64,000 nucleotides of DNA from Thermoplasmatota archaeon. Lineage in GTDB: Archaea > Thermoplasmatota > JAKEGO01. The stretch is taken from the NCBI GenBank assembly GCA_028279595.1, contig JANQNK010000001.1:160001-224000 (forward strand), in the 5' to 3' direction. Below, in pieces: positions 1-64,000 of the stretch (position 1 is the stretch's first letter; every line of letters begins with the position of its first letter). A program made the position numbers and the translations under genes. The notes beneath the pieces were generated by a model that was given only the letters and a program-made list of their open reading frames with translations, was not told where the DNA came from and searched no databases.

Positions 1-718
1 GCTCCGCCATCGCGACGAGCCTGGCAAAGCCGTCGACATCGGTCATGTTCCAGCCCCTGACCAGCGTGTGCCTTACGACGGTCCTCGTGTCCAGGGACGG
101 CATGATCGCGAGGCTCTCGACGATCCGGTCCCAGAGGCCTGGCTCCATAGGCTTGCAGAGGTTACCGTAGACCTCCTCGTTGGGTGCGTCCACGGATATG
201 TAGAGCTGCGACGGGAGGTCGTCCATAGATGACAGGACGTCAGGTCTGGTGCCGTTCGTCACCAGGAACGTCGTCATCCCACGGCTCCTGGCCAGTCCGA
301 TGAACTCTCCGAGATGCGGATACAGGGTGGGTTCACCCGCGAGAGATATCGCTATCTGGTTCGGCTCCCTCGACTCGTGCCACATGGCCTCTTCCACCGT
401 CTCGATCCCCCGGTAGCCGGAGACCAATCGCGCCTGTGCCTCGATCGCACCGTCGAGGATGGACTCCGGATCGTCGGGAACGATATCCTCGGCCTTCCCG
501 CCGTGATACCTCCAACAGTAGGTGCATTTCTGGTTGCAGTCGAGCCAGGGGGTCATCTGCAGGCACCTGTGGCACTCGATCCCGTAGAAATCCTCCTTGT
601 AACATGAACGGCCCTTCATCAGCTTCTGCCTGAGCCAGTGGCATAATTTCACAGCGGAGTGTTGGCCGACAAGTCCGTAGCCCTGCTTCTCGAGGACCTC
701 CCTGAGGCGGTCGTTCAT
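1..718 (-). CDS. taw1: 4-demethylwyosine synthase Taw1/TYW1 (radical SAM), runs off window start
   Basis: Manual translation from ATG at 718 gives MNDRLREVLEKQGYGLVGQHSAVKLCHWL...CYKEDFYGIECHRCLQMTP..CNQKCTYCWR. The start overlaps the rimI stop (ATGA). Absent from the ORF track because it is truncated. Confidence 0.92.
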   Translation of the reverse strand, partial: MNDRLREVLEKQGYGLVGQHSAVKLCHWLRQKLMKGRSCYKEDFYGIECHRCLQMTPWLDCNQKCTYCWRYHGGKAEDIVPDDPESILDGAIEAQARLVSGYRGIETVEEAMWHESREPNQIAISLAGEPTLYPHLGEFIGLARSRGMTTFLVTNGTRPDVLSSMDDLPSQLYISVDAPNEEVYGNLCKPMEPGLWDRIVESLAIMPSLDTRTVVRHTLVRGWNMTDVDGFARLVAMAE

Positions 719-1152
719 ACGGGCCTCTCCATCGCGTACGCGTCCTCACCGCTGGTGTAGTAGTGCTGGAGGAGTCCCCTGATGTCGAAGCCGTGATGCT
801 GGTAGAACTGTATGGCGGTCTTGTTGGTTATCCTGACCTCGAGGATGATCCGCTTGGCGCTTCGACCGATCGCCTCGCGCATGAACGCCTTCATCAGCAT
901 CGTGCCGACGCCCTTCCGCCGGTAGGACGGATGCACCGAAAGCATCAGGAGACGGGCGCTCCCGTCCTCGTTCATGGCTCCCAGGGCGAACCCGACGATC
1001 CTCTTCCCCCTCTCGAGGACCAGGAACGCCTCTGGCCAGTGTTTCGCAAGCTGGAGGTACACGCTCGGATCGTAGTTCTCACCGAGCGTCTTCCCCACTA
1101 TGCCCATGACCTGGCCGAGGTCCTCCTTCGAGAACCGCCGCATGCGGTACAT
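715..1152 (-). CDS. rimI: RimI/Ard1-family N-terminal acetyltransferase
   Basis: GNAT motifs LSVHPSYRRKGVG, LEVRITNKTAIQFY, YY..GEDA. Start set at MYRMRRF. Confidence 0.85.
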   Translation of the reverse strand: MYRMRRFSKEDLGQVMGIVGKTLGENYDPSVYLQLAKHWPEAFLVLERGKRIVGFALGAMNEDGSARLLMLSVHPSYRRKGVGTMLMKAFMREAIGRSAKRIILEVRITNKTAIQFYQHHGFDIRGLLQHYYTSGEDAYAMERPV

Positions 1153-1251
1153 CGGTTGGAGCATTCCCGGAGGGGATATAAACAATTTGGAAGACATGTT
1201 CCGAACCCGTTCGGCGGAGGCTCTTTATCGGAACCCTGTCTAGTGACGACC

Positions 1252-2106
1252 ATGACCGCCTCCAAGCAAAGGGTCTGCGGCGTCAAGAGGACGATCGAGG
1301 GGATGACAGTCCACGACGGAGCCGGCGTCCGTCTCAACAGGATCATCGCGTCCCCGCAGCTGAACCATGTCGATCCATTCGTGCTCCTGGACGAGTTCAG
1401 GAGCGACGATCCGAACGATTACATCAAGGGATTCCCCTGGCACCCCCATCGCGGTATCGAGACCGTGACCTACATGGTCCACGGGAGGTTCAAGCACGAG
1501 GACTCCCGGGGCGGCGGCGGAACCCTCTCATCCGGCGATGTCCAGTGGATGACCGCGGGAAAGGGGATCCTCCACCAGGAGATGCCCGGCCAGACCGACG
1601 GGAGCATGTGGGGATACCAGCTATGGTTGACCCTTCCGAAAGCGGACAAGATGGTTGAGCCTAGGTATCAGCATTTATCCTCCGAGGACATCCCCGTGGT
1701 GAATGAAGGAGATGTCGAAGTGAGGATAATATCCGGCGAGTTCAACGGTTCCATCGGACCGGCGCAAACCTGGTTCCCGATATCATACTTCGACGTCAGG
1801 CTCCCTGATGGGGCGGCCTTCCATCATCACCCGAAGCCAGGTATGAACTTCCTCGTTTACGTACACACGGGATCTGTGGTGATTGGAAGCGGTGATGGCG
1901 CTTCCGAGATCCCGATGGGAGGTCTGGCAATACTCGATGACGGGATCGAGGTCCACGCCACTGGTGGTTCGGAGAAGAACGGATTCCTCTTCCTCGCTGG
2001 CAAGCCATTGAACGAGCCGATCGCCCGGGGCGGACCGTTCGTAATGAACACACCCGAGGAGATCGAGCAGGCATGGAAGGACTTCTACGATGGGAACCTG
2101 TTCTAA
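1252..2106 (+). CDS. Pirin family protein
   Basis: DPFVLLDEF, GFPWHPHRGIETVTY, QWMTAGKGILHQE, GPFVMNT. True start MTASK lies inside the 763..2106 ORF. Confidence 0.93.
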   Translation: MTASKQRVCGVKRTIEGMTVHDGAGVRLNRIIASPQLNHVDPFVLLDEFRSDDPNDYIKGFPWHPHRGIETVTYMVHGRFKHEDSRGGGGTLSSGDVQWMTAGKGILHQEMPGQTDGSMWGYQLWLTLPKADKMVEPRYQHLSSEDIPVVNEGDVEVRIISGEFNGSIGPAQTWFPISYFDVRLPDGAAFHHHPKPGMNFLVYVHTGSVVIGSGDGASEIPMGGLAILDDGIEVHATGGSEKNGFLFLAGKPLNEPIARGGPFVMNTPEEIEQAWKDFYDGNLF

Positions 2107-2684
2107 TGGATGGTGATGTGATGGAATACTTTCACGACGAGAAGAACATCCAGGAATACATCGGGATGGCAGAGGGATTCGATGGCCGCGAGCTCATCGA
2201 GATACTGAAGGGACACCTGGAACCCGGCTCCACGGTGCTCGAACTAGGGATGGGCCCTGGAAAGGACCTCGAGATCCTCGGAGAGAGGTATTCGGTGACA
2301 GGTTCGGACTATTCCAGGCCCTTCATCGACCGGTACAGGAGGATCGACCCCGATGCCGACCTGTTGCTCCTGGACGCATGTACCCTGGAGACGGACCGGA
2401 CCTTCGATTGCATCTATTCCAACAAGGTCCTGATGCACCTCCAGAGGGATGAGATGAAGGCTTCCATTGAAAGACAGGCAGACCTTCTGAACGACGGGGG
2501 ATTGCTGTTCCACTCATTCTGGAAAGGGGATAGCGAGGAGACGAAGCGGGGGGTGCACTTCGTCTACTACGAATCCCAGCACCTATTCGAGATGATCGAG
2601 GACCTTTACGACGTCATCGAGATCGAGACATACACCGAGTTCGAAGAGGACGACTCCATCTATCTAATTGCCCGGAAGAGATGA
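2106..2684 (+). CDS. Class I SAM-dependent methyltransferase
   Basis: VLELGMGPGKD motif I; FDCIYSNKVLMHL. Confidence 0.85.
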   Translation: MDGDVMEYFHDEKNIQEYIGMAEGFDGRELIEILKGHLEPGSTVLELGMGPGKDLEILGERYSVTGSDYSRPFIDRYRRIDPDADLLLLDACTLETDRTFDCIYSNKVLMHLQRDEMKASIERQADLLNDGGLLFHSFWKGDSEETKRGVHFVYYESQHLFEMIEDLYDVIEIETYTEFEEDDSIYLIARKR

Positions 2685-2745
2685 GATCACAAATCCATCC
2701 ACCTCCATGAGTCGGTCTTATTAGGAAACGACCACATGGGGTCCC

Positions 2746-3501
2746 ATGGACCTTCAGATCACGGACGTCACTCCCGACAATGTCGACAAGGAGGGCTTCT
2801 TCTGCTACATGAGCAAGAGGAAGACTCCCGGATTCCAGAAGAAACTTGGATGGGTGAAGGCCAGGCTCGCTGAGGGTATGAGGATCAAGATCTCGCTAAA
2901 GGACAGCCGGTCCTTCATCGAATACATACCGGGCGAGCATTGCTGGCGTGCCATCGAGGCCGACGGCTACATGGTCGTGCACTGCATCTGGGTCGTGGGA
3001 AAGAAGAGACACGGGCAAGGTCACGGATCATACCTTCTGAATGAATGCATAAAGGATGCCAGGTCCAACGGAATGAAGGGCGTCGCTGCCGTAACGAGCA
3101 AAGGAACCTGGCTTGCCGAAAAGGGCCTATACGAGAGGAATGGGTTCGAATCCGTCGAGAAGGCAGATCCCTCATTCGATCTCATGGCCCTCAGGTTCGG
3201 TGACGACCCCCTCCCGAGGTTCGCCGGTGATTGGGATAGCAAGGCCGCCCAGTTCGGATCCGGATTCACTGTTCTGAGGACTGACCAGTGTCCATACATC
3301 GAGGACACGGTCGCTCCGGTCGTCGAGACGGCCGAAGAGCTCGGTGTGGACTGCAACGTCGTAGAGATTAGGAGCAGGAAGGAGGTCATGGAGAAGATGC
3401 CCTATCCATATGGAACGTTCTCCATCGTGTACGACGGGAAGCCGTTCAGCTATCACTATCTCCTGAAGAAGGGCATACTGAAACGCCTTGAAGGATTCTA
3501 A
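2746..3501 (+). CDS. YoaP-like GNAT acetyltransferase
   Basis: FIEYIPGEHCWR, HCIWV..GQGHG, and a C-terminal QCPY / YDGK..SYH YoaP-type tail. Confidence 0.8.
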   Translation: MDLQITDVTPDNVDKEGFFCYMSKRKTPGFQKKLGWVKARLAEGMRIKISLKDSRSFIEYIPGEHCWRAIEADGYMVVHCIWVVGKKRHGQGHGSYLLNECIKDARSNGMKGVAAVTSKGTWLAEKGLYERNGFESVEKADPSFDLMALRFGDDPLPRFAGDWDSKAAQFGSGFTVLRTDQCPYIEDTVAPVVETAEELGVDCNVVEIRSRKEVMEKMPYPYGTFSIVYDGKPFSYHYLLKKGILKRLEGF

Positions 3502-3502
3502 A

Positions 3503-3594
3503 CGGTACTGACTTCCGGATCCGTGAAAAAGGCTGTGGTCCCGACTCCCGGATCGGTGAAAAAGGCTGCTGGATAAAATCGCGATTTTCACCGA
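3503..3594. repeat. Two tandem 33-bp units, each containing the tRNA-Tyr 3' end, followed by a 10-bp inverted repeat
   Basis: 3536-3553 TGGTCCCGACTCCCGGAT is identical to 3734-3751. A degenerate unit sits at 3503-3535. IR arms are TCGGTGAAAA (3553-3562) and TTTTCACCGA (3585-3594). Confidence 0.8.
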
Positions 3595-3733
3595 GAGGGA
3601 GCCGCATCACGATATTCCTGAACATCGTCGAGGTGACAGCGACCGGATCCACGAAAAAGGGATTCGGAGACCTATAATTCTATTTCGTGGAGAGGGAGTT
3701 GGGACCACGTCACTTTGAGAGTAATAAGAAAAG

Positions 3734-3840
3734 TGGTCCCGACTCCCGGATTTGAACCGGGGACCTGCCGGTCTCGGCAGCATGGCAGAGAGCCAATGGA
3801 TCTACAGCCGGCCGCTCTAGCCAGTCTGAGCTAAGTCGGG
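3734..3840 (-). tRNA. tRNA-Tyr(GTA) with canonical 37/38 intron (3773-3801) and encoded CCA
   Basis: Reverse complement reads CCCGACTTAGCTCAGACTGGCTAGAGCGGCCGGCTGTAG-[29-nt intron]-ACCGGCAGGTCCCCGGTTCAAATCCGGGAGTCGGGACCA, and the cloverleaf closes. Confidence 0.95.
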
Positions 3841-3884
3841 ACTAATGCGGAAAAGAAGGAATGCCATATAAATATCTTTCATAG

Positions 3885-4016
3885 ACGGCCGGCCGCCGCC
3901 CGCTCTACGAGGGAACGTGAGTTCCCGAGCACGCACATCCGTAGGGTGTGCTGTGGCCAGTCTGATCTAAGTCGGGACCCAAGCGGTAAAGAAGGAATGC
4001 CAAATGAATAACTTTG
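3885..4016 (-). pseudogene. Duplicated tRNA-Tyr promoter plus 5' half, with a 48-nt insertion in the D-loop
   Basis: 3956-3976 matches tRNA nt 1-21 with one mismatch. 3977-4016 resembles 3841-3880. After the insertion (3908-3955) the sequence resumes TAGAGCGG..CCGGC. Confidence 0.7.
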
Positions 4017-4033
4017 ATGCGGGGGCCCGTGGT

Positions 4034-4855
4034 TCATCTCTCTATCGACATGGAGTAATCAATGGACCTAACGGAATGAGTTAGGCCACCCACCGAGATC
4101 CTGTGGGCCGAGAACGCATAATCCCCGATGTTCTCCTCGGTTATCCCTCCAGAGATCTCGACGACGATCATCGGATAGGTCAGCTGGAGCTTGTTGTAGG
4201 TCCAGTTGGCGTCCTGTGGCGTGAAGTTGTCCAGCATGATGATATCCGCACCGGCTTGCGCGGCCTCCAGTGCTTCGTCAGGCGAGGTCACCTCGATCTC
4301 GATGTCATCATGCCCGGCCCTCGACGCTCTCTCGACCGCCTTCCTGATCGATCCGGCCATCTCGATGTGGTTCTCCTTGATGAGGACGGCATCATTGAGG
4401 CCCCATCGGTGCTGGATCCCCCCTCCGATCTCCACTGCCAACTTCTCGAAGTATCTGAAACCAGGGGTCGTCTTCCTCGTAGCGGCGATCTCAACGTCGG
4501 GCTTGGCCCTTCGGGCCTCCTCGACGAGATGGGACGTCGCCGTGGCGATGCCGGACATCCGTGACAGGATGTTCAGTGCGAGGCGTTCCCCCCTCAGTAT
4601 GTCCCGGGCCTCTCCCTCGACCTCGATCACGGTCTCACCCGGCAGGATATCGTCACCGTCAAGGATCCGTGCGTTGGCGTCGCATCCGACCATCCGGAAG
4701 ACCTCACAGGCCACCTCCGCGCCGGCCACGACACCCTTCTCCTTGGCGACAATTGTACCACTGGCACGGCCATGATCGACGACAGCGTCGCTGGTGATGT
4801 CGCCATTCCCGACGTCCTCCTCCAGGAACGCTTCCAGGGCTTCCCTTAGGTCCAT
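4034..4855 (-). CDS. nadC: Nicotinate-nucleotide pyrophosphorylase (quinolinate phosphoribosyltransferase)
   Basis: EDVGNGDITS, ERLALN, ATRKTTPG, HR.GL.D..LIKENH, IMLDN, SGGIT. Confidence 0.96.
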   Translation of the reverse strand: MDLREALEAFLEEDVGNGDITSDAVVDHGRASGTIVAKEKGVVAGAEVACEVFRMVGCDANARILDGDDILPGETVIEVEGEARDILRGERLALNILSRMSGIATATSHLVEEARRAKPDVEIAATRKTTPGFRYFEKLAVEIGGGIQHRWGLNDAVLIKENHIEMAGSIRKAVERASRAGHDDIEIEVTSPDEALEAAQAGADIIMLDNFTPQDANWTYNKLQLTYPMIVVEISGGITEENIGDYAFSAHRISVGGLTHSVRSIDYSMSIER

Positions 4856-4965
4856 GGTCGAAGATTGCCTCCCTTGATATTTAATTGTGATGTCGATGGG
4901 CCTATCTTAACAATGGCCCAATAATTTAATAAGAGGGTCACTTTACCGACACAGTGGGACCGCCC

Positions 4966-5577
4966 ATGGAATTCGACGAACACCCGTTCGGGAAGGACGA
5001 CCTCTCGCTCCTCGGCCTGGAGGCCGGCGGCACCTACGAGACCGTCGTTCTGGTCGATATCGAAGGCGAACATCACGTGAAGCCGCTGGGACTCCATGTG
5101 ACCTCATGCGGCCTCTTCGTGACCATCTTCCTGCCCTCCCGTGCCTTCGAGGGCACTGATGTCGGTGACCGACTCTTCATCTCGATCCCCTCGTACCGAG
5201 ACATTTCGCTGTTCGAGAGGTTCCTGTCGGGTAAGCCAACAGAGGATGGTGTCGTCCAGCCCTTCGAGAGGTCATCCTTCCCGAAACTCGCCGACCTCCC
5301 AGGCCTCCTTGTGGAGGTCGCTGCCATCGAGGAGGGCGAGGTCACCGACGAGCGTGGGACTGCCGGGGTCCGCTACCTTTTCCTGAAACCGCTTCACTCC
5401 GAGGTACCGGTCCATGGTTGGACGCCGATCTGCCGGGCCCACTCCCTTTTGGTGGAGGCTTCCATTGCAATAACCAGGGGCGAAAGGGATGAGGCCGCCA
5501 GTCTCCTGGAAAGGGCTTCCAGGACCGCTCCATACTCGCTCCGCGAGACCGTTCGATTAATGGAAAATCTTATATAA
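4966..5577 (+). CDS. DUF447-like protein
   Basis: YETVV...H..PLG N-terminus and CRA..LLVEASIAITR C-terminal pattern. Confidence 0.55.
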   Translation: MEFDEHPFGKDDLSLLGLEAGGTYETVVLVDIEGEHHVKPLGLHVTSCGLFVTIFLPSRAFEGTDVGDRLFISIPSYRDISLFERFLSGKPTEDGVVQPFERSSFPKLADLPGLLVEVAAIEEGEVTDERGTAGVRYLFLKPLHSEVPVHGWTPICRAHSLLVEASIAITRGERDEAASLLERASRTAPYSLRETVRLMENLI

Positions 5578-5622
5578 TTCCCCCTGATAATAGACCTCGA
5601 ACACGCCAGGGGTGAGTTTTTA

Positions 5623-6261
5623 ATGAACGAAGAACTCAAAAAGACTGGTACAACGACAGTGGGAATAACTTGTAAGGACGGTGTCGTCCTGGCCACCGAG
5701 AGGCGCGCCACAATGGGGACCCTCATCGCCCACAAGAACACCCAGAAGCTCTTCGAGATCGACGACAACATCGGTATGACCACCGCCGGTCTCGTCGGAG
5801 ACGCCCAGATACTCGTCAGGTACCTCGTCGCAGAGACCAATCTCTACAGGCTCAGGTACGGCCGGCCGATGTCCATAAAGGCCGCGTCAACACTGATGGC
5901 CAACATACTTTCGGGAAACAAGTACATGCCCTACTGGGTACAGCTCATCGTCGGCGGCGTTGACTCCGACGGCGGTCACGTGTACTCCCTCGATCCGGCA
6001 GGAGGCTCGATCGAGGACATCTACATCACGACCGGATCGGGTTCACCTTACGTTTACGGGGTCCTCGAGGACCATTTCACGGAGGGAATGACCACCAAGG
6101 AGGGCGTCGACCTCGCCATCCGTGGCATCTCCGCAGCGATGAAGCGCGACTCCGCCTCAGGGGAGGGCATCGACGTCGCCATCATCGATGAAAAGGGTTT
6201 CAACATCCTGTCCGAGAAGGATGTCCAGGACAGGATCAAGAAGATGAAGTTAAAGGCTTGA
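5623..6261 (+). CDS. psmB: Proteasome subunit beta
   Basis: KTG/TTTVG processing site, [19 protein letters not shown]. Confidence 0.97.
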
Positions 6262-6277
6262 ATGAGAGGAGATCAAC

Positions 6278-8188
6278 ATGCCGCTGAAGCAAGTGTATCA
6301 GCAGGTAGAGGAAACTATAAAACAGATCGTCCCATCGACGGTCAAGATATCCAGCATCGAGTTCGAGGGACCCGTCATCGTCATCTACACGAAGACGGTC
6401 GGCGAGTTCGCCGACAACGGTGAACTGATCAAGAAGCTGGCACAGGCTCTCCGCCGGAGGGTCTCGATACGGCCCGATCCGTCAATCCTAGCGGACATGG
6501 ACACTGCGGACAAGGTCATCCGGGAACTGATATCCGAGGAGGCCGGGATCACCGACATTTTCTACCAGTACGACACCGGCGAGGTCATCATCGAGGTGAA
6601 GATGCCAGGTCTGGCCATCGGGAAGTTCGGCTCGACCCTCAACGAGATCAAGAAGAGGATCGGCTGGGCCCCGAAGGTCATCAGGACGCCCCCGATCGAG
6701 AGCAGGACCATAATGGACATCCGCGGATACCTGCGGAGCGTCGGCAAGGAGAGGCGCAAGTTCCTGAAGAAGGTCGGCGACAAGATCGTCCGGGGCACCG
6801 GCACGAAACAGAACTGGGTCCGCGTGACCACTCTTGGCGGTTTCAGGGAGGTCGGCCGGAGCTGTTCTCTCCTGTCAACGGCCAACAGCAAGGTGCTGAT
6901 TGACCTCGGCGTGAACGTTTCATCCGATGACAACGTCTCACCGTTCCTCAATGCACCAGAGGTCATGCCCCTGGACAGCATCGACGCCATCGTCCTGACC
7001 CACGCACATCTCGATCACTGCGGCCTCGTCCCGGTGATGTTCAAGTATGGATACGACGGCCCGGTCTACTGCACCCAACCGACGAGGGACCTCGCGGCGC
7101 TCCTGCAGCTCGATTACGTCAAGGTCGCGGCATCCGACACCAAGAAGACACCATACGATTCCGGAAACATCAGGGATGCGGTTACGCACACCATCACGCT
7201 CAAGTACGGGGAGACCACGGACATAACGCCCGACGTCCGGCTAACTCTCCACAACGCAGGCCATATCATAGGATCGTCCATCTGTCACTTCCATGTCGGG
7301 GACGGTCTCCACAACATCGCCTTCACGGGCGACATGAAGTACGAGAAGACACTGCTCTTCAACTCCGCCGTCAACAGGTTCCCGCGTCTCGAGACCCTCG
7401 TGATGGAATCGACCTATGGCGGCAGGAAGAGCATCCAGCCCTCGAGGAAGGAGGCCATCGACTCGCTCAAGACGGAGATCGCGCACACCCTCGACAGGGG
7501 AGGCAGTGTCCTCATCCCGGTGTTCGCGGTCGGCCGGAGCCAGGAGGTCATGCTCGTCCTCGAGCAGCTCATGCGTACGGACCAGATGAAGAAGGTGCCG
7601 ATCTACCTCGACGGTATGATATGGGAGGCCACCGCCATCCATACGGCATACCCCGAGTACCTGAACACCCAGCTCAGGAAGATGATCTTCCAGCAGAGCG
7701 ACAATCCGTTCCTTTCCGAGATCTTCGCCCGTGTGGACTCAGTCCAGATGCGGAACGAGATCAAGGAGTCCGAGGAGCAGTGCATCGTCCTCGCGACGGC
7801 CGGCATGCTCAACGGCGGCCCCGTCCTGGAGTACTTCAAGCAGTGGGCGCCGGACGAGAAGAACGGCATCATATTCGTCGGATACCAGGCCGAGGGCACC
7901 ATCGGAAGGAAGGTCCAGAGGGGATGGGAGGAGATCCCGCTCCAACACTACGGCTCCTCGCAGACCATCAAGGTCGGGATGAAGATCAGCACCGTCGACG
8001 GTTTTTCCGGACACTCGGACAGGAGACAGCTGATGAACTACATCCACAAGATGGACCCGAAGCCCGAGCGCATCATCATCGGCCACGGCGACGAGACGAA
8101 ATCCCACGACCTCGCCAGCTCGCTCTATCGCAGGTACGGTATCGAGACCCGCGTGCCGATGAACCTGGAGACCATCAGGTTCAGGTGA
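6278..8188 (+). CDS. fttA: aCPSF1 / FttA beta-CASP ribonuclease with KH domains
   Basis: N-terminal KH, LGGFREVGRS, THAHLDH, AGHIIGS, FSGHSD. Conserved psmB-aCPSF1 adjacency. Confidence 0.96.
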   Translation: MPLKQVYQQVEETIKQIVPSTVKISSIEFEGPVIVIYTKTVGEFADNGELIKKLAQALRRRVSIRPDPSILADMDTADKVIRELISEEAGITDIFYQYDTGEVIIEVKMPGLAIGKFGSTLNEIKKRIGWAPKVIRTPPIESRTIMDIRGYLRSVGKERRKFLKKVGDKIVRGTGTKQNWVRVTTLGGFREVGRSCSLLSTANSKVLIDLGVNVSSDDNVSPFLNAPEVMPLDSIDAIVLTHAHLDHCGLVPVMFKYGYDGPVYCTQPTRDLAALLQLDYVKVAASDTKKTPYDSGNIRDAVTHTITLKYGETTDITPDVRLTLHNAGHIIGSSICHFHVGDGLHNIAFTGDMKYEKTLLFNSAVNRFPRLETLVMESTYGGRKSIQPSRKEAIDSLKTEIAHTLDRGGSVLIPVFAVGRSQEVMLVLEQLMRTDQMKKVPIYLDGMIWEATAIHTAYPEYLNTQLRKMIFQQSDNPFLSEIFARVDSVQMRNEIKESEEQCIVLATAGMLNGGPVLEYFKQWAPDEKNGIIFVGYQAEGTIGRKVQRGWEEIPLQHYGSSQTIKVGMKISTVDGFSGHSDRRQLMNYIHKMDPKPERIIIGHGDETKSHDLASSLYRRYGIETRVPMNLETIRFR

Positions 8189-8253
8189 TGTCCGATGTCG
8201 GTCAATGATCCGGCAGGAACCTGGTTTACCTATAGTTCCCGGAGGCTGGGCCA

Positions 8254-9144
8254 TTGAGCTGGTACGGGATCAAGTACAACCAGATAATCCGCAGGACAGC
8301 GAGGACGCTCTACAGGAAGAACGAAGGCCACCGGGTCCTCGACGAGGACTGGGACCACATGATCCTCCTCGACGCCTGCCGCTACGACATGTTCCACGAG
8401 GCGGACAAGGCCGGAAAGGTCACCCTCGGGGGGAAGCTGGAATCGCGCATCTCCCGGGGCAGCACCACCGAGGAATGGCTCAGGGAGAACTTCGATCCCG
8501 AGAGGAAGTACGATGACATCGTCTACATCTCATCAAATCCCCACATCGAGAAGTATTTCGGCAAGGCGTTCCACGGGATACATTCCGTATGGATCGACGG
8601 GTGGGACGACGAGGTCCACACGGTCCTTCCCGAGACCATGGTGAAGCGCGCCCTCAGGGCGTACCGGGAGAATCCGGACAAACGTCTCATCATCCATTTC
8701 ATCCAGCCGCATTTCCCGTTCATACCCCTCGGCTCGGTCGGCGACCTCGGGCTCGAGAAGTTCCGCGAGGCGGTCATCGAGGGCGAGGACGAGTTCGACA
8801 ACCCCACGATCTGGAGGCTCCTCGAGGAGGGGAAGGTCTCCCGGAAGGACGTCGAGTGGGGCTACAGGAAGAACCTCGAGGCCGTTCTCCCGCAAGCCGA
8901 GGAGCTGGCGCGAGCTCTGAAGGGCCGCATCGTCATCACGAGCGATCATGGTAATGCGATGGGAGAACGCTTTCATCCGATAATACCCATGAGGATCTAC
9001 GGCCATCACTGGAGCATCAGGATAGACGGCCTGGTGAAGGTCCCGTGGTACGTGTACGAAAGCAAGGGAAGGGACCAGGACAGCATCGAGAAGGACGTCC
9101 TGGACGACAAGATCTCATCCCTGATCAAGGACAAGTTGATATGA
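8254..9144 (+). CDS. Alkaline phosphatase/sulfatase superfamily protein (TTG start)
   Basis: LLDACRYD, SRGSTT (Ser/Thr nucleophile position), HFIQPH.PF, ITSDHG, GHH, VKVPW. Confidence 0.8.
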   Translation: MSWYGIKYNQIIRRTARTLYRKNEGHRVLDEDWDHMILLDACRYDMFHEADKAGKVTLGGKLESRISRGSTTEEWLRENFDPERKYDDIVYISSNPHIEKYFGKAFHGIHSVWIDGWDDEVHTVLPETMVKRALRAYRENPDKRLIIHFIQPHFPFIPLGSVGDLGLEKFREAVIEGEDEFDNPTIWRLLEEGKVSRKDVEWGYRKNLEAVLPQAEELARALKGRIVITSDHGNAMGERFHPIIPMRIYGHHWSIRIDGLVKVPWYVYESKGRDQDSIEKDVLDDKISSLIKDKLI

Positions 9145-10238
9145 TGAAGGTGGCGAACGGCATACTGGAAGGCGAATACGGAGGCGTCAACCAGCACATG
9201 CTGAACATACAGCGCCATTCACGTTTCAAGCCCGATCTCCTCAAGACCTCGCCATGGTCCTTCTATCTCAGCAAGAACAAGTTCAAGGAGGGCATAGCGA
9301 AGTACTTCCTTAGGCGGTTCCGCATCGTCGGCCTCGACATTCCCGGAAACCGTCTGGCCAAGAGGGCATCCCGTGACTACGACATCGTTCACCTTCACGG
9401 CCACCCGTGGTGGCCCGAGGCTTTCAGAAGGCCCTCGGAAAGGAAGGCGAAGTACGTTCACACAGTCCACCAGGTCTACCGGCGGGAGGACTTTGCGGAC
9501 GACAGGGAATGGGATTACGCCCGGTACATGAACGGTCTCATGCTCGAGGCCATGAACGACTCGGAGGCCGTGATCTCCGTTGCCGAGTGGCAGATGCCCG
9601 CCATAGAGAAGCTCGGTTCCAAGTCCATATACATCCCCAACGGTACCAACACCGAGGTGTTCGAGAACGGTGACGGCGCATCCTTCAGGAAGAAGTACGG
9701 GATCGACGATGACTTCTTCCTCTTCGCGGGACGGCCGTCCAAGTACAAGAGGCCGGAACACGTCGTGAACCTGGCAAAGCGACACAAGGACATCCGGTTC
9801 GTCATGATAGGCACCGGTGTCACGACCGAGAAGATGGCCAGGTACATGGATGAACCAATACCAAAGAACGTCACCTGCCTCGGCGAGATACCCTTCGAGG
9901 ACGTGATAAACGGGATGTCGGCATGCAGGGTGTTCCTTCTTCCCAGCATGAACGACACCTTCCCGACCGTCGTCATGGAAGCGATGGCCGCTGGCAAGCC
10001 GGTGGTCGCCTCGGACAACGCCGGTCCGAAGGAGATACTCCGCGACGGCGTCGACGGCCAGCTCTTCAAGCCCGACGACCTCGACAGCATCGGATCCGCT
10101 GCAATGAAGGCATGGGACAACCCCGCACTCGGCGATAACGGGCGGGTACGGGTCAAGGAGAGGTTCGACTGGAAGGTCATCACCCCGCAGATCGACGAGG
10201 TCTACGAGAAGGTATTCTCCGGTGAGAGCGTCCACTGA
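9141..10238 (+). CDS. Glycosyltransferase family 4
   Basis: IPNG, FAGR...KR, DTFPTVVMEAMAAGKPVV. Start overlaps upstream stop (ATGA). Confidence 0.9.
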   Translation: MMKVANGILEGEYGGVNQHMLNIQRHSRFKPDLLKTSPWSFYLSKNKFKEGIAKYFLRRFRIVGLDIPGNRLAKRASRDYDIVHLHGHPWWPEAFRRPSERKAKYVHTVHQVYRREDFADDREWDYARYMNGLMLEAMNDSEAVISVAEWQMPAIEKLGSKSIYIPNGTNTEVFENGDGASFRKKYGIDDDFFLFAGRPSKYKRPEHVVNLAKRHKDIRFVMIGTGVTTEKMARYMDEPIPKNVTCLGEIPFEDVINGMSACRVFLLPSMNDTFPTVVMEAMAAGKPVVASDNAGPKEILRDGVDGQLFKPDDLDSIGSAAMKAWDNPALGDNGRVRVKERFDWKVITPQIDEVYEKVFSGESVH

Positions 10239-10273
10239 GATGGATAGTTCCGATACGAATTCTCAGATCGAGG

Positions 10274-11146
10274 TCAACTGCGCAGCGAGCCTAGAGTGGT
10301 ATTCCTCTCAGCGAAGGCGCTGTGCTTGTGGATCGACTCCTCGCTCTCGGACTGGGCGATCACACTGACCTCGTCGGGGAGGTCGGAGAACCGCTCGACG
10401 ACGGTTGCCAGGATGTCCCTGACGACGTCCTCGACGAACTTCGGGTTCATGTGCGAGTCCAATATGATCTCGGCCTCGTCCTGCCGCTTGAGTATCTCAT
10501 GGGTCGGAGCGCTGACCGAGCTCTCGAGGATATCAATGAGCTCGTCGGCCTCGATATCGCTTCCCTCCGGTATGTCCATGAACAATCTGGCCACATTTCG
10601 CTGGTTGTGTGTGAGCCAGAGCTCCGGCGGGGCGTATCCCAGCTTCTCCTCGGTGAGCTTCCTGGTCGTCTCCATCCCGCACGGGCAGGCGGTTATCCCG
10701 ATGGCCTCCACGCCGATGGTCCTTGACACCGGGCCATCGCGCTCCGCGACCGCCTTCGTCATGAGCCTGTAGTTCTCAAGGCACTTCGCCCCGGAGGGCG
10801 ATGCCCTCTCGAGGAAGTAGGTACAGTCGAACATGACCTCGGAATATGTGGCGTAGTCGTGCCTGTCCAGCAGGTCCTTCGCCATCATCCCAGCGAGCTC
10901 CTCGATGCTCCCGACCTCCTGCCTGACGCCGAGGTCGAGCACCTCGTTGATGGACTCAATGTTCCTGGACATGTGGACGCCCCGGAGCGTGGATGGAAGG
11001 TCCACGTAGGCGTCGATAGATAGGACCAGCGGAACCCTCCTGTCGGGTCTGACCACCTCTATGGGCTTCTTGACCCCCTTGACCCCGACACGGGTGAGCT
11101 TGAACTCCCCCTCGATCCGTCTGCTCTGTACGTCCGGTAGCTCCAT
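10274..11146 (-). CDS. mptA: GTP cyclohydrolase MptA (FolE2 family)
   Basis: LPDVQ, LTRVGV, RGVHMSR, TACPC, THNQR, ILKR.DE, NPKFVED, ESIHKH. Confidence 0.92.
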   Translation of the reverse strand: MELPDVQSRRIEGEFKLTRVGVKGVKKPIEVVRPDRRVPLVLSIDAYVDLPSTLRGVHMSRNIESINEVLDLGVRQEVGSIEELAGMMAKDLLDRHDYATYSEVMFDCTYFLERASPSGAKCLENYRLMTKAVAERDGPVSRTIGVEAIGITACPCGMETTRKLTEEKLGYAPPELWLTHNQRNVARLFMDIPEGSDIEADELIDILESSVSAPTHEILKRQDEAEIILDSHMNPKFVEDVVRDILATVVERFSDLPDEVSVIAQSESEESIHKHSAFAERNTTLGSLRS

Positions 11147-11193
11147 GGTAGGGTCGAGAAGGGCTTCCGTATTAAAAACTTGTTCCGCCCGGT

Positions 11194-12033
11194 TCAGCGC
11201 TCCAGCTGGAACATGGTCTCCGATCGTACGAGGCCGATCCAGAGGTAGTACAGCTGGGCCAGTCTCATCCTGAGGAGCTTTCCCTCGTGGAACTCCATCG
11301 TCTTCTTGACTCCGTCCAGCACATACCACGCCGAGTTCCGCAGAAGCAGCTCCCGCATGAACCGCCCCGTCGAGATATCCCCCCTCGACAGGAGCCATTT
11401 CAGGCCCGCCGAATGCCAGCCAGGTTTCCTGATGAAGGTCTCCCAACTCTCGTGGTGGTCGACGAAGACGGGAACGTGGAGCCATTCCAGGCCTTCGGCG
11501 ACGACGGCCTGGGTGATAAGCATGTCCTCGAAGGCGTTCACGCTCTCGATGTCCGCCTTCAGTGCGACCTCTCGAAGGACCAGCGTGTTGTCCGTGAATC
11601 CCCGGTCCCCAGCCCCCTTCCTCAGCGGACCGTCCGCGAACGCTCCTTTCATGGTAGCCCGGTGAGCGCTCCTGTAGGGCTCCCAGTCGGGAAGCTTGTC
11701 CCCGTGGATCCCGCCCGTCCTGTCATCCATGAACTTCAGTAAGCGTGAGAACCAGTCCCTGCAGAGTACGACATCGCTGTCCACGAAACCGATCCACTCG
11801 GTCCTCGCCTCGAGAAGGCCGGTCCTCCGAGCCGATCCAAGGGAGGCGGTGTCCTTCAGTATGACGCAGCCGTGCCTCTCAGCGATGTCCAGCGTCCCGT
11901 CGGTGCTCTCGTTGTCGACGATAATGATCCGGTCAGGGTTCCCGTGGGCCACGATGGAGGCCAGGCTGCTGTCCAGCGTCTTGGCGGAGTTCCAGGTCGG
12001 AACGATGTAGTCCACCTTTCCGGCGGGAGGCAT
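11194..12033 (-). CDS. Glycosyltransferase family 2
   Basis: IVPTWN, VDNESTDGT, FVDSD, and ED motif. Confidence 0.88.
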   Translation of the reverse strand: MPPAGKVDYIVPTWNSAKTLDSSLASIVAHGNPDRIIIVDNESTDGTLDIAERHGCVILKDTASLGSARRTGLLEARTEWIGFVDSDVVLCRDWFSRLLKFMDDRTGGIHGDKLPDWEPYRSAHRATMKGAFADGPLRKGAGDRGFTDNTLVLREVALKADIESVNAFEDMLITQAVVAEGLEWLHVPVFVDHHESWETFIRKPGWHSAGLKWLLSRGDISTGRFMRELLLRNSAWYVLDGVKKTMEFHEGKLLRMRLAQLYYLWIGLVRSETMFQLER

Positions 12034-12084
12034 CGGTCCGAGAGCGCCATCTGGCGTTAAAGAGTTTTCCGATGTCTGACACTA

Positions 12085-12124
12085 GCGCTCGACGGCACCC
12101 TGGGGGGCCGTCAACGCGTATCAC
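12085..12124. repeat. REP-like hairpin element, copy 1
   Basis: GCGCTC-GACGGC..GCCGTC-AACGCGTATCAC. Confidence 0.7.
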
Positions 12125-12254
12125 CAATGCCGGATGCACCGTGGAACGACATCGGATCCACCGTCGTTGCGAGCGTCTGGCCCCGATCCGAACGCCAGAC
12201 TGGCCAGGATCGGGCCATGCAAAGGATTAAAATAGGATGTCTCTATCGTCGTGC

Positions 12255-12782
12255 ATGGAGGAAGCCGCAGCTCCAGAGGACTCCAGCGGTCTCTACGAGG
12301 AGACCCGGATCTACACGATAAAGACGACCATCGGTCAGGAGAGGAACGTAGCTGACGCCATCGAGGTCAGGTCGGGGGACAACGACGAGATCGTCGCCCT
12401 GCTCTCGCCCATGGGCCTTAGGGGCTACATATTCCTGGAGGGTTTCGATCCCCGTATCATCGAGACGATGATCTACGGGATCAAGCACTGCCGCGGTATC
12501 GTCAAGAGGCGCGTCCACGATGGCGGCAAGAACGTGGAGGAATACGGCGAGACGCCGCTCCGCGAGATCGAGCCGTTCCTGACACCGAAGCCGCTCACGA
12601 CCGGTATCAACGCCGGCGATATCGTCGAGCTCGTTGCCGGGCCGTTCAAGGGCGAGCGCGGCCGCGTCAAGCAGATCGACATGGAGAAGGAGGAGATCAC
12701 CGTGGAGCTCATCGAGGCTCTTGTGCCGATCCCCGTCACCGTCCGTGGCGATCATGTAAGGGTCCTCGAGAAGGAGGTCTGA
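12255..12782 (+). CDS. spt5: Transcription elongation factor Spt5/NusG (orthologue or paralogue)
   Basis: NGN domain KTTIGQERNVA..LRGYIFLE and KOW domain GDIVELVAGPFKGERGRV..EEITVEL. TATA-like TTAAAATA at 12227-12234 implies a leaderless start at 12255. Confidence 0.9.
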   Translation: MEEAAAPEDSSGLYEETRIYTIKTTIGQERNVADAIEVRSGDNDEIVALLSPMGLRGYIFLEGFDPRIIETMIYGIKHCRGIVKRRVHDGGKNVEEYGETPLREIEPFLTPKPLTTGINAGDIVELVAGPFKGERGRVKQIDMEKEEITVELIEALVPIPVTVRGDHVRVLEKEV

Positions 12783-12810
12783 GGCACCGCTCCGCCAGGG
12801 GACTGGACCC

Positions 12811-14145
12811 ATGGTCAACGTGATACTCCTCACGGTCGATTCCCTCAGGGCCGACCATCTCGGTTGTTACGGGTATCACAGGAACACCACCCCCAACATC
12901 GACAAGCTTGCGAGCGAGGGCACGGTCTACACGAACGCCTTTGCCCAGGCCGGCAATACGGCATGCTCCTTCCTCTCGCTCATCGGTGGGATCTATCCCA
13001 TCGCCAGCGACTCCTTCACGGACTACGAGCCGTTCTATCCGGTGCATCCGGACCACTTTTCGACGATAGCCACCCCGTTCAAGGGCGCTGGATACCGGAC
13101 CCTCGGGTTCCACACTAATCCCAATCTCTCGACCCATTGCGGGTACTCCAAGGGCTTCGACCTCTTCAGCGACGGTTTCCGGCCATCAGATGACGGTTCC
13201 GGGGGCCAGGCGGACCACCGATACGGGCGCAAGAAGAAGCTCCGCGCGAGGATCGAGCGGAAGATCGCTGGCACTCCTCTATTTCCGCTGGCCACGGCGG
13301 TACGGGACATGATGCGTCCGCTGAACTCGCTCCATGTCACTGCGGACGACATGAACACAATGGCCCTGACCGAGCTGAAGAAGGGCGAGGGCGATTTCTT
13401 CCTTTGGGTCCACTACATGGACGTGCATGTTCCCTACATCCCACCCAGGAAGGATTACGTCGAGGTCACGGGAGAGAGGATCGGACAGTACCGCCTCAAC
13501 AGACTGTCCCGCAGCATGTATGACAACCTCCATCATCCTGACAGGATCAAGAGGCGCGAGGAGCTCCTCGGCCTCTACGACGCCGTCATCCTCGGCCTCG
13601 ACCGGGCCGTCGGCTCGCTCGTCAGACAGCTGAAGGAGGCTGACCTGTACGACGACACGATAATAGCGGTAACCGCGGACCACGGGGACGAGTTCTTCGA
13701 GCACGGGGGCGTGGGACACGGCCTCAGGTTCCACGACGAACTGCTCCATGTGCCCCTGGTGATCAAGGGTGTCGGTTCCGGCAAGGACGACCGGATGTTC
13801 GGACTCGTCGACCTTCCACCAACACTTGCCAAGGCCGCGGGCATCGACGCCGCCTCGGATTTCATGGGCCTACCCGACGCCGAGGGCAGGAAGATGGTCT
13901 TCTCGGGCTCCCGGCACAAGGGCGAGACCATCATCTCGATCCGGACCGCGAAGGCGAAGTTCATCTGGAACGTCACCGCGGACATGGTAGAGTTCTTCGA
14001 CCTCGAGAAGGACCCGGGTGAGAAGGTGAACATCGCGAGGAAGAGCAAGGACGCCGTCGAGACCTTCCGCGAGATGGCGAACCTCCACATGCAGCAGGTG
14101 GAGGAGGCACGCATAAGGGCCGTGGTCGATTCCGGCCTCAAGTAG
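12811..14145 (+). CDS. Sulfatase-like hydrolase/transferase
   Basis: NVILLTVDSLRADHL, TPNIDKLA, HYMDVHVPY, TADHG, GHG, LHVPL, FDLEKDPGE. The CxPxR motif is replaced by T-A-C-S-F. Confidence 0.88.
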   Translation: MVNVILLTVDSLRADHLGCYGYHRNTTPNIDKLASEGTVYTNAFAQAGNTACSFLSLIGGIYPIASDSFTDYEPFYPVHPDHFSTIATPFKGAGYRTLGFHTNPNLSTHCGYSKGFDLFSDGFRPSDDGSGGQADHRYGRKKKLRARIERKIAGTPLFPLATAVRDMMRPLNSLHVTADDMNTMALTELKKGEGDFFLWVHYMDVHVPYIPPRKDYVEVTGERIGQYRLNRLSRSMYDNLHHPDRIKRREELLGLYDAVILGLDRAVGSLVRQLKEADLYDDTIIAVTADHGDEFFEHGGVGHGLRFHDELLHVPLVIKGVGSGKDDRMFGLVDLPPTLAKAAGIDAASDFMGLPDAEGRKMVFSGSRHKGETIISIRTAKAKFIWNVTADMVEFFDLEKDPGEKVNIARKSKDAVETFREMANLHMQQVEEARIRAVVDSGLK

Positions 14146-14165
14146 TGAAAATGGCCGTTTTTCAC
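14145..14165 (+). terminator. Hairpin right after the sulfatase stop (possible terminator)
   Basis: GTGAAAA-TGGCCGT-TTTTCAC. Confidence 0.35.
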
Positions 14166-14250
14166 CCCCTCTGGGTCCCAAATCCAATCCACGGTCGAAA
14201 TTATTTTATACTAAACGAATGTAACCCCGGAACAGAGGGGGGTAACCTCG

Positions 14251-14427
14251 ATGGAAGAAAGGATGTGCAGCATCGAACTCCTGAAGAGAGATGACAGCTT
14301 CGTTGCAAGGGTAGTCTCGCAGCTCGGTGGTAAGCGGGAGTACAAGAGCAAGGGCTTCGAGAACCTCCTCGAGCAGATATTCTTCGACCTCCGAGAGGAG
14401 TTTCAGGAAGAGTTCGAGGTCATCTGA
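14251..14427 (+). CDS. Small acidic hypothetical protein (58 aa), not in the ORF track
   Basis: MEERMCSIELLKRDDSFVARVVSQLGGKREYKSKGFENLLEQIFFDLREEFQEEFEVI. SD-like GAGGGGGG and TTTTATA upstream; host-like codon use. Confidence 0.7.
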   Translation: MEERMCSIELLKRDDSFVARVVSQLGGKREYKSKGFENLLEQIFFDLREEFQEEFEVI

Positions 14428-15338
14428 TCCCGATAGTTCAGGGTGAACTCGTCAAGGTCGTCCGGTATCGAAGTATTCTCGAACACCGATCTCGCCTCCG
14501 TCAGCATGGGCTCCGGGTCCCTGTACCTTGGACTCAGATGCACAAGGAACAGGTGGCGCACGTCGGAGTCCGCTGCCAACCTTGCGGCATCGACCGCCGT
14601 CGAGTGACCGTAGCGATGGGCCTTCTCCTCGAGCTCCTCCATCATCGTGGCCTCGTGGATGAGCGCGTCGGCGTCGACCGCCGCCTTGGCCAGGGCCTCC
14701 GTCGGCCTGGTGTCTCCTGAATAGACGATCTTCAACCCGGGTCTCTTGGGACCGACGACCATATCGCTCGTGACGACCCTGCCGTCCACCTCGACGTCCT
14801 CACCCTCGTGCAATCTCTTGAACAGGGGTCCCGGGGGAACACCGAGCTCCTCCGCCCTCGGCCTGTCGAAACGTCCCGGACGTTCGTCCTCCTGCAGGAC
14901 GAAGCCGAGGGTCGGCACCGAGTGGTCCACGTTGAAGGCCCGGACCGTGTACCTGTCGAAGCGGACCTCGTCGCCGTCCTCCATCTCCTTCACCACCACC
15001 GGGAAGGTGAGGCCGAAATATCCGGTCTTCGAGAGGTTCTTCAGCGACCTGATGGTCCCGGGCGGACCGAATATCTGGAGCTCCTCCTCCCTGTCGTTGA
15101 GCCCCATCGACTGCATCATGCCCGCGAGTCCCAGGAAATGGTCGCCATGGAAGTGTGAGATGAAGACCTTGGTGATGGCCATGAAGCTGAGGTTCGAGCG
15201 CATGAGCTGTCTCTGAGTGCCCTCTCCGCAATCGAACAGCACCACCTGGCCGTCGAGCCGCAGACCTATGGATAATACGTTCCTCTCGCTAGATGGCCAG
15301 CTTCCGCCCGTACCCAGGAAGGTTATCTCGATGGGCAT
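14403..15338 (-). CDS. rnz: Ribonuclease Z
   Basis: FLGTGG, FDCGEG, SHFHGDH, GP exosite, YSGDT, HEAT, HST, HLSPRY. Confidence 0.96.
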   Translation of the reverse strand: MPIEITFLGTGGSWPSSERNVLSIGLRLDGQVVLFDCGEGTQRQLMRSNLSFMAITKVFISHFHGDHFLGLAGMMQSMGLNDREEELQIFGPPGTIRSLKNLSKTGYFGLTFPVVVKEMEDGDEVRFDRYTVRAFNVDHSVPTLGFVLQEDERPGRFDRPRAEELGVPPGPLFKRLHEGEDVEVDGRVVTSDMVVGPKRPGLKIVYSGDTRPTEALAKAAVDADALIHEATMMEELEEKAHRYGHSTAVDAARLAADSDVRHLFLVHLSPRYRDPEPMLTEARSVFENTSIPDDLDEFTLNYRDQMTSNSS

Positions 15339-15345
15339 GGTCCGA

Positions 15346-15633
15346 TTACCACTTGTACTTCTCGTACTCCTCGCCCTCCGGCGACTCGCGCCTGAGGGTC
15401 ACCCTTGGCGGGAAGTACTTCAGTATGATTATGTCTCCGACGGCCTGCACCCACCTGAACGGGATGTTCAGGTTCGCCGACTCCTCCACCAGCGTCGGGT
15501 TCGTGTTGCTCACGAAAAGTCCGTTGATCTTGTTGTTCGTGACATCGAGTACGACGTTGTTCACATCGCCTAGGTATATACCTTCCTTAGTGTACACGGG
15601 CAGTCCTATCAGATCCGTTACAAGCTCGAGCAT
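15346..15633 (-). CDS. PRC-barrel domain protein
   Basis: LIGLPVYT.EG..LG.V, IPFRWVQAVGDIII. Confidence 0.85.
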   Translation of the reverse strand: MLELVTDLIGLPVYTKEGIYLGDVNNVVLDVTNNKINGLFVSNTNPTLVEESANLNIPFRWVQAVGDIIILKYFPPRVTLRRESPEGEEYEKYKW

Positions 15634-15804
15634 CAGTATCCCTCACTGGGTCTGCCGGGGGTATCTTCCGAGGTCCATATAAACCCTTTCATTTATGCCG
15701 ATTTCTGCAGAAAAACGGCGGTTCAAATTTCCCGGACCGGTCCGAAAGTCCCGTTTTCCGCAACAGGCGTCGGTGTTTTATAGAGTCTCGTCATTCGACC
15801 ATTC

Positions 15805-16452
15805 ATGGTAATGGTCGCGCCATCGATCCTGTCCGCGGATTTCTCGCGCCTCGGGGACGAGGTCAAGGCGATCGAGAAGGGCGGCGCCGACATGGTCCAC
15901 ATAGACGTGATGGACGGACACTTCGTGCCCAACCTCACCTTCGGAGCACCCATAGTCAAGTGGATACGACCAGTGACGGACCTTCCCTTCGACTGTCATC
16001 TGATGGTCGCGAAGCCCGCGAAGTTCCTGGCCGATTTCAAGAAGGCTGGAGCTGATTACGTTACAGTGCACGTCGAGTCCGAAGGGTGGAGGGACGCCAT
16101 CGAGACCATCAGGGACATGGGGATGAAGCCGGGCGTCTCGCTCAACCCGGACACCCCGCTGGTGAGCGTGATGGACGTACTCGACAAGGTCGACCTGCTT
16201 CTGATAATGACCGTCAATCCTGGCTTTGCGGGTCAGGGGTTCATGTCCGAGGTCGTGAGCAAGGTCAGGAAGGCCAGCATCCTGAAGAGCGGTGAGGGCT
16301 ATCGTTACATCCTGAGCGTTGACGGCGGCATCAAGCCCTCGAACGTCGGAGAGGTCATCGACGCGGGGGCCGACATGGTCGTCGCAGGGTCCGCGGTCTA
16401 TGGTTCCGATGATATCAGGGGTGCGATAAGGGCGCTGAAATCCGCACGATAG
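15805..16452 (+). CDS. rpe: Ribulose-phosphate 3-epimerase
   Basis: APSILSADF, HIDVMDGHFVPN, HLM, MTVNPGF.GQ, VDGGI, VAGS. Confidence 0.96.
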   Translation: MVMVAPSILSADFSRLGDEVKAIEKGGADMVHIDVMDGHFVPNLTFGAPIVKWIRPVTDLPFDCHLMVAKPAKFLADFKKAGADYVTVHVESEGWRDAIETIRDMGMKPGVSLNPDTPLVSVMDVLDKVDLLLIMTVNPGFAGQGFMSEVVSKVRKASILKSGEGYRYILSVDGGIKPSNVGEVIDAGADMVVAGSAVYGSDDIRGAIRALKSAR

Positions 16453-16457
16453 GTGAC

Positions 16458-16835
16458 TCACTTCCTTCTCTTGATCCGGAAGGCCTCCCTCTTCTCATGG
16501 ACCTCGTTGTGTGCATCCTCTCCAAGTTTCCATGCAAGGTACTCGATCCTGTCCAGGCTCCGCAGGAACTTCGCCTTGCTCGTGGTGTCCATGAGTTCGT
16601 GGAACTCCACCCTGAAGCGAAGCATCTTCTGCCACGTCCATATGAAGTAGATCGAGGAGAGCAGCGTGAAGACGATGATGTAGAAGTTGACGCCGCCGAC
16701 CTCCTGCCATACCTCGTACAGAGGTCCGGACGATCCCAACAGGAAATCGACGAGCAGGAAGATCCATGTCGCTGCGCAGGCGAAACCGACGACCATGTAC
16801 ATCTCGATCCTCTTGCCGGAGTAATCGACAGGCAT
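16458..16835 (-). CDS. Small membrane protein (DUF3198-like)
   Basis: Two TM segments, then F.ELMDT.SKAKF....DRIEYLAWKL. Start chosen outside the upstream repeat. Confidence 0.6.
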   Translation of the reverse strand: MPVDYSGKRIEMYMVVGFACAATWIFLLVDFLLGSSGPLYEVWQEVGGVNFYIIVFTLLSSIYFIWTWQKMLRFRVEFHELMDTTSKAKFLRSLDRIEYLAWKLGEDAHNEVHEKREAFRIKRRK

Positions 16836-16880
16836 CCGACAGGAATCGACACTACGACTAATAACCTTTTCATAGAAAAT

Positions 16881-17056
16881 GTTCCACGGGAAGGGCTGAC
16901 CTTCAGCAGCATGGCACGAACGGACAGGGCGGGTCTCATCCAAGGAGATCCGTGGGAAGGGCTGACCCTTGGCAGCATGGCACGGACGGACAGTACTCGT
17001 CTCATCCTACGGGTTCCGCGGGAAGGGCTAACCTTCAGCAGAATGGCACGGACGGC
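16881..17056. repeat. 66-bp tandem repeat, about 2.7 copies, intergenic
   Basis: Units start at 16881, 16947 and 17013; core GGGAAGGGCT(G/A)ACC..GCAG(C/A)ATGGCACG(A/G)ACGG. Confidence 0.85.
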
Positions 17057-17076
17057 ATCATGATTCTCAATATCTA

Positions 17077-18687
17077 ATGAACGGCTTCGTGGCAACAGTA
17101 ATGTACCCGGCTGGACCTATCACGGACGAAATGGACGACGATGGGCTGGATGCAGTACCGGACCCTGAGGACAGGGAAGCGGAATGGAGCATCACCACTC
17201 CTGGTTCCGCCGAGATATCCGTTCCTGACATGGAAGGAACACCGGGGCCAACGGTGCGCTTAGGACAGTTCCTCCGCCTTGTGCCGACTCTTTTCCGCGA
17301 ACAGGTCCGGATGCAGATATCCTTCACCTCGAAATGGGCGTTCTCGATGTTCATCGTCCTGATATTCCTGTTCTCCCTGTCATCGGGGCTCCTCTTCGCC
17401 GACATGATCGAGAGGATCGAGCCAGCCGACCTCTACTTCATGGTCCACATGAGCATTCTCATGTTCTCGTTCATCCTCGGCCTCGCTGCCCTGTCGGAGA
17501 CGTTCTCCACACAGAACGCATTCCTGCTGGCCGATCTGGAGCGTTATCCCGTCCATCCGAGGGTCGCCAGGATGTCGGTCCTCGTCAACGAGGGGCTCTT
17601 CGCCCTGACCTTCCTCTTCCTGCCGCTGACCCTCGGCATCGCCCTGTCACTACCGGTCTCCGGAAGGAATCCCAATGCGGCAGCGGTCCACGTCTTCGGA
17701 CTTCTCCTGACATTCATGCTCGGCCTCTCTCTCAGTTATTCCGTCATGGCCCTCGTCACCGGACCCCCGAAGAGGGTCGCCGCCCTCCTGTCGCTCCTCG
17801 CTCCTGTCATCGTCGGCGCTGTGGTCTACGGGCCGATGGCCATGTTCCTCCCCGGCTACAGGATCTCGGACCTCTGGATCGAGACCCAGACCTTCAACTG
17901 GCATCTCGTCGCTCCGGCTGTCTACGCTGCCGTGGTCCTGTCGGTCCCCGGGATCCTCTACATGGGTGAGATGACCACGGTTACCAGCAGCCACCAGCAC
18001 AGGCTCCGGGAGTTAGAGGCGCGCTTCAATCTCGACCCGCCCTACAGGGACCTCGTCCCATCGGAGTATCTGCAGCTGCGCCGGTCCAGAGGGCTGCAGA
18101 AGATCGTCGGTTCCTACATCTTCCCACTGGTCATAATGTCGATAATGATGCTGTACATCCGTCTCGCCCTCGGACCCGTCATCCAGTCCGGGATATCCTT
18201 CTACGTTCCGCTGGTGGGACTGATCTCGACGACGATATACAGCTGGGAGAACCAGATAGACGAACCGTTGTACTTCTCCCTCCTTCCGGTCTCGATGGCC
18301 GATGTGATCAGGTCGAAGCTCATCCTCTTCTTCCTCCTCGCTGGCATCTTCTCGACGGCTTACACCCTGATGATGTCCGTGTTCCTGGGCTCCGGACCCG
18401 CCGAGATCGCCTTCGCCGTACCTGCCGCATTCCTGCTGTCGGCCTACGCGGGGACAGTGACCGCCTACCTCACCGGAATAAATCCCAACAGGAAACTGTT
18501 CGATCCGATGACCCTGACGCGGTTCTTCATCTTCACATCGGTACCGCTGATCGTTCTCCTGCTCGCCTCCCAGCAGGGAGCCCTTCTTCTAATTCCATCG
18601 ATCGGATTCGTCGCACTGCTAGGAGTGCTGACTTACGTACTCTGGATAAGGATAGAGAAGAAATGGCTCCACGAACCCTTCGTGTGA
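17077..18687 (+). CDS. Polytopic membrane protein (ABC-2 permease-like); start may be 17131
   Basis: About 12 hydrophobic segments in two halves; LLPVS...VIRSKL motif typical of ABC-2-type permeases. Confidence 0.6.
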   Translation: MNGFVATVMYPAGPITDEMDDDGLDAVPDPEDREAEWSITTPGSAEISVPDMEGTPGPTVRLGQFLRLVPTLFREQVRMQISFTSKWAFSMFIVLIFLFSLSSGLLFADMIERIEPADLYFMVHMSILMFSFILGLAALSETFSTQNAFLLADLERYPVHPRVARMSVLVNEGLFALTFLFLPLTLGIALSLPVSGRNPNAAAVHVFGLLLTFMLGLSLSYSVMALVTGPPKRVAALLSLLAPVIVGAVVYGPMAMFLPGYRISDLWIETQTFNWHLVAPAVYAAVVLSVPGILYMGEMTTVTSSHQHRLRELEARFNLDPPYRDLVPSEYLQLRRSRGLQKIVGSYIFPLVIMSIMMLYIRLALGPVIQSGISFYVPLVGLISTTIYSWENQIDEPLYFSLLPVSMADVIRSKLILFFLLAGIFSTAYTLMMSVFLGSGPAEIAFAVPAAFLLSAYAGTVTAYLTGINPNRKLFDPMTLTRFFIFTSVPLIVLLLASQQGALLLIPSIGFVALLGVLTYVLWIRIEKKWLHEPFV

Positions 18688-19683
18688 TCAGGATAGGCGC
18701 TCGGGGCAGTTCTCCCTACGGGAGCAGTTGTGGCACTTGCCGGGCCTGTGGTGGTTCCTGTGGACGACGCCGCTCTTGATCTGCGACCTCATCAGGTCGA
18801 TCTTGTCCAGGACCAGGTCCCTGAGGTCCTCGTCGAAGTCGATCTTGAACTCCTTCTCCTTGTACCTGATCAGTCCGTACGGCGGGCGGGAGCGCGTATC
18901 CTCCAGGATAAGACAGTAGACCGCGATCTGAAGGATGTGCGAGAAGAACGGCCCCCTAGGGACCCTTCCTGTCTTTATCTCGACAGGGATCAGCTGGCCA
19001 TCGCGCTCGACTATCATATCGGGTCTGCCGGACAGGAGGTATGTCTTCGAGATTAGTAGTCTGGCGCCCTCCATGTCGTCAGTGTAACGTATCTTCCCAG
19101 ATGGCAGCTCCTGCTTGGTCCTCAGCCCGGTCGCTGTGTCGACGGCGTTCCAGAGCTTGTACAGGTAGATGGCCACGACGAGGAGCAGAAGGAGCGTGAT
19201 GATGAGGGGGATGAAGTTGGTGCTCTCGTACTGGAACAGCACGATCTTGTCGTACCTGGATGAATATAGATTGACCAATCCCGTGAAGAAGACCACCAAG
19301 GATGAGATTGAAAGCAGCCTGATGACATCCTTCGCCTTCTTCCTGTCGGGCTCGAGGACGAGGTAGTACATTGCCATCATCGCCCAGACGACCCCTATGA
19401 CCATCATTACGAAACCGATGTACCAACGCTGGCCCTGTGGTATCGTATAGGTAAGAGCGTGGATCGCGGTGATGAGGCCCACGACCATGAGACCGCGAAT
19501 GAGCTGGCGGGCGTCAGTGGCCTGGTCCTCGGCTATCATGACCTTCCCGGCCGTCTCGCCGACCTGCTTGTGCCTCTCGATACCCTTCTTGGTCTCCTCG
19601 GACGGCTTGTCCAATCCCTTCCTTTCAAGATACCAGCTCAGAGGGCAATAGCCGTATCGCTCCACATCGCTGGCCGAGATCAT
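18688..19683 (-). CDS. Solo Cas4/Dna2-like PD-(D/E)xK Fe-S nuclease with a 4-TM insertion
   Basis: SASDVERYGYCP, G...H, LSGRPD, PVEIKTG, QIAVY, CHNCSRRENC. Residues about 60-180 form four TM helices. Confidence 0.85.
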   Translation of the reverse strand: MISASDVERYGYCPLSWYLERKGLDKPSEETKKGIERHKQVGETAGKVMIAEDQATDARQLIRGLMVVGLITAIHALTYTIPQGQRWYIGFVMMVIGVVWAMMAMYYLVLEPDRKKAKDVIRLLSISSLVVFFTGLVNLYSSRYDKIVLFQYESTNFIPLIITLLLLLVVAIYLYKLWNAVDTATGLRTKQELPSGKIRYTDDMEGARLLISKTYLLSGRPDMIVERDGQLIPVEIKTGRVPRGPFFSHILQIAVYCLILEDTRSRPPYGLIRYKEKEFKIDFDEDLRDLVLDKIDLMRSQIKSGVVHRNHHRPGKCHNCSRRENCPERLS

Positions 19684-19744
19684 TTCATGGACGATAGTAT
19701 CCTCGCTCTTGATATCCTTCGGAAGTACCTTAAAACTTGCCCTG

Positions 19745-21292
19745 TCAGTGGAGGAACGTCCTCTGGCCAGATATCACCATGGCGATGCCGTGGTCGTCGG
19801 CCGCCTTGACGACCTCCTTGTCCTTGATCGAGCCGCCGGGCTGGATTATCGCCGAGATCCCAGCATCGGCCGCTGTCTCGACGCTGTCGGGGAACGGGAA
19901 GAAGCCGTCCGACGCCATTGCGGCGTTCTTGGCCTTCTTTCCGGCCTGATGCACTGCTATGGAGACGGAGTCGACCCTGGCCATCTGCCCAGCGCCGATA
20001 CCGACCGCCCTCGAGCCCTTTGCGACCACGATGGCGTTCGACTTGACATGTGTGCAGACCTTCCACGCGAACATCAGGCTCTTCCATTCGTCATCCGTGG
20101 GGCTCCTGATCGTGGCCGTCGTCATCCTGTCCTTCGCGTCGAGGTCCCGGCGCTGTCCGAGGAACGCGTTGCCTAGGCTTCTCAGCTCCAGCTCGTCGGC
20201 CTTGATCCTCGTCATGCCAGGCCATTTGATGACCCTGAGGTTCCTCTTCTTCGAAAGCACCTCGAGGGCCGATTCCGTGAACTCCGGTGCCACGACGACC
20301 TCGGTGAAGACCTTGATTATCTCTGCTGCGACGTCACCGCTGAGTTCCCGGTTCGTTCCAACGATACCGCCGAACGCTGCCCTCTTGTCGCACTCCAACG
20401 CTTGCTTATAAGCCTTCATCGGGTTGCTCGCGGATGCAACACCGCAAGGGTTGGTGTGCTTGATGATGACGACGGTGGGGCCGTCGAACTCGGAGACGAT
20501 CCTCGCAGCAGCGTCGATGTCCAGGAAGTTGTTGTAGGACATAGGCATCCCGTGGACCTGCTCCGCGTCGATGACCGACTCCCCTTCCTTCCACGTGTAG
20601 AGAGCACCTGTCTGGTCCGGGTTCTCGCCGTACCGGAGCTCGCTGGCCATGTTGAGCTTCAGGTCTATCCTCTCGGAGTGAACGGCCTCTTCCGTAGCGA
20701 CGGGGGTCTGTCCTCCTGACAGGTATCCATGTATCGCCGCGTCATATCTGCTGGTATGTAGGAACCCCTCCTGTGCAAGGGATGCGAGCGTGTCCTTGCC
20801 GATCCCTCCGGAGAGGTCGATCTCCGCGAGGACGGGAGCGTACTGTTCCGGCGATACGAGCACCGCGACGTCATCGTGGTTCTTCGCGGCCGCCCTGATG
20901 AGGCTAACGCCCCCGATGTCGATGTTCTCGATCATCTCGTCGTGGGCCTTGCCCAGCTCGAGGCACTTCTCGAACGGATAGAGGTTTACCACGACCATGT
21001 CGATGGTGCCGATGCCGAACTCACCGAGTACGGCCATGTGAATGGGATTGTCCCTCCTCGCTAGGATGCCCGCGTATATGTTCGGATGGAGGGTCTTCAC
21101 CCTTCCACCGAGGAGCTCGGGAGTGTCGGTGATCGTCTCGATCCGGGTGACGGGAATGCCTCCCTTCTCGAGGGTCAGGGCTGTGCCTCCGGTGGATATT
21201 ATGTCGACGTCCATTTCGGCCAAACGGCCCGTGAACTCCACTATGCCAGTCTTATCCGATACGCTGACCAGAGCCCTGCTAGGTCTCAACAT
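19745..21292 (-). CDS. purH: Bifunctional AICAR transformylase / IMP cyclohydrolase
   Basis: ALVSVSDKTG, GGRVKTLHP, ENIDIGG, LRYGENP, KHTNPCG, KSNAI, ASDGFFPF. Confidence 0.97.
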   Translation of the reverse strand: MLRPSRALVSVSDKTGIVEFTGRLAEMDVDIISTGGTALTLEKGGIPVTRIETITDTPELLGGRVKTLHPNIYAGILARRDNPIHMAVLGEFGIGTIDMVVVNLYPFEKCLELGKAHDEMIENIDIGGVSLIRAAAKNHDDVAVLVSPEQYAPVLAEIDLSGGIGKDTLASLAQEGFLHTSRYDAAIHGYLSGGQTPVATEEAVHSERIDLKLNMASELRYGENPDQTGALYTWKEGESVIDAEQVHGMPMSYNNFLDIDAAARIVSEFDGPTVVIIKHTNPCGVASASNPMKAYKQALECDKRAAFGGIVGTNRELSGDVAAEIIKVFTEVVVAPEFTESALEVLSKKRNLRVIKWPGMTRIKADELELRSLGNAFLGQRRDLDAKDRMTTATIRSPTDDEWKSLMFAWKVCTHVKSNAIVVAKGSRAVGIGAGQMARVDSVSIAVHQAGKKAKNAAMASDGFFPFPDSVETAADAGISAIIQPGGSIKDKEVVKAADDHGIAMVISGQRTFLH

Positions 21293-21402
21293 GCGCACAC
21301 CCCCAATATCTGGCCTAACGGCCCCCCGACAATAGCGCAACGTCTACTTTAATGTTGGGTCATTGGACGGTCCGGAACGTCGATGGCCGACGTCGAAGAA
21401 CA

Positions 21403-22488
21403 TCACTGATGGGACTTCGCGGTGTTCCCCATCAGGTGCAGTGCCGCAAGGGTCCCGATGGGTATCCTCGGGTCCGCGAACTCGCCGACGAACGTGCCCG
21501 ATCCCTGGAAGGCGCGCCCCTCGCCGAAGCATCTTCCGAGCTCCTCTCCGGCGTCGTTGACGGCGCTGAGGTCGAACGCGTAGCCGCCGGGCCCGGTGGT
21601 CATGTCACCCTTCATGGAGAGCAGTTTGCCGTCCGAGAACTGCAGGAAGATCGTCCGGGTGTCCCCGCTGAGCTTCTCGTACATGAACGCCAGGAGACCG
21701 TCTGTCGGAGTGAGTATCCTGAATACAGCGACGTTGGGGTCGATGACCTCGAGCTTGAGGTGGTCCTCGTCCTTGGCTCGGAACACCACGATCTCGGGGG
21801 ACCTCTCGCTACCTGTCAGGGAGACCTTCGGTCCCGAAGCATCGAAGAGGACCCTTCCCCCGTCGATCCTCATCCTAGTGGTGAACCTGGTCGGTCCCTC
21901 TGGGATCTCGGGTTCTGGAGGACCCGGAGCCCTCTTGACAGGCGGAGCGCCCCTGCCCTTCGGCGGCGGGCCCCTCCGTGGAGGTGGTGGTGGCGTCGGT
22001 ACCTGCAGGACCTTACCGACGACGACATCCTTCCCTCCCTTCACGGGCCTTCCCTTCGCCTGCCTCCTCATCGCCTTCCTTTCCGCCTTCTTACGCCTCG
22101 CCATGTCCTTTTCCCGCTGCTTCCTCGAGAGCGGTTTCATGGTCACGACCTTCGGCTCGGATGGAGGCGGTGGGGGTGGAGGCGTCTGCGGAACCTCCTG
22201 GAACGCCTGCTCGGGTGGGGGAGGTGGCGGTGGCAGGTCCCTCTTCTCGGGGAGCGGCTCCGACTCCGGTCTCGGCGGCGCCCCGCCGGGGAGCTCGGAA
22301 CCCTTCTCGGCGACCTCCTTCTCCTCCGGGGTAGACATCACCGCCGACGGCATCTTCGATGGCTTGATATTGACATTGGATTTGAAATTGCATCCCGGGC
22401 ACGAGATCATGAACTTGCCAGGACTGTCCGGGAGCTCGGTCGTGAACTCCTTCTTGCACTTCGGACACCTGATCTTCTGAACGCCCAT
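21403..22488 (-). CDS. Zn-ribbon + proline-rich linker + beta-rich C-terminal domain protein
   Basis: CPKC..CPGC, several poly-Pro runs, globular C-terminal region of about 160 aa. Confidence 0.65.
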   Translation of the reverse strand: MGVQKIRCPKCKKEFTTELPDSPGKFMISCPGCNFKSNVNIKPSKMPSAVMSTPEEKEVAEKGSELPGGAPPRPESEPLPEKRDLPPPPPPPEQAFQEVPQTPPPPPPPSEPKVVTMKPLSRKQREKDMARRKKAERKAMRRQAKGRPVKGGKDVVVGKVLQVPTPPPPPRRGPPPKGRGAPPVKRAPGPPEPEIPEGPTRFTTRMRIDGGRVLFDASGPKVSLTGSERSPEIVVFRAKDEDHLKLEVIDPNVAVFRILTPTDGLLAFMYEKLSGDTRTIFLQFSDGKLLSMKGDMTTGPGGYAFDLSAVNDAGEELGRCFGEGRAFQGSGTFVGEFADPRIPIGTLAALHLMGNTAKSHQ

Positions 22489-22490
22489 GA

Positions 22491-23204
22491 TCAACCCTCG
22501 TTCATCAGCTCCTCGATGACTGACAACATCCGCTCGAATATATAATCGTTGACTCTCTCCCCGAACTCGGCCGACGCAATGGTGGCGTCCCCTGTCCCGC
22601 CATCAGGGAACATGACCTCGGGGTCCGGGCGGATGATGTAGCGGGACGTCCGTTCAGTCCTCAACGCTTTCCCCTCGCCCACCAGTTCGGGACGGGCGAC
22701 CATCATCCTCGATGTCTCCATCATGCCGGCATGGCCGTCGCCATCGGGTATGTCCTCGAAGCCGTACCCGACCTCGTAGCACGAGAGGACAGCGATCCTG
22801 ACACCCCTGTTCCTTACCACATCCCCTGCGGCGAACCTTAGAGCGGCCATGTGACCGCTTCCAGCGTGACTGGACATTACGAGAACGTGCTTGAAACCAT
22901 CCTCCACCACCTGGTCAAGGATATCATGGACGATGCTCCTGACGGATTCTGGACGAACTGCTATCGTCCCGGAGAAGTTTCTAGTGGACGAACACTGGCC
23001 ATACGGGATCCCCGGCAGTATCACGACACCATCCATCCGTTCTGACAATCCCTCGACGACGTGGAGAGCGGTCTGCCAGTCGGTGCCTGTCGGCAGATGG
23101 GACCCGTGCCCCTCGATCGCCCCTACTGGGAGCACCAGGAGCGTCCTGTCCCTGTCAAGGTCCCTTATCTCGTCAGCGTTCAGCTCCTCCCAGAGTACAG
23201 GCAT
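22491..23204 (-). CDS. Creatininase family amidohydrolase (ArfB/MftE-like)
   Basis: LPVGAIEGHGSHLPTGTD, H.G, DGHAGMMETS. Confidence 0.88.
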   Translation of the reverse strand: MPVLWEELNADEIRDLDRDRTLLVLPVGAIEGHGSHLPTGTDWQTALHVVEGLSERMDGVVILPGIPYGQCSSTRNFSGTIAVRPESVRSIVHDILDQVVEDGFKHVLVMSSHAGSGHMAALRFAAGDVVRNRGVRIAVLSCYEVGYGFEDIPDGDGHAGMMETSRMMVARPELVGEGKALRTERTSRYIIRPDPEVMFPDGGTGDATIASAEFGERVNDYIFERMLSVIEELMNEG

Positions 23205-23422
23205 TGTATCCCCCGACCCCGATTGTGCTCGGTCAATTAACATTTTCCCATGTTCTACACATGCGATAGCCGTACCTTGCCCCGTTCGGACCTCGATAAG
23301 ATACTCCTATTTTCTCGCTCATGTCAAAACATCGAACCAATGTCTATTAAAGATGTAAAAAGACCGCACTAATCTTGACTTAAACCTCGGCCGTCTAGTA
23401 TTATTCAGAGGAGAGGAAAAAG

Positions 23423-23521
23423 ATGGTGAAGGAAAACAGGTTCGAGATGGTCCGGTTCGATCTCAAGAGGCCCAACCGCTACACGATGATCGACGGAAAC
23501 CTCATCCGCGTCTTCGAGTGA
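23423..23521 (+). CDS. Putative 32-aa microprotein
   Basis: MVKENRFEMVRFDLKRPNRYTMIDGNLIRVFE; strong SD GAGGAGAGG; C/G-ending codons. Confidence 0.5.
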   Translation: MVKENRFEMVRFDLKRPNRYTMIDGNLIRVFE

Positions 23522-23607
23522 ACGGGACTCGCTCGGAGTAGACTGGAGACCGTGGTACCTACCATCAGCTCTCTTCTTCAAGCCAAGGAAAGGGGAAAGG
23601 TGAGAAC

Positions 23608-23934
23608 ATGTACGACTCTGTCGGCGATACCGTCGTGGCCGGGGAACTACTGATCAAGAACGCCCTGAAGGGCGAGATCGAAAGGAGGATACTGGAACTA
23701 CTTCAGACACGCTTCAAGGGCACAGCTTCCCTGGTGGACCTCGAGATCATGATGAGGCTGCCAAGGGAGGAGATGGCCCTGGAGCTGGTGAACCTCTACA
23801 GGGCGGGACTGGTCTCGAAGGAGGTCCGGGCAAGCCCGGGAGCCAGGCCGTACATGAGGACCTGCATCTACACGATCACCGAAAAGGGCATTGACGGACT
23901 CCTGCGGCTCAACGGGGACGTGGAGAAGAAGTAA
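23608..23934 (+). CDS. Winged-helix DNA-binding protein
   Basis: RRILELL..L..L...GLV...Y.ITEKG winged-HTH pattern. Confidence 0.7.
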   Translation: MYDSVGDTVVAGELLIKNALKGEIERRILELLQTRFKGTASLVDLEIMMRLPREEMALELVNLYRAGLVSKEVRASPGARPYMRTCIYTITEKGIDGLLRLNGDVEKK

Positions 23935-24036
23935 TTCTAGGACACTGTAGGAGTATGGTGTGGCATCCCATTTTCCTCTGATTATGGGTGGTGGAAGGGT
24001 ATAAGTATCGAATAACGAAATTGCCCACGAGGGACC

Positions 24037-24837
24037 ATGAAAGAGTCTGTCATGTTGATATGCATTCTACTCCTTATAGGATCAACTGGTTGCATCGAAG
24101 ATAAAGACGATTCGAAAGGAACGAGGAATAAAGCTGGAACACCTCCTGATATCGCCGGTGATCATAATTGGTTCTACGGAAAGTTGATCGAATCGGCCGA
24201 TATGGAAACATTAATTTACTACGAAGCGAACGATCTTGAGGTTACGATCAAAGAAGGTTATGACTATTCAAATTTGACCGAACTGGAGTATATTACTTGG
24301 GTCATTATAGATAAAACCGGTACCCGATCAGCTTTCGAAGATTGGGTGCGATGTGATGATGGCATTAACATTCGGTTTCCTCTTACAGGAACACCACCGT
24401 TCTCCTTGTCCGTTCGAGCATCACTGATCATTGATATCGAATTCTCGGAAAAGGTCTATTGGTATTACTCACAGTACGAAGATAGAAACGTTAAGATCGA
24501 TTTATCACCAGGCATTTTAAGCACGCATGACGAAGCCGTATTCGATCTGGACCATCTTCTTGCTGAGAGTCCGAACGGGATTGGACTACATATTGACGGA
24601 ATTGACGATGAAGGAAATCTCACCATTTATGAACCAGATGGAACCATATTTTATTGGCACAATCGCGAAGGAGGATCCACTGAATCAAACTGGGCTAATC
24701 AATCACTTGACTGTCAAGGATGGCAAATCGAGTTGGACCTTCATCAGGAGTCGACCGGACAAACCACCTGGAATGTCACAATAAGATATCGTATTGTAGA
24801 CCCTGACATTCTGGAATCATTGGGATTCGATATTTAG
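24037..24837 (+). CDS. Putative lipoprotein, AT-rich
   Basis: Signal peptide with lipobox STG-C followed by IED; visibly lower GC than its flanks. Confidence 0.7.
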   Translation: MKESVMLICILLLIGSTGCIEDKDDSKGTRNKAGTPPDIAGDHNWFYGKLIESADMETLIYYEANDLEVTIKEGYDYSNLTELEYITWVIIDKTGTRSAFEDWVRCDDGINIRFPLTGTPPFSLSVRASLIIDIEFSEKVYWYYSQYEDRNVKIDLSPGILSTHDEAVFDLDHLLAESPNGIGLHIDGIDDEGNLTIYEPDGTIFYWHNREGGSTESNWANQSLDCQGWQIELDLHQESTGQTTWNVTIRYRIVDPDILESLGFDI

Positions 24838-24980
24838 CTGGGTAGCGGGTACAGGGACCGGACGTCGACAAGAATTTACGAGAAGAGAAAAGTCCAGGCC
24901 AGACTATCTCTAATTAACCGTTGTGTCACGGTCCGACCGCAATTTTGATAGATGATGTACCTTATCCGCCTTCGGTTCAC

Positions 24981-25880
24981 ATGGACCTTCAGAAGCGAGG
25001 AGAGCGCATAGCGGCGGTCACCGCAGTATTCCTGATCTCGGTAGGTGTGCTTCAGATCGTCCTCGGTCAGACCATCTCCAAGAGCGTCGCGCTCACTGCC
25101 AATGGCATCGACTGTGTGGGCGACGGCTTCATCTCGTTCATCGTTTTCATCGGATTCCGGTATGTCCGGCGGCCGGCAGATCACAAGTACCATTTCGGTT
25201 ACTACAAGTTCGAGAGCGTGGCTTCGGTCGCTGCCGCCACGGTGATGGTGTTCCTGGCGGTCTACATCATATGGAGGTCCTACCTGCAGGTGCTCGATCC
25301 CCACGAGGTGGAGAACGTCGTGCTCGGAGCGTCCGTCGCCTATATCGCCGCTGCTGGAGCGATCGCACTAGGAGTGTACAAGTATCGGAATGCCAAGGCG
25401 ATGGAGCTGGGTTCCGCTCGACTGGAGGCGTTCAATACGGTCAAGGACGGAACGGCGTCGTTCCTGGCCGCAACCTCTCTCGTCATATCCAGCATGGGCT
25501 ATCCCATAGCCGACGCCATCGCGGGCTTCATCATCTCGATAATCCTGCTTTTCGTGGGTTTCACGGCGATGAAGGAAGCTGGATACATCCTCGTCGACGC
25601 CTGCGATTACAAGTGCATCGATTACAGTGCGGTCATCCGGAAAAGATTGTCAAAATACGAGGAGATCAGGGACAGGAAGGTCAGCCTTCGTCGGACGGGT
25701 CCTGTTTACATGGGCGAGATCATCATCGAGGTGGACGGGGAGATGACGATCGAGCACATCGACGGCCTGCGGGAGAAGGTCAGGAAGGACGCTGTCCGGG
25801 TGGTCCCCAACCTGGAGAGGCTGACCATCAGCGCCGTCCCTTTCGTTGAAAAGGACCCCGATGAAGAACCCGACCAGTAG
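24981..25880 (+). CDS. Cation diffusion facilitator (FieF-like) transporter
   Basis: SVAL.A...D...D, PADHKYHFGYYKFE, six TMs, RRTG in the C-terminal domain. Confidence 0.9.
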   Translation: MDLQKRGERIAAVTAVFLISVGVLQIVLGQTISKSVALTANGIDCVGDGFISFIVFIGFRYVRRPADHKYHFGYYKFESVASVAAATVMVFLAVYIIWRSYLQVLDPHEVENVVLGASVAYIAAAGAIALGVYKYRNAKAMELGSARLEAFNTVKDGTASFLAATSLVISSMGYPIADAIAGFIISIILLFVGFTAMKEAGYILVDACDYKCIDYSAVIRKRLSKYEEIRDRKVSLRRTGPVYMGEIIIEVDGEMTIEHIDGLREKVRKDAVRVVPNLERLTISAVPFVEKDPDEEPDQ

Positions 25881-25893
25881 GCGAGGGGAAGAT

Positions 25894-26050
25894 CGGGTGC
25901 CGGACCAGTGAAAAGTAATGTATTGACGAGAATCCTTTTCACTGGGCCAGTCGATCCCGCAGGATCGACGTAAATAAGCAGGAATCAGCACCATCCTTCG
26001 TGTCAACCTGGAATTGACGTAAGAAGGATGGTGCGGGTGCCGGGATTTGA
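25894..26050. repeat. tRNA-Gly 3'-end copies (att-like) and an 11-bp inverted repeat
   Basis: 26032-26050 equals 26191-26209 and is preceded by TGG (CCA on the minus strand). A short copy CGGGTGCCGG sits at 25894-25903. IR arms are CCAGTGAAAAG (25905-25915) and CTTTTCACTGG (25935-25945). Confidence 0.75.
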
Positions 26051-26190
26051 CCGTGATGATGCAAAGCATCATCCGGGTTCCTCAAATGGCTGGCTGTTGC
26101 CGATAGCATTTGACGAACACCCTGTTCGAGAGCGGGTTCACATCCGCGACGCACTCCCACTCCAATGAGTGATCGTTGAAAATTGGGGAG

Positions 26191-26263
26191 TGCGGGTGCC
26201 GGGATTTGAACCCGAGTTATAAGCTTGGCAAGCTTAAGTGATACCAGGCTACACTACACCCGC
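26191..26263 (-). tRNA. tRNA-Gly(GCC), CCA not encoded
   Basis: Reverse complement: GCGGGTGTAGTGTAGCCTGGTATCACTTAAGCTTGCCAAGCTTATAACTCGGGTTCAAATCCCGGCACCCGCA. Confidence 0.95.
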
Positions 26264-27852
26264 AAGTGCTATCCGTGAAAAATGGGCTGGTTCATAAAGA
26301 TTGCGATGACGATCCTTGAAGAATAATACAAGAAGTAAAGCTAATATCAGTACCTGGGTACTAAATCCCGGTATTCCATCGTCATCGGAAGAACGAGGTT
26401 GATTCTCCACTTCTGGTTCATATGGGACGGTTACGGAGACGACATCAGTTGTAAATGACTCTCCATGCTCATTGAACGAACATACACGATAGTTGTAGGT
26501 AATGTTTCCTGTTGTCGACTTGTCGATCCACTCCACTGTATCATTGTCATTGGTGACAATGAGTTCGAGAACATCATCAATCTTACCATATGGTCTCCAG
26601 TCTTTCTCCTTAACGATCCGGTAACCTGTTAGTGGACTTGATCCAGAATCCTTCGGTCTAGTCCATTGTAGTACGTTCCCTGTACCTGGTTGATAATGTA
26701 CTGTTAAATTCGTTGGGGAGTCTGGCGCGAATTGGATTTATATCTGAATAGGCTGGTTTCATTGAAAGAAAAGTAATGATAACCGTTCAAATTCGGTGTC
26801 TGGATGACTAATCCATGAACGGTATATTTTGGCGGATCTATGGCCCCCTTAATTGTCTCGTTCCATATAATGGAATGATGTTCTGTATGAGAATGGTAAT
26901 GCAATTTCCCAGATTGAATGAACACTGAAACATTCGGATCTGATAGTGCGTTGCACCCACGATAAACCCGCTCCTTAATTGTCCGGTTCCAAAGAACGAT
27001 CCCCTCGGTGTCTAGGCATGTTATCCAAGGTCTAGAATTACCTTTAATCCTGTGGTTCAGGACATATTCTGTTTCATTTATCGAGATCGCAAACCCAGCT
27101 TGATCGTATTTGGTATCTCCTAATTTATTCTTCCACTCAACATTTCCGTCGGAATCTACTTTCACTACAACAATCCGTGGTATCCTCCCATACGTCTCCA
27201 GACCTAGGAATCCTCCATCTGGTGTCTCATACAATGAGGATGGATAATCGGAGTTATCGGTCCCGTGAGTCTCATTCGAAAATTCTATGCCTGTTTGGTT
27301 AATCCTCACCCACCAAATATCATGACCGCCCTTACCATATGATTCAGTGATCCCAGACACGAAATATCCGTTACTTCTTTCAACAATCCACGCGCCACTC
27401 TCGTGATCATTACCACCATAGGTTTTATTCCAGCTGATATCACCATCATTTGTTAGCTTGGTTAATATAATACTTGAATCATGAAGGCGAATGTCGTCTG
27501 ACCCACCGATCAAATATCCGTTATCTGATGTATGGATGAAGGTCTTTGGAACACCCGTGAATTCTGATTTCCAAACAGTTTTAAAATCGCCATCAACAAA
27601 CAAAACCACACTATTCCTATAATTATCCGCTTGTGGTGCATTTTTCGTACATAGTATCGCATGACCATTGTCAATCTGGATTATTCCGTTGACATTTACG
27701 ATCTCCTCCAATATGGATTTCTCCTCAACAACGATTGGTGTGCCTGCTTGACATTGACCAAGTACCAAAATCGAACATAGAAGTACCAACAGAGGTCCCA
27801 ACTTCACTCGCGGTAAATACACAAACGTATTAAATAATCTTTCCAAAGACAT
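26249..27852 (-). pseudogene. Frameshifted secreted protein: beta-propeller-like repeats + FN3 + PGF-CTERM-like anchor, AT-rich
   Basis: Adding one A to the AAA run at 26737-26739 joins ORF 26704..27852 to a frame reading YKIQFAPDSPTNLTV..W.RP..GSSPLTGYRI..YNYRVCSFNEHGES..IPGF-TM-KDRHR. Confidence 0.7.
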
Positions 27853-27884
27853 GGTATTATTATCATGAATGTTATTACATAATC

Positions 27885-28511
27885 ATGCTCCGTGTGTACG
27901 AGATCTTCAGGTCGATACAGGGAGAGGGGACCATGATGGGTGTGCCGACGGCCTTCGTCAGGCTCGAGGGGTGCAACCTCCGCTGTCGATGGTGCGACAC
28001 CAAGTTCGCCTACGAGGGCGGACGCGAGATGGAGATCGAAGACATCGTCTCGACGGTCGACAAGTTCGGGCTGATGGAGGTCTGCATCACCGGCGGAGAG
28101 CCCCTGATGCAGGACGTCATGCCTCTGGTCCAGACCTTGCTTTCGAAGGGCTATCATATCCTACTGGAAACGAACGGTTCGATCAGCATCAGCGACTATC
28201 TGCTCGACGGCGTGATGATCAGCATGGACTGGAAGGTGCCGTCATCCGGTGAGAGCGACGGGATGCTCCTCGACAACCTGGTGCATCTGCGGCCCACAGA
28301 CCAGATCAAGTTCGTCGTCGAGAACCCCGACGACCTCGCATACATAGCGAAGTTCCTGAACGATGTCGACATCAAGGCGCCTGCGGTCGTCCAGCCCGTC
28401 GGTGGATTGAACCTGGAATGGCTCGTCGACGCAGTCCTCACGAATGGAATGAATGTCCGCGTCATGCCACAATTGCACAAGTTCATCTGGGGCGAGGAAC
28501 GCGGAGTCTGA
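27885..28511 (+). CDS. queE: 7-carboxy-7-deazaguanine synthase (radical SAM)
   Basis: EIFRSIQGEG, FVRLEGCNLRCRWCDT, ITGGEP, ETNG, QLHK. Confidence 0.93.
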   Translation: MLRVYEIFRSIQGEGTMMGVPTAFVRLEGCNLRCRWCDTKFAYEGGREMEIEDIVSTVDKFGLMEVCITGGEPLMQDVMPLVQTLLSKGYHILLETNGSISISDYLLDGVMISMDWKVPSSGESDGMLLDNLVHLRPTDQIKFVVENPDDLAYIAKFLNDVDIKAPAVVQPVGGLNLEWLVDAVLTNGMNVRVMPQLHKFIWGEERGV

Positions 28512-28532
28512 GGAAACCATAACTCATCGACA

Positions 28533-29318
28533 TCATCTCTCGGATGCTATATTGAAAATAGCGTGTCGGGCCAGGTGTGCTGCCAACAATGATGTTATCC
28601 CAGTATCATATGGCGGGCAAACTTCGACGATATCTATCCCGGCTATCCGATTCCCAAGATGGGCAATGACGTCGTAGATTACCGTCGAAGGTAGACCATT
28701 GGGTTCGGGGTTGCCTACCCCCGGTGCTTCCGACGGATCTATCGCATCCATGTCTATGGTGATATAGGCTTTATCTGTCGATAGTACGGCGTCCAGGTCA
28801 ACCATCGAGAGGTCCATCGGCAGGGTGGTGACCGAGGTCTCGAAGTCTCCGGCCTCCTCTCTGGACATGGATCTGAGCCCGATGTGTATCACCTTGTGGC
28901 CCTGATCGACGAGCCTTCGCGCCACGGTCGCATGGCAGAACCTCTCTCCGAGGTATTCATCCCTGAAGTCGGCGTGGGCGTCGAAGTAGACAACGTCTAG
29001 ATCGTGTGCAGAGCATGCACCGACCGTTACGGTGTGCTCGCCCCCGAGCATGATGGGCATCTTGCCCGCTCCGAGGATCCTCTCAACGGTTTCGGCCACC
29101 TGATCAGGCTCGATGTCTCCCATGTCGTGGATGGGAACGTCGTCGAGGTCCACTCCGGTCTCGATGTCGTAGGTCTCGAAGTTGTACGAGGCCATCCTGA
29201 TGGCCATGGGAGCGAGTCGAGAGCCCTTCCGGTATGACGATGTCTCGTCTACCGGAACTCCGAAAATCACGAAGTCGGCTGCATCGAACTCGGCGTCCGC
29301 ATCCGCGAACAGTGTCAT
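28533..29318 (-). CDS. speB: Agmatinase
   Basis: GGEH, FDAHAD, H, TIDMD.IDP..APG. Conserved eIF5A-speB pairing. Confidence 0.92.
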   Translation of the reverse strand: MTLFADADAEFDAADFVIFGVPVDETSSYRKGSRLAPMAIRMASYNFETYDIETGVDLDDVPIHDMGDIEPDQVAETVERILGAGKMPIMLGGEHTVTVGACSAHDLDVVYFDAHADFRDEYLGERFCHATVARRLVDQGHKVIHIGLRSMSREEAGDFETSVTTLPMDLSMVDLDAVLSTDKAYITIDMDAIDPSEAPGVGNPEPNGLPSTVIYDVIAHLGNRIAGIDIVEVCPPYDTGITSLLAAHLARHAIFNIASER

Positions 29319-29321
29319 CGC

Positions 29322-29708
29322 TCAGACCCTCGAGATCATTCTCCTGCCGACAGCGTCGATGTACTGGACGTTCTCGCCTGGTACCATCTTGTCCTTGAAC
29401 TCGTCGGGGATCTCGATGTCGAATGTCTCGTAGTTCTCCAGGTCCATCAGCTGGGCGTTGGAACCGGAGAGTGACAGCACCTGGGCGGACCTCTTCTGGA
29501 TCATCGGGACCTGCACCTTGTGCTTGACCGGGTGGACGACGCTCCTCTTCTGGTTGTCGAATATCCCGATGGCCTCGATGCGGGCCTTGGCCTCACCGTG
29601 CTTCCCGGGTTTGGAAGTTGAAATAGCTGAGATCTTGCAGGGTTCTCCATCGATCATCATGTATCTGTTCACCCTGAGTTCACGAATCTCTGAAACCGTC
29701 ACTGACAT
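29322..29708 (-). CDS. eif5a: Translation factor aIF5A
   Basis: STSKPGKHGEAKAR hypusine loop; QLMDLENYETF. Confidence 0.97.
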   Translation of the reverse strand: MSVTVSEIRELRVNRYMMIDGEPCKISAISTSKPGKHGEAKARIEAIGIFDNQKRSVVHPVKHKVQVPMIQKRSAQVLSLSGSNAQLMDLENYETFDIEIPDEFKDKMVPGENVQYIDAVGRRMISRV

Positions 29709-29764
29709 TGACTCACCGGCAGAACAACCCGTGAGGAATATATAAAATATTTGGGAATCGCCCC

Positions 29765-31261
29765 TCACTTCATTCCAAGCGTTCTGCGGACCTTTCCGAG
29801 GACGGCCTCACGCTCCTTCGCTGCGAGAACCCCGAAGGACACTGCTATTCCCAGGACGGTGAACAGGAAGAGCGGGACCGCGATCAGCATGGTCAGCATC
29901 CTCATCCCCAGGACCGCCCTCAGTATGAAGAATTCACCCAGGCATGCGAGCGGTCCCAGGGTGATGAGCTTCAGGTATCCGGCGTCGAACGCATGGACCT
30001 TGGATCTGGTCACCACGTAACCGAACGTCAGCGAGGAATAGAGTGCAAGGGCGGTCGCGGTCGCGATCGCAGAACCTGTCGCACCGTAAAGGGGAATGAG
30101 CGCTATGTTGAGCGAGATGTTCGTGATCGCCCCAACCGCTGCCATGTACATCATCATCCTCACACGGCCCATGGCGAGCATCGTCTGGCCGGACGGTCCG
30201 ACGAGTATCCTAACGGTATGTCCGATGGCGAGTATCACGAGGATGATCCACGAGGACGAATATCCACCGTAGAGGAGATTGAGGACCTGAGCCGGGAACA
30301 GGAATACTATCATGATCGCCGGCAGCGTGAGTGTAGTTATCCATTTCGTTATCCTGATGTACGCCCTCTTCAGCCGTTCCATCCTCTTCTCGGCGTAGTA
30401 TTCGGACAGGATCGGGACGTAGATGAACATCATTCCGATGTACAGGATCGGGAGCTTCACCGCGATCCATTGCGCTGTGGTGAACGACGCCACCACCGAG
30501 GTGCTCTCGAACCTGCCGAGGAGGAGAATCGAGATCAATGCATTGGACGTCTGTAGAAGCTCCTGGCCGAGCAGGGGCAGCGAGAACGCGAGGAGCGCTG
30601 CATGCATCGGCACCCATGACCTCGCCTTCGGCCTGTGTGTGAAGAGGAACCCGATGGCAAGCAATGCCGAGATCCCGAACGCGGCCGCGTATGCAGCCGC
30701 GAAATGCTCAACAGGCGCGTCACGTGACCAGAGGAAGAGGAATGACCCAACTGCGAGAGCCCTTGGCAGCAGGTCGAAGAAGTAGACCTTCGGTCTGACG
30801 TCCTTCAGTCCGCGGAAGACCGCGCCGATCTGCATGATGACGATGTTCGCGGCCAGGTGGAGGCTGAACGCCTGGAACACGACCATCAATCTGTCGTCGT
30901 TGAAGACGAACTCGGCTAGAGGATAGGCCAGGGCGAAGAAACCCAGCGAGAGAACGACCGTCGATCCCGCGGTTATCCTCATCCCGCTCCTGATGACGCT
31001 GTTGACCCGCTTCTCGTCCCTCTTGCCTTTGTAGAAACCGATCTGTCTCGGGATGGCCCTCGCGAGACCGAGGCTGCCGATGGTGAGCAGAAGAAGGCTG
31101 AGAGCCTGCGCCAGCGTGAACATCCCGAACTCTGACTGGTCCACGCTCCTGGCCAGAACGAAAAGAACGATCACCGTGAGCCCGGCCTTGCCCGCCTCGG
31201 AGAAGGTGTTGATCCCGCCACCCTTCGCGATGGCCTTCATGTCCGACCCGGACCCGCTCAT
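29765..31261 (-). CDS. Oligosaccharide flippase (Wzx/MOP family)
   Basis: About 14 TMs; FG.F.LA, LG, LN..LIPLYGA.G.A.AT. Confidence 0.88.
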   Translation of the reverse strand: MSGSGSDMKAIAKGGGINTFSEAGKAGLTVIVLFVLARSVDQSEFGMFTLAQALSLLLLTIGSLGLARAIPRQIGFYKGKRDEKRVNSVIRSGMRITAGSTVVLSLGFFALAYPLAEFVFNDDRLMVVFQAFSLHLAANIVIMQIGAVFRGLKDVRPKVYFFDLLPRALAVGSFLFLWSRDAPVEHFAAAYAAAFGISALLAIGFLFTHRPKARSWVPMHAALLAFSLPLLGQELLQTSNALISILLLGRFESTSVVASFTTAQWIAVKLPILYIGMMFIYVPILSEYYAEKRMERLKRAYIRITKWITTLTLPAIMIVFLFPAQVLNLLYGGYSSSWIILVILAIGHTVRILVGPSGQTMLAMGRVRMMMYMAAVGAITNISLNIALIPLYGATGSAIATATALALYSSLTFGYVVTRSKVHAFDAGYLKLITLGPLACLGEFFILRAVLGMRMLTMLIAVPLFLFTVLGIAVSFGVLAAKEREAVLGKVRRTLGMK

Positions 31262-31372
31262 CGGACCCCGTACGGAATGTGCATTAATCTAGTTTTAGGA
31301 CCTCTGAAAAAGGTCTGGCCATCGGTTGGAGCAATACCAAACCTTTAAGAGATGTAGCGGGTTGGTCGAGCG

Positions 31373-33406
31373 ATGAAGGCCGTCGTACTGTTGACCTTCC
31401 TGCTGTTGTTCGCACTCCCGCAGGCAACCGCCCTTACCGCGACCATGGGAGATTCTACACCCAGTGTCGAGGTGGGAGAGACCAGCTCCATGACGATCAC
31501 CATATCGACCGACCTCCCATCCGACGTCAATATCACGATCGAGGGCATTTACTATCATCTGTACTTCCATTCGAACACGACCCGAGCGGAAATGGACATC
31601 GGTTCCTTGGACCGGGTGAGGGATGATACACTCCATTTCATAAACGTCAACGGATCGTTGAACGTTGCCATCCGTCTCGATGCGACCATGTGGACCCCAA
31701 GGGGCGAGCACGACGACCGGCGTACAATGAACATTACTGTTACTGACGGCGTCGAGACCCACGAACTCAACGCCACCCTCAGGGTCTACCACGACTGGGA
31801 GACCGACGTCAACGGACTCAAGTTCTTCCTCGCACTCTTCCCTCTGATTTCGATCTTCGTCGGTATCGCATTCCTGAAAAGGGACGGGATGTCCATGTCG
31901 GTCATCGGATGGCTGATCGCCGCGGTACTGGCCGCCGGCTTCTTCCACACTCCAGGAGATGTCATCGCCGGGGCTACCGTCATCGGCATCCTCAAGGCCT
32001 TTGGCATCAGCATCGCCGTCCTGTTCACCATGCTCATGATCTTCATCATGAAGGAGGTCGGCGCCCTTGACACGATCTCCGACGTGATCAAGCGGATCGT
32101 GAGAACCAAGGAGGAGCAGGCCCTCTTCATCGGGATCGGCTTCGGATCCTTCCTGACATCACTTGGTGTCACAACTCCTGCGATGTTCCCGCCCCTGCTA
32201 CTCGCGATGGGATTCTCCCCGTTCGCGGCGGTCATGATCTCGGTCCTCGGCTACAACGCGACGACCTCGTTTGCATTGCTTTCGATCCCGGTGACGATTC
32301 CAGCGGAGATCGGCGGGATCGACGCTGAACTCCTCGCCTGGAAGATATCGCTCTTCCTGCCGGTCCTTTCCGTCATGTTGTCCTTCGCCATGCTCTACCT
32401 CCTTGGGGGGAAGAAATCGGTGAAGAAGGGGTTCGTACCCGCGATACTTACTGGCCTGGCAGTTGCACTATCCTGTCTCCTTTTCGTCTGGAGTGCATTG
32501 CACCCTCTTGTCATCGGCGGTGTCAGCATCTACGTTCCGCTCAGGATCGTTGGTGTGCTGGCCGGCCTGGTGGCAATGGCAACCATCTACATCTACCACA
32601 GGGTGAAGTTCGGCAAACCGAAGCGGTCCAGGAAGCGGAAGAAGATAGACAAGCGGGTGGCGTTCATCGCATTCTTCCCGTGGATCGTACTGACGATCCT
32701 CGCGGCGATCACCAGCGTGAACGAGGTCCAGCTATGGCTCGAGGACCTCCTGGGGAACGCGGAGGTCATCTCCGTCTTCGCCGACCAGAAGGTCGACCTG
32801 AACATTCTCTCACAGATCTATACCTGGATACTCGTTGCGACCATAGCGTCCATTCCTGTCCTGAAGCCGACCAAGAAGCAGCTGAACACTGCCTTCACAC
32901 TCTGGCTCCAGCGGGGCTGGAAGCCGTTCGTCGCGTTCAGCATGTACTTCGCCATCGCTTACATCATGTTCTTCTCGGGGCTCGAGGTCGTCAGCGGCGC
33001 TCTGGTCCCATCCGAGCATTACGTCCAGTACAACATGAACCTGATCCTGGGAACCAGCCTCGCCGTGGCCTTCGGCACCGGATTCGTCTACGTCGCAGGA
33101 TCTCTCGGTGTGTTCGGCGCGTTCGTCGGCGGTTCGGAGACGGCGAGCAACGTCATGTTCCTCGGGGTCCAGAGGAGCGCAACGGACCAGACGGGAACCG
33201 ACTTCATGACCGCCTACGGGGCACATGCGGCCGCAGGTGGGATCGCCAGCGCCATCACCCCGGCGAAGATAACCAATGCCGTCGTCCTCATCGGCGAGGA
33301 CAAGGCGCTGGAAGCGAAGGTGATGCGCTCCAACACGCTCTTCGTGATACTCTCCACCATCGCCATCGGCATCATGACTGCGCTGTTCATCTCGTTGAAC
33401 CTCTGA
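31373..33406 (+). CDS. L-lactate permease (LctP) family with an extra N-terminal secreted domain
   Basis: P.LLAMGFSPF.A, LG..GAFVGGSETASN..F..VQ, GG..SAITPAK. About 140-aa N-terminal extension beginning with a signal peptide. Confidence 0.82.
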   Translation: MKAVVLLTFLLLFALPQATALTATMGDSTPSVEVGETSSMTITISTDLPSDVNITIEGIYYHLYFHSNTTRAEMDIGSLDRVRDDTLHFINVNGSLNVAIRLDATMWTPRGEHDDRRTMNITVTDGVETHELNATLRVYHDWETDVNGLKFFLALFPLISIFVGIAFLKRDGMSMSVIGWLIAAVLAAGFFHTPGDVIAGATVIGILKAFGISIAVLFTMLMIFIMKEVGALDTISDVIKRIVRTKEEQALFIGIGFGSFLTSLGVTTPAMFPPLLLAMGFSPFAAVMISVLGYNATTSFALLSIPVTIPAEIGGIDAELLAWKISLFLPVLSVMLSFAMLYLLGGKKSVKKGFVPAILTGLAVALSCLLFVWSALHPLVIGGVSIYVPLRIVGVLAGLVAMATIYIYHRVKFGKPKRSRKRKKIDKRVAFIAFFPWIVLTILAAITSVNEVQLWLEDLLGNAEVISVFADQKVDLNILSQIYTWILVATIASIPVLKPTKKQLNTAFTLWLQRGWKPFVAFSMYFAIAYIMFFSGLEVVSGALVPSEHYVQYNMNLILGTSLAVAFGTGFVYVAGSLGVFGAFVGGSETASNVMFLGVQRSATDQTGTDFMTAYGAHAAAGGIASAITPAKITNAVVLIGEDKALEAKVMRSNTLFVILSTIAIGIMTALFISLNL

Positions 33407-33410
33407 ACGG

Positions 33411-33450
33411 GCGCTCGTCCCCGAGCCAATCGGGGGACAACGCGTGTCAC
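33411..33450. repeat. REP-like hairpin element, copy 2
   Basis: GCGCTC-GTCCCC..GGGGAC-AACGCGTGTCAC. Confidence 0.7.
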
Positions 33451-33515
33451 TAATATCACCCTTGGCGGTGGTCGGTCCGGTAAAATTATCTAATGTCATC
33501 GCCTTATCCGGGCCG

Positions 33516-34082
33516 ATGGCCGAACCGATGGTACTGCTCGGAGCCGCCCTTACGGGATTCTGGCTCTTCTTCCCGGCCTACCTGGCCAATCCCTCCGCCG
33601 TTCTGTCAGGTCACGGCACGCCCGTCGACTTCGGCAGGTCGATGGGAGGAAAGCGCATCCTCGGCGACGGCAAGACGTGGTGGGGCCTGATAGGCGGCAC
33701 TCTCTCGGGCGGTTTCATCGGCGTCATCCAGATGTTGATCGGAGGACCGACCGGCCTTCCGACCTTCGGCACCACACTCTTTGCTATGATGATACCATTC
33801 GTGTTGGCCTTCGGTTCACTGTTCGGCGACATGCTCGGCTCCTTCATCAAACGCAGACTCGACGTCGAACGGGGTGCGAAGGCGCCGATACTCGATCAGT
33901 ACGATTTCGTGATCGGAGCTTTCATCGTCGGGCTGATATTCATTCCGGGATTCATGATCGATACCTATCTGGCCGGGACCGCGATCGCCGGTCTGGTCAT
34001 GCTATTGGTCGTGACTCCACCTCTCCACCGGGCTGTCAACATCGTCGGCTACAAGACCGGGCAGAAGGACGTTCCCTGGTAG
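33516..34082 (+). CDS. carS: CDP-archaeol synthase
   Basis: PAYLAN, PVDFG, RILGDGKTW.G, GD..GSFIKRR, P.LDQYDF, N..GY..G.K.VPW. Confidence 0.95.
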   Translation: MAEPMVLLGAALTGFWLFFPAYLANPSAVLSGHGTPVDFGRSMGGKRILGDGKTWWGLIGGTLSGGFIGVIQMLIGGPTGLPTFGTTLFAMMIPFVLAFGSLFGDMLGSFIKRRLDVERGAKAPILDQYDFVIGAFIVGLIFIPGFMIDTYLAGTAIAGLVMLLVVTPPLHRAVNIVGYKTGQKDVPW

Positions 34083-34122
34083 AGCTGACGCTGGACCAGT
34101 AGATCTTCAGAAATAGTTCTGA

Positions 34123-34296
34123 TCAGATCCATCCTTTGTTCGCGAACTCCACTATCACGATCGACGCGATGCAAAAACCAACTACCAGCCGCGGATCGAT
34201 CTTCAGGGCCTTGGCGTCCTCTGCGTCGAAGTACCGGATGAGTCCAGCGGCAGAGTGGAAGCCTTCCCCCTTCTTCTCCTTTCGCGGTGGTGCCAT
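34123..34296 (-). CDS. secG: Preprotein translocase Sec61beta/SecG
   Basis: [14 protein letters not shown]...KIDP followed by one TM. Confidence 0.92.
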
Positions 34297-34402
34297 GTCG
34301 ACCGAGAGCCCATTCTGACTTGCATTATATAAATCTATCTGGGGAACGACATCCCATACAGTCCCAGGGCACCACCGCTCCCCTAGCAATCCTTATTAAT
34401 CA

Positions 34403-34450
34403 TTACATTATATCTGCAATGTAACTACAATGTAGTCACAAGTGGTAACT
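34403..34450 (+). promoter_or_regulatory. Operator-like boxes at the head of the bzd operon
   Basis: IR TTACATT-N8-AATGTAA (34403-34424), palindrome ACTACA-A-TGTAGT (34424-34436), and 11-bp direct repeats CAATGTAACTA / CAATGTAGTCA. Confidence 0.6.
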
Positions 34451-34591
34451 ATGGCAGTCGAGAGGGTGAAGTTCGAGGTCTACGGGCAGGAGATGCTGGA
34501 GAAGGAGGTAAAACCCTCCGGGAACTCCGGCAGGGTGTACCTGCCCCCTGACTGGGTCGGGAAGCATGTGAAGATAATCAGGGTAGAGTGA
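34451..34591 (+). CDS. DUF2080-family small protein (AbrB-like), 46 aa, not in the ORF track
   Basis: MAVERVKFEVYGQEMLEKEVKPSGNSGRVYLPPDWVGKHVKIIRVE; K.VK..GNSG...LP..W.GK.V signature. Confidence 0.8.
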   Translation: MAVERVKFEVYGQEMLEKEVKPSGNSGRVYLPPDWVGKHVKIIRVE

Positions 34592-34592
34592 G

Positions 34593-35045
34593 GTGGCAGG
34601 TTTGGCAAAATATACGATCAGGACGATGCGGCTCGATGACATCGACGCCATCGTCGATATACAGAAGGCCCTAGTGAAGAGGAGCGCGACCAGGCGATGG
34701 CGTAAGGCCCTCAAGGTCTACATCGAGACCGAGCCGAAGGCCTGTCTTGTGGCTACGTTCAAGGGGAAGCCCATCGGCTTCATCATCGGCGACGTCAAGA
34801 CGTGGGGATTCGGCATGCGCCATTCCGGTTGGATCGAGATAATCGGGATACATCCGAAGCACATGGGCACAGGAGTTGGACGCGACCTCGGGAAGCGCCT
34901 GCTGCGCTACTTCAGGTCGATGGAGGTGGACGGCATCTACACCGCCGTCCGATGGGACTCCGGCGACCTGCTATCGTTCTTCAAGTCGATCGGTTTCGAG
35001 CATTCGGGGTTCCTGAACCTCGAACATTCAGGATCGAAGAGGTGA
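34593..35045 (+). CDS. Stand-alone GNAT acetyltransferase (GTG start)
   Basis: IR.M...D, GWIEIIGIHPKHMGTGVG, FFKSIGF. Confidence 0.85.
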   Translation: MAGLAKYTIRTMRLDDIDAIVDIQKALVKRSATRRWRKALKVYIETEPKACLVATFKGKPIGFIIGDVKTWGFGMRHSGWIEIIGIHPKHMGTGVGRDLGKRLLRYFRSMEVDGIYTAVRWDSGDLLSFFKSIGFEHSGFLNLEHSGSKR

Positions 35046-35072
35046 TACAGTAACGAATAATGGAGGGATCGG

Positions 35073-36197
35073 ATGATTGAGAAGTTCAAGGATTGGGAAC
35101 AGAACCGGCATGAATATGCCAAGGAATGGAAGGAACGCACCGGGGGGAAGGTGATGGGCTGCTTCTGCACATATGTGCCCGAGGAAGTGCTCTACGCCGC
35201 GGGCGTGCTTCCGGTCAGGATCCTGGGAAGCCATGAGCCCCAGGACGTGACCGAGCCGCACATCTTCGGGATGTTCTGTCCCTTCTGCAGGGACTGCCTG
35301 GCGCAGGGTCTGAAGGGACGATACGACTACCTCAACGGGATAATGATCGCACAATCGTGCCTGCACATCAGACAGACCTTCTGGAGCTGGCAGAAGCACG
35401 TGGAAGGCCTGGAATACTCGAAGTTCTTCATAATGCCCCACAAGGTGCAGAGCAAGGACGCGCCCGAGTTCCTAAGGGGAGAGATCGAGGAGTTCGTTGC
35501 GGAGGTCGAGGAGTGGACGGGCAAGAAGATCACGGACGAGGCCCTCGACAACGCCATTGCGGTCTACAACAAGAACCGCGAGCTGATGAGGAAGCTCTAC
35601 GACCTCCGGAAGGACCCGAACCCGCCGATATCCGGCGAGGAGGTCATGGAGATCAGCATGGCCATGGAGATGGTCGACAAGGCGGAACACAATGCGGCCC
35701 TTGAGGAGCTTTTAGAATGGCTTCCGTCGAGGACCGACAAACCCTCCGGAACCCGGCTGATGATCGTGGGGTCCGAGGACGACGACATAACGTTCCTCAA
35801 CATGGTCGAGACCTCAGGGGGCTTGTTCGTCGTGGACGACCACTGCACCGGGAGCCGCTACTTCTGGAACCAGGTCGAACCGGCCGAGGACAGGCTGATG
35901 GCCATCGCCCAGAGGTACATCGACCGGCCGCCATGTCCGACGAAGGACTGGGAGGAGAGGAAACGGCTTCCCCACATCGTCGGCCTGGCCAAGGATTGGG
36001 ACGTTGCCGGCGCGATAATCATGCAGCAGAAGTTCTGCGACCCGCACGAACTGGATTTCGTGGCTGTGAAGAAGGCCCTCGAGGACGCAGGCGTTCCGAC
36101 GCTCTTCCTCGAGTTCGACGTGACCGTGCCCATAGGGCAGTTCAAGATCAGGGTCGAGGCATTCCTCGAGATGATCGGAGATGAGGACCTGTTCTGA
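35073..36197 (+). CDS. bzdN: Benzoyl-CoA reductase, Bzd-type, subunit N
   Basis: GCFCTYVPEE, EPHIFGMFCPFCRDCLAQGL.G.Y, DDHCTGSRY, RPPCPTKD, QQKFCDPHE. Confidence 0.9.
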   Translation: MIEKFKDWEQNRHEYAKEWKERTGGKVMGCFCTYVPEEVLYAAGVLPVRILGSHEPQDVTEPHIFGMFCPFCRDCLAQGLKGRYDYLNGIMIAQSCLHIRQTFWSWQKHVEGLEYSKFFIMPHKVQSKDAPEFLRGEIEEFVAEVEEWTGKKITDEALDNAIAVYNKNRELMRKLYDLRKDPNPPISGEEVMEISMAMEMVDKAEHNAALEELLEWLPSRTDKPSGTRLMIVGSEDDDITFLNMVETSGGLFVVDDHCTGSRYFWNQVEPAEDRLMAIAQRYIDRPPCPTKDWEERKRLPHIVGLAKDWDVAGAIIMQQKFCDPHELDFVAVKKALEDAGVPTLFLEFDVTVPIGQFKIRVEAFLEMIGDEDLF

Positions 36198-36209
36198 GGT
36201 GGTGATGAT

Positions 36210-37550
36210 ATGGAAGATCTGTATCCGACCGAGAAATTGAAGTGCTGGAACGAATCGAAGGACCTCAGGATGAAGTATTACCAGGACTACGCCGAGGCAC
36301 ACGATAACGGAGGACTGAGATGGGCCGGAGGCGCCTGGACGTTCGACGCGATCCCCGCGGGGCTGGGAGACGACGTCTATCCGATAACAAGCGAGCCTTA
36401 CGGCGCCACCCTGGCATTCGACAAGGAACTCTCGCTGAAATGTCTCGAAGCGACCGAGGTGAAAGGCTATCCGCGCGACCTCTGCTCGTACATGCGCAAC
36501 TACTGGGGTTCCATCATTACGGACACGTTCGCATTCGGCTACGACGCCGAGGGGAACTTCCAGCCGAGGTTCCTGGACGGCGTCGAGCCCCTGGGATTCC
36601 CGAAGCCCGACTTCATCTGGCAGGACCACATCTGCTGCTCGCACGCGAAGTGGTACCAGGTCGTGTCCGAGCTGGAGGGTGGCATCCCCGCATATTCCGT
36701 CGACAACGCCGTGGGACCCTCCCACGAGATCAACGACCGGAAGATCAAGTTCGTCGTGGAACAGCTGAAGGAAGGCATCGAGTTCCTCGTCAAGACCACG
36801 GGACGGGATTACGACGACGAGCTACTTTACAAGGCTATCAGGAACCACTTCGTCTCGACGTCGAAGTGGGCGGAGATCTGTGAACTGAACAAGAACATCC
36901 CGGCTCCCTTGGACGAGAAATCGATCTACTCCCTGTATGTCTTCGGGACGCTCCAGAAGGCGGGAGCGCAGGTTGCGAACTTCTACGAGAACGTCCTCCT
37001 GCCGGAGGTGCAGGACAGGGTCAGGCGCGGTATCGCCGCTGTGCCCACAGAGAAGTTCCGTGTCATGTCCGACACACAACCGCCGTGGAGCTTCCTGAGC
37101 ATCTTCCGTTATCTGGAGGAGTACGGCTGCGTTTCGGTGGGGTCTCTCTACACATTCGGTCTCCTTGGTCAGTGGGAGGACAAGCCCGACGGGACCTGGG
37201 GCCCGAAGACGATACCTGACACAAACTTCTCGTCCCGGGACGAGGCGCTCTACGAGTACGTGAAGTACGAGCTGCACAAGCCGGAGTGGCAGCACTTCTA
37301 CTCCTGCCATCAGAAGAGCGACATGATGATACGTATCGCCAGGGAATGGCAGCTGTCGGGAGTGATGCTTCACTACAACCGCGGCTGCGAGGGCCTGAGC
37401 ATCGGTATCGCCGAGAACCGTCTGGCGCTGATCGACGCGGGCTTCCCGGTCATGGCGTTCGAGGGCAACAACGCGGACGAGAGGGAGTTCGACCAGGCCC
37501 GGACCAAGGCCAAGATAGACGCGTTCATGGAGACGCTGGGGGCCAAGTGA
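36210..37550 (+). CDS. bzdO: Benzoyl-CoA reductase, Bzd-type, subunit O
   Basis: YPTE.LKCW, RWAGGAW, TSEPYGA, RDLCSYMRNYWGS, QDHICCSHAKW, HYNRGCEG. Confidence 0.9.
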   Translation: MEDLYPTEKLKCWNESKDLRMKYYQDYAEAHDNGGLRWAGGAWTFDAIPAGLGDDVYPITSEPYGATLAFDKELSLKCLEATEVKGYPRDLCSYMRNYWGSIITDTFAFGYDAEGNFQPRFLDGVEPLGFPKPDFIWQDHICCSHAKWYQVVSELEGGIPAYSVDNAVGPSHEINDRKIKFVVEQLKEGIEFLVKTTGRDYDDELLYKAIRNHFVSTSKWAEICELNKNIPAPLDEKSIYSLYVFGTLQKAGAQVANFYENVLLPEVQDRVRRGIAAVPTEKFRVMSDTQPPWSFLSIFRYLEEYGCVSVGSLYTFGLLGQWEDKPDGTWGPKTIPDTNFSSRDEALYEYVKYELHKPEWQHFYSCHQKSDMMIRIAREWQLSGVMLHYNRGCEGLSIGIAENRLALIDAGFPVMAFEGNNADEREFDQARTKAKIDAFMETLGAK

Positions 37551-37562
37551 GAGGTGAGATGA

Positions 37563-38342
37563 ATGATCACAATGGGAATAGACATGGGTGCGAAGAACAT
37601 CAAGGTCGTCGTTCTGAGGGACGACGAGATCATTGGGAAATCCCTGGTCACCGCCGGGTTCGACGTGGAGCCTGCGGCCAACGAGGCCATCGACAAGGCC
37701 CTGGAGGCCGCGGGTGTGACACGCGACGAGGTCGATAAGACCGTGTCAACCGGTGCCGGCGAGAAGCAGGCCCCGATGTTCGATGAGACGAAATCGATGG
37801 TCGGTTGCGACTCGCTCGGAGCTGTCTACCTCCACCCCGCCGCCCGTAGCGTCATCGACGTCGGGGCAGAGGAGGGTCGGGGCATGCGGTGCGACGAGAC
37901 CGGAAAGATCCTGGATTTCGAGGTGAACGAGAAGTGCGCCGCCGGCGCTGGAGCCTTCACTGAGGCCATGTCGAGGGCCCTTGAGGTCCAGCTCGAGGAG
38001 CTCGGGCCGTTGTCCCTCGAGGCCGACGAGGAGGTCCCGATGAACGCGCAGTGCACTGTCTTCGCGGAGTCGGAGGTCGTGACCATGGTGCACAACAACA
38101 TTTCGAAAGCGAACATGGCGAAGGCCGTCCACGATGCAATGGCGAGCCGGATAACCTCCATGGTGAGGAAGATCGGGTTCAACAAGGACGTGGTCCTGGT
38201 TGGCGGCGTTGCCCGCAACATCGGCTTCGTCACGTCGCTGAACTCGGACCTCGAGCTCGAGGTCGTGGTTCCTGAGGACCCGGAGTTCGTCGGAGCACTG
38301 GGAGCGGCGCTTGCCGCCTCAGGATGGAAGGGAGGTGCTTGA
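37563..38342 (+). CDS. bzdP: Benzoyl-CoA reductase activase subunit P
   Basis: GIDMG, IDVGAEEGR, NEKCAAGAGAF, NAQCTVFAESE, GALGAA. Confidence 0.88.
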   Translation: MITMGIDMGAKNIKVVVLRDDEIIGKSLVTAGFDVEPAANEAIDKALEAAGVTRDEVDKTVSTGAGEKQAPMFDETKSMVGCDSLGAVYLHPAARSVIDVGAEEGRGMRCDETGKILDFEVNEKCAAGAGAFTEAMSRALEVQLEELGPLSLEADEEVPMNAQCTVFAESEVVTMVHNNISKANMAKAVHDAMASRITSMVRKIGFNKDVVLVGGVARNIGFVTSLNSDLELEVVVPEDPEFVGALGAALAASGWKGGA

Positions 38343-38343
38343 A

Positions 38344-39210
38344 ATGGCTGACAAGGTAGAACTGTGGAGATGGACCGAGTCCAGGTGGACGAATCCCGAC
38401 ATGGACTGGAAGGGGAAGCTGATAACCTCCGGCATCGACGTCGGTTCCGTCAGCTCCCAGGCCGTGATCCTCGCCGATGGCGAGCTCTACGCCTACTCGA
38501 ACATGAGGACCGGCTCGAACAGTCCGGACTCGGCGATGAACGCCATCAACTGGGCCATGGAGGACACCGGGCTCAAACTGGATGACATAACGTACACCGT
38601 CGGGACAGGTTACGGTCGTGTGAACGTACCGTTCGCCCAGAAGCCCATAACCGAGATCGCGTGCCACGCCCGCGGGGCGAACGCCATCTACGGCAACACC
38701 GTGCGGACCGTTCTCGACATGGGCGGCCAGGACTGCAAGGCTATCCACTGCGACGAGCGTGGCAAGGTCACGAACTTCCTCATGAACGACAAGTGCGCGG
38801 CCGGGACCGGTCGCGGCATGGAGGTCTTCGCTGACCTGCTAGGCGTGTCCATCAATGAAGTGGGCGACCTCTCGCTGAATGTCGAGGAGGAGCCAGACCC
38901 CGTGAGCAGCACATGTGTGGTCTATGCGAAGACCGAGGCCACGGGACTGCTCCGCGAGGGCTGGCCCACGAACAAGGTGCTGGCAGCATACTGCTCCGCC
39001 ATGGCCCACAGGATAATCACCCTGCTCGAGAGGATCGGAGTCGAGGAGGACTTCGCCATCACAGGCGGGATCGCAAAGAACGTCGGCGTGGTGCAGCGGC
39101 TGGAGAAGGAGGTCGGGATAAAGATCCTCAGGACAGAATACGACACCCAGCTGGCCGGTGCCCTAGGCGGAGCGCTGTTCGCCAAGGTCCTTCACGAGAA
39201 GGGCAAGTAG
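38344..39210 (+). CDS. bzdQ: Benzoyl-CoA reductase activase subunit Q
   Basis: N-terminal WRW.E, GIDVGSVSSQAV, TGYGR, EIACH, DMGGQD, MNDKCAAGTGR, SSTCVV. Confidence 0.9.
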   Translation: MADKVELWRWTESRWTNPDMDWKGKLITSGIDVGSVSSQAVILADGELYAYSNMRTGSNSPDSAMNAINWAMEDTGLKLDDITYTVGTGYGRVNVPFAQKPITEIACHARGANAIYGNTVRTVLDMGGQDCKAIHCDERGKVTNFLMNDKCAAGTGRGMEVFADLLGVSINEVGDLSLNVEEEPDPVSSTCVVYAKTEATGLLREGWPTNKVLAAYCSAMAHRIITLLERIGVEEDFAITGGIAKNVGVVQRLEKEVGIKILRTEYDTQLAGALGGALFAKVLHEKGK

Positions 39211-39220
39211 GTGATGCCTG

Positions 39221-39508
39221 ATGATCGCGAACTATGGATACAAGGACGGCTCGGGCGACTACTTCATCGCCATCGACACCGACAGGTGCAACGGGTGCGG
39301 GGACTGCGTAACAGCATGCCCCTACGGCGTCATGGGCGTGGGTCCGGATGAGAACGATCCCCTCTCGGACGACGAGGTGGCGTTCGTCACCGAGGCCGAG
39401 AGGAAGAAGATCAAGTACACCTGCGCACCGTGCAAGCCGATGGCCGACAGGCCGCCGCTTCCGTGCATCGCTGCCTGTCCGCTCGATGCGATCGAACATT
39501 CCTGGTAA
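39221..39508 (+). CDS. bzdM: Ferredoxin (BzdM-like)
   Basis: MIANYGYKDGSG.YF..IDT..CNGCGDC..ACP; second cluster CAPC...C..AC. Confidence 0.82.
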   Translation: MIANYGYKDGSGDYFIAIDTDRCNGCGDCVTACPYGVMGVGPDENDPLSDDEVAFVTEAERKKIKYTCAPCKPMADRPPLPCIAACPLDAIEHSW

Positions 39509-39562
39509 GTGGGAATGGAGTGCCAACGGCAGAGGGGTAGCACAGGGACGGAGAGTGACCAA

Positions 39563-42076
39563 ATGGGCGTCAGACTGACGATCAACGGAGACGCTGTCGA
39601 AGCGGAGGATGGAACGACCATCCTTGAGGCCGCCGGATCGGCCGAGACATACATTCCGAGGCTATGCTATCATCCCAGTCTCGGGAGTTCCCACGGACAG
39701 GAGCCTGTCGAAGCCGTGTACCGCGAGGACGGCGAGTTCCGGAACGACGGGTCCGGACCCGATGACGGATACGAAGGTTGTCGACTGTGTCTCGTCGAGA
39801 TCCAGGGGCGCGACGGTCTCTTCACCGCCTGCGATACCGCGATCGAGGACGGCATGATCGTCGAGACGGAGACGGAAAGGATCAAGGCAGAGAGGATGAC
39901 CAACCTCGCCGGGATCCTGAAGGACCATCCCCACGCATGTCTGAGGTGCGCGCAGCAGGAGGGCTGTTCGCGGACCCAGTGTTCGACGAACGTGCCCGAG
40001 GACGAGCGTTGCTGTCCACTGCTTGGGCACTGCGAACTGCAGAAGGTCTCGAACTACGTCGGCGTCCGCGAGGACCTGACCAAGTACGTGTTCGCCGACC
40101 TCCCCAGGCACGACGACGAACCACTCTTCACACGAGATTACAATCTATGCATCTCATGTCTAAGGTGCGTGCGGGCATGCCGCGACCTTCGCGGTGTGGA
40201 CGCGCTCGGTTACGTCTTCCAGGACGGCAAGGCCGTGGTCGGACCGACGATGAACCTGAGCTATTCCGAGTCGGATTGCCGTTTCTGCGGAGCGTGCGCC
40301 GAGGTCTGCCCGACCGGGACGATCATGGACAAGGACCTCCCGAAGGGAGAGAGGGAGGACGTCCTTCTGCCATGTGTTGCGAACTGCCCTGCTGGTGTCG
40401 ACATCCCGAGGTACATGGACCTGATATCCAATGGAGAGTTCTCGACGGCCAACGCCGTTGTCGCCGAGAGGATACCGTTCCCGGGGGTCCTCGGGCGTAT
40501 CTGCTTCCATCCATGCGAGGATGAATGCAGGCGGAGCGAACTCAATGCGCCGATGGGCATCTGCGGACTGAAGTGGTTCGCATCGGACAACGCGGATGCA
40601 CCTTCTGTATCAGCCAAGCCATCGACAGGGAAGACCGTCGCTGTGATCGGAAGCGGTCCGGCCGGTCTATCGGCAGCGTACTATCTCGCAGGATCGGGAC
40701 ATGCTGTCACCGTTTTCGAGGCCGAGGAGAAGCCTGGCGGGATGCTCAGATACGCGATCCCTGATTACAGGCTCCCGCCAGACCTGCTTGATTCGGAGCT
40801 ATCCGTCTTCGAACGGCTCGGTGTGACACTCAAGACCGGTACCAGGGTCGGCGGCGACGGCCTCAAGATCGGTGATATCCAGAACGATTTCGACGCTGTC
40901 TTCGTCGGAACCGGCGCATGCCTCAGCAAGCGGATCCCCGTCGAGGGCGCGGAACTCGAGAACGTTCTCTGGGGTCTAGATTTCCTGAAGGATGTGAAGA
41001 CGGGCGCCATTGATTCCCTGGCAGGCCGCGTTCTCGTGATCGGCGGTGGCAACGTCGCGATCGATGTGGCACGTTCGGCCATCCGTCTCGGTGCTGAAGA
41101 GGTCCAGCTGGCCTGCCTCGAGGCGAGGGATGAGATGCCCGCACATGGCTGGGAGATCGAGGAAGCCGGCGAGGAGGGCGTTGTCATGCATCCGTCGTGG
41201 GGGCCCAGGAGGATCCTTGGAGACGTCGGCGTCATGGGCATCGAACTGGTCAAATGCACCTCGGTCTTCGACATGGACGGCTGTTTCGCCCCCGAGTTCG
41301 ACGGGTCAGAGACGATGACGATCGAAACCGACATGGTCATAATGGCCATCGGCCAGACGGCCGACCTGACGTGCATCGAGGACGCTGGTATCGAGACGAG
41401 CGCGGGTACTGTCTGTGTCGAGGGGTGCGAGACCGGCGACAAGGGAACCTTTGCTGGCGGAGAGGTCTCAAGAGGACCATCGTCCGTCGTCGAGGCCGTC
41501 GCCGACGGCGCCATGGCCGCGGCCGCCATCGACATCCACCTTGGTGGCGACGGCGACATATATTCGCCCTTCATGGTCCCGGGAGAGCCCGATCCGAACG
41601 TCGGTCATGTCGAGGGATTCGCAGCGATGGAACGGATCGATATTCCCAAGAGGGATATTGATGAGAGGAAAGCCTGCTTCGACCAGGTCGAAATGGGATA
41701 CTCCGAGGACCAGGCAAGGGCAGAGGCCGTCCGTTGCCTTCGATGCGACCTGAGGCTCCTGATAGAGCCGGTTACCCTGCCGCCTGATATGTGGATGGAG
41801 CTGAACGAGGAGAACGTTGCAGAGGTGCCGGCGATAGAGGGCGTCGTCCAGCTCCTCAACGAGGAGAAGATGATAATCGTGATCCAGGGGACCCAGGACA
41901 TGCATGCGGAGCTCGAGGCGAAGCTGGGTACCGAAACGAAGGCGAGATATTTCGGCATCGACGCCGATCCCATGTATTCGAAGAGGGAGAACGAGCTGAT
42001 GCAGATGTTCCTGCAGCAGTTCGGGAAGATGCCGGAAGGCGACGGAGAGGGAGACGATCTTGATGACCTGTTCTGA
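39563..42076 (+). CDS. bzdV: BzdV-like NAD(P)H:ferredoxin oxidoreductase (2Fe-2S + 4Fe-4S + GltD-like FAD domain)
   Basis: IPRLCYH..GCRLC, CISCLRC, CRFCGAC.EVCP, GRICFHPCE, GSGPAG, GGGNVA, RCLRC; position right after the ferredoxin. Confidence 0.8.
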   Translation: MGVRLTINGDAVEAEDGTTILEAAGSAETYIPRLCYHPSLGSSHGQEPVEAVYREDGEFRNDGSGPDDGYEGCRLCLVEIQGRDGLFTACDTAIEDGMIVETETERIKAERMTNLAGILKDHPHACLRCAQQEGCSRTQCSTNVPEDERCCPLLGHCELQKVSNYVGVREDLTKYVFADLPRHDDEPLFTRDYNLCISCLRCVRACRDLRGVDALGYVFQDGKAVVGPTMNLSYSESDCRFCGACAEVCPTGTIMDKDLPKGEREDVLLPCVANCPAGVDIPRYMDLISNGEFSTANAVVAERIPFPGVLGRICFHPCEDECRRSELNAPMGICGLKWFASDNADAPSVSAKPSTGKTVAVIGSGPAGLSAAYYLAGSGHAVTVFEAEEKPGGMLRYAIPDYRLPPDLLDSELSVFERLGVTLKTGTRVGGDGLKIGDIQNDFDAVFVGTGACLSKRIPVEGAELENVLWGLDFLKDVKTGAIDSLAGRVLVIGGGNVAIDVARSAIRLGAEEVQLACLEARDEMPAHGWEIEEAGEEGVVMHPSWGPRRILGDVGVMGIELVKCTSVFDMDGCFAPEFDGSETMTIETDMVIMAIGQTADLTCIEDAGIETSAGTVCVEGCETGDKGTFAGGEVSRGPSSVVEAVADGAMAAAAIDIHLGGDGDIYSPFMVPGEPDPNVGHVEGFAAMERIDIPKRDIDERKACFDQVEMGYSEDQARAEAVRCLRCDLRLLIEPVTLPPDMWMELNEENVAEVPAIEGVVQLLNEEKMIIVIQGTQDMHAELEAKLGTETKARYFGIDADPMYSKRENELMQMFLQQFGKMPEGDGEGDDLDDLF

Positions 42077-42088
42077 TGGAGGAAGTAC

Positions 42089-42358
42089 ATGGTGAGCGTC
42101 ACCGAACTGCCGGAGGACCAGCTGGAACGTGAGGGCTGGGAGCGACGGTCGATACTGGACGATCCCAGACTATCAGAGGTCGTCGCCTCGTACGAGGAGA
42201 TGGGTCTCGAGGTTGCCCTCAAGGACATCGACGGTGTGGAGGCCGACGCCTGCATCACATGTCTGGACGGGCCGATGGGCCGGTTCATGATCGTGTACAC
42301 CCGACCCGGTACGGGCCGGAGCAAGCTGGACGAATTGTTCGAGGGGGATGCAAAATGA
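42089..42358 (+). CDS. Hypothetical protein with CxxC
   Basis: EGWERR...PRLSE....YE..G.EV, CITC, VYTR; SD GGAGG; lies within the operon. Confidence 0.7.
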   Translation: MVSVTELPEDQLEREGWERRSILDDPRLSEVVASYEEMGLEVALKDIDGVEADACITCLDGPMGRFMIVYTRPGTGRSKLDELFEGDAK

Positions 42359-42981
42359 TACTGGAGAAGCTGGTCGTCGGTCCGATCGGAGCGAACTGCT
42401 TCATCATCGGAGACTCTGGAGAGGGCGCCGTGATAGATCCAGGAGGAGACCCTGAAAAGGTCATCAGGGCCGTCCGCGCCACGGAACTCAAGATCAAATA
42501 CGTCATTGCCACCCACGGCCACTTCGACCATACCGGTGCGATCGGTCCGGTCGTGGAAGCCCTCGGGTGCGAGTTCCTCATGCACGAGGAGGACCTCTTC
42601 TTCGCACGGGACTCGGTCACATCCGCCCGGAGATGGGGCGTCGTGGTCGATCAGGTCCCGGATCCGGACCGGTTCATCGTGGACGGCGACATTATCGAGA
42701 TAGGCTCACTCCAGATGAAGGTCATCCATACGCCTGGCCATTCTCCCGGCGGTGTGTCACTGTACATTGGATCGGAGGGCGCTCTCTTCGCCGGTGACAC
42801 GCTATTCCAACGCTCCATCGGCCGGACCGACTTCAGACAGGGCTCCATGGAGGTGCTCCTGCGGTCGATACGGGAGAGGATATTCGAGCTTCCTCCCGAG
42901 ACGGTCGTTTACACAGGCCATGGTCCCGAGACGACGGTCGACGAGGAGAGCAGGATGAACCCGTTCGCGAGGTTGAGGTGA
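42355..42981 (+). CDS. MBL-fold hydrolase (glyoxalase II-like)
   Basis: IDPG, THGHFDH, TPGHSPG, GDTLF..SIGRTD, GHG. Confidence 0.92.
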   Translation: MILEKLVVGPIGANCFIIGDSGEGAVIDPGGDPEKVIRAVRATELKIKYVIATHGHFDHTGAIGPVVEALGCEFLMHEEDLFFARDSVTSARRWGVVVDQVPDPDRFIVDGDIIEIGSLQMKVIHTPGHSPGGVSLYIGSEGALFAGDTLFQRSIGRTDFRQGSMEVLLRSIRERIFELPPETVVYTGHGPETTVDEESRMNPFARLR

Positions 42982-43724
42982 TGGACTCCATGGAACGCCT
43001 CAGGGAGATCGTCGAGACATCAGACAGGATAGTCGCGTTCACCGGCGCCGGTCTGTCCGCCGAGAGCGGGATCCCGACCTATCGTGGCGCGGGCGGGCTC
43101 TGGACCAAGTACGATCCCAACATCTACGCCAACATCGACCATTTCCTCAGGGACCCGACCTACTACTGGAACTTCTTCCAGGAGGTCAGGTATCCCATCA
43201 TAAGCCAGGCGCAACCCAACCCAGCGCACGATGCGCTCGTCGAGCTAGAGAGGCGTAAGCTGCTGAAGACGGTCATCACCCAGAACATCGACGGGCTGCA
43301 CCAGATGGCAGGCTCGCAGAACGTGATCGAACTTCACGGGAACACCAGAAGGATAGGGTGCATGGAGTGCGGAAAGGAGTATTCCATGGACGAGGTCTAC
43401 GGCAAACTTCAGGACCAGCTCCCTCCCAGGTGCGATTGTAGCGGGGGATTGAAACCCAGGGTCGTCTTCTTCGGCGAATCACTGCCGTTCGAGGCACTGG
43501 AAGGAGCGAACGACGCGGTCAAGGACTGCGATGCATGTCTTGTCGTCGGCTCGTCCCTCGTCGTGTATCCTGCGGCAATGCTGCCGGTACTGGCGTCCGA
43601 GAAGGGCGCGCGCTTGGCCATAATCAATATCGATCCGACGCCACTGGACCACATGGCGGAGGTCGTGATCAACGACAGTGCCGGGGACGTACTCCATACC
43701 GTGGTCAAGGGAGGCTTCGAATGA
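42978..43724 (+). CDS. cobB: NAD-dependent protein deacylase (sirtuin)
   Basis: TGAGLSAESGIPTYRG, TQNIDGLH, ELHG, Zn-binding Cys pairs, P.VVFFGE, GSSL.VYPAA. Confidence 0.94.
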   Translation: MMDSMERLREIVETSDRIVAFTGAGLSAESGIPTYRGAGGLWTKYDPNIYANIDHFLRDPTYYWNFFQEVRYPIISQAQPNPAHDALVELERRKLLKTVITQNIDGLHQMAGSQNVIELHGNTRRIGCMECGKEYSMDEVYGKLQDQLPPRCDCSGGLKPRVVFFGESLPFEALEGANDAVKDCDACLVVGSSLVVYPAAMLPVLASEKGARLAIINIDPTPLDHMAEVVINDSAGDVLHTVVKGGFE

Positions 43725-45584
43725 CGTTAAATCCATGTAATCGGAGGAGGCGGTACGACGTTCAATAAGCTAGGGATCGTGGACATGACGAAGGGGAACG
43801 TGAAGATCACCGAGACCCCGGAGGAGATCCGGAGACTCTTCCTGGGAGGACGCGGTCTCAACGGGTACTACCTCTACAAGATGATGAAGCCGGGAATGGA
43901 CCCGCTGAGTCCGGACAATGTCCTCATCTTCGGAACTGGTCTCCTCTCGGGGACCCTGATTCCGAACTCGTCGAGGTTCAGCGTCACGGCGCGGTCGCCC
44001 GAGACAGGCTTCTTCGGCGATGCGAACTGCGGCGGATACTTCTCGGCCGAACTTCGATACGCCGGCTTCGACAGGATCATAGTCCTTGGAAAGGCAGACC
44101 GGCCATCCTACCTTCACGTCCACGACGGTGAGATCGAGATCATGGACGCTGTCGACTACTGGGGAATGGATACTACGGACGTCCAGCTGGCCCTCCGGAA
44201 GGACCTCGGACACGTGGAATCCGCGGTCTGCGGCGTCGCAGGCGAGAACCTTGTCAGGTTCGCCTGCGTGAGAACCGGGATCAAGAACGCGGCCGGCAGG
44301 TGCGGGCTCGGTGCCGTGATGGGTTCGAAGAACCTCAAGGCCATCGCCGCCCGGGGCCGTGGCGGGGTTGAGATAGCCAACCCTGACGAGATGTTCGAGG
44401 TATGCGAGGAGTTGAAGGACTACATCATGGGTTCCAAGATAACTTCGATCCTCGGGACCGTCGGGACACCGCTGCTCTACGAGGTCAGCAACGCCCTTGG
44501 CGCCATCAGGACGAAGAACAGCCAGCTCAACGCGTGGTCGGACTCGCTCAATGCGGACGAGATCGAGAAGCACGTCGACAAGATGATCTCCTGCTCCTCC
44601 TGCATCGTCCACTGCCGTCACAGGAACTCGCTCGGGGGCGAGGGTCCGGAGTACACCGCGCTCGGCCTCCTCGGCTCCAACCTAGGGATAGAGGACCCTG
44701 CCGAGGTCATCGAGCTCAACAACGTCTGCAACGAACTCGGTCTGGACATATCATCCTCCGGGACATATCTGGCCTGGGCATACGAGCTCTACGAACGTGG
44801 AATCATCGGGAAGGACATGACCGGTGAGGACCTCCGGTTCGGCGATTTCGATCTGTCCAGGAGGCTGCTTCACGATATATCGAGGCGGGAAGGGTTCGGG
44901 GACATCGTAGCGGAAGGCAGTTTGAACTTCGAAAGGTACGGTCCGGAGTCCAAGGACTACCTTATCGCCGTCAAGGGCCTTCCGCAGAGCGATCCCCATG
45001 ACGTCCGCTACATCAAGGCCTTCGCCCTAGGCATCGCGACTGCGTCCCGGGGTGCCGACCATCTCAGGAGCCGACCTACCCTCGAGATATTCCTGAAACT
45101 TCCTCCGGAGGTGAAGCAGCGGATCTACGGAGAGGGCGTCAACAACGATCCAGCGTCGTACGAGGCGAAGGAGAAATCGGTCTACTTCTCCGACAACATG
45201 TTCGCGTCCATTGACACCGTCGGGATCTGCAAGTTCATCTGCCACGGCTTCAACAGCCCGCACTTCGTCGACTACTCGTGGTTGACCCGGTTGATACACG
45301 CTGCAGTCGGATGGGACTACACAGAGGCTGACATCGAGGCGGTCGGGAAGCGCGTCATCGACATGGAGAGGATGTTCAACATCCGTGAAGGACTGACCAT
45401 GGCGGACGACACACTTCCGAAGCGCTACTTCGACGATCCCTCGAAACTGAAGATCGCCAAGGGCCATCACATCGACAGGAAGGAGTTCGATGGGATGTTG
45501 TCCAGATACTACGAACTGAGGAACTGGACCGAGGACGGCATGGTCAAGCCGGAAAGGCGGGCCGAACTGGAGGGATACCTATGA
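43721..45584 (+). CDS. Aldehyde:ferredoxin oxidoreductase (W/Mo-pterin) catalytic subunit, with an apparent 1-nt frameshift near the start
   Basis: FLGGRG, RSPETG, GVAGENLV.FA, GR.G.GAVMGSKNLKA, CSSC..HC, GPEY, RGADH, DTLP.R. The main frame has no ATG before GTG 43779; ATG 43721 carries the SD. Confidence 0.9.
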
Positions 45585-46039
45585 AGTACCTCTACGCCTT
45601 CCCCGAGAAGTGCACTGGCTGCAGGGAATGCACTCTCGCTTGCTCCCTCAAGTTCTTCGGAGAGTGCAATCCGAAGAAGGCCGCGATATCTGTCATAAGG
45701 GACGAGTTCCGCCGCTACGAATATCCGATGATATGCTACCAGTGCGAGGACCCCGTCTGCCTGAAGTATTGCCACCAGAACGCGTACGAGATAGTGGACG
45801 GCGTCGTGATCCGGGACGACGACAGATGCATCGGCTGTCGGATGTGCGCGGTACTCTGCCCTTACAACGCCATATCTGCGATAGATGGTGAGATTATCAA
45901 GTGCGACCTTTGTGACGGCGATCCGAAGTGCGTGAAGTACTGCTCCACCGAAGCCATCCAGTACCTCGACGAGACCGATGAACTGGAGGCCAGAAGGAAG
46001 CAGATGGCAGAGAGGGTGCTAGGGATCGCCTCTGATTGA
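45581..46039 (+). CDS. 4Fe-4S polyferredoxin subunit of the AOR
   Basis: CTGCRECTLAC, CYQC..P.C...C, CIGCRMC...CP, KCDLC..DP.C...C. Confidence 0.9.
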   Translation: MKYLYAFPEKCTGCRECTLACSLKFFGECNPKKAAISVIRDEFRRYEYPMICYQCEDPVCLKYCHQNAYEIVDGVVIRDDDRCIGCRMCAVLCPYNAISAIDGEIIKCDLCDGDPKCVKYCSTEAIQYLDETDELEARRKQMAERVLGIASD

Positions 46040-46846
46040 TCACTTCACCGCCGCGCACCAGCCCCATCTCTGTACGTAGCTGCCACCGGCCATGCCTTCG
46101 AAGTGGTCCAACAGTTCGTTCAACTTGGCGATCCTTTCCTTGTACCCGGTCTTCGGCCAGAGTCCAGCTGATTGTGCAGGGATGGAATAGAACGATTGCA
46201 CCTCTGCTCTGGGCATCCCGATCTCATCCAGTCCCGTGCTCACAAGGGAAAACCCTGTGCCCTCAAGCAGTACTGAAAGCTCACTCGGGTCAATGATGGA
46301 CCTGCCGTATGGGGCGCATCCCAACCCCTCAATCTGAGCTGAGATGCAGAGGTCGATGTTCCCGGAAGCGTCTGTCGTCCCGACCAGGTAGTTCATCCCG
46401 ATGACACCTCCCTTCGGCAGAATGTCGAATGCCGACGAGATCGTGCGAAGAGGTGTAGGCATGAGGAAGATGCTCGCATTGTAGAGGATCGCATCGGGAC
46501 GCGGTCCGTTGACCAGTTCCAGATGATCGGCGTCCTGATGGACGTAGGAGACATTCCCTTTGGACCTCCGTCGTGTGATGGCGATCTCGAGCATCTCGGA
46601 TGAGAAGTCGATCCCGAGGACCTTTCCGTCTGTGCCAACGATCCCGGCAAGGGCCTCTGTCGAGATCCCGGTACCACACCCGACGTCCCATAGTGTCATT
46701 CCCTCCCCGATGCCGCATGACCGGGCCAGTCCATTCGCGAGGTCGGTGAAGAGGCCGTACTTGCCTTCGAACTCCTCTGTCAACTCAGCTGAATCATTGA
46801 AGTTCGATAGAACGGCGTTCTTCACGACCTCCGGATCAAATGGCAA
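46040..46846 (-). CDS. Class I SAM-dependent methyltransferase
   Basis: DVGCGTG, GIDFS.EML, DA. Confidence 0.8.
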   Translation of the reverse strand: MPFDPEVVKNAVLSNFNDSAELTEEFEGKYGLFTDLANGLARSCGIGEGMTLWDVGCGTGISTEALAGIVGTDGKVLGIDFSSEMLEIAITRRRSKGNVSYVHQDADHLELVNGPRPDAILYNASIFLMPTPLRTISSAFDILPKGGVIGMNYLVGTTDASGNIDLCISAQIEGLGCAPYGRSIIDPSELSVLLEGTGFSLVSTGLDEIGMPRAEVQSFYSIPAQSAGLWPKTGYKERIAKLNELLDHFEGMAGGSYVQRWGWCAAVK

Positions 46847-46855
46847 TCGGTCACC

Positions 46856-48088
46856 TCACAATTCCCCGGACCTGAGGGCCTCTGGGTCGATGACGAGGTC
46901 GTCGTCCAGCAATCTTTCACCGAGTCCTGACACGTCGATCCCCCTGGTCATCAGACCGTATATCGGTCCGGTGTTCCTGATGCTCCCGATGAACTGGACG
47001 CCCTGCATCCTCCCGTCAGAGACCATGATCTTCTTGTGATGGTGCGGTGTGGTCCGGACGAGCGTCTCTACCTCGCCAAGCTGTTCGCTCGTCATGCCCA
47101 TGGTGATGACAGGAGTATCGAAGACATCGAGTATGTTCACGATGTCGGCCCCAGCGTACTCGAGCGGTGTATCCGTCATGTTCGAACCCGCTATCCGCCC
47201 CTGTTCGATGGCGTTGGGCCAGATCGCGAATGAGCCAGTGCTCCCGGTGATCTGCTCCCTGACCTCCGCGATGTCTCCGGCGGCATATATGTCGGGAACG
47301 TTGGTCATCATCGATCCGTCGACCACTATCCCTCTGTTCACCTCGATCCCGGTCCCGTCGAGGAAACCTACGTTCGGAGCGACACCGATGGCGACGACCA
47401 CCATGTCGCAGGGTATCTCCCTCTCATTCAGGGAGACGCTCTCGACCCTGTCCTCTCCATTGACGGCCTTTACAGAATCGTTGACGATGACATCGACTCC
47501 TCCCTTCTCGAGAAGTTCCTTGACGATCTCCGAACCGTCCGGGTCCAGCATCCGTGTGAGAACGTGCGGAAGGAGTTCCACCACGGTCACCTCGATCCCG
47601 AGTTTCCTCAGCTCCGTGGCCGATTCGATGCCCATGAAGCCTCCGCCCACGACGACCGCTCTTTCAACACCTCGATCCGCGTGGTCCCGTATTGCCAGGG
47701 TAGATCCGAGAGTGCCCATCACGTGGACCCCATCGAGCCCCAGGAGCTCCGGAGGTGCGATCGGCCTTGCGCCTGCCGATATCAGCAATCTATCGTATTC
47801 GACGGATCCGCCGTCCCCGAGCTGGACCGTTCTGCCCGAGACGTCGATCCCCGTGACCTCCGAGTCCAGCATCAACTCCGCCTTCATCTCAACGTAGTAA
47901 TCCTTTTCGTATCTGATGATCGTGTCCTCGTCGATGTCCCCCGATATCAGGTTCGGTAGGGAGCATGGCGAGTACGCGGTGTAGCCTTCCCTTGAAATGA
48001 TGACGATATCCGAATCTGTGTCGAGCTCCCTGATCGTCTGAAGTGCGCTTATCCCGGCCCCGCCGTTTCCTATTATGACGTACTTCAT
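46856..48088 (-). CDS. FAD/NAD(P)-dependent oxidoreductase (NirB N-terminal / AorC-like)
   Basis: IIGNGGAG, YSPC, VGGGFMG.E, T..PDIYAAGD, W.NA..QG. Confidence 0.88.
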   Translation of the reverse strand: MKYVIIGNGGAGISALQTIRELDTDSDIVIISREGYTAYSPCSLPNLISGDIDEDTIIRYEKDYYVEMKAELMLDSEVTGIDVSGRTVQLGDGGSVEYDRLLISAGARPIAPPELLGLDGVHVMGTLGSTLAIRDHADRGVERAVVVGGGFMGIESATELRKLGIEVTVVELLPHVLTRMLDPDGSEIVKELLEKGGVDVIVNDSVKAVNGEDRVESVSLNEREIPCDMVVVAIGVAPNVGFLDGTGIEVNRGIVVDGSMMTNVPDIYAAGDIAEVREQITGSTGSFAIWPNAIEQGRIAGSNMTDTPLEYAGADIVNILDVFDTPVITMGMTSEQLGEVETLVRTTPHHHKKIMVSDGRMQGVQFIGSIRNTGPIYGLMTRGIDVSGLGERLLDDDLVIDPEALRSGEL

Positions 48089-50667
48089 TCCGCCAGGCAC
48101 CCCTTTACCAGCTCGACGATGTCCATGACCTTGATCCTCGGACCCCCTTCCTTGGAGAGACGTCTCGCCGCCTGCGCGAGGTTGTCCTTGCATGTCGGAC
48201 ATCCCGAGACCACCAATTGGGCACCGGTATCCGCAGCCTGTCTCATCCTGTCAAGCGCGATGTCCAGGCTCATCTCGTTCCGGAAGCCCTTCAGGCCGCC
48301 TCCACCGCCGCAGCACATCGCCTTGTCCCTGTTCAACGGGAACTCGACGAGATCCAGTCCGGGAATGCTCTTCAACAGCTCCCTGGGCGGCTCGAACATC
48401 CCGCTGTGCCTTCCGAGGTCGCACGGGTCGTGGTATGCGACGGTCTTGGGGAGATCCTTCAACCTGAGCCGTTCATCCTTCACGAGTTCGAGGAGGTACT
48501 CGATGTCGTGGAGTACCCTGTGGTCCCAGTTCTCCAGCACCTCGGGATATATCTCGTTCATCGTGCGGTAGCATCCCGCACAGGTGGTCACAATGGTCTT
48601 GGGCCCAACGGCGTCGATCGCGTTCTGGACCTTCTCCATGGCCGTCCTGTCACCCGACCCGATCAGGTAGTTTAGGAAGCCGCAGCACGACTCGTCGTCG
48701 CCCAGGGCCGAGAAACTCACTCCAGCCGAGTTCATTATCTCCATCATGGCAGGGATGACCCTGAACTCCTGGTATGACGCAACACACCCGAAGAACAACA
48801 GTGCTTCAGGGTCCTCGACCGGTCCGTAGTCCTTCGGATAGAAGTCCGCCCTCTTGTCTGCCGGGTCACCGAAGGGATTCCCGTGTTCGAGGATGTTCTC
48901 CGCGGCGACGGCGTGGACCTCGGGCACCAGCCCCTCCGAGGTGAAGTGCGCCCTGATCCCCTGGATGACGTCCGTGACCTTGATGCCGGAGGGACAGACC
49001 GACTGGCAGAAGTTGCACATGGAACAGATGAAGAAGGCGTCGGCGATCTCGTCGACCGGGACGTCCCTGCCCATGAGCATGGAATAAGCCTGCTGGATCC
49101 TTCCGCGGGCCATGGTCGACTCCCTGCCGGACATCCTGAAGACAGGACAACCCGCGCGACAGAAGCCGCACTGGACGCAGACCAGTATCTCGTCGTCGAT
49201 CTCGTCCCCGAAGGACATGGCGAACTCTCCGGTATCGTAGAGCTCGTCGAACGCCCAGCGCTTGAAGACGCCGTCGATCTTGGGATCGAAGCCGAGCTTG
49301 CCCGGATTCATTATCCCCTTCGGATCGAGGGCGTCCTTGATCGTCTTCATCACGTCGTGGGCGACCTCTCCTGTCTCACGTCGAACGAATGGCGCCTTGG
49401 ACATGCCGACGCCGTGCTCCGCCGAGATCGTCCCGCCGTGCTTGAGCGCGATGTCCACCAGCTCCTCCGCCAATTCCTTCACGCCGTCCCATTGCTTCCT
49501 GTCTGTCGGGTCCCCGACGAACACGGCATGGAGATTGCCGTCCCCGACGTGGCCGAAGGTGGCCAATTTTACGCCATACCTCTCTGGCAGTTCCTGTATC
49601 TCCCTGATGGCCTCGGGGATGGACGCGATCGGGACCCCGATGTCCTCGAGGATAGGAATGAGCCTGTTCCTCGGCTTCCACCTTGATAGCGACGGGACCA
49701 GCACCCCCCGGCCGGCCCACATCTCGACCCTGCGTGAGGGATCGTCCGTGAACTCGACGCCCACTGCCCCGTGCTTATTGCAGATCGCCATTACCCTGTC
49801 CATCTGGTCCTTGACCGCCGATTCGTGACCGTCCAGCTCCATGATGAGATAGGTCGCAACGTCGGGAAGGTCCATGCCCTTCGCCTGGTTGACCGTCCTT
49901 ATGCTCATGTTGTCCATGATCTCGCAAGTAGAGAGCTGGATGCCCGAGGTCAGGATTTCCGTCACGGCGTCCCCGTTCGCCTCGAGGGTCTCGAATGCGG
50001 CCGTCACTATCCCTGTATACTCAGGTTTCGGGGATATCTTGAGCGTGAGTTCGGTGATCACGCCGAGGGTCCCTTCGGCCATGGCGAACAGGTGCGACAG
50101 GTTGTATCCGGTCGATGACTTGGGAGCCTTCCGTCCCGTCCTCACGACACGGCCGTCCGCGAGCACGACCTCCATCCCCATGACGTAGTCCTGGGTCGTG
50201 CCGTATTTCATTGCCCTTACGCCCGAGGCGTTCAGCGACACCATGCCACCGAGCGTGCAGATGGGCGAGGACCCGGGGTCTGGCGGGAAGAAGTAGTCCG
50301 GACCGAGCGCCGCGTTCAGGTCGTTGCAGATTATCCCCGGCTCGCAGACGACGTAGCCGTTGGGCTTGTTGATCTCGACGATCCCGTTCATCTTCGAGAC
50401 GTTCAGGATTATCCCGCCGTAGGCCGCCAGCGACGCTCCTGTGACGGACGTTCCCGCAGCTCGCGGGGTTACCGGGATCTCCCTTTCGTTCGCGAGCTTG
50501 AGGATCTCCACGACATGGTCCCTGTTGAGGGCGAAAACGACCGCATCTGGCTCCGCCTGGTGGACGGACATGTCCCTGGAATAGGACATCATCTCCACAC
50601 GGTCCGTGAACACGTTCTCGTCGCCGACTATCTTGCGTAGGTCGTCCGCGTATTCAGGCTCGGTCAA
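48085..50667 (-). CDS. FAD-linked D-2-hydroxyacid dehydrogenase, GlcD-GlcF(Fe-S/CCG) fusion
   Basis: PPDPGS, GH.GDGNLH, EHGVG..K, DP.GIMNPGK, two ferredoxin motifs, two CCG domains. Confidence 0.88.
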   Translation of the reverse strand: MTEPEYADDLRKIVGDENVFTDRVEMMSYSRDMSVHQAEPDAVVFALNRDHVVEILKLANEREIPVTPRAAGTSVTGASLAAYGGIILNVSKMNGIVEINKPNGYVVCEPGIICNDLNAALGPDYFFPPDPGSSPICTLGGMVSLNASGVRAMKYGTTQDYVMGMEVVLADGRVVRTGRKAPKSSTGYNLSHLFAMAEGTLGVITELTLKISPKPEYTGIVTAAFETLEANGDAVTEILTSGIQLSTCEIMDNMSIRTVNQAKGMDLPDVATYLIMELDGHESAVKDQMDRVMAICNKHGAVGVEFTDDPSRRVEMWAGRGVLVPSLSRWKPRNRLIPILEDIGVPIASIPEAIREIQELPERYGVKLATFGHVGDGNLHAVFVGDPTDRKQWDGVKELAEELVDIALKHGGTISAEHGVGMSKAPFVRRETGEVAHDVMKTIKDALDPKGIMNPGKLGFDPKIDGVFKRWAFDELYDTGEFAMSFGDEIDDEILVCVQCGFCRAGCPVFRMSGRESTMARGRIQQAYSMLMGRDVPVDEIADAFFICSMCNFCQSVCPSGIKVTDVIQGIRAHFTSEGLVPEVHAVAAENILEHGNPFGDPADKRADFYPKDYGPVEDPEALLFFGCVASYQEFRVIPAMMEIMNSAGVSFSALGDDESCCGFLNYLIGSGDRTAMEKVQNAIDAVGPKTIVTTCAGCYRTMNEIYPEVLENWDHRVLHDIEYLLELVKDERLRLKDLPKTVAYHDPCDLGRHSGMFEPPRELLKSIPGLDLVEFPLNRDKAMCCGGGGGLKGFRNEMSLDIALDRMRQAADTGAQLVVSGCPTCKDNLAQAARRLSKEGGPRIKVMDIVELVKGCLAE

Positions 50668-51623
50668 GGCATCGCCTCCTTCGGAACTTTTGACCGCCTC
50701 TCCCTGCCGCGGACCAGTGAGGTCAAGGCATCGTTGTAGGGCGTCGATATCCCATGATCACGGCCGTACTCCACGACCTTGGCGTTCATGTAATCGATCT
50801 CGGTGCGCCTTTCGTTCAACACGTCGACGGCCATCGAGGGCATGTGGTAGCCGGTCCTGTCCAGCCATCCCATGCATCCTTCAAGGAATCCCTCGGGGAA
50901 ATAGTATTCGAGTGCCTCCGAGACCACGATCCCCTCGCGCATGAGCTCCCTCGCGAGATCCCTCGTTTCCTTGTACTCCATCATCTCCTTCATCGTCTTC
51001 TGGGTCATGGAGCATAGCGCAGCAAGCCCGAGGTTGAGTATCAACTTCTCCCATTCGTGCCACTTGATCTCGGCCGTGAACTCAGTGAAGAGCCCGGCCT
51101 GGTTCAAGCTCTCAGCCACGTTCCGTCCCACTGCCTGTGTGGCTCCGTCCACCCCGCCGATGTAATTTGGCGCGTTGAAGAAGTTCATCTGGAGCCTTCC
51201 GTCACCGACGATGTTCCCGCCATAGTTGACGACGAACCGCAGGACGGTGTCGTCGCCGAAGAATTTCGCGAGCAGTTCCTCGTTCTCCAGTCCGTTCTGG
51301 AGGCTTACGAAGGTCATGTCGGGGTGCCTGATGTCAAGGACCTTGGGTAGGACGATCGGCAGAACTGGCGCCTTGACCGAGATGAACAGGACGTCGACAT
51401 CCTTCCCCTCGAGGTCCGCGATGTCCGTCAGGACGTCCTCTGGCGGGAACTCGACCGTCATGTCCACGATCCCGGTCACCCGCAATCCATCGGACCTGAT
51501 CGCGTTCATGTGTCCTTCGAGGATGTCGACGAGCACGACATCATGACCGGCGTTACGTAGATAGGCTGCCATTATCCCCCCGACCGGCCCGACTCCGACG
51601 ACACCGAACCGCGGGGACGACAT
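50664..51623 (-). CDS. panE: Ketopantoate reductase family (2-oxoacid reductase)
   Basis: GVGPVGG, VK, SLQNG, WEKL..N, PSM..D....RTEID..N. Confidence 0.8.
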   Translation of the reverse strand: MSSPRFGVVGVGPVGGIMAAYLRNAGHDVVLVDILEGHMNAIRSDGLRVTGIVDMTVEFPPEDVLTDIADLEGKDVDVLFISVKAPVLPIVLPKVLDIRHPDMTFVSLQNGLENEELLAKFFGDDTVLRFVVNYGGNIVGDGRLQMNFFNAPNYIGGVDGATQAVGRNVAESLNQAGLFTEFTAEIKWHEWEKLILNLGLAALCSMTQKTMKEMMEYKETRDLARELMREGIVVSEALEYYFPEGFLEGCMGWLDRTGYHMPSMAVDVLNERRTEIDYMNAKVVEYGRDHGISTPYNDALTSLVRGRERRSKVPKEAMP

Positions 51624-51624
51624 C

Positions 51625-53181
51625 TCAATCCTCCTCCCCGCCGTAACGCTCCCTTAGCGTCCTGTGGAGCTTCTTGCCCGAGAGGGTGCGAGGCATCTCC
51701 TCGTCCTTGATGAAGATCACCCTTTTCGGTCGTTTGTACCTGGCGACCTTGTCCCAGCAATAATCGATGATCGCCTCCTCGTCGATGTGGGCGTTCGCCT
51801 TGGGCACGACGACGGCCGTGACCCGCTCCCCCCACTTCTCGTCGGGAAGGCCGATGATGGCAACGTCGAACACGCCTGGATGGTTCCCGATCACGCCCTC
51901 AACCTCGCTCGGGTAGACGTGCTCGCCTCCCGTGATTATCATGTTGTTCTTCCTGTCCACGATCGAATAGAACCCGTCACTGTCGACGGTCGCCATGTCG
52001 CCGGCGCTGAACCAATCCCCGATGAACGAGTCGGCCGTCTTCTCGGGCATCTTGTAGTACTCGTCGAACAGCATGGGTCCGCGTGAGTACAGCTCGCCGA
52101 CCTCGCCCACCTCCACCTCGTTCCCTTCGGCGTCGAGGAGCTTGACGTAGTCGGTGCCGAGGGATTCGAACCCGATCGAGCCGAGCTTACGCATCTGGTC
52201 CTCGGGCTTCAGTGTGGTCACGATTCCCGCTTCCGTGGAGCCGTAGCCCTCGTAGAGCTCGACACCCTTGAAGAAGTCCATGATGGCCAGCTTCATGTCC
52301 TTGCGGACCGGAGCGGACGAGCAGAGGAGTTTCCGTATCGATGATACGTCCCGTTTCCTCTCCTCCTCGGTCGCGTTGAGGATGATGTTGTAATGGGTCG
52401 GGATGAGGGATATGAACGTGATCCTCTCCCTCTCGATGGTCTCCAGTATCTCCGCGGCCTTGAACGACCTTGCGGGATAGACGAAGACCGAGCCGCCGAT
52501 GTATGTGAATATGAACGTGAAGAAGATGGAGTTGATGTGGCACAGCGGCATGACGTTGAGACAGGTGTCGTGCTCGCTGAACCCGAAGTCGACTGCGTTG
52601 ATCAGATAGAACGAGACGTGGGATTCGTGCGACCTCACAACACCCTTCGGGACTCCCGTCGTTCCCGAGGTGTAGATCAGCACCCAGGTGTCCTCCGGGT
52701 CCACTACGGCATCCGGCTCGTCCTCCGCGGAGTCGCCGATGAAATCCTCGTACTCGATGTATCCGTCGGCCTCCCCGCCAACGGAGATGAACCGTCCGGT
52801 TGAGATGTCCTTCAGGTTCCCCCGGATGGATTCGACGGTCGGAACGAACTCGACATCGGCGATCATCGCCTTGGCATCGGAGTTCTGCACGATGTACTCG
52901 ATCTCCCGGGCCACCAGGCGGAAGTTGATCGGAACGATGACGAGGCCCGTCTTCGCGGTCGCAAGGAAGATCTCGCAGATCTCGATGCTGTTCTCCATCA
53001 GCACAGCGACCTTGTCCCCCTTCGCCAGTCCCATGGACATCAGGCTGTGGCAGAGCTGGTTCACCCTCACGTTCGTCTCGGGATACGTGTAGGTCCTCTT
53101 CGCATCCTTGAACGCTACGTTGTTCGGGAACTTCTTCGAGTTCACCTTGAAGAGCTGTCCCAGGTTCAGCCATGGCGCCAT
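51625..53181 (-). CDS. AMP-forming acyl/aryl-CoA ligase
   Basis: YTSGTTGVPKG, YGSTE, GD, DRK..MI.TGG, PRTLSGK. Confidence 0.92.
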   Translation of the reverse strand: MAPWLNLGQLFKVNSKKFPNNVAFKDAKRTYTYPETNVRVNQLCHSLMSMGLAKGDKVAVLMENSIEICEIFLATAKTGLVIVPINFRLVAREIEYIVQNSDAKAMIADVEFVPTVESIRGNLKDISTGRFISVGGEADGYIEYEDFIGDSAEDEPDAVVDPEDTWVLIYTSGTTGVPKGVVRSHESHVSFYLINAVDFGFSEHDTCLNVMPLCHINSIFFTFIFTYIGGSVFVYPARSFKAAEILETIERERITFISLIPTHYNIILNATEEERKRDVSSIRKLLCSSAPVRKDMKLAIMDFFKGVELYEGYGSTEAGIVTTLKPEDQMRKLGSIGFESLGTDYVKLLDAEGNEVEVGEVGELYSRGPMLFDEYYKMPEKTADSFIGDWFSAGDMATVDSDGFYSIVDRKNNMIITGGEHVYPSEVEGVIGNHPGVFDVAIIGLPDEKWGERVTAVVVPKANAHIDEEAIIDYCWDKVARYKRPKRVIFIKDEEMPRTLSGKKLHRTLRERYGGEED

Positions 53182-53182
53182 T

Positions 53183-55270
53183 TCAACCCTCCTTCATTCC
53201 TATCCTTGCATCTACCACTGTGATCCTGTCCTCGTGGGCTATTATCGGATTGAGATCGATCTCCCTGATCGCGGGCATGTCGGTCACGAGCTGTGATATC
53301 CTCTGAATTACCTCGATGACCGTATCCCTGTCCACGCCGCTCCTGCCCCTGAAGCCGGTGAGCAGCTTGGAAGCCTTCAGGCTGTCGAGCATCTCCCCTG
53401 CCTCGCTGTCCCTCACTGGAGCGACGGCGAAGGACACGTCCTCCAGGAGCTCGACGTAGACTCCGCCGATGCCGAACATGACGAGATGACCGAGCCCCTC
53501 CTCCTCCGTCGCACCGACGATGACCTCCGTGCCGCCCTCGACGTATCCCTGTACAAGGAACTCGAGGTCGTCGGCCGCGATTCTCCGGGTCATACCGTTG
53601 GCTGCCTCCCGCACTGCGTCGCCGTCCCGCAGGTCGAGGGCGACCCCGCCCTCGTCGCTCTTGTGGACCACCGACGATGACTCCGCCTTCAGCACGACGG
53701 GGAAGCCGATCTCCTCTGCGGCCCTCACAGCGTCCTCGGCACCGGTTGCCCTCCTCCAGGGAGCGACCGGTATCCCGTATGATTCGAGTATACCGTACGT
53801 GTCGGCAGACCTGAGGAACTCCCGCCCCTCGTCGAAGGCGCCGTCGATTATCTCCCTGGCCCCCTGGACGTAGATGTCATCGAAGGTCCTGATCTCGCCC
53901 CCCGTGTTGGCCCTGAGCTCATTGTAACGTGTGAGCGCGATGAGCGATCTTGCGGCGGTCTCCGGGAAACTGTAGCATGGAACCCCGCCGTCCTTGAGCG
54001 TCCCTATCGTCGTCGACCACTGGTTCTTGTCGGTCATGAGGTTGCATATGATGGGTTTCTTCGCGACTGCGTTCACCTCGGCGATCTCCTTTGCTATGGA
54101 TTCGGTGTCGACGAAGAACGGCGTGACGAAGTTGATGTAGACACTGTCGATATCGTCCTCGTCCATGAGAGTGTCGATTGCGGCCCTGAAATGTCCCGCG
54201 TTCGCCGTCGCCAACACGTCTATCGGATTGTTGATGGACGCGGCTTCGTACAGGTTCTCCTTCAGGGAGGATGCGGCACCCTCGCTCAATGGAGGGATCT
54301 CCAGGCCTGCGTCGACGAGCTCGTCCGTAGCGATGATCGCAGGTCCACCGGTGTTCGTGATGAGTCCGACACGCCTCCCATCCGGAATGGGCTGCGACGC
54401 GAACGCGACCGCTGCCTGGCAGAGTTCCTCCTCGTCCCTGAACGTCAGGATCCCTGTCCTCTTGAATATCAATTCCGTTGCTATCTCCTTCCTGGCGAGA
54501 CCGCCAGTGTGTGACGAGGCAGCCTTCGCCCCCTCGTCGGTCCGGCCGGCCTTCATTCCGAGGATGGGCTTCTTGGCCGCAACCTCGGCAGCGGCGTCCA
54601 TGAACTCCTTGGGATTCGGGAGCCCCTCGACGTAGAGCACGATGACCCTCGTCTCCGGATCGTCCCCCCAGTACCTGATGATCTCCGGTATGGAGACGTC
54701 GCACGCGTTCCCGTTGGAGGCGTACATGCGGACACCTACTCCCAGTTCGGAGAACCTCTGGTTGATGACCTCGGCCACGCCGCCGCTCTGGGCGACGATG
54801 GAGATGTGACCAGGCGTCGGCTTCGTGAACGTGAAGTTGCAGTAGGCCCTGATCTCGGGATCGGTGTTGATGATGCCCTGGCAGTTCGGGCCGAAGACCC
54901 GGATGCCGTGCTTCCGGGCCGTCTCGACGACCTGTCTCTCGAGATCCTCGCCCTCCCCTCCGACCTCCTTGAAGCCAGCGGTGTTGACGATGACTACCTT
55001 GACCCCCTTCTTCCCGCAGTCGTCGATCGCCATCGGGACGAACTTGTTCGGTATCACGATATGGACGAGGTCTACCTCGCCAGGAACGTCCGTGATCGAA
55101 TCGTAGGCCTTGATCCCTCGGACCTCGTCGGCCTTCGGATTGATGGGATAGATCGGTCCCGTGTACCCGAAGTCCTGGAGGTTCTTGATGACCCGGTTGC
55201 CTATGGAGAGCTCCTTAGTGGAGGCACCGATTACGGCGACGGAACCGGGTTTGAAGAGGTGGTCCAGCAT
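53183..55270 (-). CDS. ADP-forming acyl-CoA synthetase (ACD alpha-beta fusion)
   Basis: VAVIGAS, GPNCQG, QSGG, SSHTG phospho-His, NPIDV, ATP-grasp HKSD.GGV, EIDLNP. Confidence 0.9.
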   Translation of the reverse strand: MLDHLFKPGSVAVIGASTKELSIGNRVIKNLQDFGYTGPIYPINPKADEVRGIKAYDSITDVPGEVDLVHIVIPNKFVPMAIDDCGKKGVKVVIVNTAGFKEVGGEGEDLERQVVETARKHGIRVFGPNCQGIINTDPEIRAYCNFTFTKPTPGHISIVAQSGGVAEVINQRFSELGVGVRMYASNGNACDVSIPEIIRYWGDDPETRVIVLYVEGLPNPKEFMDAAAEVAAKKPILGMKAGRTDEGAKAASSHTGGLARKEIATELIFKRTGILTFRDEEELCQAAVAFASQPIPDGRRVGLITNTGGPAIIATDELVDAGLEIPPLSEGAASSLKENLYEAASINNPIDVLATANAGHFRAAIDTLMDEDDIDSVYINFVTPFFVDTESIAKEIAEVNAVAKKPIICNLMTDKNQWSTTIGTLKDGGVPCYSFPETAARSLIALTRYNELRANTGGEIRTFDDIYVQGAREIIDGAFDEGREFLRSADTYGILESYGIPVAPWRRATGAEDAVRAAEEIGFPVVLKAESSSVVHKSDEGGVALDLRDGDAVREAANGMTRRIAADDLEFLVQGYVEGGTEVIVGATEEEGLGHLVMFGIGGVYVELLEDVSFAVAPVRDSEAGEMLDSLKASKLLTGFRGRSGVDRDTVIEVIQRISQLVTDMPAIREIDLNPIIAHEDRITVVDARIGMKEG

Positions 55271-55274
55271 ATGT

Positions 55275-56513
55275 CTACCTCTCCTCCAGGCCCTCGATGA
55301 AGGCTTCGATGTTGGTGTTCGTCTGTTCGTCCGAGAGGCACCTCAGGTCGTTGAGGTCCCCGTTAATGGTCAGACTGGGTATTCCGGTCTCCTCCTCGAG
55401 CCTTTCGGACATTCCGTAGCGGTTGTTGCTGTTGTTCGGACAGGTCTTGGCGTCGTGATAGATGACGCCGTCCACCTTGAAGAAGTCCATCATCTGCCTG
55501 ATGTATCGCTCCTTGGCCTTGTCGGAGCGAACGATGAAGAGCTCCGTGTAGGCCCTGGCCATGCTGTTGAACGGATCCGCTCCGTCGAACTGCGAGAATA
55601 TCCAGCTGTTGCAGTAGGTCGAGGCGACGACGTTCGTCCTGAGATTCGAGAACATCATGGAATGGTCGCGCAGGCGCCCCCAGATGGGCATCCCCTCCCA
55701 GAAGAGGCGGAACCGCTCTCCCTCGACCGCTCCCACCCCGTCCTTGACGCGCTCCTCGAGCTCGGCCAGCAGGGTCGTGTAGTAATCCACGGCATCCTGG
55801 GTTCCACGAAGGACGACGGCCGGTCCCATGTGTATTGTCCCATCGAAGAACGTGAGTGGTGAAGGAACGGCGGACGCTGTGTCCAGCACCTTCTTCCAGA
55901 GGTCCGAACATTCGCGTGAGAGCCCCACGGTCCTCTTCAGCGAGTCCCCGTCGAAGGAGGTGTCGGCCGCCTTCTCCAGCGGTTCTATGAGGTCCTCCAT
56001 CTGGCGCGCCACGGACCGGACGTGTGAGTCGCCCACGTCTCCGACACCCCTGTGAGTGTGAACACCGATGGAAGGCACCCCGAACTCCCTGGCATAGAAA
56101 GCGAACCAGTCCTGGACGTCCCTGCACTGGTTGGTGTTGTAGACCAGGATGTCTGGCTTCGGTACATGGTCGATCCCCTCGTACGCCATCGACAACGGGG
56201 TCACCCCCTGGAGGTAGGCACCGACGTCGCTCGTCAGGTACGAACAGATGTCCGGGGAGTATCCAACAGCATTGGCATGCGGGATCATGTCAGTGGACAT
56301 CCGTGTCGCCCCCAGCATCGCCCCGTGGTTCTCGGGGAAGTGCACCCTGAATCCCATGGACCTGAGGATCTCGGCGGGACCCACGCTCGTGCACCATGCG
56401 ATGGGTTTACCCGTCTTCTCGGCGTCGACGAGATCGTAGAAGTAATCTGCCATTATCTGTTTCATCTGCCCCGTCGCCATTATCTTACGTCGTTTCGGTT
56501 TGTCCTCGGTCAT
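55275..56513 (-). CDS. 2-hydroxyacyl-CoA dehydratase / BCR-family catalytic subunit (alpha-like)
   Basis: W.....P.E, FPENH, GYS.DICSY...D.G, P.PD, NQC, H..KTC, T..EAFIE. Confidence 0.85.
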   Translation of the reverse strand: MTEDKPKRRKIMATGQMKQIMADYFYDLVDAEKTGKPIAWCTSVGPAEILRSMGFRVHFPENHGAMLGATRMSTDMIPHANAVGYSPDICSYLTSDVGAYLQGVTPLSMAYEGIDHVPKPDILVYNTNQCRDVQDWFAFYAREFGVPSIGVHTHRGVGDVGDSHVRSVARQMEDLIEPLEKAADTSFDGDSLKRTVGLSRECSDLWKKVLDTASAVPSPLTFFDGTIHMGPAVVLRGTQDAVDYYTTLLAELEERVKDGVGAVEGERFRLFWEGMPIWGRLRDHSMMFSNLRTNVVASTYCNSWIFSQFDGADPFNSMARAYTELFIVRSDKAKERYIRQMMDFFKVDGVIYHDAKTCPNNSNNRYGMSERLEEETGIPSLTINGDLNDLRCLSDEQTNTNIEAFIEGLEER

Positions 56514-56585
56514 CCACTTGCCCCCCGATACTGATGACTGGGAAATGTTAACTTCTCGATATGACCCTGGTCCATATTAAATTTA

Positions 56586-56605
56586 TGTAATGCCAGTATG
56601 TTACA
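56586..56605. promoter_or_regulatory. Inverted repeat in the divergent promoter region
   Basis: TGTAA-N10-TTACA next to the AT-rich ATATTAAATTTAT. Confidence 0.4.
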
Positions 56606-56719
56606 ATTCCTCACCATTTGACACCTGACCATTACGGTCGTCACCTGTACCGGATAGGGCGTTCCCGCCACCGGCAAGGTTAATAATCCTCGGATGGCTT
56701 TCGGAACGGTCGGGTGACG

Positions 56720-57505
56720 ATGGCTGAAAGAACGTTCTTTGCCGGTATCGATGTGGGCACTTCCTACGTCAAGGCAGTGGTCATTGACCACGAGGGAGGA
56801 CTGGTCGCACGATCCGTACAACGGTCCGGGGCAGACCTCGCCGGCTCGATCACAAGGACATATGAAGAGGTCATCGGATCGGCCGGGATCACTGCCGGGG
56901 ACTTATCCCACACGACCTCGACCGGATTCGGCCGGGGGAACGCGGCCGTCGCCGAGGACTCCAAGACAGAGATAAGCTGCCACGCCAGGGGTGCGTATCA
57001 CCATTTTCCGAGGAAGATAACGGTCATCGACATCGGAGGCCAGGACACAAAGGTCATCCACGTCTCAGAGGACGGACGCCGGTCGGGGTTCAAGATGAAC
57101 CGGAAGTGCGCGGCCGGTACGGGTGCCTTCCTGGAGGAGATCGCCCACAAGATGGACATCCCGATGGAGGACATGAACGACCTCGCGTCCAGAGCGACGG
57201 ACTCCGAGGCACTGAACAGTTATTGCACGGTCTTCGCATCCAGCGAGATACTCACACGGATCCGCGAGGGGGAGAAGGTCGAGGACATGGTCCGGTCCGC
57301 ATTCGAATCGGTGGCCAGACGCGTCATCGAGATGGACACCCTCGAGGGCACGATCGTGGCGACCGGCGGGGTCGTGGCGCACAACGACATCATGCTCGAG
57401 ATCCTTTCGAAGCACGCCGGTTCCGAGGTCCTGAGGCCGCCGGACGCCCAGATGAGCGGAGCGCTAGGCGCTGCTCTCTTCGCCAGAGATACTGTGAATG
57501 ATTGA
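56720..57505 (+). CDS. CoA-substrate enzyme activase (HgdC/FldI-like)
   Basis: GIDVG, TGFGR, TEISCH, IDIGGQD.K, MN.KCAAGTG.F, S.CTVFA.SE. Confidence 0.92.
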   Translation: MAERTFFAGIDVGTSYVKAVVIDHEGGLVARSVQRSGADLAGSITRTYEEVIGSAGITAGDLSHTTSTGFGRGNAAVAEDSKTEISCHARGAYHHFPRKITVIDIGGQDTKVIHVSEDGRRSGFKMNRKCAAGTGAFLEEIAHKMDIPMEDMNDLASRATDSEALNSYCTVFASSEILTRIREGEKVEDMVRSAFESVARRVIEMDTLEGTIVATGGVVAHNDIMLEILSKHAGSEVLRPPDAQMSGALGAALFARDTVND

Positions 57506-57509
57506 ATGG

Positions 57510-57630
57510 GCGCTCGATGGCGCCCTTACGGGAGCCATCAACGCGCGTCACATGTGCTGTTCAAGGTCCTGCTGTATGTCAGAAACAGCGCTCGATGGCG
57601 TCCCTTCGGACAGCCATCAACGCGCGTCAC
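57510..57630. repeat. REP-like hairpin element, copies 3 (57510-57551) and 4 (57588-57630)
   Basis: GCGCTC-GATGGC..GCCATC-AACGCGCGTCAC twice, with different apical hairpins. Confidence 0.8.
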
Positions 57631-57718
57631 TGGTCCGTCTGAAGCCCGGTCAACGGAACCTTGCCGATAGTGTTCTCGGCAAAAGGTTATTATCCACAGA
57701 GTCGAATCGAAATCCGGC

Positions 57719-58657
57719 ATGTTCGATCTCCGCAAGGGCTACGACTTTCCGCCATTCAGGCCTCCCAACGAGGCCTCCTCGGCACTGATCCGGGTTACCC
57801 GGGGATGTCCCTGGAACCGGTGCGAGTTCTGTACCATGTACAAGGGCACACGGTTCCAGATGCGACCCCTCGAGGATGTCAAGCGGGACGTCGACACCGC
57901 CGCGGAGATCTTCCTCGGGTCGAGGACGGTGTTCATCGCGGACTCCGACAGTCTCGTGCGGAAGGACATCGTGGAGATCATGGAGTACGTCAGGGAGAAG
58001 TTCCCGGATGCCGAGCGGATCACCTCGTACGGAAGGGCCAGGACCCTTAGGGTCCTCGGTCCCGAGAGGTTGAAAAGGATCAGGGAGGCCGGGCTCACAA
58101 GGATCCACATGGGCCTGGAGTCCGGGGACAAGGAGACCCTCGAGATGATGCAAAAGGGCGTGGGTCCCGAGGAGATGATCGCTGGCGGGAAGGCCGCCCG
58201 GGAGGCGGGCCTCGACCTCTCCCTTTACGTTCTGATCGGCGCAGGAGGGCCCGACCGTCTGAGGGAGCACGCCCTCGGCTCGGCTCGTGTCTGCAATGCC
58301 ATCGATCCGGACTTCATCCGGCTGAGGACACTGGTCGTCGAGCACGCCTCTTCCCTCGAGGCGAAGCTCAAGCAGGGAACCTTCAGGACGACGACCCCCC
58401 TCCAGAAGCTCGAGGAGGTGAGGACGTTCGTCGATGCTCTGGAGGTCACTGATTGCCAGTTCGCTTCCGACCACTTCGCTAACTACATCTGGATCGACCA
58501 CGAATGCGTCTACGACGGTATCGCAGGCCACCTACCGGGGGACAAGGCTAGGATGCTGGCCAAGTTGGACCGCGCCATCGAGAGGATCGGCTCGACGGAC
58601 GGCGACGTACAGGACGTAACGATCCTGCACGAAAGGGGTCTTGTCGGACATCTCTGA
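57719..58657 (+). CDS. Radical SAM protein of unknown function
   Basis: RPP.EA.S, GCPWNRCEFC (Cx4Cx2C), GLESG, SDH..N. Confidence 0.88.
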   Translation: MFDLRKGYDFPPFRPPNEASSALIRVTRGCPWNRCEFCTMYKGTRFQMRPLEDVKRDVDTAAEIFLGSRTVFIADSDSLVRKDIVEIMEYVREKFPDAERITSYGRARTLRVLGPERLKRIREAGLTRIHMGLESGDKETLEMMQKGVGPEEMIAGGKAAREAGLDLSLYVLIGAGGPDRLREHALGSARVCNAIDPDFIRLRTLVVEHASSLEAKLKQGTFRTTTPLQKLEEVRTFVDALEVTDCQFASDHFANYIWIDHECVYDGIAGHLPGDKARMLAKLDRAIERIGSTDGDVQDVTILHERGLVGHL

Positions 58658-58659
58658 GC

Positions 58660-58938
58660 TCATCCGCCGCTTATCGGGATGAAGAAGAGTATCTCATCGC
58701 CGTCCTTCAGGGCCGTATCGGTCCCGTCGAGGGCGTTGATCGGCCTGTCGTTCACGAACAGAATGAAGTAGTCGGTCAGTTCCCCGTCGGGCTCGTAGAG
58801 CTCATCCCTCAATTTAGGGTACTTATCGACGAGATGATCCAACAGGTCCGAGACGGTCGAGCCCTCCAGCTCCTCCTCGATCTCCCGCGAACCCACAGCG
58901 TCCGAAAAGGGCTTGAGAAGGTTCACCTTGACCATCAT
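58660..58938 (-). CDS. moaD: MoaD/ThiS/SAMP ubiquitin-like protein
   Basis: VN, L.DGDE...P.SGG C-terminus. Confidence 0.85.
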   Translation of the reverse strand: MMVKVNLLKPFSDAVGSREIEEELEGSTVSDLLDHLVDKYPKLRDELYEPDGELTDYFILFVNDRPINALDGTDTALKDGDEILFFIPISGG

Positions 58939-59049
58939 CCACTAGGCATTGGAGGCCACGTATTTAGCGGTTATTCCAGAAACCACCCACACGTTACGTT
59001 TTTGTATCCCAGACCCATTGTCTGAACGCTAGCGTTAGGGGGCATCAGC

Positions 59050-60258
59050 ATGGGTTTCGAGAAGGCATACATTCCGTACGGGGCTTACTGGAGCACGCCG
59101 TTCTGCAGGTGGCAGGGGAGCTTCCAGAACCAGCATGCGATCGTATTCGCGGCAGATGTCGCGAGGATGTTCTTCGAGAGGAGCGGGATCCCCGTCGCGG
59201 ACCTGGACGGGGTGATCCTCGGCACGACCATCCCCCAGAGGAACGTCTTCTACGGTACTCCCTGGTTCGCTGGCATGATAGGGGCTGACAGAGTGACTGG
59301 ACCCATGGTCGGACAGGCGTGCGCCACATCAGCCAAGGCGGTCGAGCTCGCGGCACAGGGGATCGAGACCGGGACGAACAGGGTCATGCTCGCCGCATGC
59401 GCCGACAGGTGCAGCAACGGACCCCTCCTCGTCTACCCCAACGCCGGGAGGCCGGGAGCCACACAGGACACCGAGAGCTGGGTATGGGACAACTTCGGAC
59501 ACGACCCGTTCGCTAAGAACGCGATGGTCGAGACCGCGGAGAACGTCGCCCGGGAGGAGGGGATCATGAAGGAGGAGCAAGACGAGGTGACCCTCATCAG
59601 ATATCAGCAGTACGAGGCTTCCCTGGCCAACGACCTCGAGTTCCAGAAGCGTTACATGATCACGCCCATCGATGTAATGGACTCCCGCGGAAAGAAGGTC
59701 GTCGCTACGGTCGATGGCGACGAGGGCGTGTTCCCGACCAATGCCGAGGGCCTCGCGAAGTTGAAACCCGTCATGCAGGGCGGCACGGTCACCTTCGGGT
59801 CCCAGACCCATCCGGCCGACGGGAACACTGGCATAATGATCACGGACAAGGAGAGCGCCGCGAAGTATTCGACCAGGGACGACGTCGAGGTACAGATACT
59901 CTCTTACGGTGAGGGGCGTGCGGAGAAGGGCTACATGGCCAAGGCTATCGTGCCGGCGGCTGACCGGGCCCTCGAGGCCGCGGGTATCGGGATGTCCGAC
60001 GTCGCAGCCATCAAGACCCACACACCGTTCGCCGTGAATGACATCTACTTCTGCCGGACCTACGGACTGGAGTACGACGCGATGAACAACTACGGCTGTT
60101 CCCTCATCTACGGTCATCCGCAGGGACCCACCGGGTCCCGCGGGATAATGGAGATGATCGAGGAGCTGGTCCTCCTCGACGGAGGCTACGGTCTCTTCGA
60201 CGGATGCGCCGCCGGAGACACCGGCGCCGCCCTGGTCCTCAAGGTCACTATCTCATAG
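59050..60258 (+). CDS. Thiolase (acetyl-CoA C-acyltransferase)
   Basis: QACATS, ETAENVA, ADG, GHP.G.TG, GCAAG. NEAF is replaced by HTPF. Confidence 0.9.
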   Translation: MGFEKAYIPYGAYWSTPFCRWQGSFQNQHAIVFAADVARMFFERSGIPVADLDGVILGTTIPQRNVFYGTPWFAGMIGADRVTGPMVGQACATSAKAVELAAQGIETGTNRVMLAACADRCSNGPLLVYPNAGRPGATQDTESWVWDNFGHDPFAKNAMVETAENVAREEGIMKEEQDEVTLIRYQQYEASLANDLEFQKRYMITPIDVMDSRGKKVVATVDGDEGVFPTNAEGLAKLKPVMQGGTVTFGSQTHPADGNTGIMITDKESAAKYSTRDDVEVQILSYGEGRAEKGYMAKAIVPAADRALEAAGIGMSDVAAIKTHTPFAVNDIYFCRTYGLEYDAMNNYGCSLIYGHPQGPTGSRGIMEMIEELVLLDGGYGLFDGCAAGDTGAALVLKVTIS

Positions 60259-60269
60259 GGAGGTTCGGA

Positions 60270-62306
60270 ATGAAGATGCAGAAGGTGGGCGTCATCGGCG
60301 CCGGCAACATGGGAAGCGGGATCGCGCAGAGGATCGCCCAGGAGGACATCCAGGTCGTCATGGTCGACATGGAGGACGAGTTCGTCGAGCGAGGGATGGA
60401 GAACATCCGTAAGACACTCGGCGAGGGCGTCGAGAGGCGCATATTCACCGCCGAGCGGATGGAGAAGATACTCTCAAACATCACGGGGACCACCGACAGG
60501 AAGGCCGTCGCAGACGCAGACCTGGTCATCGAGGTCATCTTCGAGGACATGGCGGTCAAGAAACAGCTCTTCAGTGAACTGGACGATATATGTTCACAAA
60601 AGACGGTGCTCGCCTCGAACACATCATCCTTCTCCATCACGGAGCTCGCCGACGCCGTGAGGCGCAAGGACAGGTTCGTAGGGCTCCACTTCTTCTACCA
60701 TCCGGCCAAGAACCGGCTCCTCGAGGTCATTCCAGGTGAGTGGACAGGCGATGGTACCGTCGCCATGGCCGAGGAGTTCGCCCGTACGATCGGGAAGACG
60801 GGCATCAACGTCAAGGACGCTCCCGGGTTCGCCGTGAACAGGTTTTTCGTCCCGTGGCTCAACGAGGCCGCCCGCCTCCACGGCGAGGAGATCTCGATCC
60901 CCACGATCGACGAGACCGCGAAACGGGTCTTCGACATCGGCATGGGGCCCTTCGAACTGATGAACGTCACCGGGATACCGATCGCGTACCACTCGACAGT
61001 GAGCCTCGGGAACGCCCTCGGGGACTTTTACGGTCCCAGCGACAGGCTGGCACGCCAGTTCGAGTCCGGAGAGGAATGGGACCTGTCCGGTGAGATCGAC
61101 GACCACCAGGTGGCCACTGTCGAGGAACGACTGCTCGGTACGGTATTCACTGTGGCATGCCAGCTCGTCCAGGAGGGGGTGGCCAGCATCGAGGATACCG
61201 ACAGGGGAGCCAAGATCGGCCTACGATGGTCGTCAGGTCCCTTCGAGATGATGAACGCTGTCGGGATCGAGCGGGCGCACGGCATCGTCACCGATTTCGT
61301 CGGATGGTACGACGACCTCGAGATGCCCCGGAACCTGGAGACGCAGCTTTCACTCGGCCGACCGTGGGACATCAGCTACGTCGATCTTGCAGTCGATGGA
61401 CGCATCGCTCATGTGACATTCAACAGGCCAGAGGCCCTCAACTCCATCAACGAGACCGTGATGAAGCAGCTGGACGAACGTTTCTTCGAGGCAGAGATCA
61501 CCGACGGCGTCGAGGTCATTGTCCTCGAGGGCGCCGGCAAGGCGTTCGTGGCCGGAGCCGACATCGCCTACTTCATCGAGAAGATCGACGAGGACAGGAT
61601 AGACGACATAGTCGAGTTCACGTCGTTCGGCCACAAGGTCCTGAAGAGGATCGACAGCTCCGAGAAGCTGGTCATCGCGAAGCTGGACGGCCTCGCCATG
61701 GGCGGGGGGACCGAGATAACCCTTGCCGCAGACACGATCGTGGCGACCGAACGTGGGAGCCTGGCCCTCCCCGAGACGGGAATAGGTATCTATCCCGGTC
61801 TGGGTGGAACGCAGCGAATGACAAGGTATATTGGGAAGGAGCTCGCGAAGTACCTCGTCCTTACCGGAAGGCCCCTTGACGCGGTCACGGCCAAGGACAT
61901 CGGGCTGGTGGAATACGTGTTCCCCTCCTCCGAGGTCGATGAGAGGATAGAGGAACTCGTCAGGAGCGGTCCCGTGATGACCAAGGAGAGCAGGGAGGAG
62001 GTCACACTTCCGGAGAACATGAGCGCGATCAAGGACCTCTTCTCGAACGCCAACCTGCAGATGCTCCTCAAGGGGGACCCGGGCCTGGATGAGACCGGCA
62101 GCAAGCTGGCCCAGACGATATCGAGGAAGGCACCCATCGCCGTGAAGATAGCGAACACGTTGATCGACGAGGGAGCGGACATAGACCTCGATGACGGACT
62201 CCAGCTGGAGCTGGACCATCTCAACGAGATATTCAGGACAAAGGACGCTTACGAGGGGCTCTCGTCGGTACTCGAGAGACGGAGGCCTTCTTTCAGCGGG
62301 GAATAG
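60270..62306 (+). CDS. 3-hydroxyacyl-CoA dehydrogenase / enoyl-CoA hydratase fusion
   Basis: GAGNMGSG, ASNTSS, GLHFF.P, PGF.VNR; C-terminal crotonase NRPEALN, AGAD, GGG.E, PE..IG..PG.GGTQR. Confidence 0.93.
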   Translation: MKMQKVGVIGAGNMGSGIAQRIAQEDIQVVMVDMEDEFVERGMENIRKTLGEGVERRIFTAERMEKILSNITGTTDRKAVADADLVIEVIFEDMAVKKQLFSELDDICSQKTVLASNTSSFSITELADAVRRKDRFVGLHFFYHPAKNRLLEVIPGEWTGDGTVAMAEEFARTIGKTGINVKDAPGFAVNRFFVPWLNEAARLHGEEISIPTIDETAKRVFDIGMGPFELMNVTGIPIAYHSTVSLGNALGDFYGPSDRLARQFESGEEWDLSGEIDDHQVATVEERLLGTVFTVACQLVQEGVASIEDTDRGAKIGLRWSSGPFEMMNAVGIERAHGIVTDFVGWYDDLEMPRNLETQLSLGRPWDISYVDLAVDGRIAHVTFNRPEALNSINETVMKQLDERFFEAEITDGVEVIVLEGAGKAFVAGADIAYFIEKIDEDRIDDIVEFTSFGHKVLKRIDSSEKLVIAKLDGLAMGGGTEITLAADTIVATERGSLALPETGIGIYPGLGGTQRMTRYIGKELAKYLVLTGRPLDAVTAKDIGLVEYVFPSSEVDERIEELVRSGPVMTKESREEVTLPENMSAIKDLFSNANLQMLLKGDPGLDETGSKLAQTISRKAPIAVKIANTLIDEGADIDLDDGLQLELDHLNEIFRTKDAYEGLSSVLERRRPSFSGE

Positions 62307-62307
62307 G

Positions 62308-62898
62308 ATGGTAGTCGTCGGACTCACCGGAGGGATCTGCGCCGGGAAGACCCTGGTGGCCTCGATGATGGGCGAGATGGGTGCCCGCGTCTACGACGCA
62401 GACGCCGCAGTCCATCAACTCCTGTTGAGGGAGGACATCATGAATGCCGTCATCGATCTCCTCGGACCCCAGATTATCGTAGAAGGCCGGCTGGACCGGA
62501 AGCTCATTGCGGACATCGTATTCGAGGACAGGGAAGCCCTGCACGGACTTGAGGCCATACTCCATCCCGCCGTCCACGTCCAGGTGATGGAGATCGTCTA
62601 TCATCTTCCGGGGTACGGGATCCTTGTACTCGACGCACCCTTGCTCATCGAGGCTGAACACGAGGACATCTGCGACGTGCTCATACACGTGGCCGTTGAC
62701 CCTGGTGTCCTGGCGGACAGACTGATGGAACGCGGGATGACGATGGAGGAAATGGAGCGGAGGTCCGATCGTCAGATGTCCGAGGGGGACAAGATCGCCC
62801 TCGCCTCGGCCGTGATCGACAATTCCGGGACCATATCCGAGACGAGGGAGCAGGTCGAGCGCGCCTGGCGGGACAACGTACTCCCGCTGACGCGGTGA
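62308..62898 (+). CDS. coaE: Dephospho-CoA kinase, bacterial type
   Basis: VGLTGGICAGKT, DAD..VH, LDR..IA..VF, LEAILHP, DAPLL.E, IDNSG. Confidence 0.9.
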   Translation: MVVVGLTGGICAGKTLVASMMGEMGARVYDADAAVHQLLLREDIMNAVIDLLGPQIIVEGRLDRKLIADIVFEDREALHGLEAILHPAVHVQVMEIVYHLPGYGILVLDAPLLIEAEHEDICDVLIHVAVDPGVLADRLMERGMTMEEMERRSDRQMSEGDKIALASAVIDNSGTISETREQVERAWRDNVLPLTR

Positions 62899-63040
62899 GT
62901 TGAACGAGTTGACCGTGGTCCAAACGACCTTGCACATCATCAGATGTCAATAATAAGCGAATAATTTCTCGGTCATTTCTCCGAGTGGCCAGACCGAAAA
63001 CCTTTTCGTTGCGATTTCGATAGGGAGGACCGGTGACACA

Positions 63041-64000
63041 ATGGAAGATTGGTTCTTCACAGAGGAGCAGCGTATGTTCCGCGAGAGTCTGAGAGAATAC
63101 CTCCAGCATCACTTTTCGCTCGAGGTCATTGAACATATAGAGGAGAAGAGAGAGATCCCCAAGGCGATCATCGAGGCCATGGCGGAGTTCGAACTTTTCT
63201 GTCCGATGGTCTCCGAGGATTACGGTGGGGCGGGGTTCGACCTCGTGACCGCCGGGATAGTCGGAGAGGAGCTTGCTAGGGTCGACCCGACCGGCTCGAC
63301 CTGCGTTTACTACCTCGTTCCGGCATCGTGGAGCAGGATCATCGACCTCTACGGGACTGAGGAGGCGAAGCAGGAGCTGCTACCCAAGATGACCAAGGGT
63401 GAGATATTCTGCGGAATAGCCTCGACCGAGGCCGACACTGGGTCCGACCTCGGGAACATGATAACCACGATCAAGCCCGACGGCGACGGTTACGTCGTCA
63501 ACGGCGCCAAGAACTACATCTCTGGCGTGCGTGAGGCCTCCACTCTCGGAGGCGGGCATGTCACCCTCGCACGACAGGACCTAGACGCCGGGGTCCGCGG
63601 ATGTACGCTATTCTACCTTCCACTGACCGCGGACGGGATCGAGATATCCCAGGACCGCGAGATGGGCAGGGAGGGCATGTCGACCGGCGGGTTCCGGATC
63701 GATAACGTCAAGATACCCAAGCATTACCTCATCGGCGAGGAGAACAAGGGCTTCTACATTATCCACGAGGGATACGAGGCAGCTCGCGGGATCATCGCAT
63801 GCGTGTGCGCCGGTGCGGCCCTGAAGGCGCTCGAGAACGCCGTCGCCTACATGAAGGAGCGCAAGACTTTCGGACAACCGCTGGCACGATACCAGGGGAT
63901 GCAGTTCCCCCTCGCCGAGCACTGGTCGAAGATGATGATGGTCCGCGACTGGGGCTACAAGGCCCTCAGGATAATGGACCAGGAGAAGCAGGGGAAGGCG
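63041..64000 (+). CDS. Acyl-CoA dehydrogenase (runs off window end)
   Basis: Manual translation: MEDWFFTEEQRMFR..YGG.G..EELAR..STEADTGSD..VNGAK.YIS..R.TFG.PL..YQG.QF. SD GGAGG upstream. Confidence 0.92.
   Translation, partial: MEDWFFTEEQRMFRESLREYLQHHFSLEVIEHIEEKREIPKAIIEAMAEFELFCPMVSEDYGGAGFDLVTAGIVGEELARVDPTGSTCVYYLVPASWSRIIDLYGTEEAKQELLPKMTKGEIFCGIASTEADTGSDLGNMITTIKPDGDGYVVNGAKNYISGVREASTLGGGHVTLARQDLDAGVRGCTLFYLPLTADGIEISQDREMGREGMSTGGFRIDNVKIPKHYLIGEENKGFYIIHEGYEAARGIIACVCAGAALKALENAVAYMKERKTFGQPLARYQGMQFPLAEHWSKMMMVRDWGYKALRIMDQEKQGKA

What the first reader, a model, noticed from the sequence alone, without database searches (positions are those of the whole stretch)
34451..64000. About 30-kb anaerobic aromatic-degradation island with a complete Bzd-type benzoyl-CoA reductase in a probable Thermoplasmata archaeon
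Seen: bzdN-O-P-Q, a ferredoxin and a BzdV-like oxidoreductase in Azoarcus/Aromatoleum-like order, followed by AOR, CoA ligases and beta-oxidation genes. The flank is clearly archaeal (carS, secG). Known: class I BCR performs ATP-dependent ring dearomatisation, and the characterised archaeal case is Ferroglobus placidus. Inference: this organism degrades aromatic acids or amino acids anaerobically, possibly with bacterially derived genes. The dienoyl-CoA hydratase, dehydrogenase and ring-opening hydrolase (Dch/Had/Oah) are not recognisable in this window.
Basis: partly seen in the sequence, partly recalled or inferred. Interest (0 to 1): 0.75.

Follow-up and report, generated by a model that had tools for sequence, protein, structure and literature searches.

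The report
Benzoyl-CoA reductase gene cluster, Thermoplasmata archaeon
An uncultured sediment-type archaeon carries an intact set of genes for the ATP-driven enzyme that breaks the aromaticity of benzoyl-CoA, together with helper genes, which is real but has already been reported for this group of archaea.

Summary
Window 35073-42076 (+) encodes intact BzdN, BzdO, BzdP and BzdQ, a 2x[4Fe-4S] ferredoxin and an 855-aa Fe-S flavoprotein. N, O and Q score above NCBIfam's curated bzd-type cut-offs. Every cluster ligand and catalytic residue named for the solved Aromatoleum BzdNO structure is kept, except Ser44, which is Gly.

The left flank is archaeal. An independently assembled Thermoplasmata MAG (L014) has the same flank-to-bzdN junction, and composition is uniform across it, so the join is not chimeric and this is not a compositional island. 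The operon sits in a 13-row Thermoplasmata clade, so it is old in that lineage. Bacteria and archaea interleave deeper in the tree, and the direction of transfer is unresolved.

The window has no dch/had/oah. Nine sister Thermoplasmata loci carry an Oah equivalog directly upstream of the same operon.

Many neighbours recur beside bzd operons in Asgard archaea and bacteria: an AorABC-like tungsten aldehyde oxidoreductase, CoA ligases, a lone HadB-like radical enzyme with its activase, a PanE-like reductase, a thiolase and an acyl-CoA dehydrogenase.

Class I bcr genes in Thermoplasmata were published in 2019-2022, and NCBI already names close relatives. This is a new member of a known kind, of modest interest.

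The parts
33444..34389 (.). Left boundary: CarS (33444-34082 +) and Sec61beta (34123-34389 -), archaeal housekeeping genes
   Evidence: NF003114 183.1 bits against cut-off 148; NF002318 70.2 against 55. Same neighbours next to GNAT-bzdN in L014
34593..35045 (+). GNAT acetyltransferase directly upstream of bzdN
   Evidence: PF00583 36.4 bits. A homologue precedes bzdN in 32 of 80 related loci
35073..36197 (+). BzdN, the subunit that carries the [8Fe-9S] double-cubane cluster
   Evidence: TIGR03190 490.0 > 453.8. 8s02_B 473.3 bits against HadC 172.7 and MbdN 123. C32, C69, C96, C258, C288, C322, R49, R262, R285 and H325 match Cys36/73/100/263/293/327, Arg53/267/290 and His330 of the solved protein
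36210..37550 (+). BzdO, the benzoyl-CoA-binding catalytic subunit
   Evidence: TIGR03191 590.7 > 448.6. 8s02_A 557.7 bits against HadB 82.7 and MbdO 42.2. C92, C142, C393, E62, H145, W43, Y94, Q290, Y314, L318 and L396 are kept; the Ser44 site is Gly41. A 15-17-aa insert lies at about residues 111-127
37563..38342 (+). BzdP-type ATPase subunit
   Evidence: PF01869 172.1; TIGR00241 209.1 > 125.4. Two Cys are invariant with BzdQ and the second activase
38311..39210 (+). BzdQ ATPase subunit (the true start is probably a later Met, about 38344)
   Evidence: TIGR03192 439.0 > 380.2. Best solved relatives are MbdQ 202.7 and the HadI activator 196.5
39221..39508 (+). 95-aa 2x[4Fe-4S] ferredoxin at the BzdM position
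   Evidence: Fer4 families. Two Cys motifs in the translation. Present after bzdQ in 66 of 80 loci
39509..42076 (+). 855-aa Fe-S flavoprotein (BzdV-like), presumed NAD(P)H:ferredoxin oxidoreductase
   Evidence: Fer2_4, 4Fe-4S, Fer4_20 and Pyr_redox_2 domains. PRK12771 437.7 < 516. The C-terminal part resembles the NfnB/GltD-like modules of 9bov_A (389.6), 8oh5_C (379.3) and NfnA 9n5u_A (338.5). Present in 55 of 80 loci
42089..42358 (+). 89-aa conserved ORF of no known family
   Evidence: No Pfam or NCBIfam match. A homologue (32-51% identity) is present in 14 of 80 loci across phyla, after the BzdV-like gene wherever that gene was detected
42259..42981 (+). MBL-fold hydrolase (glyoxalase II-like)
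   Evidence: PF00753 130.7. Present in 11 of 80 loci, all Thermoplasmata
42978..43724 (+). Sir2/CobB NAD-dependent protein deacylase
   Evidence: NF001753 291.6 > 243. Present in 4 of 80 loci
43779..45584 (+). Tungsten-type aldehyde:ferredoxin oxidoreductase (AorB-like)
   Evidence: AFOR_C 339.2 and AFOR_N 237.6. 1aor_A 394.7, 8c0z_A 276; class II BamB 4z3w_A only 190.8 over residues 1-394
45581..46039 (+). Poly-ferredoxin subunit (AorA-like)
   Evidence: Best solved relative is 8c0z_C, 106.3 bits. Next to AOR in 14 of 80 loci
46040..46846 (-). SAM methyltransferase, role unknown
   Evidence: Methyltransf_31/25/11. Present in 3 of 80 loci
46856..48202 (-). FAD/NAD oxidoreductase (AorC/PadH-like)
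   Evidence: Best solved relative is 8c0z_E, 186.2 bits. NF045765 271.5 < 475. Present in 7 of 80 loci
48085..50667 (-). Fusion of a GlcD-like FAD 2-hydroxyacid dehydrogenase with 4Fe-4S and CCG domains
   Evidence: FAD-oxidase_C 225.3, FAD_binding_4 137.2, CCG 99.1. Not found beside bzd in the 80 loci
50664..51623 (-). PanE/ApbA-family 2-oxoacid reductase
   Evidence: TIGR00745 188.6 > 141.35. Present in 14 of 80 loci at 28-50% identity
51625..53181 (-). AMP-forming acyl-CoA ligase
   Evidence: PF00501 288.5; PRK06187 453.8 < 476. Homologues at 44% identity or more in 13 of 80 loci
53183..55270 (-). ADP-forming acyl-CoA synthetase (fused alpha-beta)
   Evidence: ATP-grasp_5 238.6, Succ_CoA_lig 141, CoA_binding_2 99.6. 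Present in 4 of 80 loci at 54-73%
55275..56513 (-). Lone HadB-like (alpha-type) radical dehydratase/reductase subunit, with no beta partner
   Evidence: PF06050 223.8; HadB model 226.2 < 750. 3o3m_A 178.4 with three Cys aligned. Lies in the HadB-best clade, 99 support. Present in 11 of 80 loci at 52-66%. Homodimer model passes
56714..57505 (+). HgdC/HadI-type ATP-dependent activase, divergent from the lone dehydratase gene
   Evidence: TIGR00241 202.9 > 125.4. Present in 6 of 80 loci
57719..58938 (.). Radical SAM protein (57719-58657 +) and MoaD/SAMP-like protein (58660-58938 -), possibly for pterin cofactor maturation
   Evidence: PF04055 79.6; TIGR01687 68.1 > 49.5. A MoaD-like gene precedes AOR in L001-L003
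59050..60258 (+). Thiolase
   Evidence: Thiolase_N and Thiolase_C. TIGR01930 186.8 < 240.55. Homologues at 60-63% in 9 of 80 loci, all Asgard
60204..62306 (+). Fused 3-hydroxyacyl-CoA dehydrogenase / enoyl-CoA hydratase
   Evidence: 3HCDH_N 197.9, ECH_2 172. 56-61% homologues in L005 and L019
62191..62898 (+). CoaE-type dephospho-CoA kinase
   Evidence: TIGR00152 125 > 65.55
63041..64000 (+). Acyl-CoA dehydrogenase, cut by the window end
   Evidence: Acyl-CoA_dh N, M and C-terminal (Acyl-CoA_dh_1) domains. Best models are AcrC 181.8, cyclohexanecarboxyl-CoA dehydrogenase 149.9 and glutaryl-CoA dehydrogenase 144.8, all far below cut-off. 59-64% homologues beside bzd in 4 Asgard loci

Best explanation
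This is a chromosomal, long-resident gene cluster of an uncultured Thermoplasmata archaeon. Its nearest relatives are MAGs labelled SG8-5 / 'Ca. Proteinoplasmatales' and Thermoplasmatales.

Its core is a seven-gene, co-directional operon:
- a GNAT gene;
- BzdN and BzdO, the catalytic dimer, with an [8Fe-9S] electron-relay cluster in N and an aqua-[4Fe-4S] active site in O;
- BzdP and BzdQ, an ATPase pair that shares a bridging [4Fe-4S] cluster;
- a 2x[4Fe-4S] ferredoxin;
- an NfnB/GltD-like Fe-S flavoprotein.

Inferred mechanism, following the Aromatoleum enzyme. The flavoprotein reduces the ferredoxin with NAD(P)H, possibly with a second donor. The ferredoxin reduces BzdPQ. ATP hydrolysis lowers the potential of that electron, which passes through BzdN to BzdO. 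There benzoyl-CoA is reduced to cyclohexa-1,5-diene-1-carbonyl-CoA.

The other 20 kb supply and consume aryl- and acyl-CoA esters:
- a three-subunit AorABC-like tungsten aldehyde oxidoreductase;
- an AMP-forming and an ADP-forming CoA ligase;
- a PanE-like 2-oxoacid reductase;
- a lone, probably homodimeric, HadB-like radical enzyme with its activase;
- a thiolase, a fused hydratase/dehydrogenase and an acyl-CoA dehydrogenase.

Shown: gene content, family membership by curated cut-offs, conservation of all but one of the named active-site residues, the archaeal host, the real junction, and recurrence of the neighbours beside bzd operons elsewhere.

Inferred: enzyme activity, the electron path, and the substrates of the accessory enzymes. 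It is also inferred that the ring-opening steps (Dch/Had/Oah), absent here, are encoded elsewhere in the genome.
For: - Equivalog scores are above the curated cut-offs for N, O and Q.
- The solved BzdNO is by far the best PDB match: 557.7 and 473.3 bits, against 82.7 and 172.7 for HadBC.
- 9 of 9 cluster cysteines are kept. So are 3 of 3 Arg and the His around the double cubane, and E62, H145, W43, Y94, Q290, Y314, L318 and L396 at the substrate site. The eleven BzdO sites checked are kept in 80 of 80 aligned BzdO rows.
- Only 3 of 95 near-full-length representatives of the wider family pass the BzdO cut-off. The window's protein scores as they do and forms a clade with 10 locus BzdO and one of the three (P0122, 96 support); the other two are the next sisters, with weak support (63, 51).
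- Two invariant Cys are shared by BzdP, BzdQ and the activase.
- Operon order N-O-P-Q-ferredoxin is found in 66 to 76 of 80 loci, followed by the flavoprotein in 55 of 80. The published order in Azoarcus/Aromatoleum is bzdNOPQM...V (PMC5658619, passages).
- The host and the junction are supported.
- An Oah equivalog (580.1 > 464.45) lies directly upstream of GNAT-bzdN in L005, with 72-86% homologues in 8 further Thermoplasmata loci.
- AorA-, AorB- and AorC-like best hits all go to entry 8c0z.
Against: - No dch/had/oah lies in 64 kb, nor in the shorter flanks held for the closest loci L001, L003 and L014.
- No benzoate-CoA ligase model was among the 25 best of the ligase's 107 matches.
- Ser44 of the solved enzyme, which hydrogen-bonds to Glu65 and lies 3.6-4.0 A from ring C3, is Gly here and in all 80 rows. 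BzdO also carries a 15-17-aa insert that is absent from the solved protein.
- No BzdP-specific model and no named BzdV sequence were at hand.
- An ATP-consuming reductase in a presumed fermenter is energetically awkward, as earlier authors noted (PMC6472368, 10.1101/763623).
- There are no expression or activity data.
Confidence: 0.75

Rival explanations
1. Aromatic amino-acid route. The cluster serves protein fermentation rather than hydrocarbon or pollutant degradation. The proposed steps are:
1. Phenylpyruvate is reduced by the PanE-like enzyme.
2. The product is activated to the CoA ester.
3. The lone HadB-like enzyme dehydrates it to cinnamoyl-CoA.
4. Beta-oxidation by the fused hydratase/dehydrogenase and the thiolase yields benzoyl-CoA.
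5. BzdNOPQ dearomatises benzoyl-CoA.
The AOR would oxidise phenylacetaldehyde. This refines the best explanation rather than excluding it.
For: - Each step has a candidate gene in the window.
- HadB-like, activase, PanE-like, ACD, ligase and thiolase homologues recur beside bzd operons in Asgard and bacterial loci (11, 6, 14, 4, 13 and 9 of 80).
- One source names a 76%-identical protein '(R)-phenyllactyl-CoA dehydratase alpha subunit'. This is an automatic name.
- SG8-5 archaea took up 13C from protein in SIP experiments (PMC9123169, passages).
- The AOR trio resembles the Aromatoleum AorABC. That enzyme's role in phenylalanine catabolism is recalled, not checked.
Against: - No aminotransferase, CoA-transferase or substrate-specific model supports it.
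- The HadB model score of 226 is far below the cut-off of 750.
- The HadB-like family also occurs at 72-78% identity in Desulfobacterales and Anaerolineae.
- PMC9123169 does not contain 'benzoyl' or 'aromatic' (0 occurrences of each).
- The GlcD-CCG fusion, which could with the LctP permease of the left flank form an ordinary lactate module, was not found beside bzd in the 80 loci; LctP recurs only in L014.
Confidence: 0.3
2. Electron-sink use. Benzoyl-CoA is reduced but the ring is not opened. The dienoyl-CoA is reduced further to cyclohexane carboxylate to dispose of reducing equivalents.
For: - The window and the closest loci lack dch/had/oah.
- The acyl-CoA dehydrogenase gives weak matches to cyclohexanecarboxyl-CoA dehydrogenase models: 149.9 and 116.6 bits, far below the cut-offs of 575 and 650.
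Against: - Nine sister loci carry an Oah equivalog beside the same operon.
- Spending ATP on an electron sink is costly.
- The known case of fermentative cyclohexane carboxylate formation uses another enzyme class (recalled).
Confidence: 0.08
3. The enzyme acts on a substrate other than benzoyl-CoA, such as a substituted benzoyl-CoA or another aryl-CoA, as a diverged Bzd-like paralogue.
For: - Ser44 is Gly, and there is a clade-specific insert in BzdO.
- A large grey zone of BzdO-like proteins lies below the cut-off: 73 of 95 representatives.
Against: - Scores are well above the equivalog cut-offs.
- Every residue named as lining the benzoyl ring or binding the thioester is kept.
- The Gly is shared by all 80 nearest relatives, including those with Oah next door.
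Confidence: 0.08
4. Artefact or recent import: either a bacterial contig mis-joined to an archaeal one at about 34.4 kb, or a recently acquired bacterial genomic island.
For: Bacterial and archaeal sequences interleave in the family tree.
Against: - An independently assembled MAG has the same junction (L014).
- Tetranucleotide r between left and right is 0.969, and every 8-kb segment of the right part scores 0.97 or more against the whole.
- The 13-row Thermoplasmata clade has 100 support.
- No integrase, transposase or flanking tRNA was seen.
Confidence: 0.03

Closest known systems
BZD-type class I benzoyl-CoA reductase BzdNOPQ with ferredoxin BzdM and BzdV of Aromatoleum (Azoarcus) sp. CIB; BzdNO structure 8S02/8S1T/8S2R (PMC11971306)
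   Same: - Four subunits in the order N-O-P-Q, then a ferredoxin.
- Equivalog-level scores.
- All nine cluster cysteines are kept, together with the Arg/His shell of the double cubane, Glu65, His131 and the residues that bind the ring and the thioester.
   Different: - The host is an archaeon.
- The Ser44 site is Gly, and BzdO carries a 15-17-aa insert.
- A GNAT gene precedes bzdN.
- The flavoprotein follows the ferredoxin directly, without the bzdSTU of the published order.
- The hydratase, dehydrogenase, hydrolase and benzoate-CoA ligase genes (bzdWXY, bzdA) are not in the operon.
- Homology of the 855-aa protein to BzdV itself was not tested, because no named BzdV sequence was available.
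Class I bcr/bzd gene clusters reported from MAGs of Thermoplasmata, Bathyarchaeota, Asgard archaea and Chloroflexi (PMC6472368; PMC9239135; PMC8163825; 10.1101/763623; PMC5736913)
   Same: - The same enzyme type in uncultured anaerobic sediment archaea.
- NCBI already names an 89%-identical protein 'benzoyl-CoA reductase, bzd-type, subunit O [Thermoplasmata archaeon]'.
- The energetic puzzle of an ATP-dependent enzyme in a presumed fermenter is the same.
   Different: - This locus is joined to 34 kb of archaeal housekeeping genes, which fixes the host. One of those papers had no marker genes on its BCR contig.
- It lacks dch/had/oah, which those papers report elsewhere in their MAGs.
- The supplements of those papers, which list the genes per MAG, were not read.
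Benzoyl-CoA pathway of Ferroglobus placidus, the cultured archaeal case
   Same: A class I reductase in an archaeon.
   Different: - No F. placidus locus was among the 80 best of 391 relatives, so no direct comparison was made.
- That organism respires Fe(III) and is hyperthermophilic (as cited in PMC6472368).
2-Hydroxyisocaproyl-CoA dehydratase HadBC with activator HadI (3O3M, 4EHT), and the double-cubane protein DCCP (6ENO, 7YYL)
   Same: - The superfamily is the same.
- The lone protein at 55275-56513 aligns end to end with HadB, with three Cys in register. An activase gene lies beside it.
   Different: - BzdN and BzdO score 3-7 times higher to BzdNO than to HadBC.
- The lone HadB-like protein has no beta subunit, here or in L044, L046 and L071. 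Its scores are far below the HadB and DCCP cut-offs (226 < 750; 65 < 350).
AorABC tungsten aldehyde oxidoreductase of Aromatoleum aromaticum (8C0Z)
   Same: The Fe-S subunit and the FAD subunit both have their best solved match in this entry (106.3 and 186.2 bits). The catalytic subunit matches it at 276 bits.
   Different: - The catalytic subunit is closer to Pyrococcus furiosus AOR (394.7 bits).
- The FAD subunit is encoded on the opposite strand, beyond a methyltransferase gene.

Membership tests
BZD-type class I benzoyl-CoA reductase | Catalytic subunits BzdN and BzdO at equivalog level | tested here: met
   TIGR03190 490.0 > 453.8; TIGR03191 590.7 > 448.6. Best PDB hits are 8s02_B and 8s02_A
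BZD-type class I benzoyl-CoA reductase | Two ATPase subunits (BzdP, BzdQ) of the BcrAD/BadFG family with cluster-bridging cysteines | tested here: met
   BzdQ TIGR03192 439.0 > 380.2. BzdP PF01869 172.1 and TIGR00241 209.1. Two invariant Cys. No bzdP-specific model matched this protein
BZD-type class I benzoyl-CoA reductase | Six Cys for the [8Fe-9S] cluster in BzdN and three Cys for the aqua-[4Fe-4S] cluster in BzdO | tested here: met
   9 of 9 kept
BZD-type class I benzoyl-CoA reductase | Acid/base pair Glu65 and His131, and the residues that bind the benzoyl ring and thioester (Trp46, Tyr97, Gln274, Tyr298, Leu302, Leu383, Ser44) | tested here: inconclusive
   All are kept except Ser44, which is Gly41 here and in 80 of 80 relatives. 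The effect of that change is unknown
BZD-type class I benzoyl-CoA reductase | ATP-dependent reduction of benzoyl-CoA to 1,5-dienoyl-CoA | not testable with these tools
   Needs an enzyme assay
BZD-type class I benzoyl-CoA reductase | Dedicated low-potential ferredoxin and a ferredoxin-reducing system in the cluster | tested here: met
   Ferredoxin at 39221-39508 and Fe-S flavoprotein at 39509-42076. Identity with BzdV itself was not tested
Benzoyl-CoA degradation pathway (Bcr-Dch-Had-Oah) | Dienoyl-CoA hydratase, hydroxyacyl-CoA dehydrogenase and ring-opening hydrolase | tested here: not met
   None in the 64-kb window. An Oah equivalog is present in sister loci. The rest of the genome was not available
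2-Hydroxyacyl-CoA dehydratase (as a reading of BzdNO) | Subunits group with HadBC/HgdAB | tested here: not met
   HadB and HadC models 120.2 and 185.6, against cut-offs of 750 and 700. In the tree BzdO lies apart from the HadB-best clade
2-Hydroxyacyl-CoA dehydratase (lone protein 55275-56513) | Alpha/beta heterodimer with an activator; alpha subunit with three Cys | tested here: inconclusive
   Three Cys are aligned and an activase lies adjacent. There is no beta subunit, and the score of 226 is below 750. Homodimer model: score 0.49 against a best control of 0.00
Class II benzoyl-CoA reductase (BamB) | The AOR-family subunit is closest to BamB | tested here: not met
   4z3w_A 190.8 bits over residues 1-394, against 394.7 for P. 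furiosus AOR
AorABC-type aldehyde oxidoreductase | Catalytic W-pterin subunit plus poly-ferredoxin subunit plus FAD/NAD subunit | tested here: met
   8c0z_A 276, 8c0z_C 106.3 (best hit), 8c0z_E 186.2 (best hit). Similarity by sequence only
Genomic island (recent horizontal import) | Deviant composition, mobility genes, insertion at a tRNA, patchy presence among relatives | tested here: not met
   Left-right r 0.969. No mobility gene. No tRNA at the border. The operon is shared by a 13-row clade

The most novel reading that the evidence does not exclude
The bzd operon is one half of a conserved, cross-domain gene neighbourhood. The other half is a lone, homodimeric HadB-like radical enzyme with its own activase, a PanE-like 2-oxoacid reductase, CoA ligases, a thiolase and an AorABC-type aldehyde oxidoreductase.

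Together they would form a so far undescribed route. Protein-fermenting sediment archaea (SG8-5 Thermoplasmata, Asgard) and some bacteria would convert aromatic 2-oxo or 2-hydroxy acids from phenylalanine, through cinnamoyl-CoA, to benzoyl-CoA, and then dearomatise it.

On this reading, class I reductases in these organisms mark amino-acid catabolism, not hydrocarbon or pollutant degradation as the MAG literature reads them.
Probability: 0.2. Interest if true: 0.6.

Novelty: new member of a known kind. Interest (0 to 1): 0.3.

Why it matters
It adds a well-anchored example of an ATP-dependent benzoyl-CoA reductase in a Thermoplasmata genome. The example has 34 kb of archaeal housekeeping genes on the same contig, and its junction is confirmed in a second MAG. 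That answers the usual doubt that such genes in archaeal bins come from bacterial contamination.

The residue-level match to the 2025 BzdNO structure makes the archaeal enzyme a reasonable target for expression.

The recurring partnership with a lone HadB-like enzyme is a testable lead on where the benzoyl-CoA comes from in fermenting sediment archaea. It also bears on why they can afford an ATP-consuming reductase.

The general claim is not new. Class I bcr genes in Thermoplasmata have been in print since 2019.

Tried and rejected
- **Named references in the tree.** I wanted a tree with Aromatoleum, Thauera BcrABCD, MBR, NCR and F. placidus sequences. None could be fetched. I used instead curated NCBIfam cut-offs, PDB scores, and a tree of 94 unnamed 50%-identity representatives labelled by their best model.
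- **Rooting and direction of transfer.** These stay unresolved. The trees are midpoint-drawn, built with the quick search under LG+G4, and have SH-aLRT support only.
- **Papers.** The bzd cluster paper PMC516837 is not held. The search 'BzdNOPQ' + 'cryo-EM' gave 0 papers. PMC13101534 was checked for HAD-like enzymes in benzene degraders and held nothing relevant. The search 'hydroxyacyl-CoA dehydratase' + 'benzoyl-CoA reductase' + 'archaea' gave 5 papers; none, by title and abstract, deals with the lone HadB-like gene beside bzd.
- **Ring-opening genes.** tblastn of eight proteins from the L005 and L044 flanks, among them the Oah-, Dch- and Had-like ones, against the window found only the crotonase domain of the fused beta-oxidation protein.
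- **AOR as a class II BamB.** Considered and rejected.
- **Second HGD-D gene as a missing bzd or HAD beta subunit.** Considered and rejected. It is alpha-type and stands alone, here and in three other loci.
- **Not done.** Read coverage at the junction and a search of the rest of the genome could not be run. No paper supplements were read.

Full report
**What is there**

The window's right half is a dense run of genes. A 150-aa GNAT gene at 34593 comes first. Six co-directional genes follow, separated by no more than 27 nt:
- BzdN, 35073-36197
- BzdO, 36210-37550
- a BzdP-type ATPase, 37563-38342
- BzdQ, 38311-39210
- a 95-aa ferredoxin with two Cys motifs, 39221-39508
- an 855-aa protein, 39509-42076, with an N-terminal 2Fe-2S domain, NuoG/HydA-like 4Fe-4S domains and a GltD/NfnB-like FAD-NAD(P) module

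NCBIfam's curated equivalog models are passed by three subunits: N (490.0 against 453.8), O (590.7 against 448.6) and Q (439.0 against 380.2). P matches the shared ATPase domain model (209.1 against 125.4); no bzdP-specific model matched it. All four proteins cover their models end to end, so the reductase is complete and unbroken.

**Is it a Bzd-type reductase or a dehydratase?**

Against the PDB, BzdO scores 557.7 bits to BzdO of entry 8S02. It scores 82.7 to HadB and 42.2 to MbdO. BzdN scores 473.3 to BzdN, 172.7 to HadC, 123 to MbdN and 113.5 to the double-cubane protein.

I read sections 7-9 and passages of the structure paper (PMC11971306) and mapped its residues through the printed alignments. 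I checked the letters in the window's translations.
- BzdN keeps all six [8Fe-9S] cysteines (C32, C69, C96, C258, C288, C322). It also keeps R49, R262, R285 and H325.
- BzdO keeps the three [4Fe-4S] cysteines (C92, C142, C393) and the proposed acid/base pair E62 and H145.
- BzdO also keeps the ring and thioester contacts W43, Y94, Q290, Y314, L318 and L396.
- The one change is Ser44 to Gly41.

The eleven BzdO sites checked are kept in 80 of 80 aligned BzdO rows, and all 80 also have Gly at the Ser44 site. BzdO has a 15-17-aa insert that the solved protein lacks. BzdP, BzdQ and the second activase share two invariant cysteines. These fit the cluster-bridging pair of this ATPase family; the family positions are recalled, not checked.

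A scan of every protein in a 1.84-billion-protein representative library gave 952 relatives of BzdO at E <= 0.001 and 123 at E <= 1e-30. I passed 95 of the 150 listed representatives to NCBIfam, namely the near-full-length ones:
- 3 pass the BzdO cut-off.
- 73 have BzdO as best model but fall below the cut-off.
- 19 have HadB as best model, all below its cut-off.

I then built a 106-row tree. It held 94 of those representatives (P0210, which matched in two stretches, was left out), 10 locus BzdO and two window proteins. The window's BzdO forms a clade with the 10 locus BzdO and representative P0122 (96 support). The other two cut-off-passing representatives are the next sisters, with weak support (63, 51). 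The window's second HGD-D protein falls in the HadB-best clade (99 support).

**Host and junction**

The left 34 kb encode:
- TYW1, archaeal proteasome beta, aCPSF1 (956 bits) and Spt5
- MptA, RNase Z, aIF5A, CarS and Sec61beta

There is also a 92-nt tRNA-Glu, long enough to hold an intron.

The genome-contig scan found 391 relatives of BzdO and kept 80. The twenty best are MAGs that submitters labelled Thermoplasmata, Thermoplasmatales, Thermoplasmatota, Methanomassiliicoccales, Methanobacteriota or 'Ca. Proteinoplasmatales archaeon SG8-5', at 71-89% identity. Next come a further Methanobacteriota MAG at 67%, then Asgard archaea and several bacterial phyla, at 63-67%.

Locus L014 (JAKEGO010000067.1) shows the same order as the window, and the contig ends there: creatininase, QueE, agmatinase, aIF5A (80%), flippase, LctP (67%), CarS (60%), Sec61beta (66%), GNAT (62%), BzdN (88%), BzdO (89%). 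An independent assembly thus has the same join.

Tetranucleotide profiles of the left and right parts correlate at r = 0.969. Each 8-kb segment of the right part correlates at 0.97 or more with the whole window. The only deviant segment is 24-32 kb (r 0.836, GC 0.52), which lies outside the finding. The word 'island' fits only in the sense of a gene cluster.

**History**

I built a tree of concatenated BzdN+O+P+Q with 59 rows and 1346 columns. The rows are the window and 58 loci that have all four subunits at 90% coverage or more. I left out 21 loci with incomplete subunits, and L002, which is the same contig as L001.
- The window sits in a 4-row clade (98 support) with L001, L003 and L004.
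- That clade lies inside a 13-row clade (100 support) made only of Thermoplasmata-type MAGs.
- The neighbours of the 13-row clade are Acidobacteriota, Planctomycetota and other Thermoplasmatota rows.
- A second Thermoplasmata group (L016-L018) lies on the Asgard side of the tree.

The operon is therefore old within the window's lineage. Inter-domain transfers happened in the family, but their direction is not shown, because the tree is unrooted and came from the quick search. One observation does not fit this tree. The BzdO insert is shared by the window and L001-L020, which includes both Thermoplasmata groups, while Asgard rows have a 3-residue form and the bacteria have none.

**Ring-opening genes**

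The window has none.

In L005, a Thermoplasmatales MAG chromosome with BzdO 86% identical, these genes sit directly upstream of GNAT-bzdN:
- a fused dehydrogenase/hydratase
- a crotonase (Dch model 157.9, below 292.5)
- a Zn-dehydrogenase (Had model 116.1, below 338.65)
- a 380-aa protein that passes the Oah equivalog cut-off (580.1 against 464.45)
- a thiolase-domain protein
- an SDR

Homologues of that Oah at 72-86% identity lie in L004, L008, L010-L013, L015 and L019. The window's closest relatives L001 and L003 keep only the thiolase-domain and SDR genes. L014 has the window's housekeeping flank.

L002 and L004 come from one MAG. L004 carries Oah and L002 does not, so that bin holds two operons of different context. 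A second locus in the window's genome is therefore plausible but unchecked.

Asgard loci carry Had-, Dch- and BadI/Oah-like genes upstream of bzdN. The Had and Dch models are their best hits in L046, and the Had model in L044, always below cut-off.

**The rest of the cluster**

- **Aldehyde oxidoreductase.** AOR (43779-45584) is closest to Pyrococcus AOR (394.7 bits), not to class II BamB (190.8, partial). The adjacent poly-ferredoxin and the FAD protein at 46856-48202 both have their best solved match in the Aromatoleum AorABC entry 8C0Z (106.3 and 186.2 bits).
- **Lone HadB-like protein.** The protein at 55275-56513 is alpha-type: HadB 178.4 bits with three Cys aligned. An activase gene lies divergently beside it, and there is no beta subunit here or in L044, L046 and L071. 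Its family is unusually conserved, at 72-78% identity to proteins of Desulfonema magnum, other Desulfobacterales, Anaerolineae and SG8-5.
- **Homodimer model of that protein.** The model supports binding but does not show it. The score is 0.49 and the best of 3 controls is 0.00. The mark was reached by 20 of 30 proteins solved as pairs of one chain, and by 1 of 23 solved as single chains. The runs agree in at least 86% of contacts, and the partner's pLDDT is at least 90. My own alignment was used, so the counts hold only roughly. Like complexes (HadBC, DCCP) are solved, so the pass may reflect likeness.

Several neighbours recur within 10 kb of bzdO in the 80 loci. Many loci are cut by contig ends, so the counts below are lower bounds.

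| Gene | Loci of 80 | Identity and notes |
|---|---|---|
| GNAT | 32 | |
| AOR with its Fe-S subunit | 14 | 9 Thermoplasmata at 73-79%; 5 Heimdall/Hod at 41-42% |
| PanE-like reductase | 14 | 28-50% |
| 89-aa ORF | 14 | |
| MBL hydrolase | 11 | |
| Lone HadB-like protein | 11 | 52-66%; 8 Asgard, 3 bacteria |
| Activase | 6 | |
| AMP-forming ligase | 23 | only 13 at 44% or more |
| Thiolase | 20 | only 9 at 60% or more, all Asgard |
| ACD | 4 | |
| Acyl-CoA dehydrogenase | 4 | |
| Sir2 | 4 | |

The GlcD-CCG fusion was not found beside bzd in any of the loci. The cluster is thus a rearranged version of a neighbourhood seen across phyla, which argues for a shared function with the reductase.

**Mechanism**

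The electron path is inferred from the Aromatoleum enzyme: NAD(P)H to flavoprotein to ferredoxin to BzdPQ, with ATP hydrolysis, then to the BzdN [8Fe-9S] cluster and on to the BzdO aqua-[4Fe-4S] site and benzoyl-CoA.

The source of benzoyl-CoA is open. One coherent reading uses genes present here:
1. 2-oxoacid to 2-hydroxyacid (PanE-like)
2. to the CoA ester (ligase or ACD)
3. to enoyl-CoA (HadB-like enzyme with activase)
4. beta-oxidation (fused enzyme and thiolase) to benzoyl-CoA

AOR would handle aryl aldehydes. This would suit SG8-5 archaea, which were shown by isotope probing to catabolise protein (PMC9123169, passages). That paper contains no occurrence of 'benzoyl' or 'aromatic'. I give this reading about 0.2-0.3.

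GNAT and Sir2 could regulate the CoA ligases by lysine acylation, as recalled for Rhodopseudomonas. This was not tested.

**What is known**

- Class I bcr genes, and dch/had/oah, were reported among 12 MAGs of bacteria and of archaea (Thermoplasmata, Bathyarchaeota) in 2019 (PMC6472368).
- They were reported in Asgard archaea, with a 'BzdV protein' and a ferredoxin on one contig (PMC8163825; 10.1101/763623).
- They were reported in 'Ca. Yaplasmales' Thermoplasmatota, in a paper that called itself the first report for that phylum (PMC9239135).
- They were reported in marine Chloroflexi (PMC5736913).
- NCBI names an 89%-identical protein as bzd-type subunit O of a Thermoplasmata archaeon.

For all of these papers I read only passages found by term. 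I read no supplements, and those may list the same neighbours.

**Verdict**

This is a new member of a known kind, with interest 0.3. The lone HadB-like partner is the part most worth a bench test.

Noticed in passing
window 23000-28500: Low-GC patch: GC 0.44-0.51 against about 0.59 elsewhere, and the 24-32 kb segment has tetranucleotide r 0.836 to the whole window. It holds tRNA-Gly(GCC) at 26190-26263, a CDF transporter, and three ORFs with no Pfam or NCBIfam match (23608-23934, 24037-24837, 26704-27852). It may be foreign or integrated DNA beside a tRNA.
   Followed up: partly
window 3734-3840 (-): tRNA-Glu(CTC) of 92 nt by ARAGORN; Rfam places it at 3737-3840. It is long enough to hold an intron, as is common in archaea.
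   Followed up: no
window 42089-42358 (+): An 89-aa ORF of no known family, with a CxxC motif. Homologues at 32-51% identity are present in 14 of 80 loci from Thermoplasmata, Asgard, Acidobacteriota and Ignavibacteria, after the BzdV-like gene wherever that gene was detected. It may be an unrecognised accessory protein of the reductase system.
   Followed up: partly
window 36540-36590 (BzdO residues ~111-127): A 15-17-aa insert in BzdO is shared by the window and L001-L020. Those rows include two Thermoplasmata groups that the concatenated tree places apart. Asgard rows have a 3-residue form, and bacteria and the solved Aromatoleum protein have none. Either the insert is older than the tree suggests, or the tree is wrong there.
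   Followed up: partly
window 55275-57505: A lone alpha-type HadB-like protein with a divergent activase and no beta subunit. Its family is 72-78% identical between archaea and Desulfobacterales or Anaerolineae. Homologues lie beside bzd operons in 11 of 80 loci. The homodimer model passes: 0.49 against a best control of 0.00.
   Followed up: yes
window 34593-35045 and 42978-43724: A GNAT acetyltransferase precedes bzdN in 32 of 80 loci, and a Sir2/CobB deacylase lies in the same cluster in 4 of 80. Together they could be an acylation switch for the CoA ligases. This is an untested idea that rests on a recalled precedent.
   Followed up: no
L001, L002, L004: L001 and L002 are the same contig (the same k141 name and length) deposited in two different MAGs. 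L002 and L004 come from one MAG and carry two bzd operons with different neighbours, and only L004 has Oah. This points to bin redundancy, or to two operons per genome.
   Followed up: partly
window 18688-19683 (-): A 331-aa protein with a C-terminal Cas4/PD-(D/E)XK nuclease domain and a weak N-terminal Yip1-like match (E-value 5.6e-05, 23.5 bits, below the 28.6 cut-off). No cas gene was among the window proteins scanned; CRISPR repeats were not searched for.
   Followed up: no
window 62191-62898 (+): A CoaE-type dephospho-CoA kinase (TIGR00152 125 > 65.55) sits between the beta-oxidation genes of an archaeon. Archaea are recalled to use a different kinase for this step.
   Followed up: no
window 763-2106 (+): A 447-aa ORF whose Pirin domains start only at residue 190. 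The N-terminal 190 residues match no family, so the start codon may be wrong.
   Followed up: no
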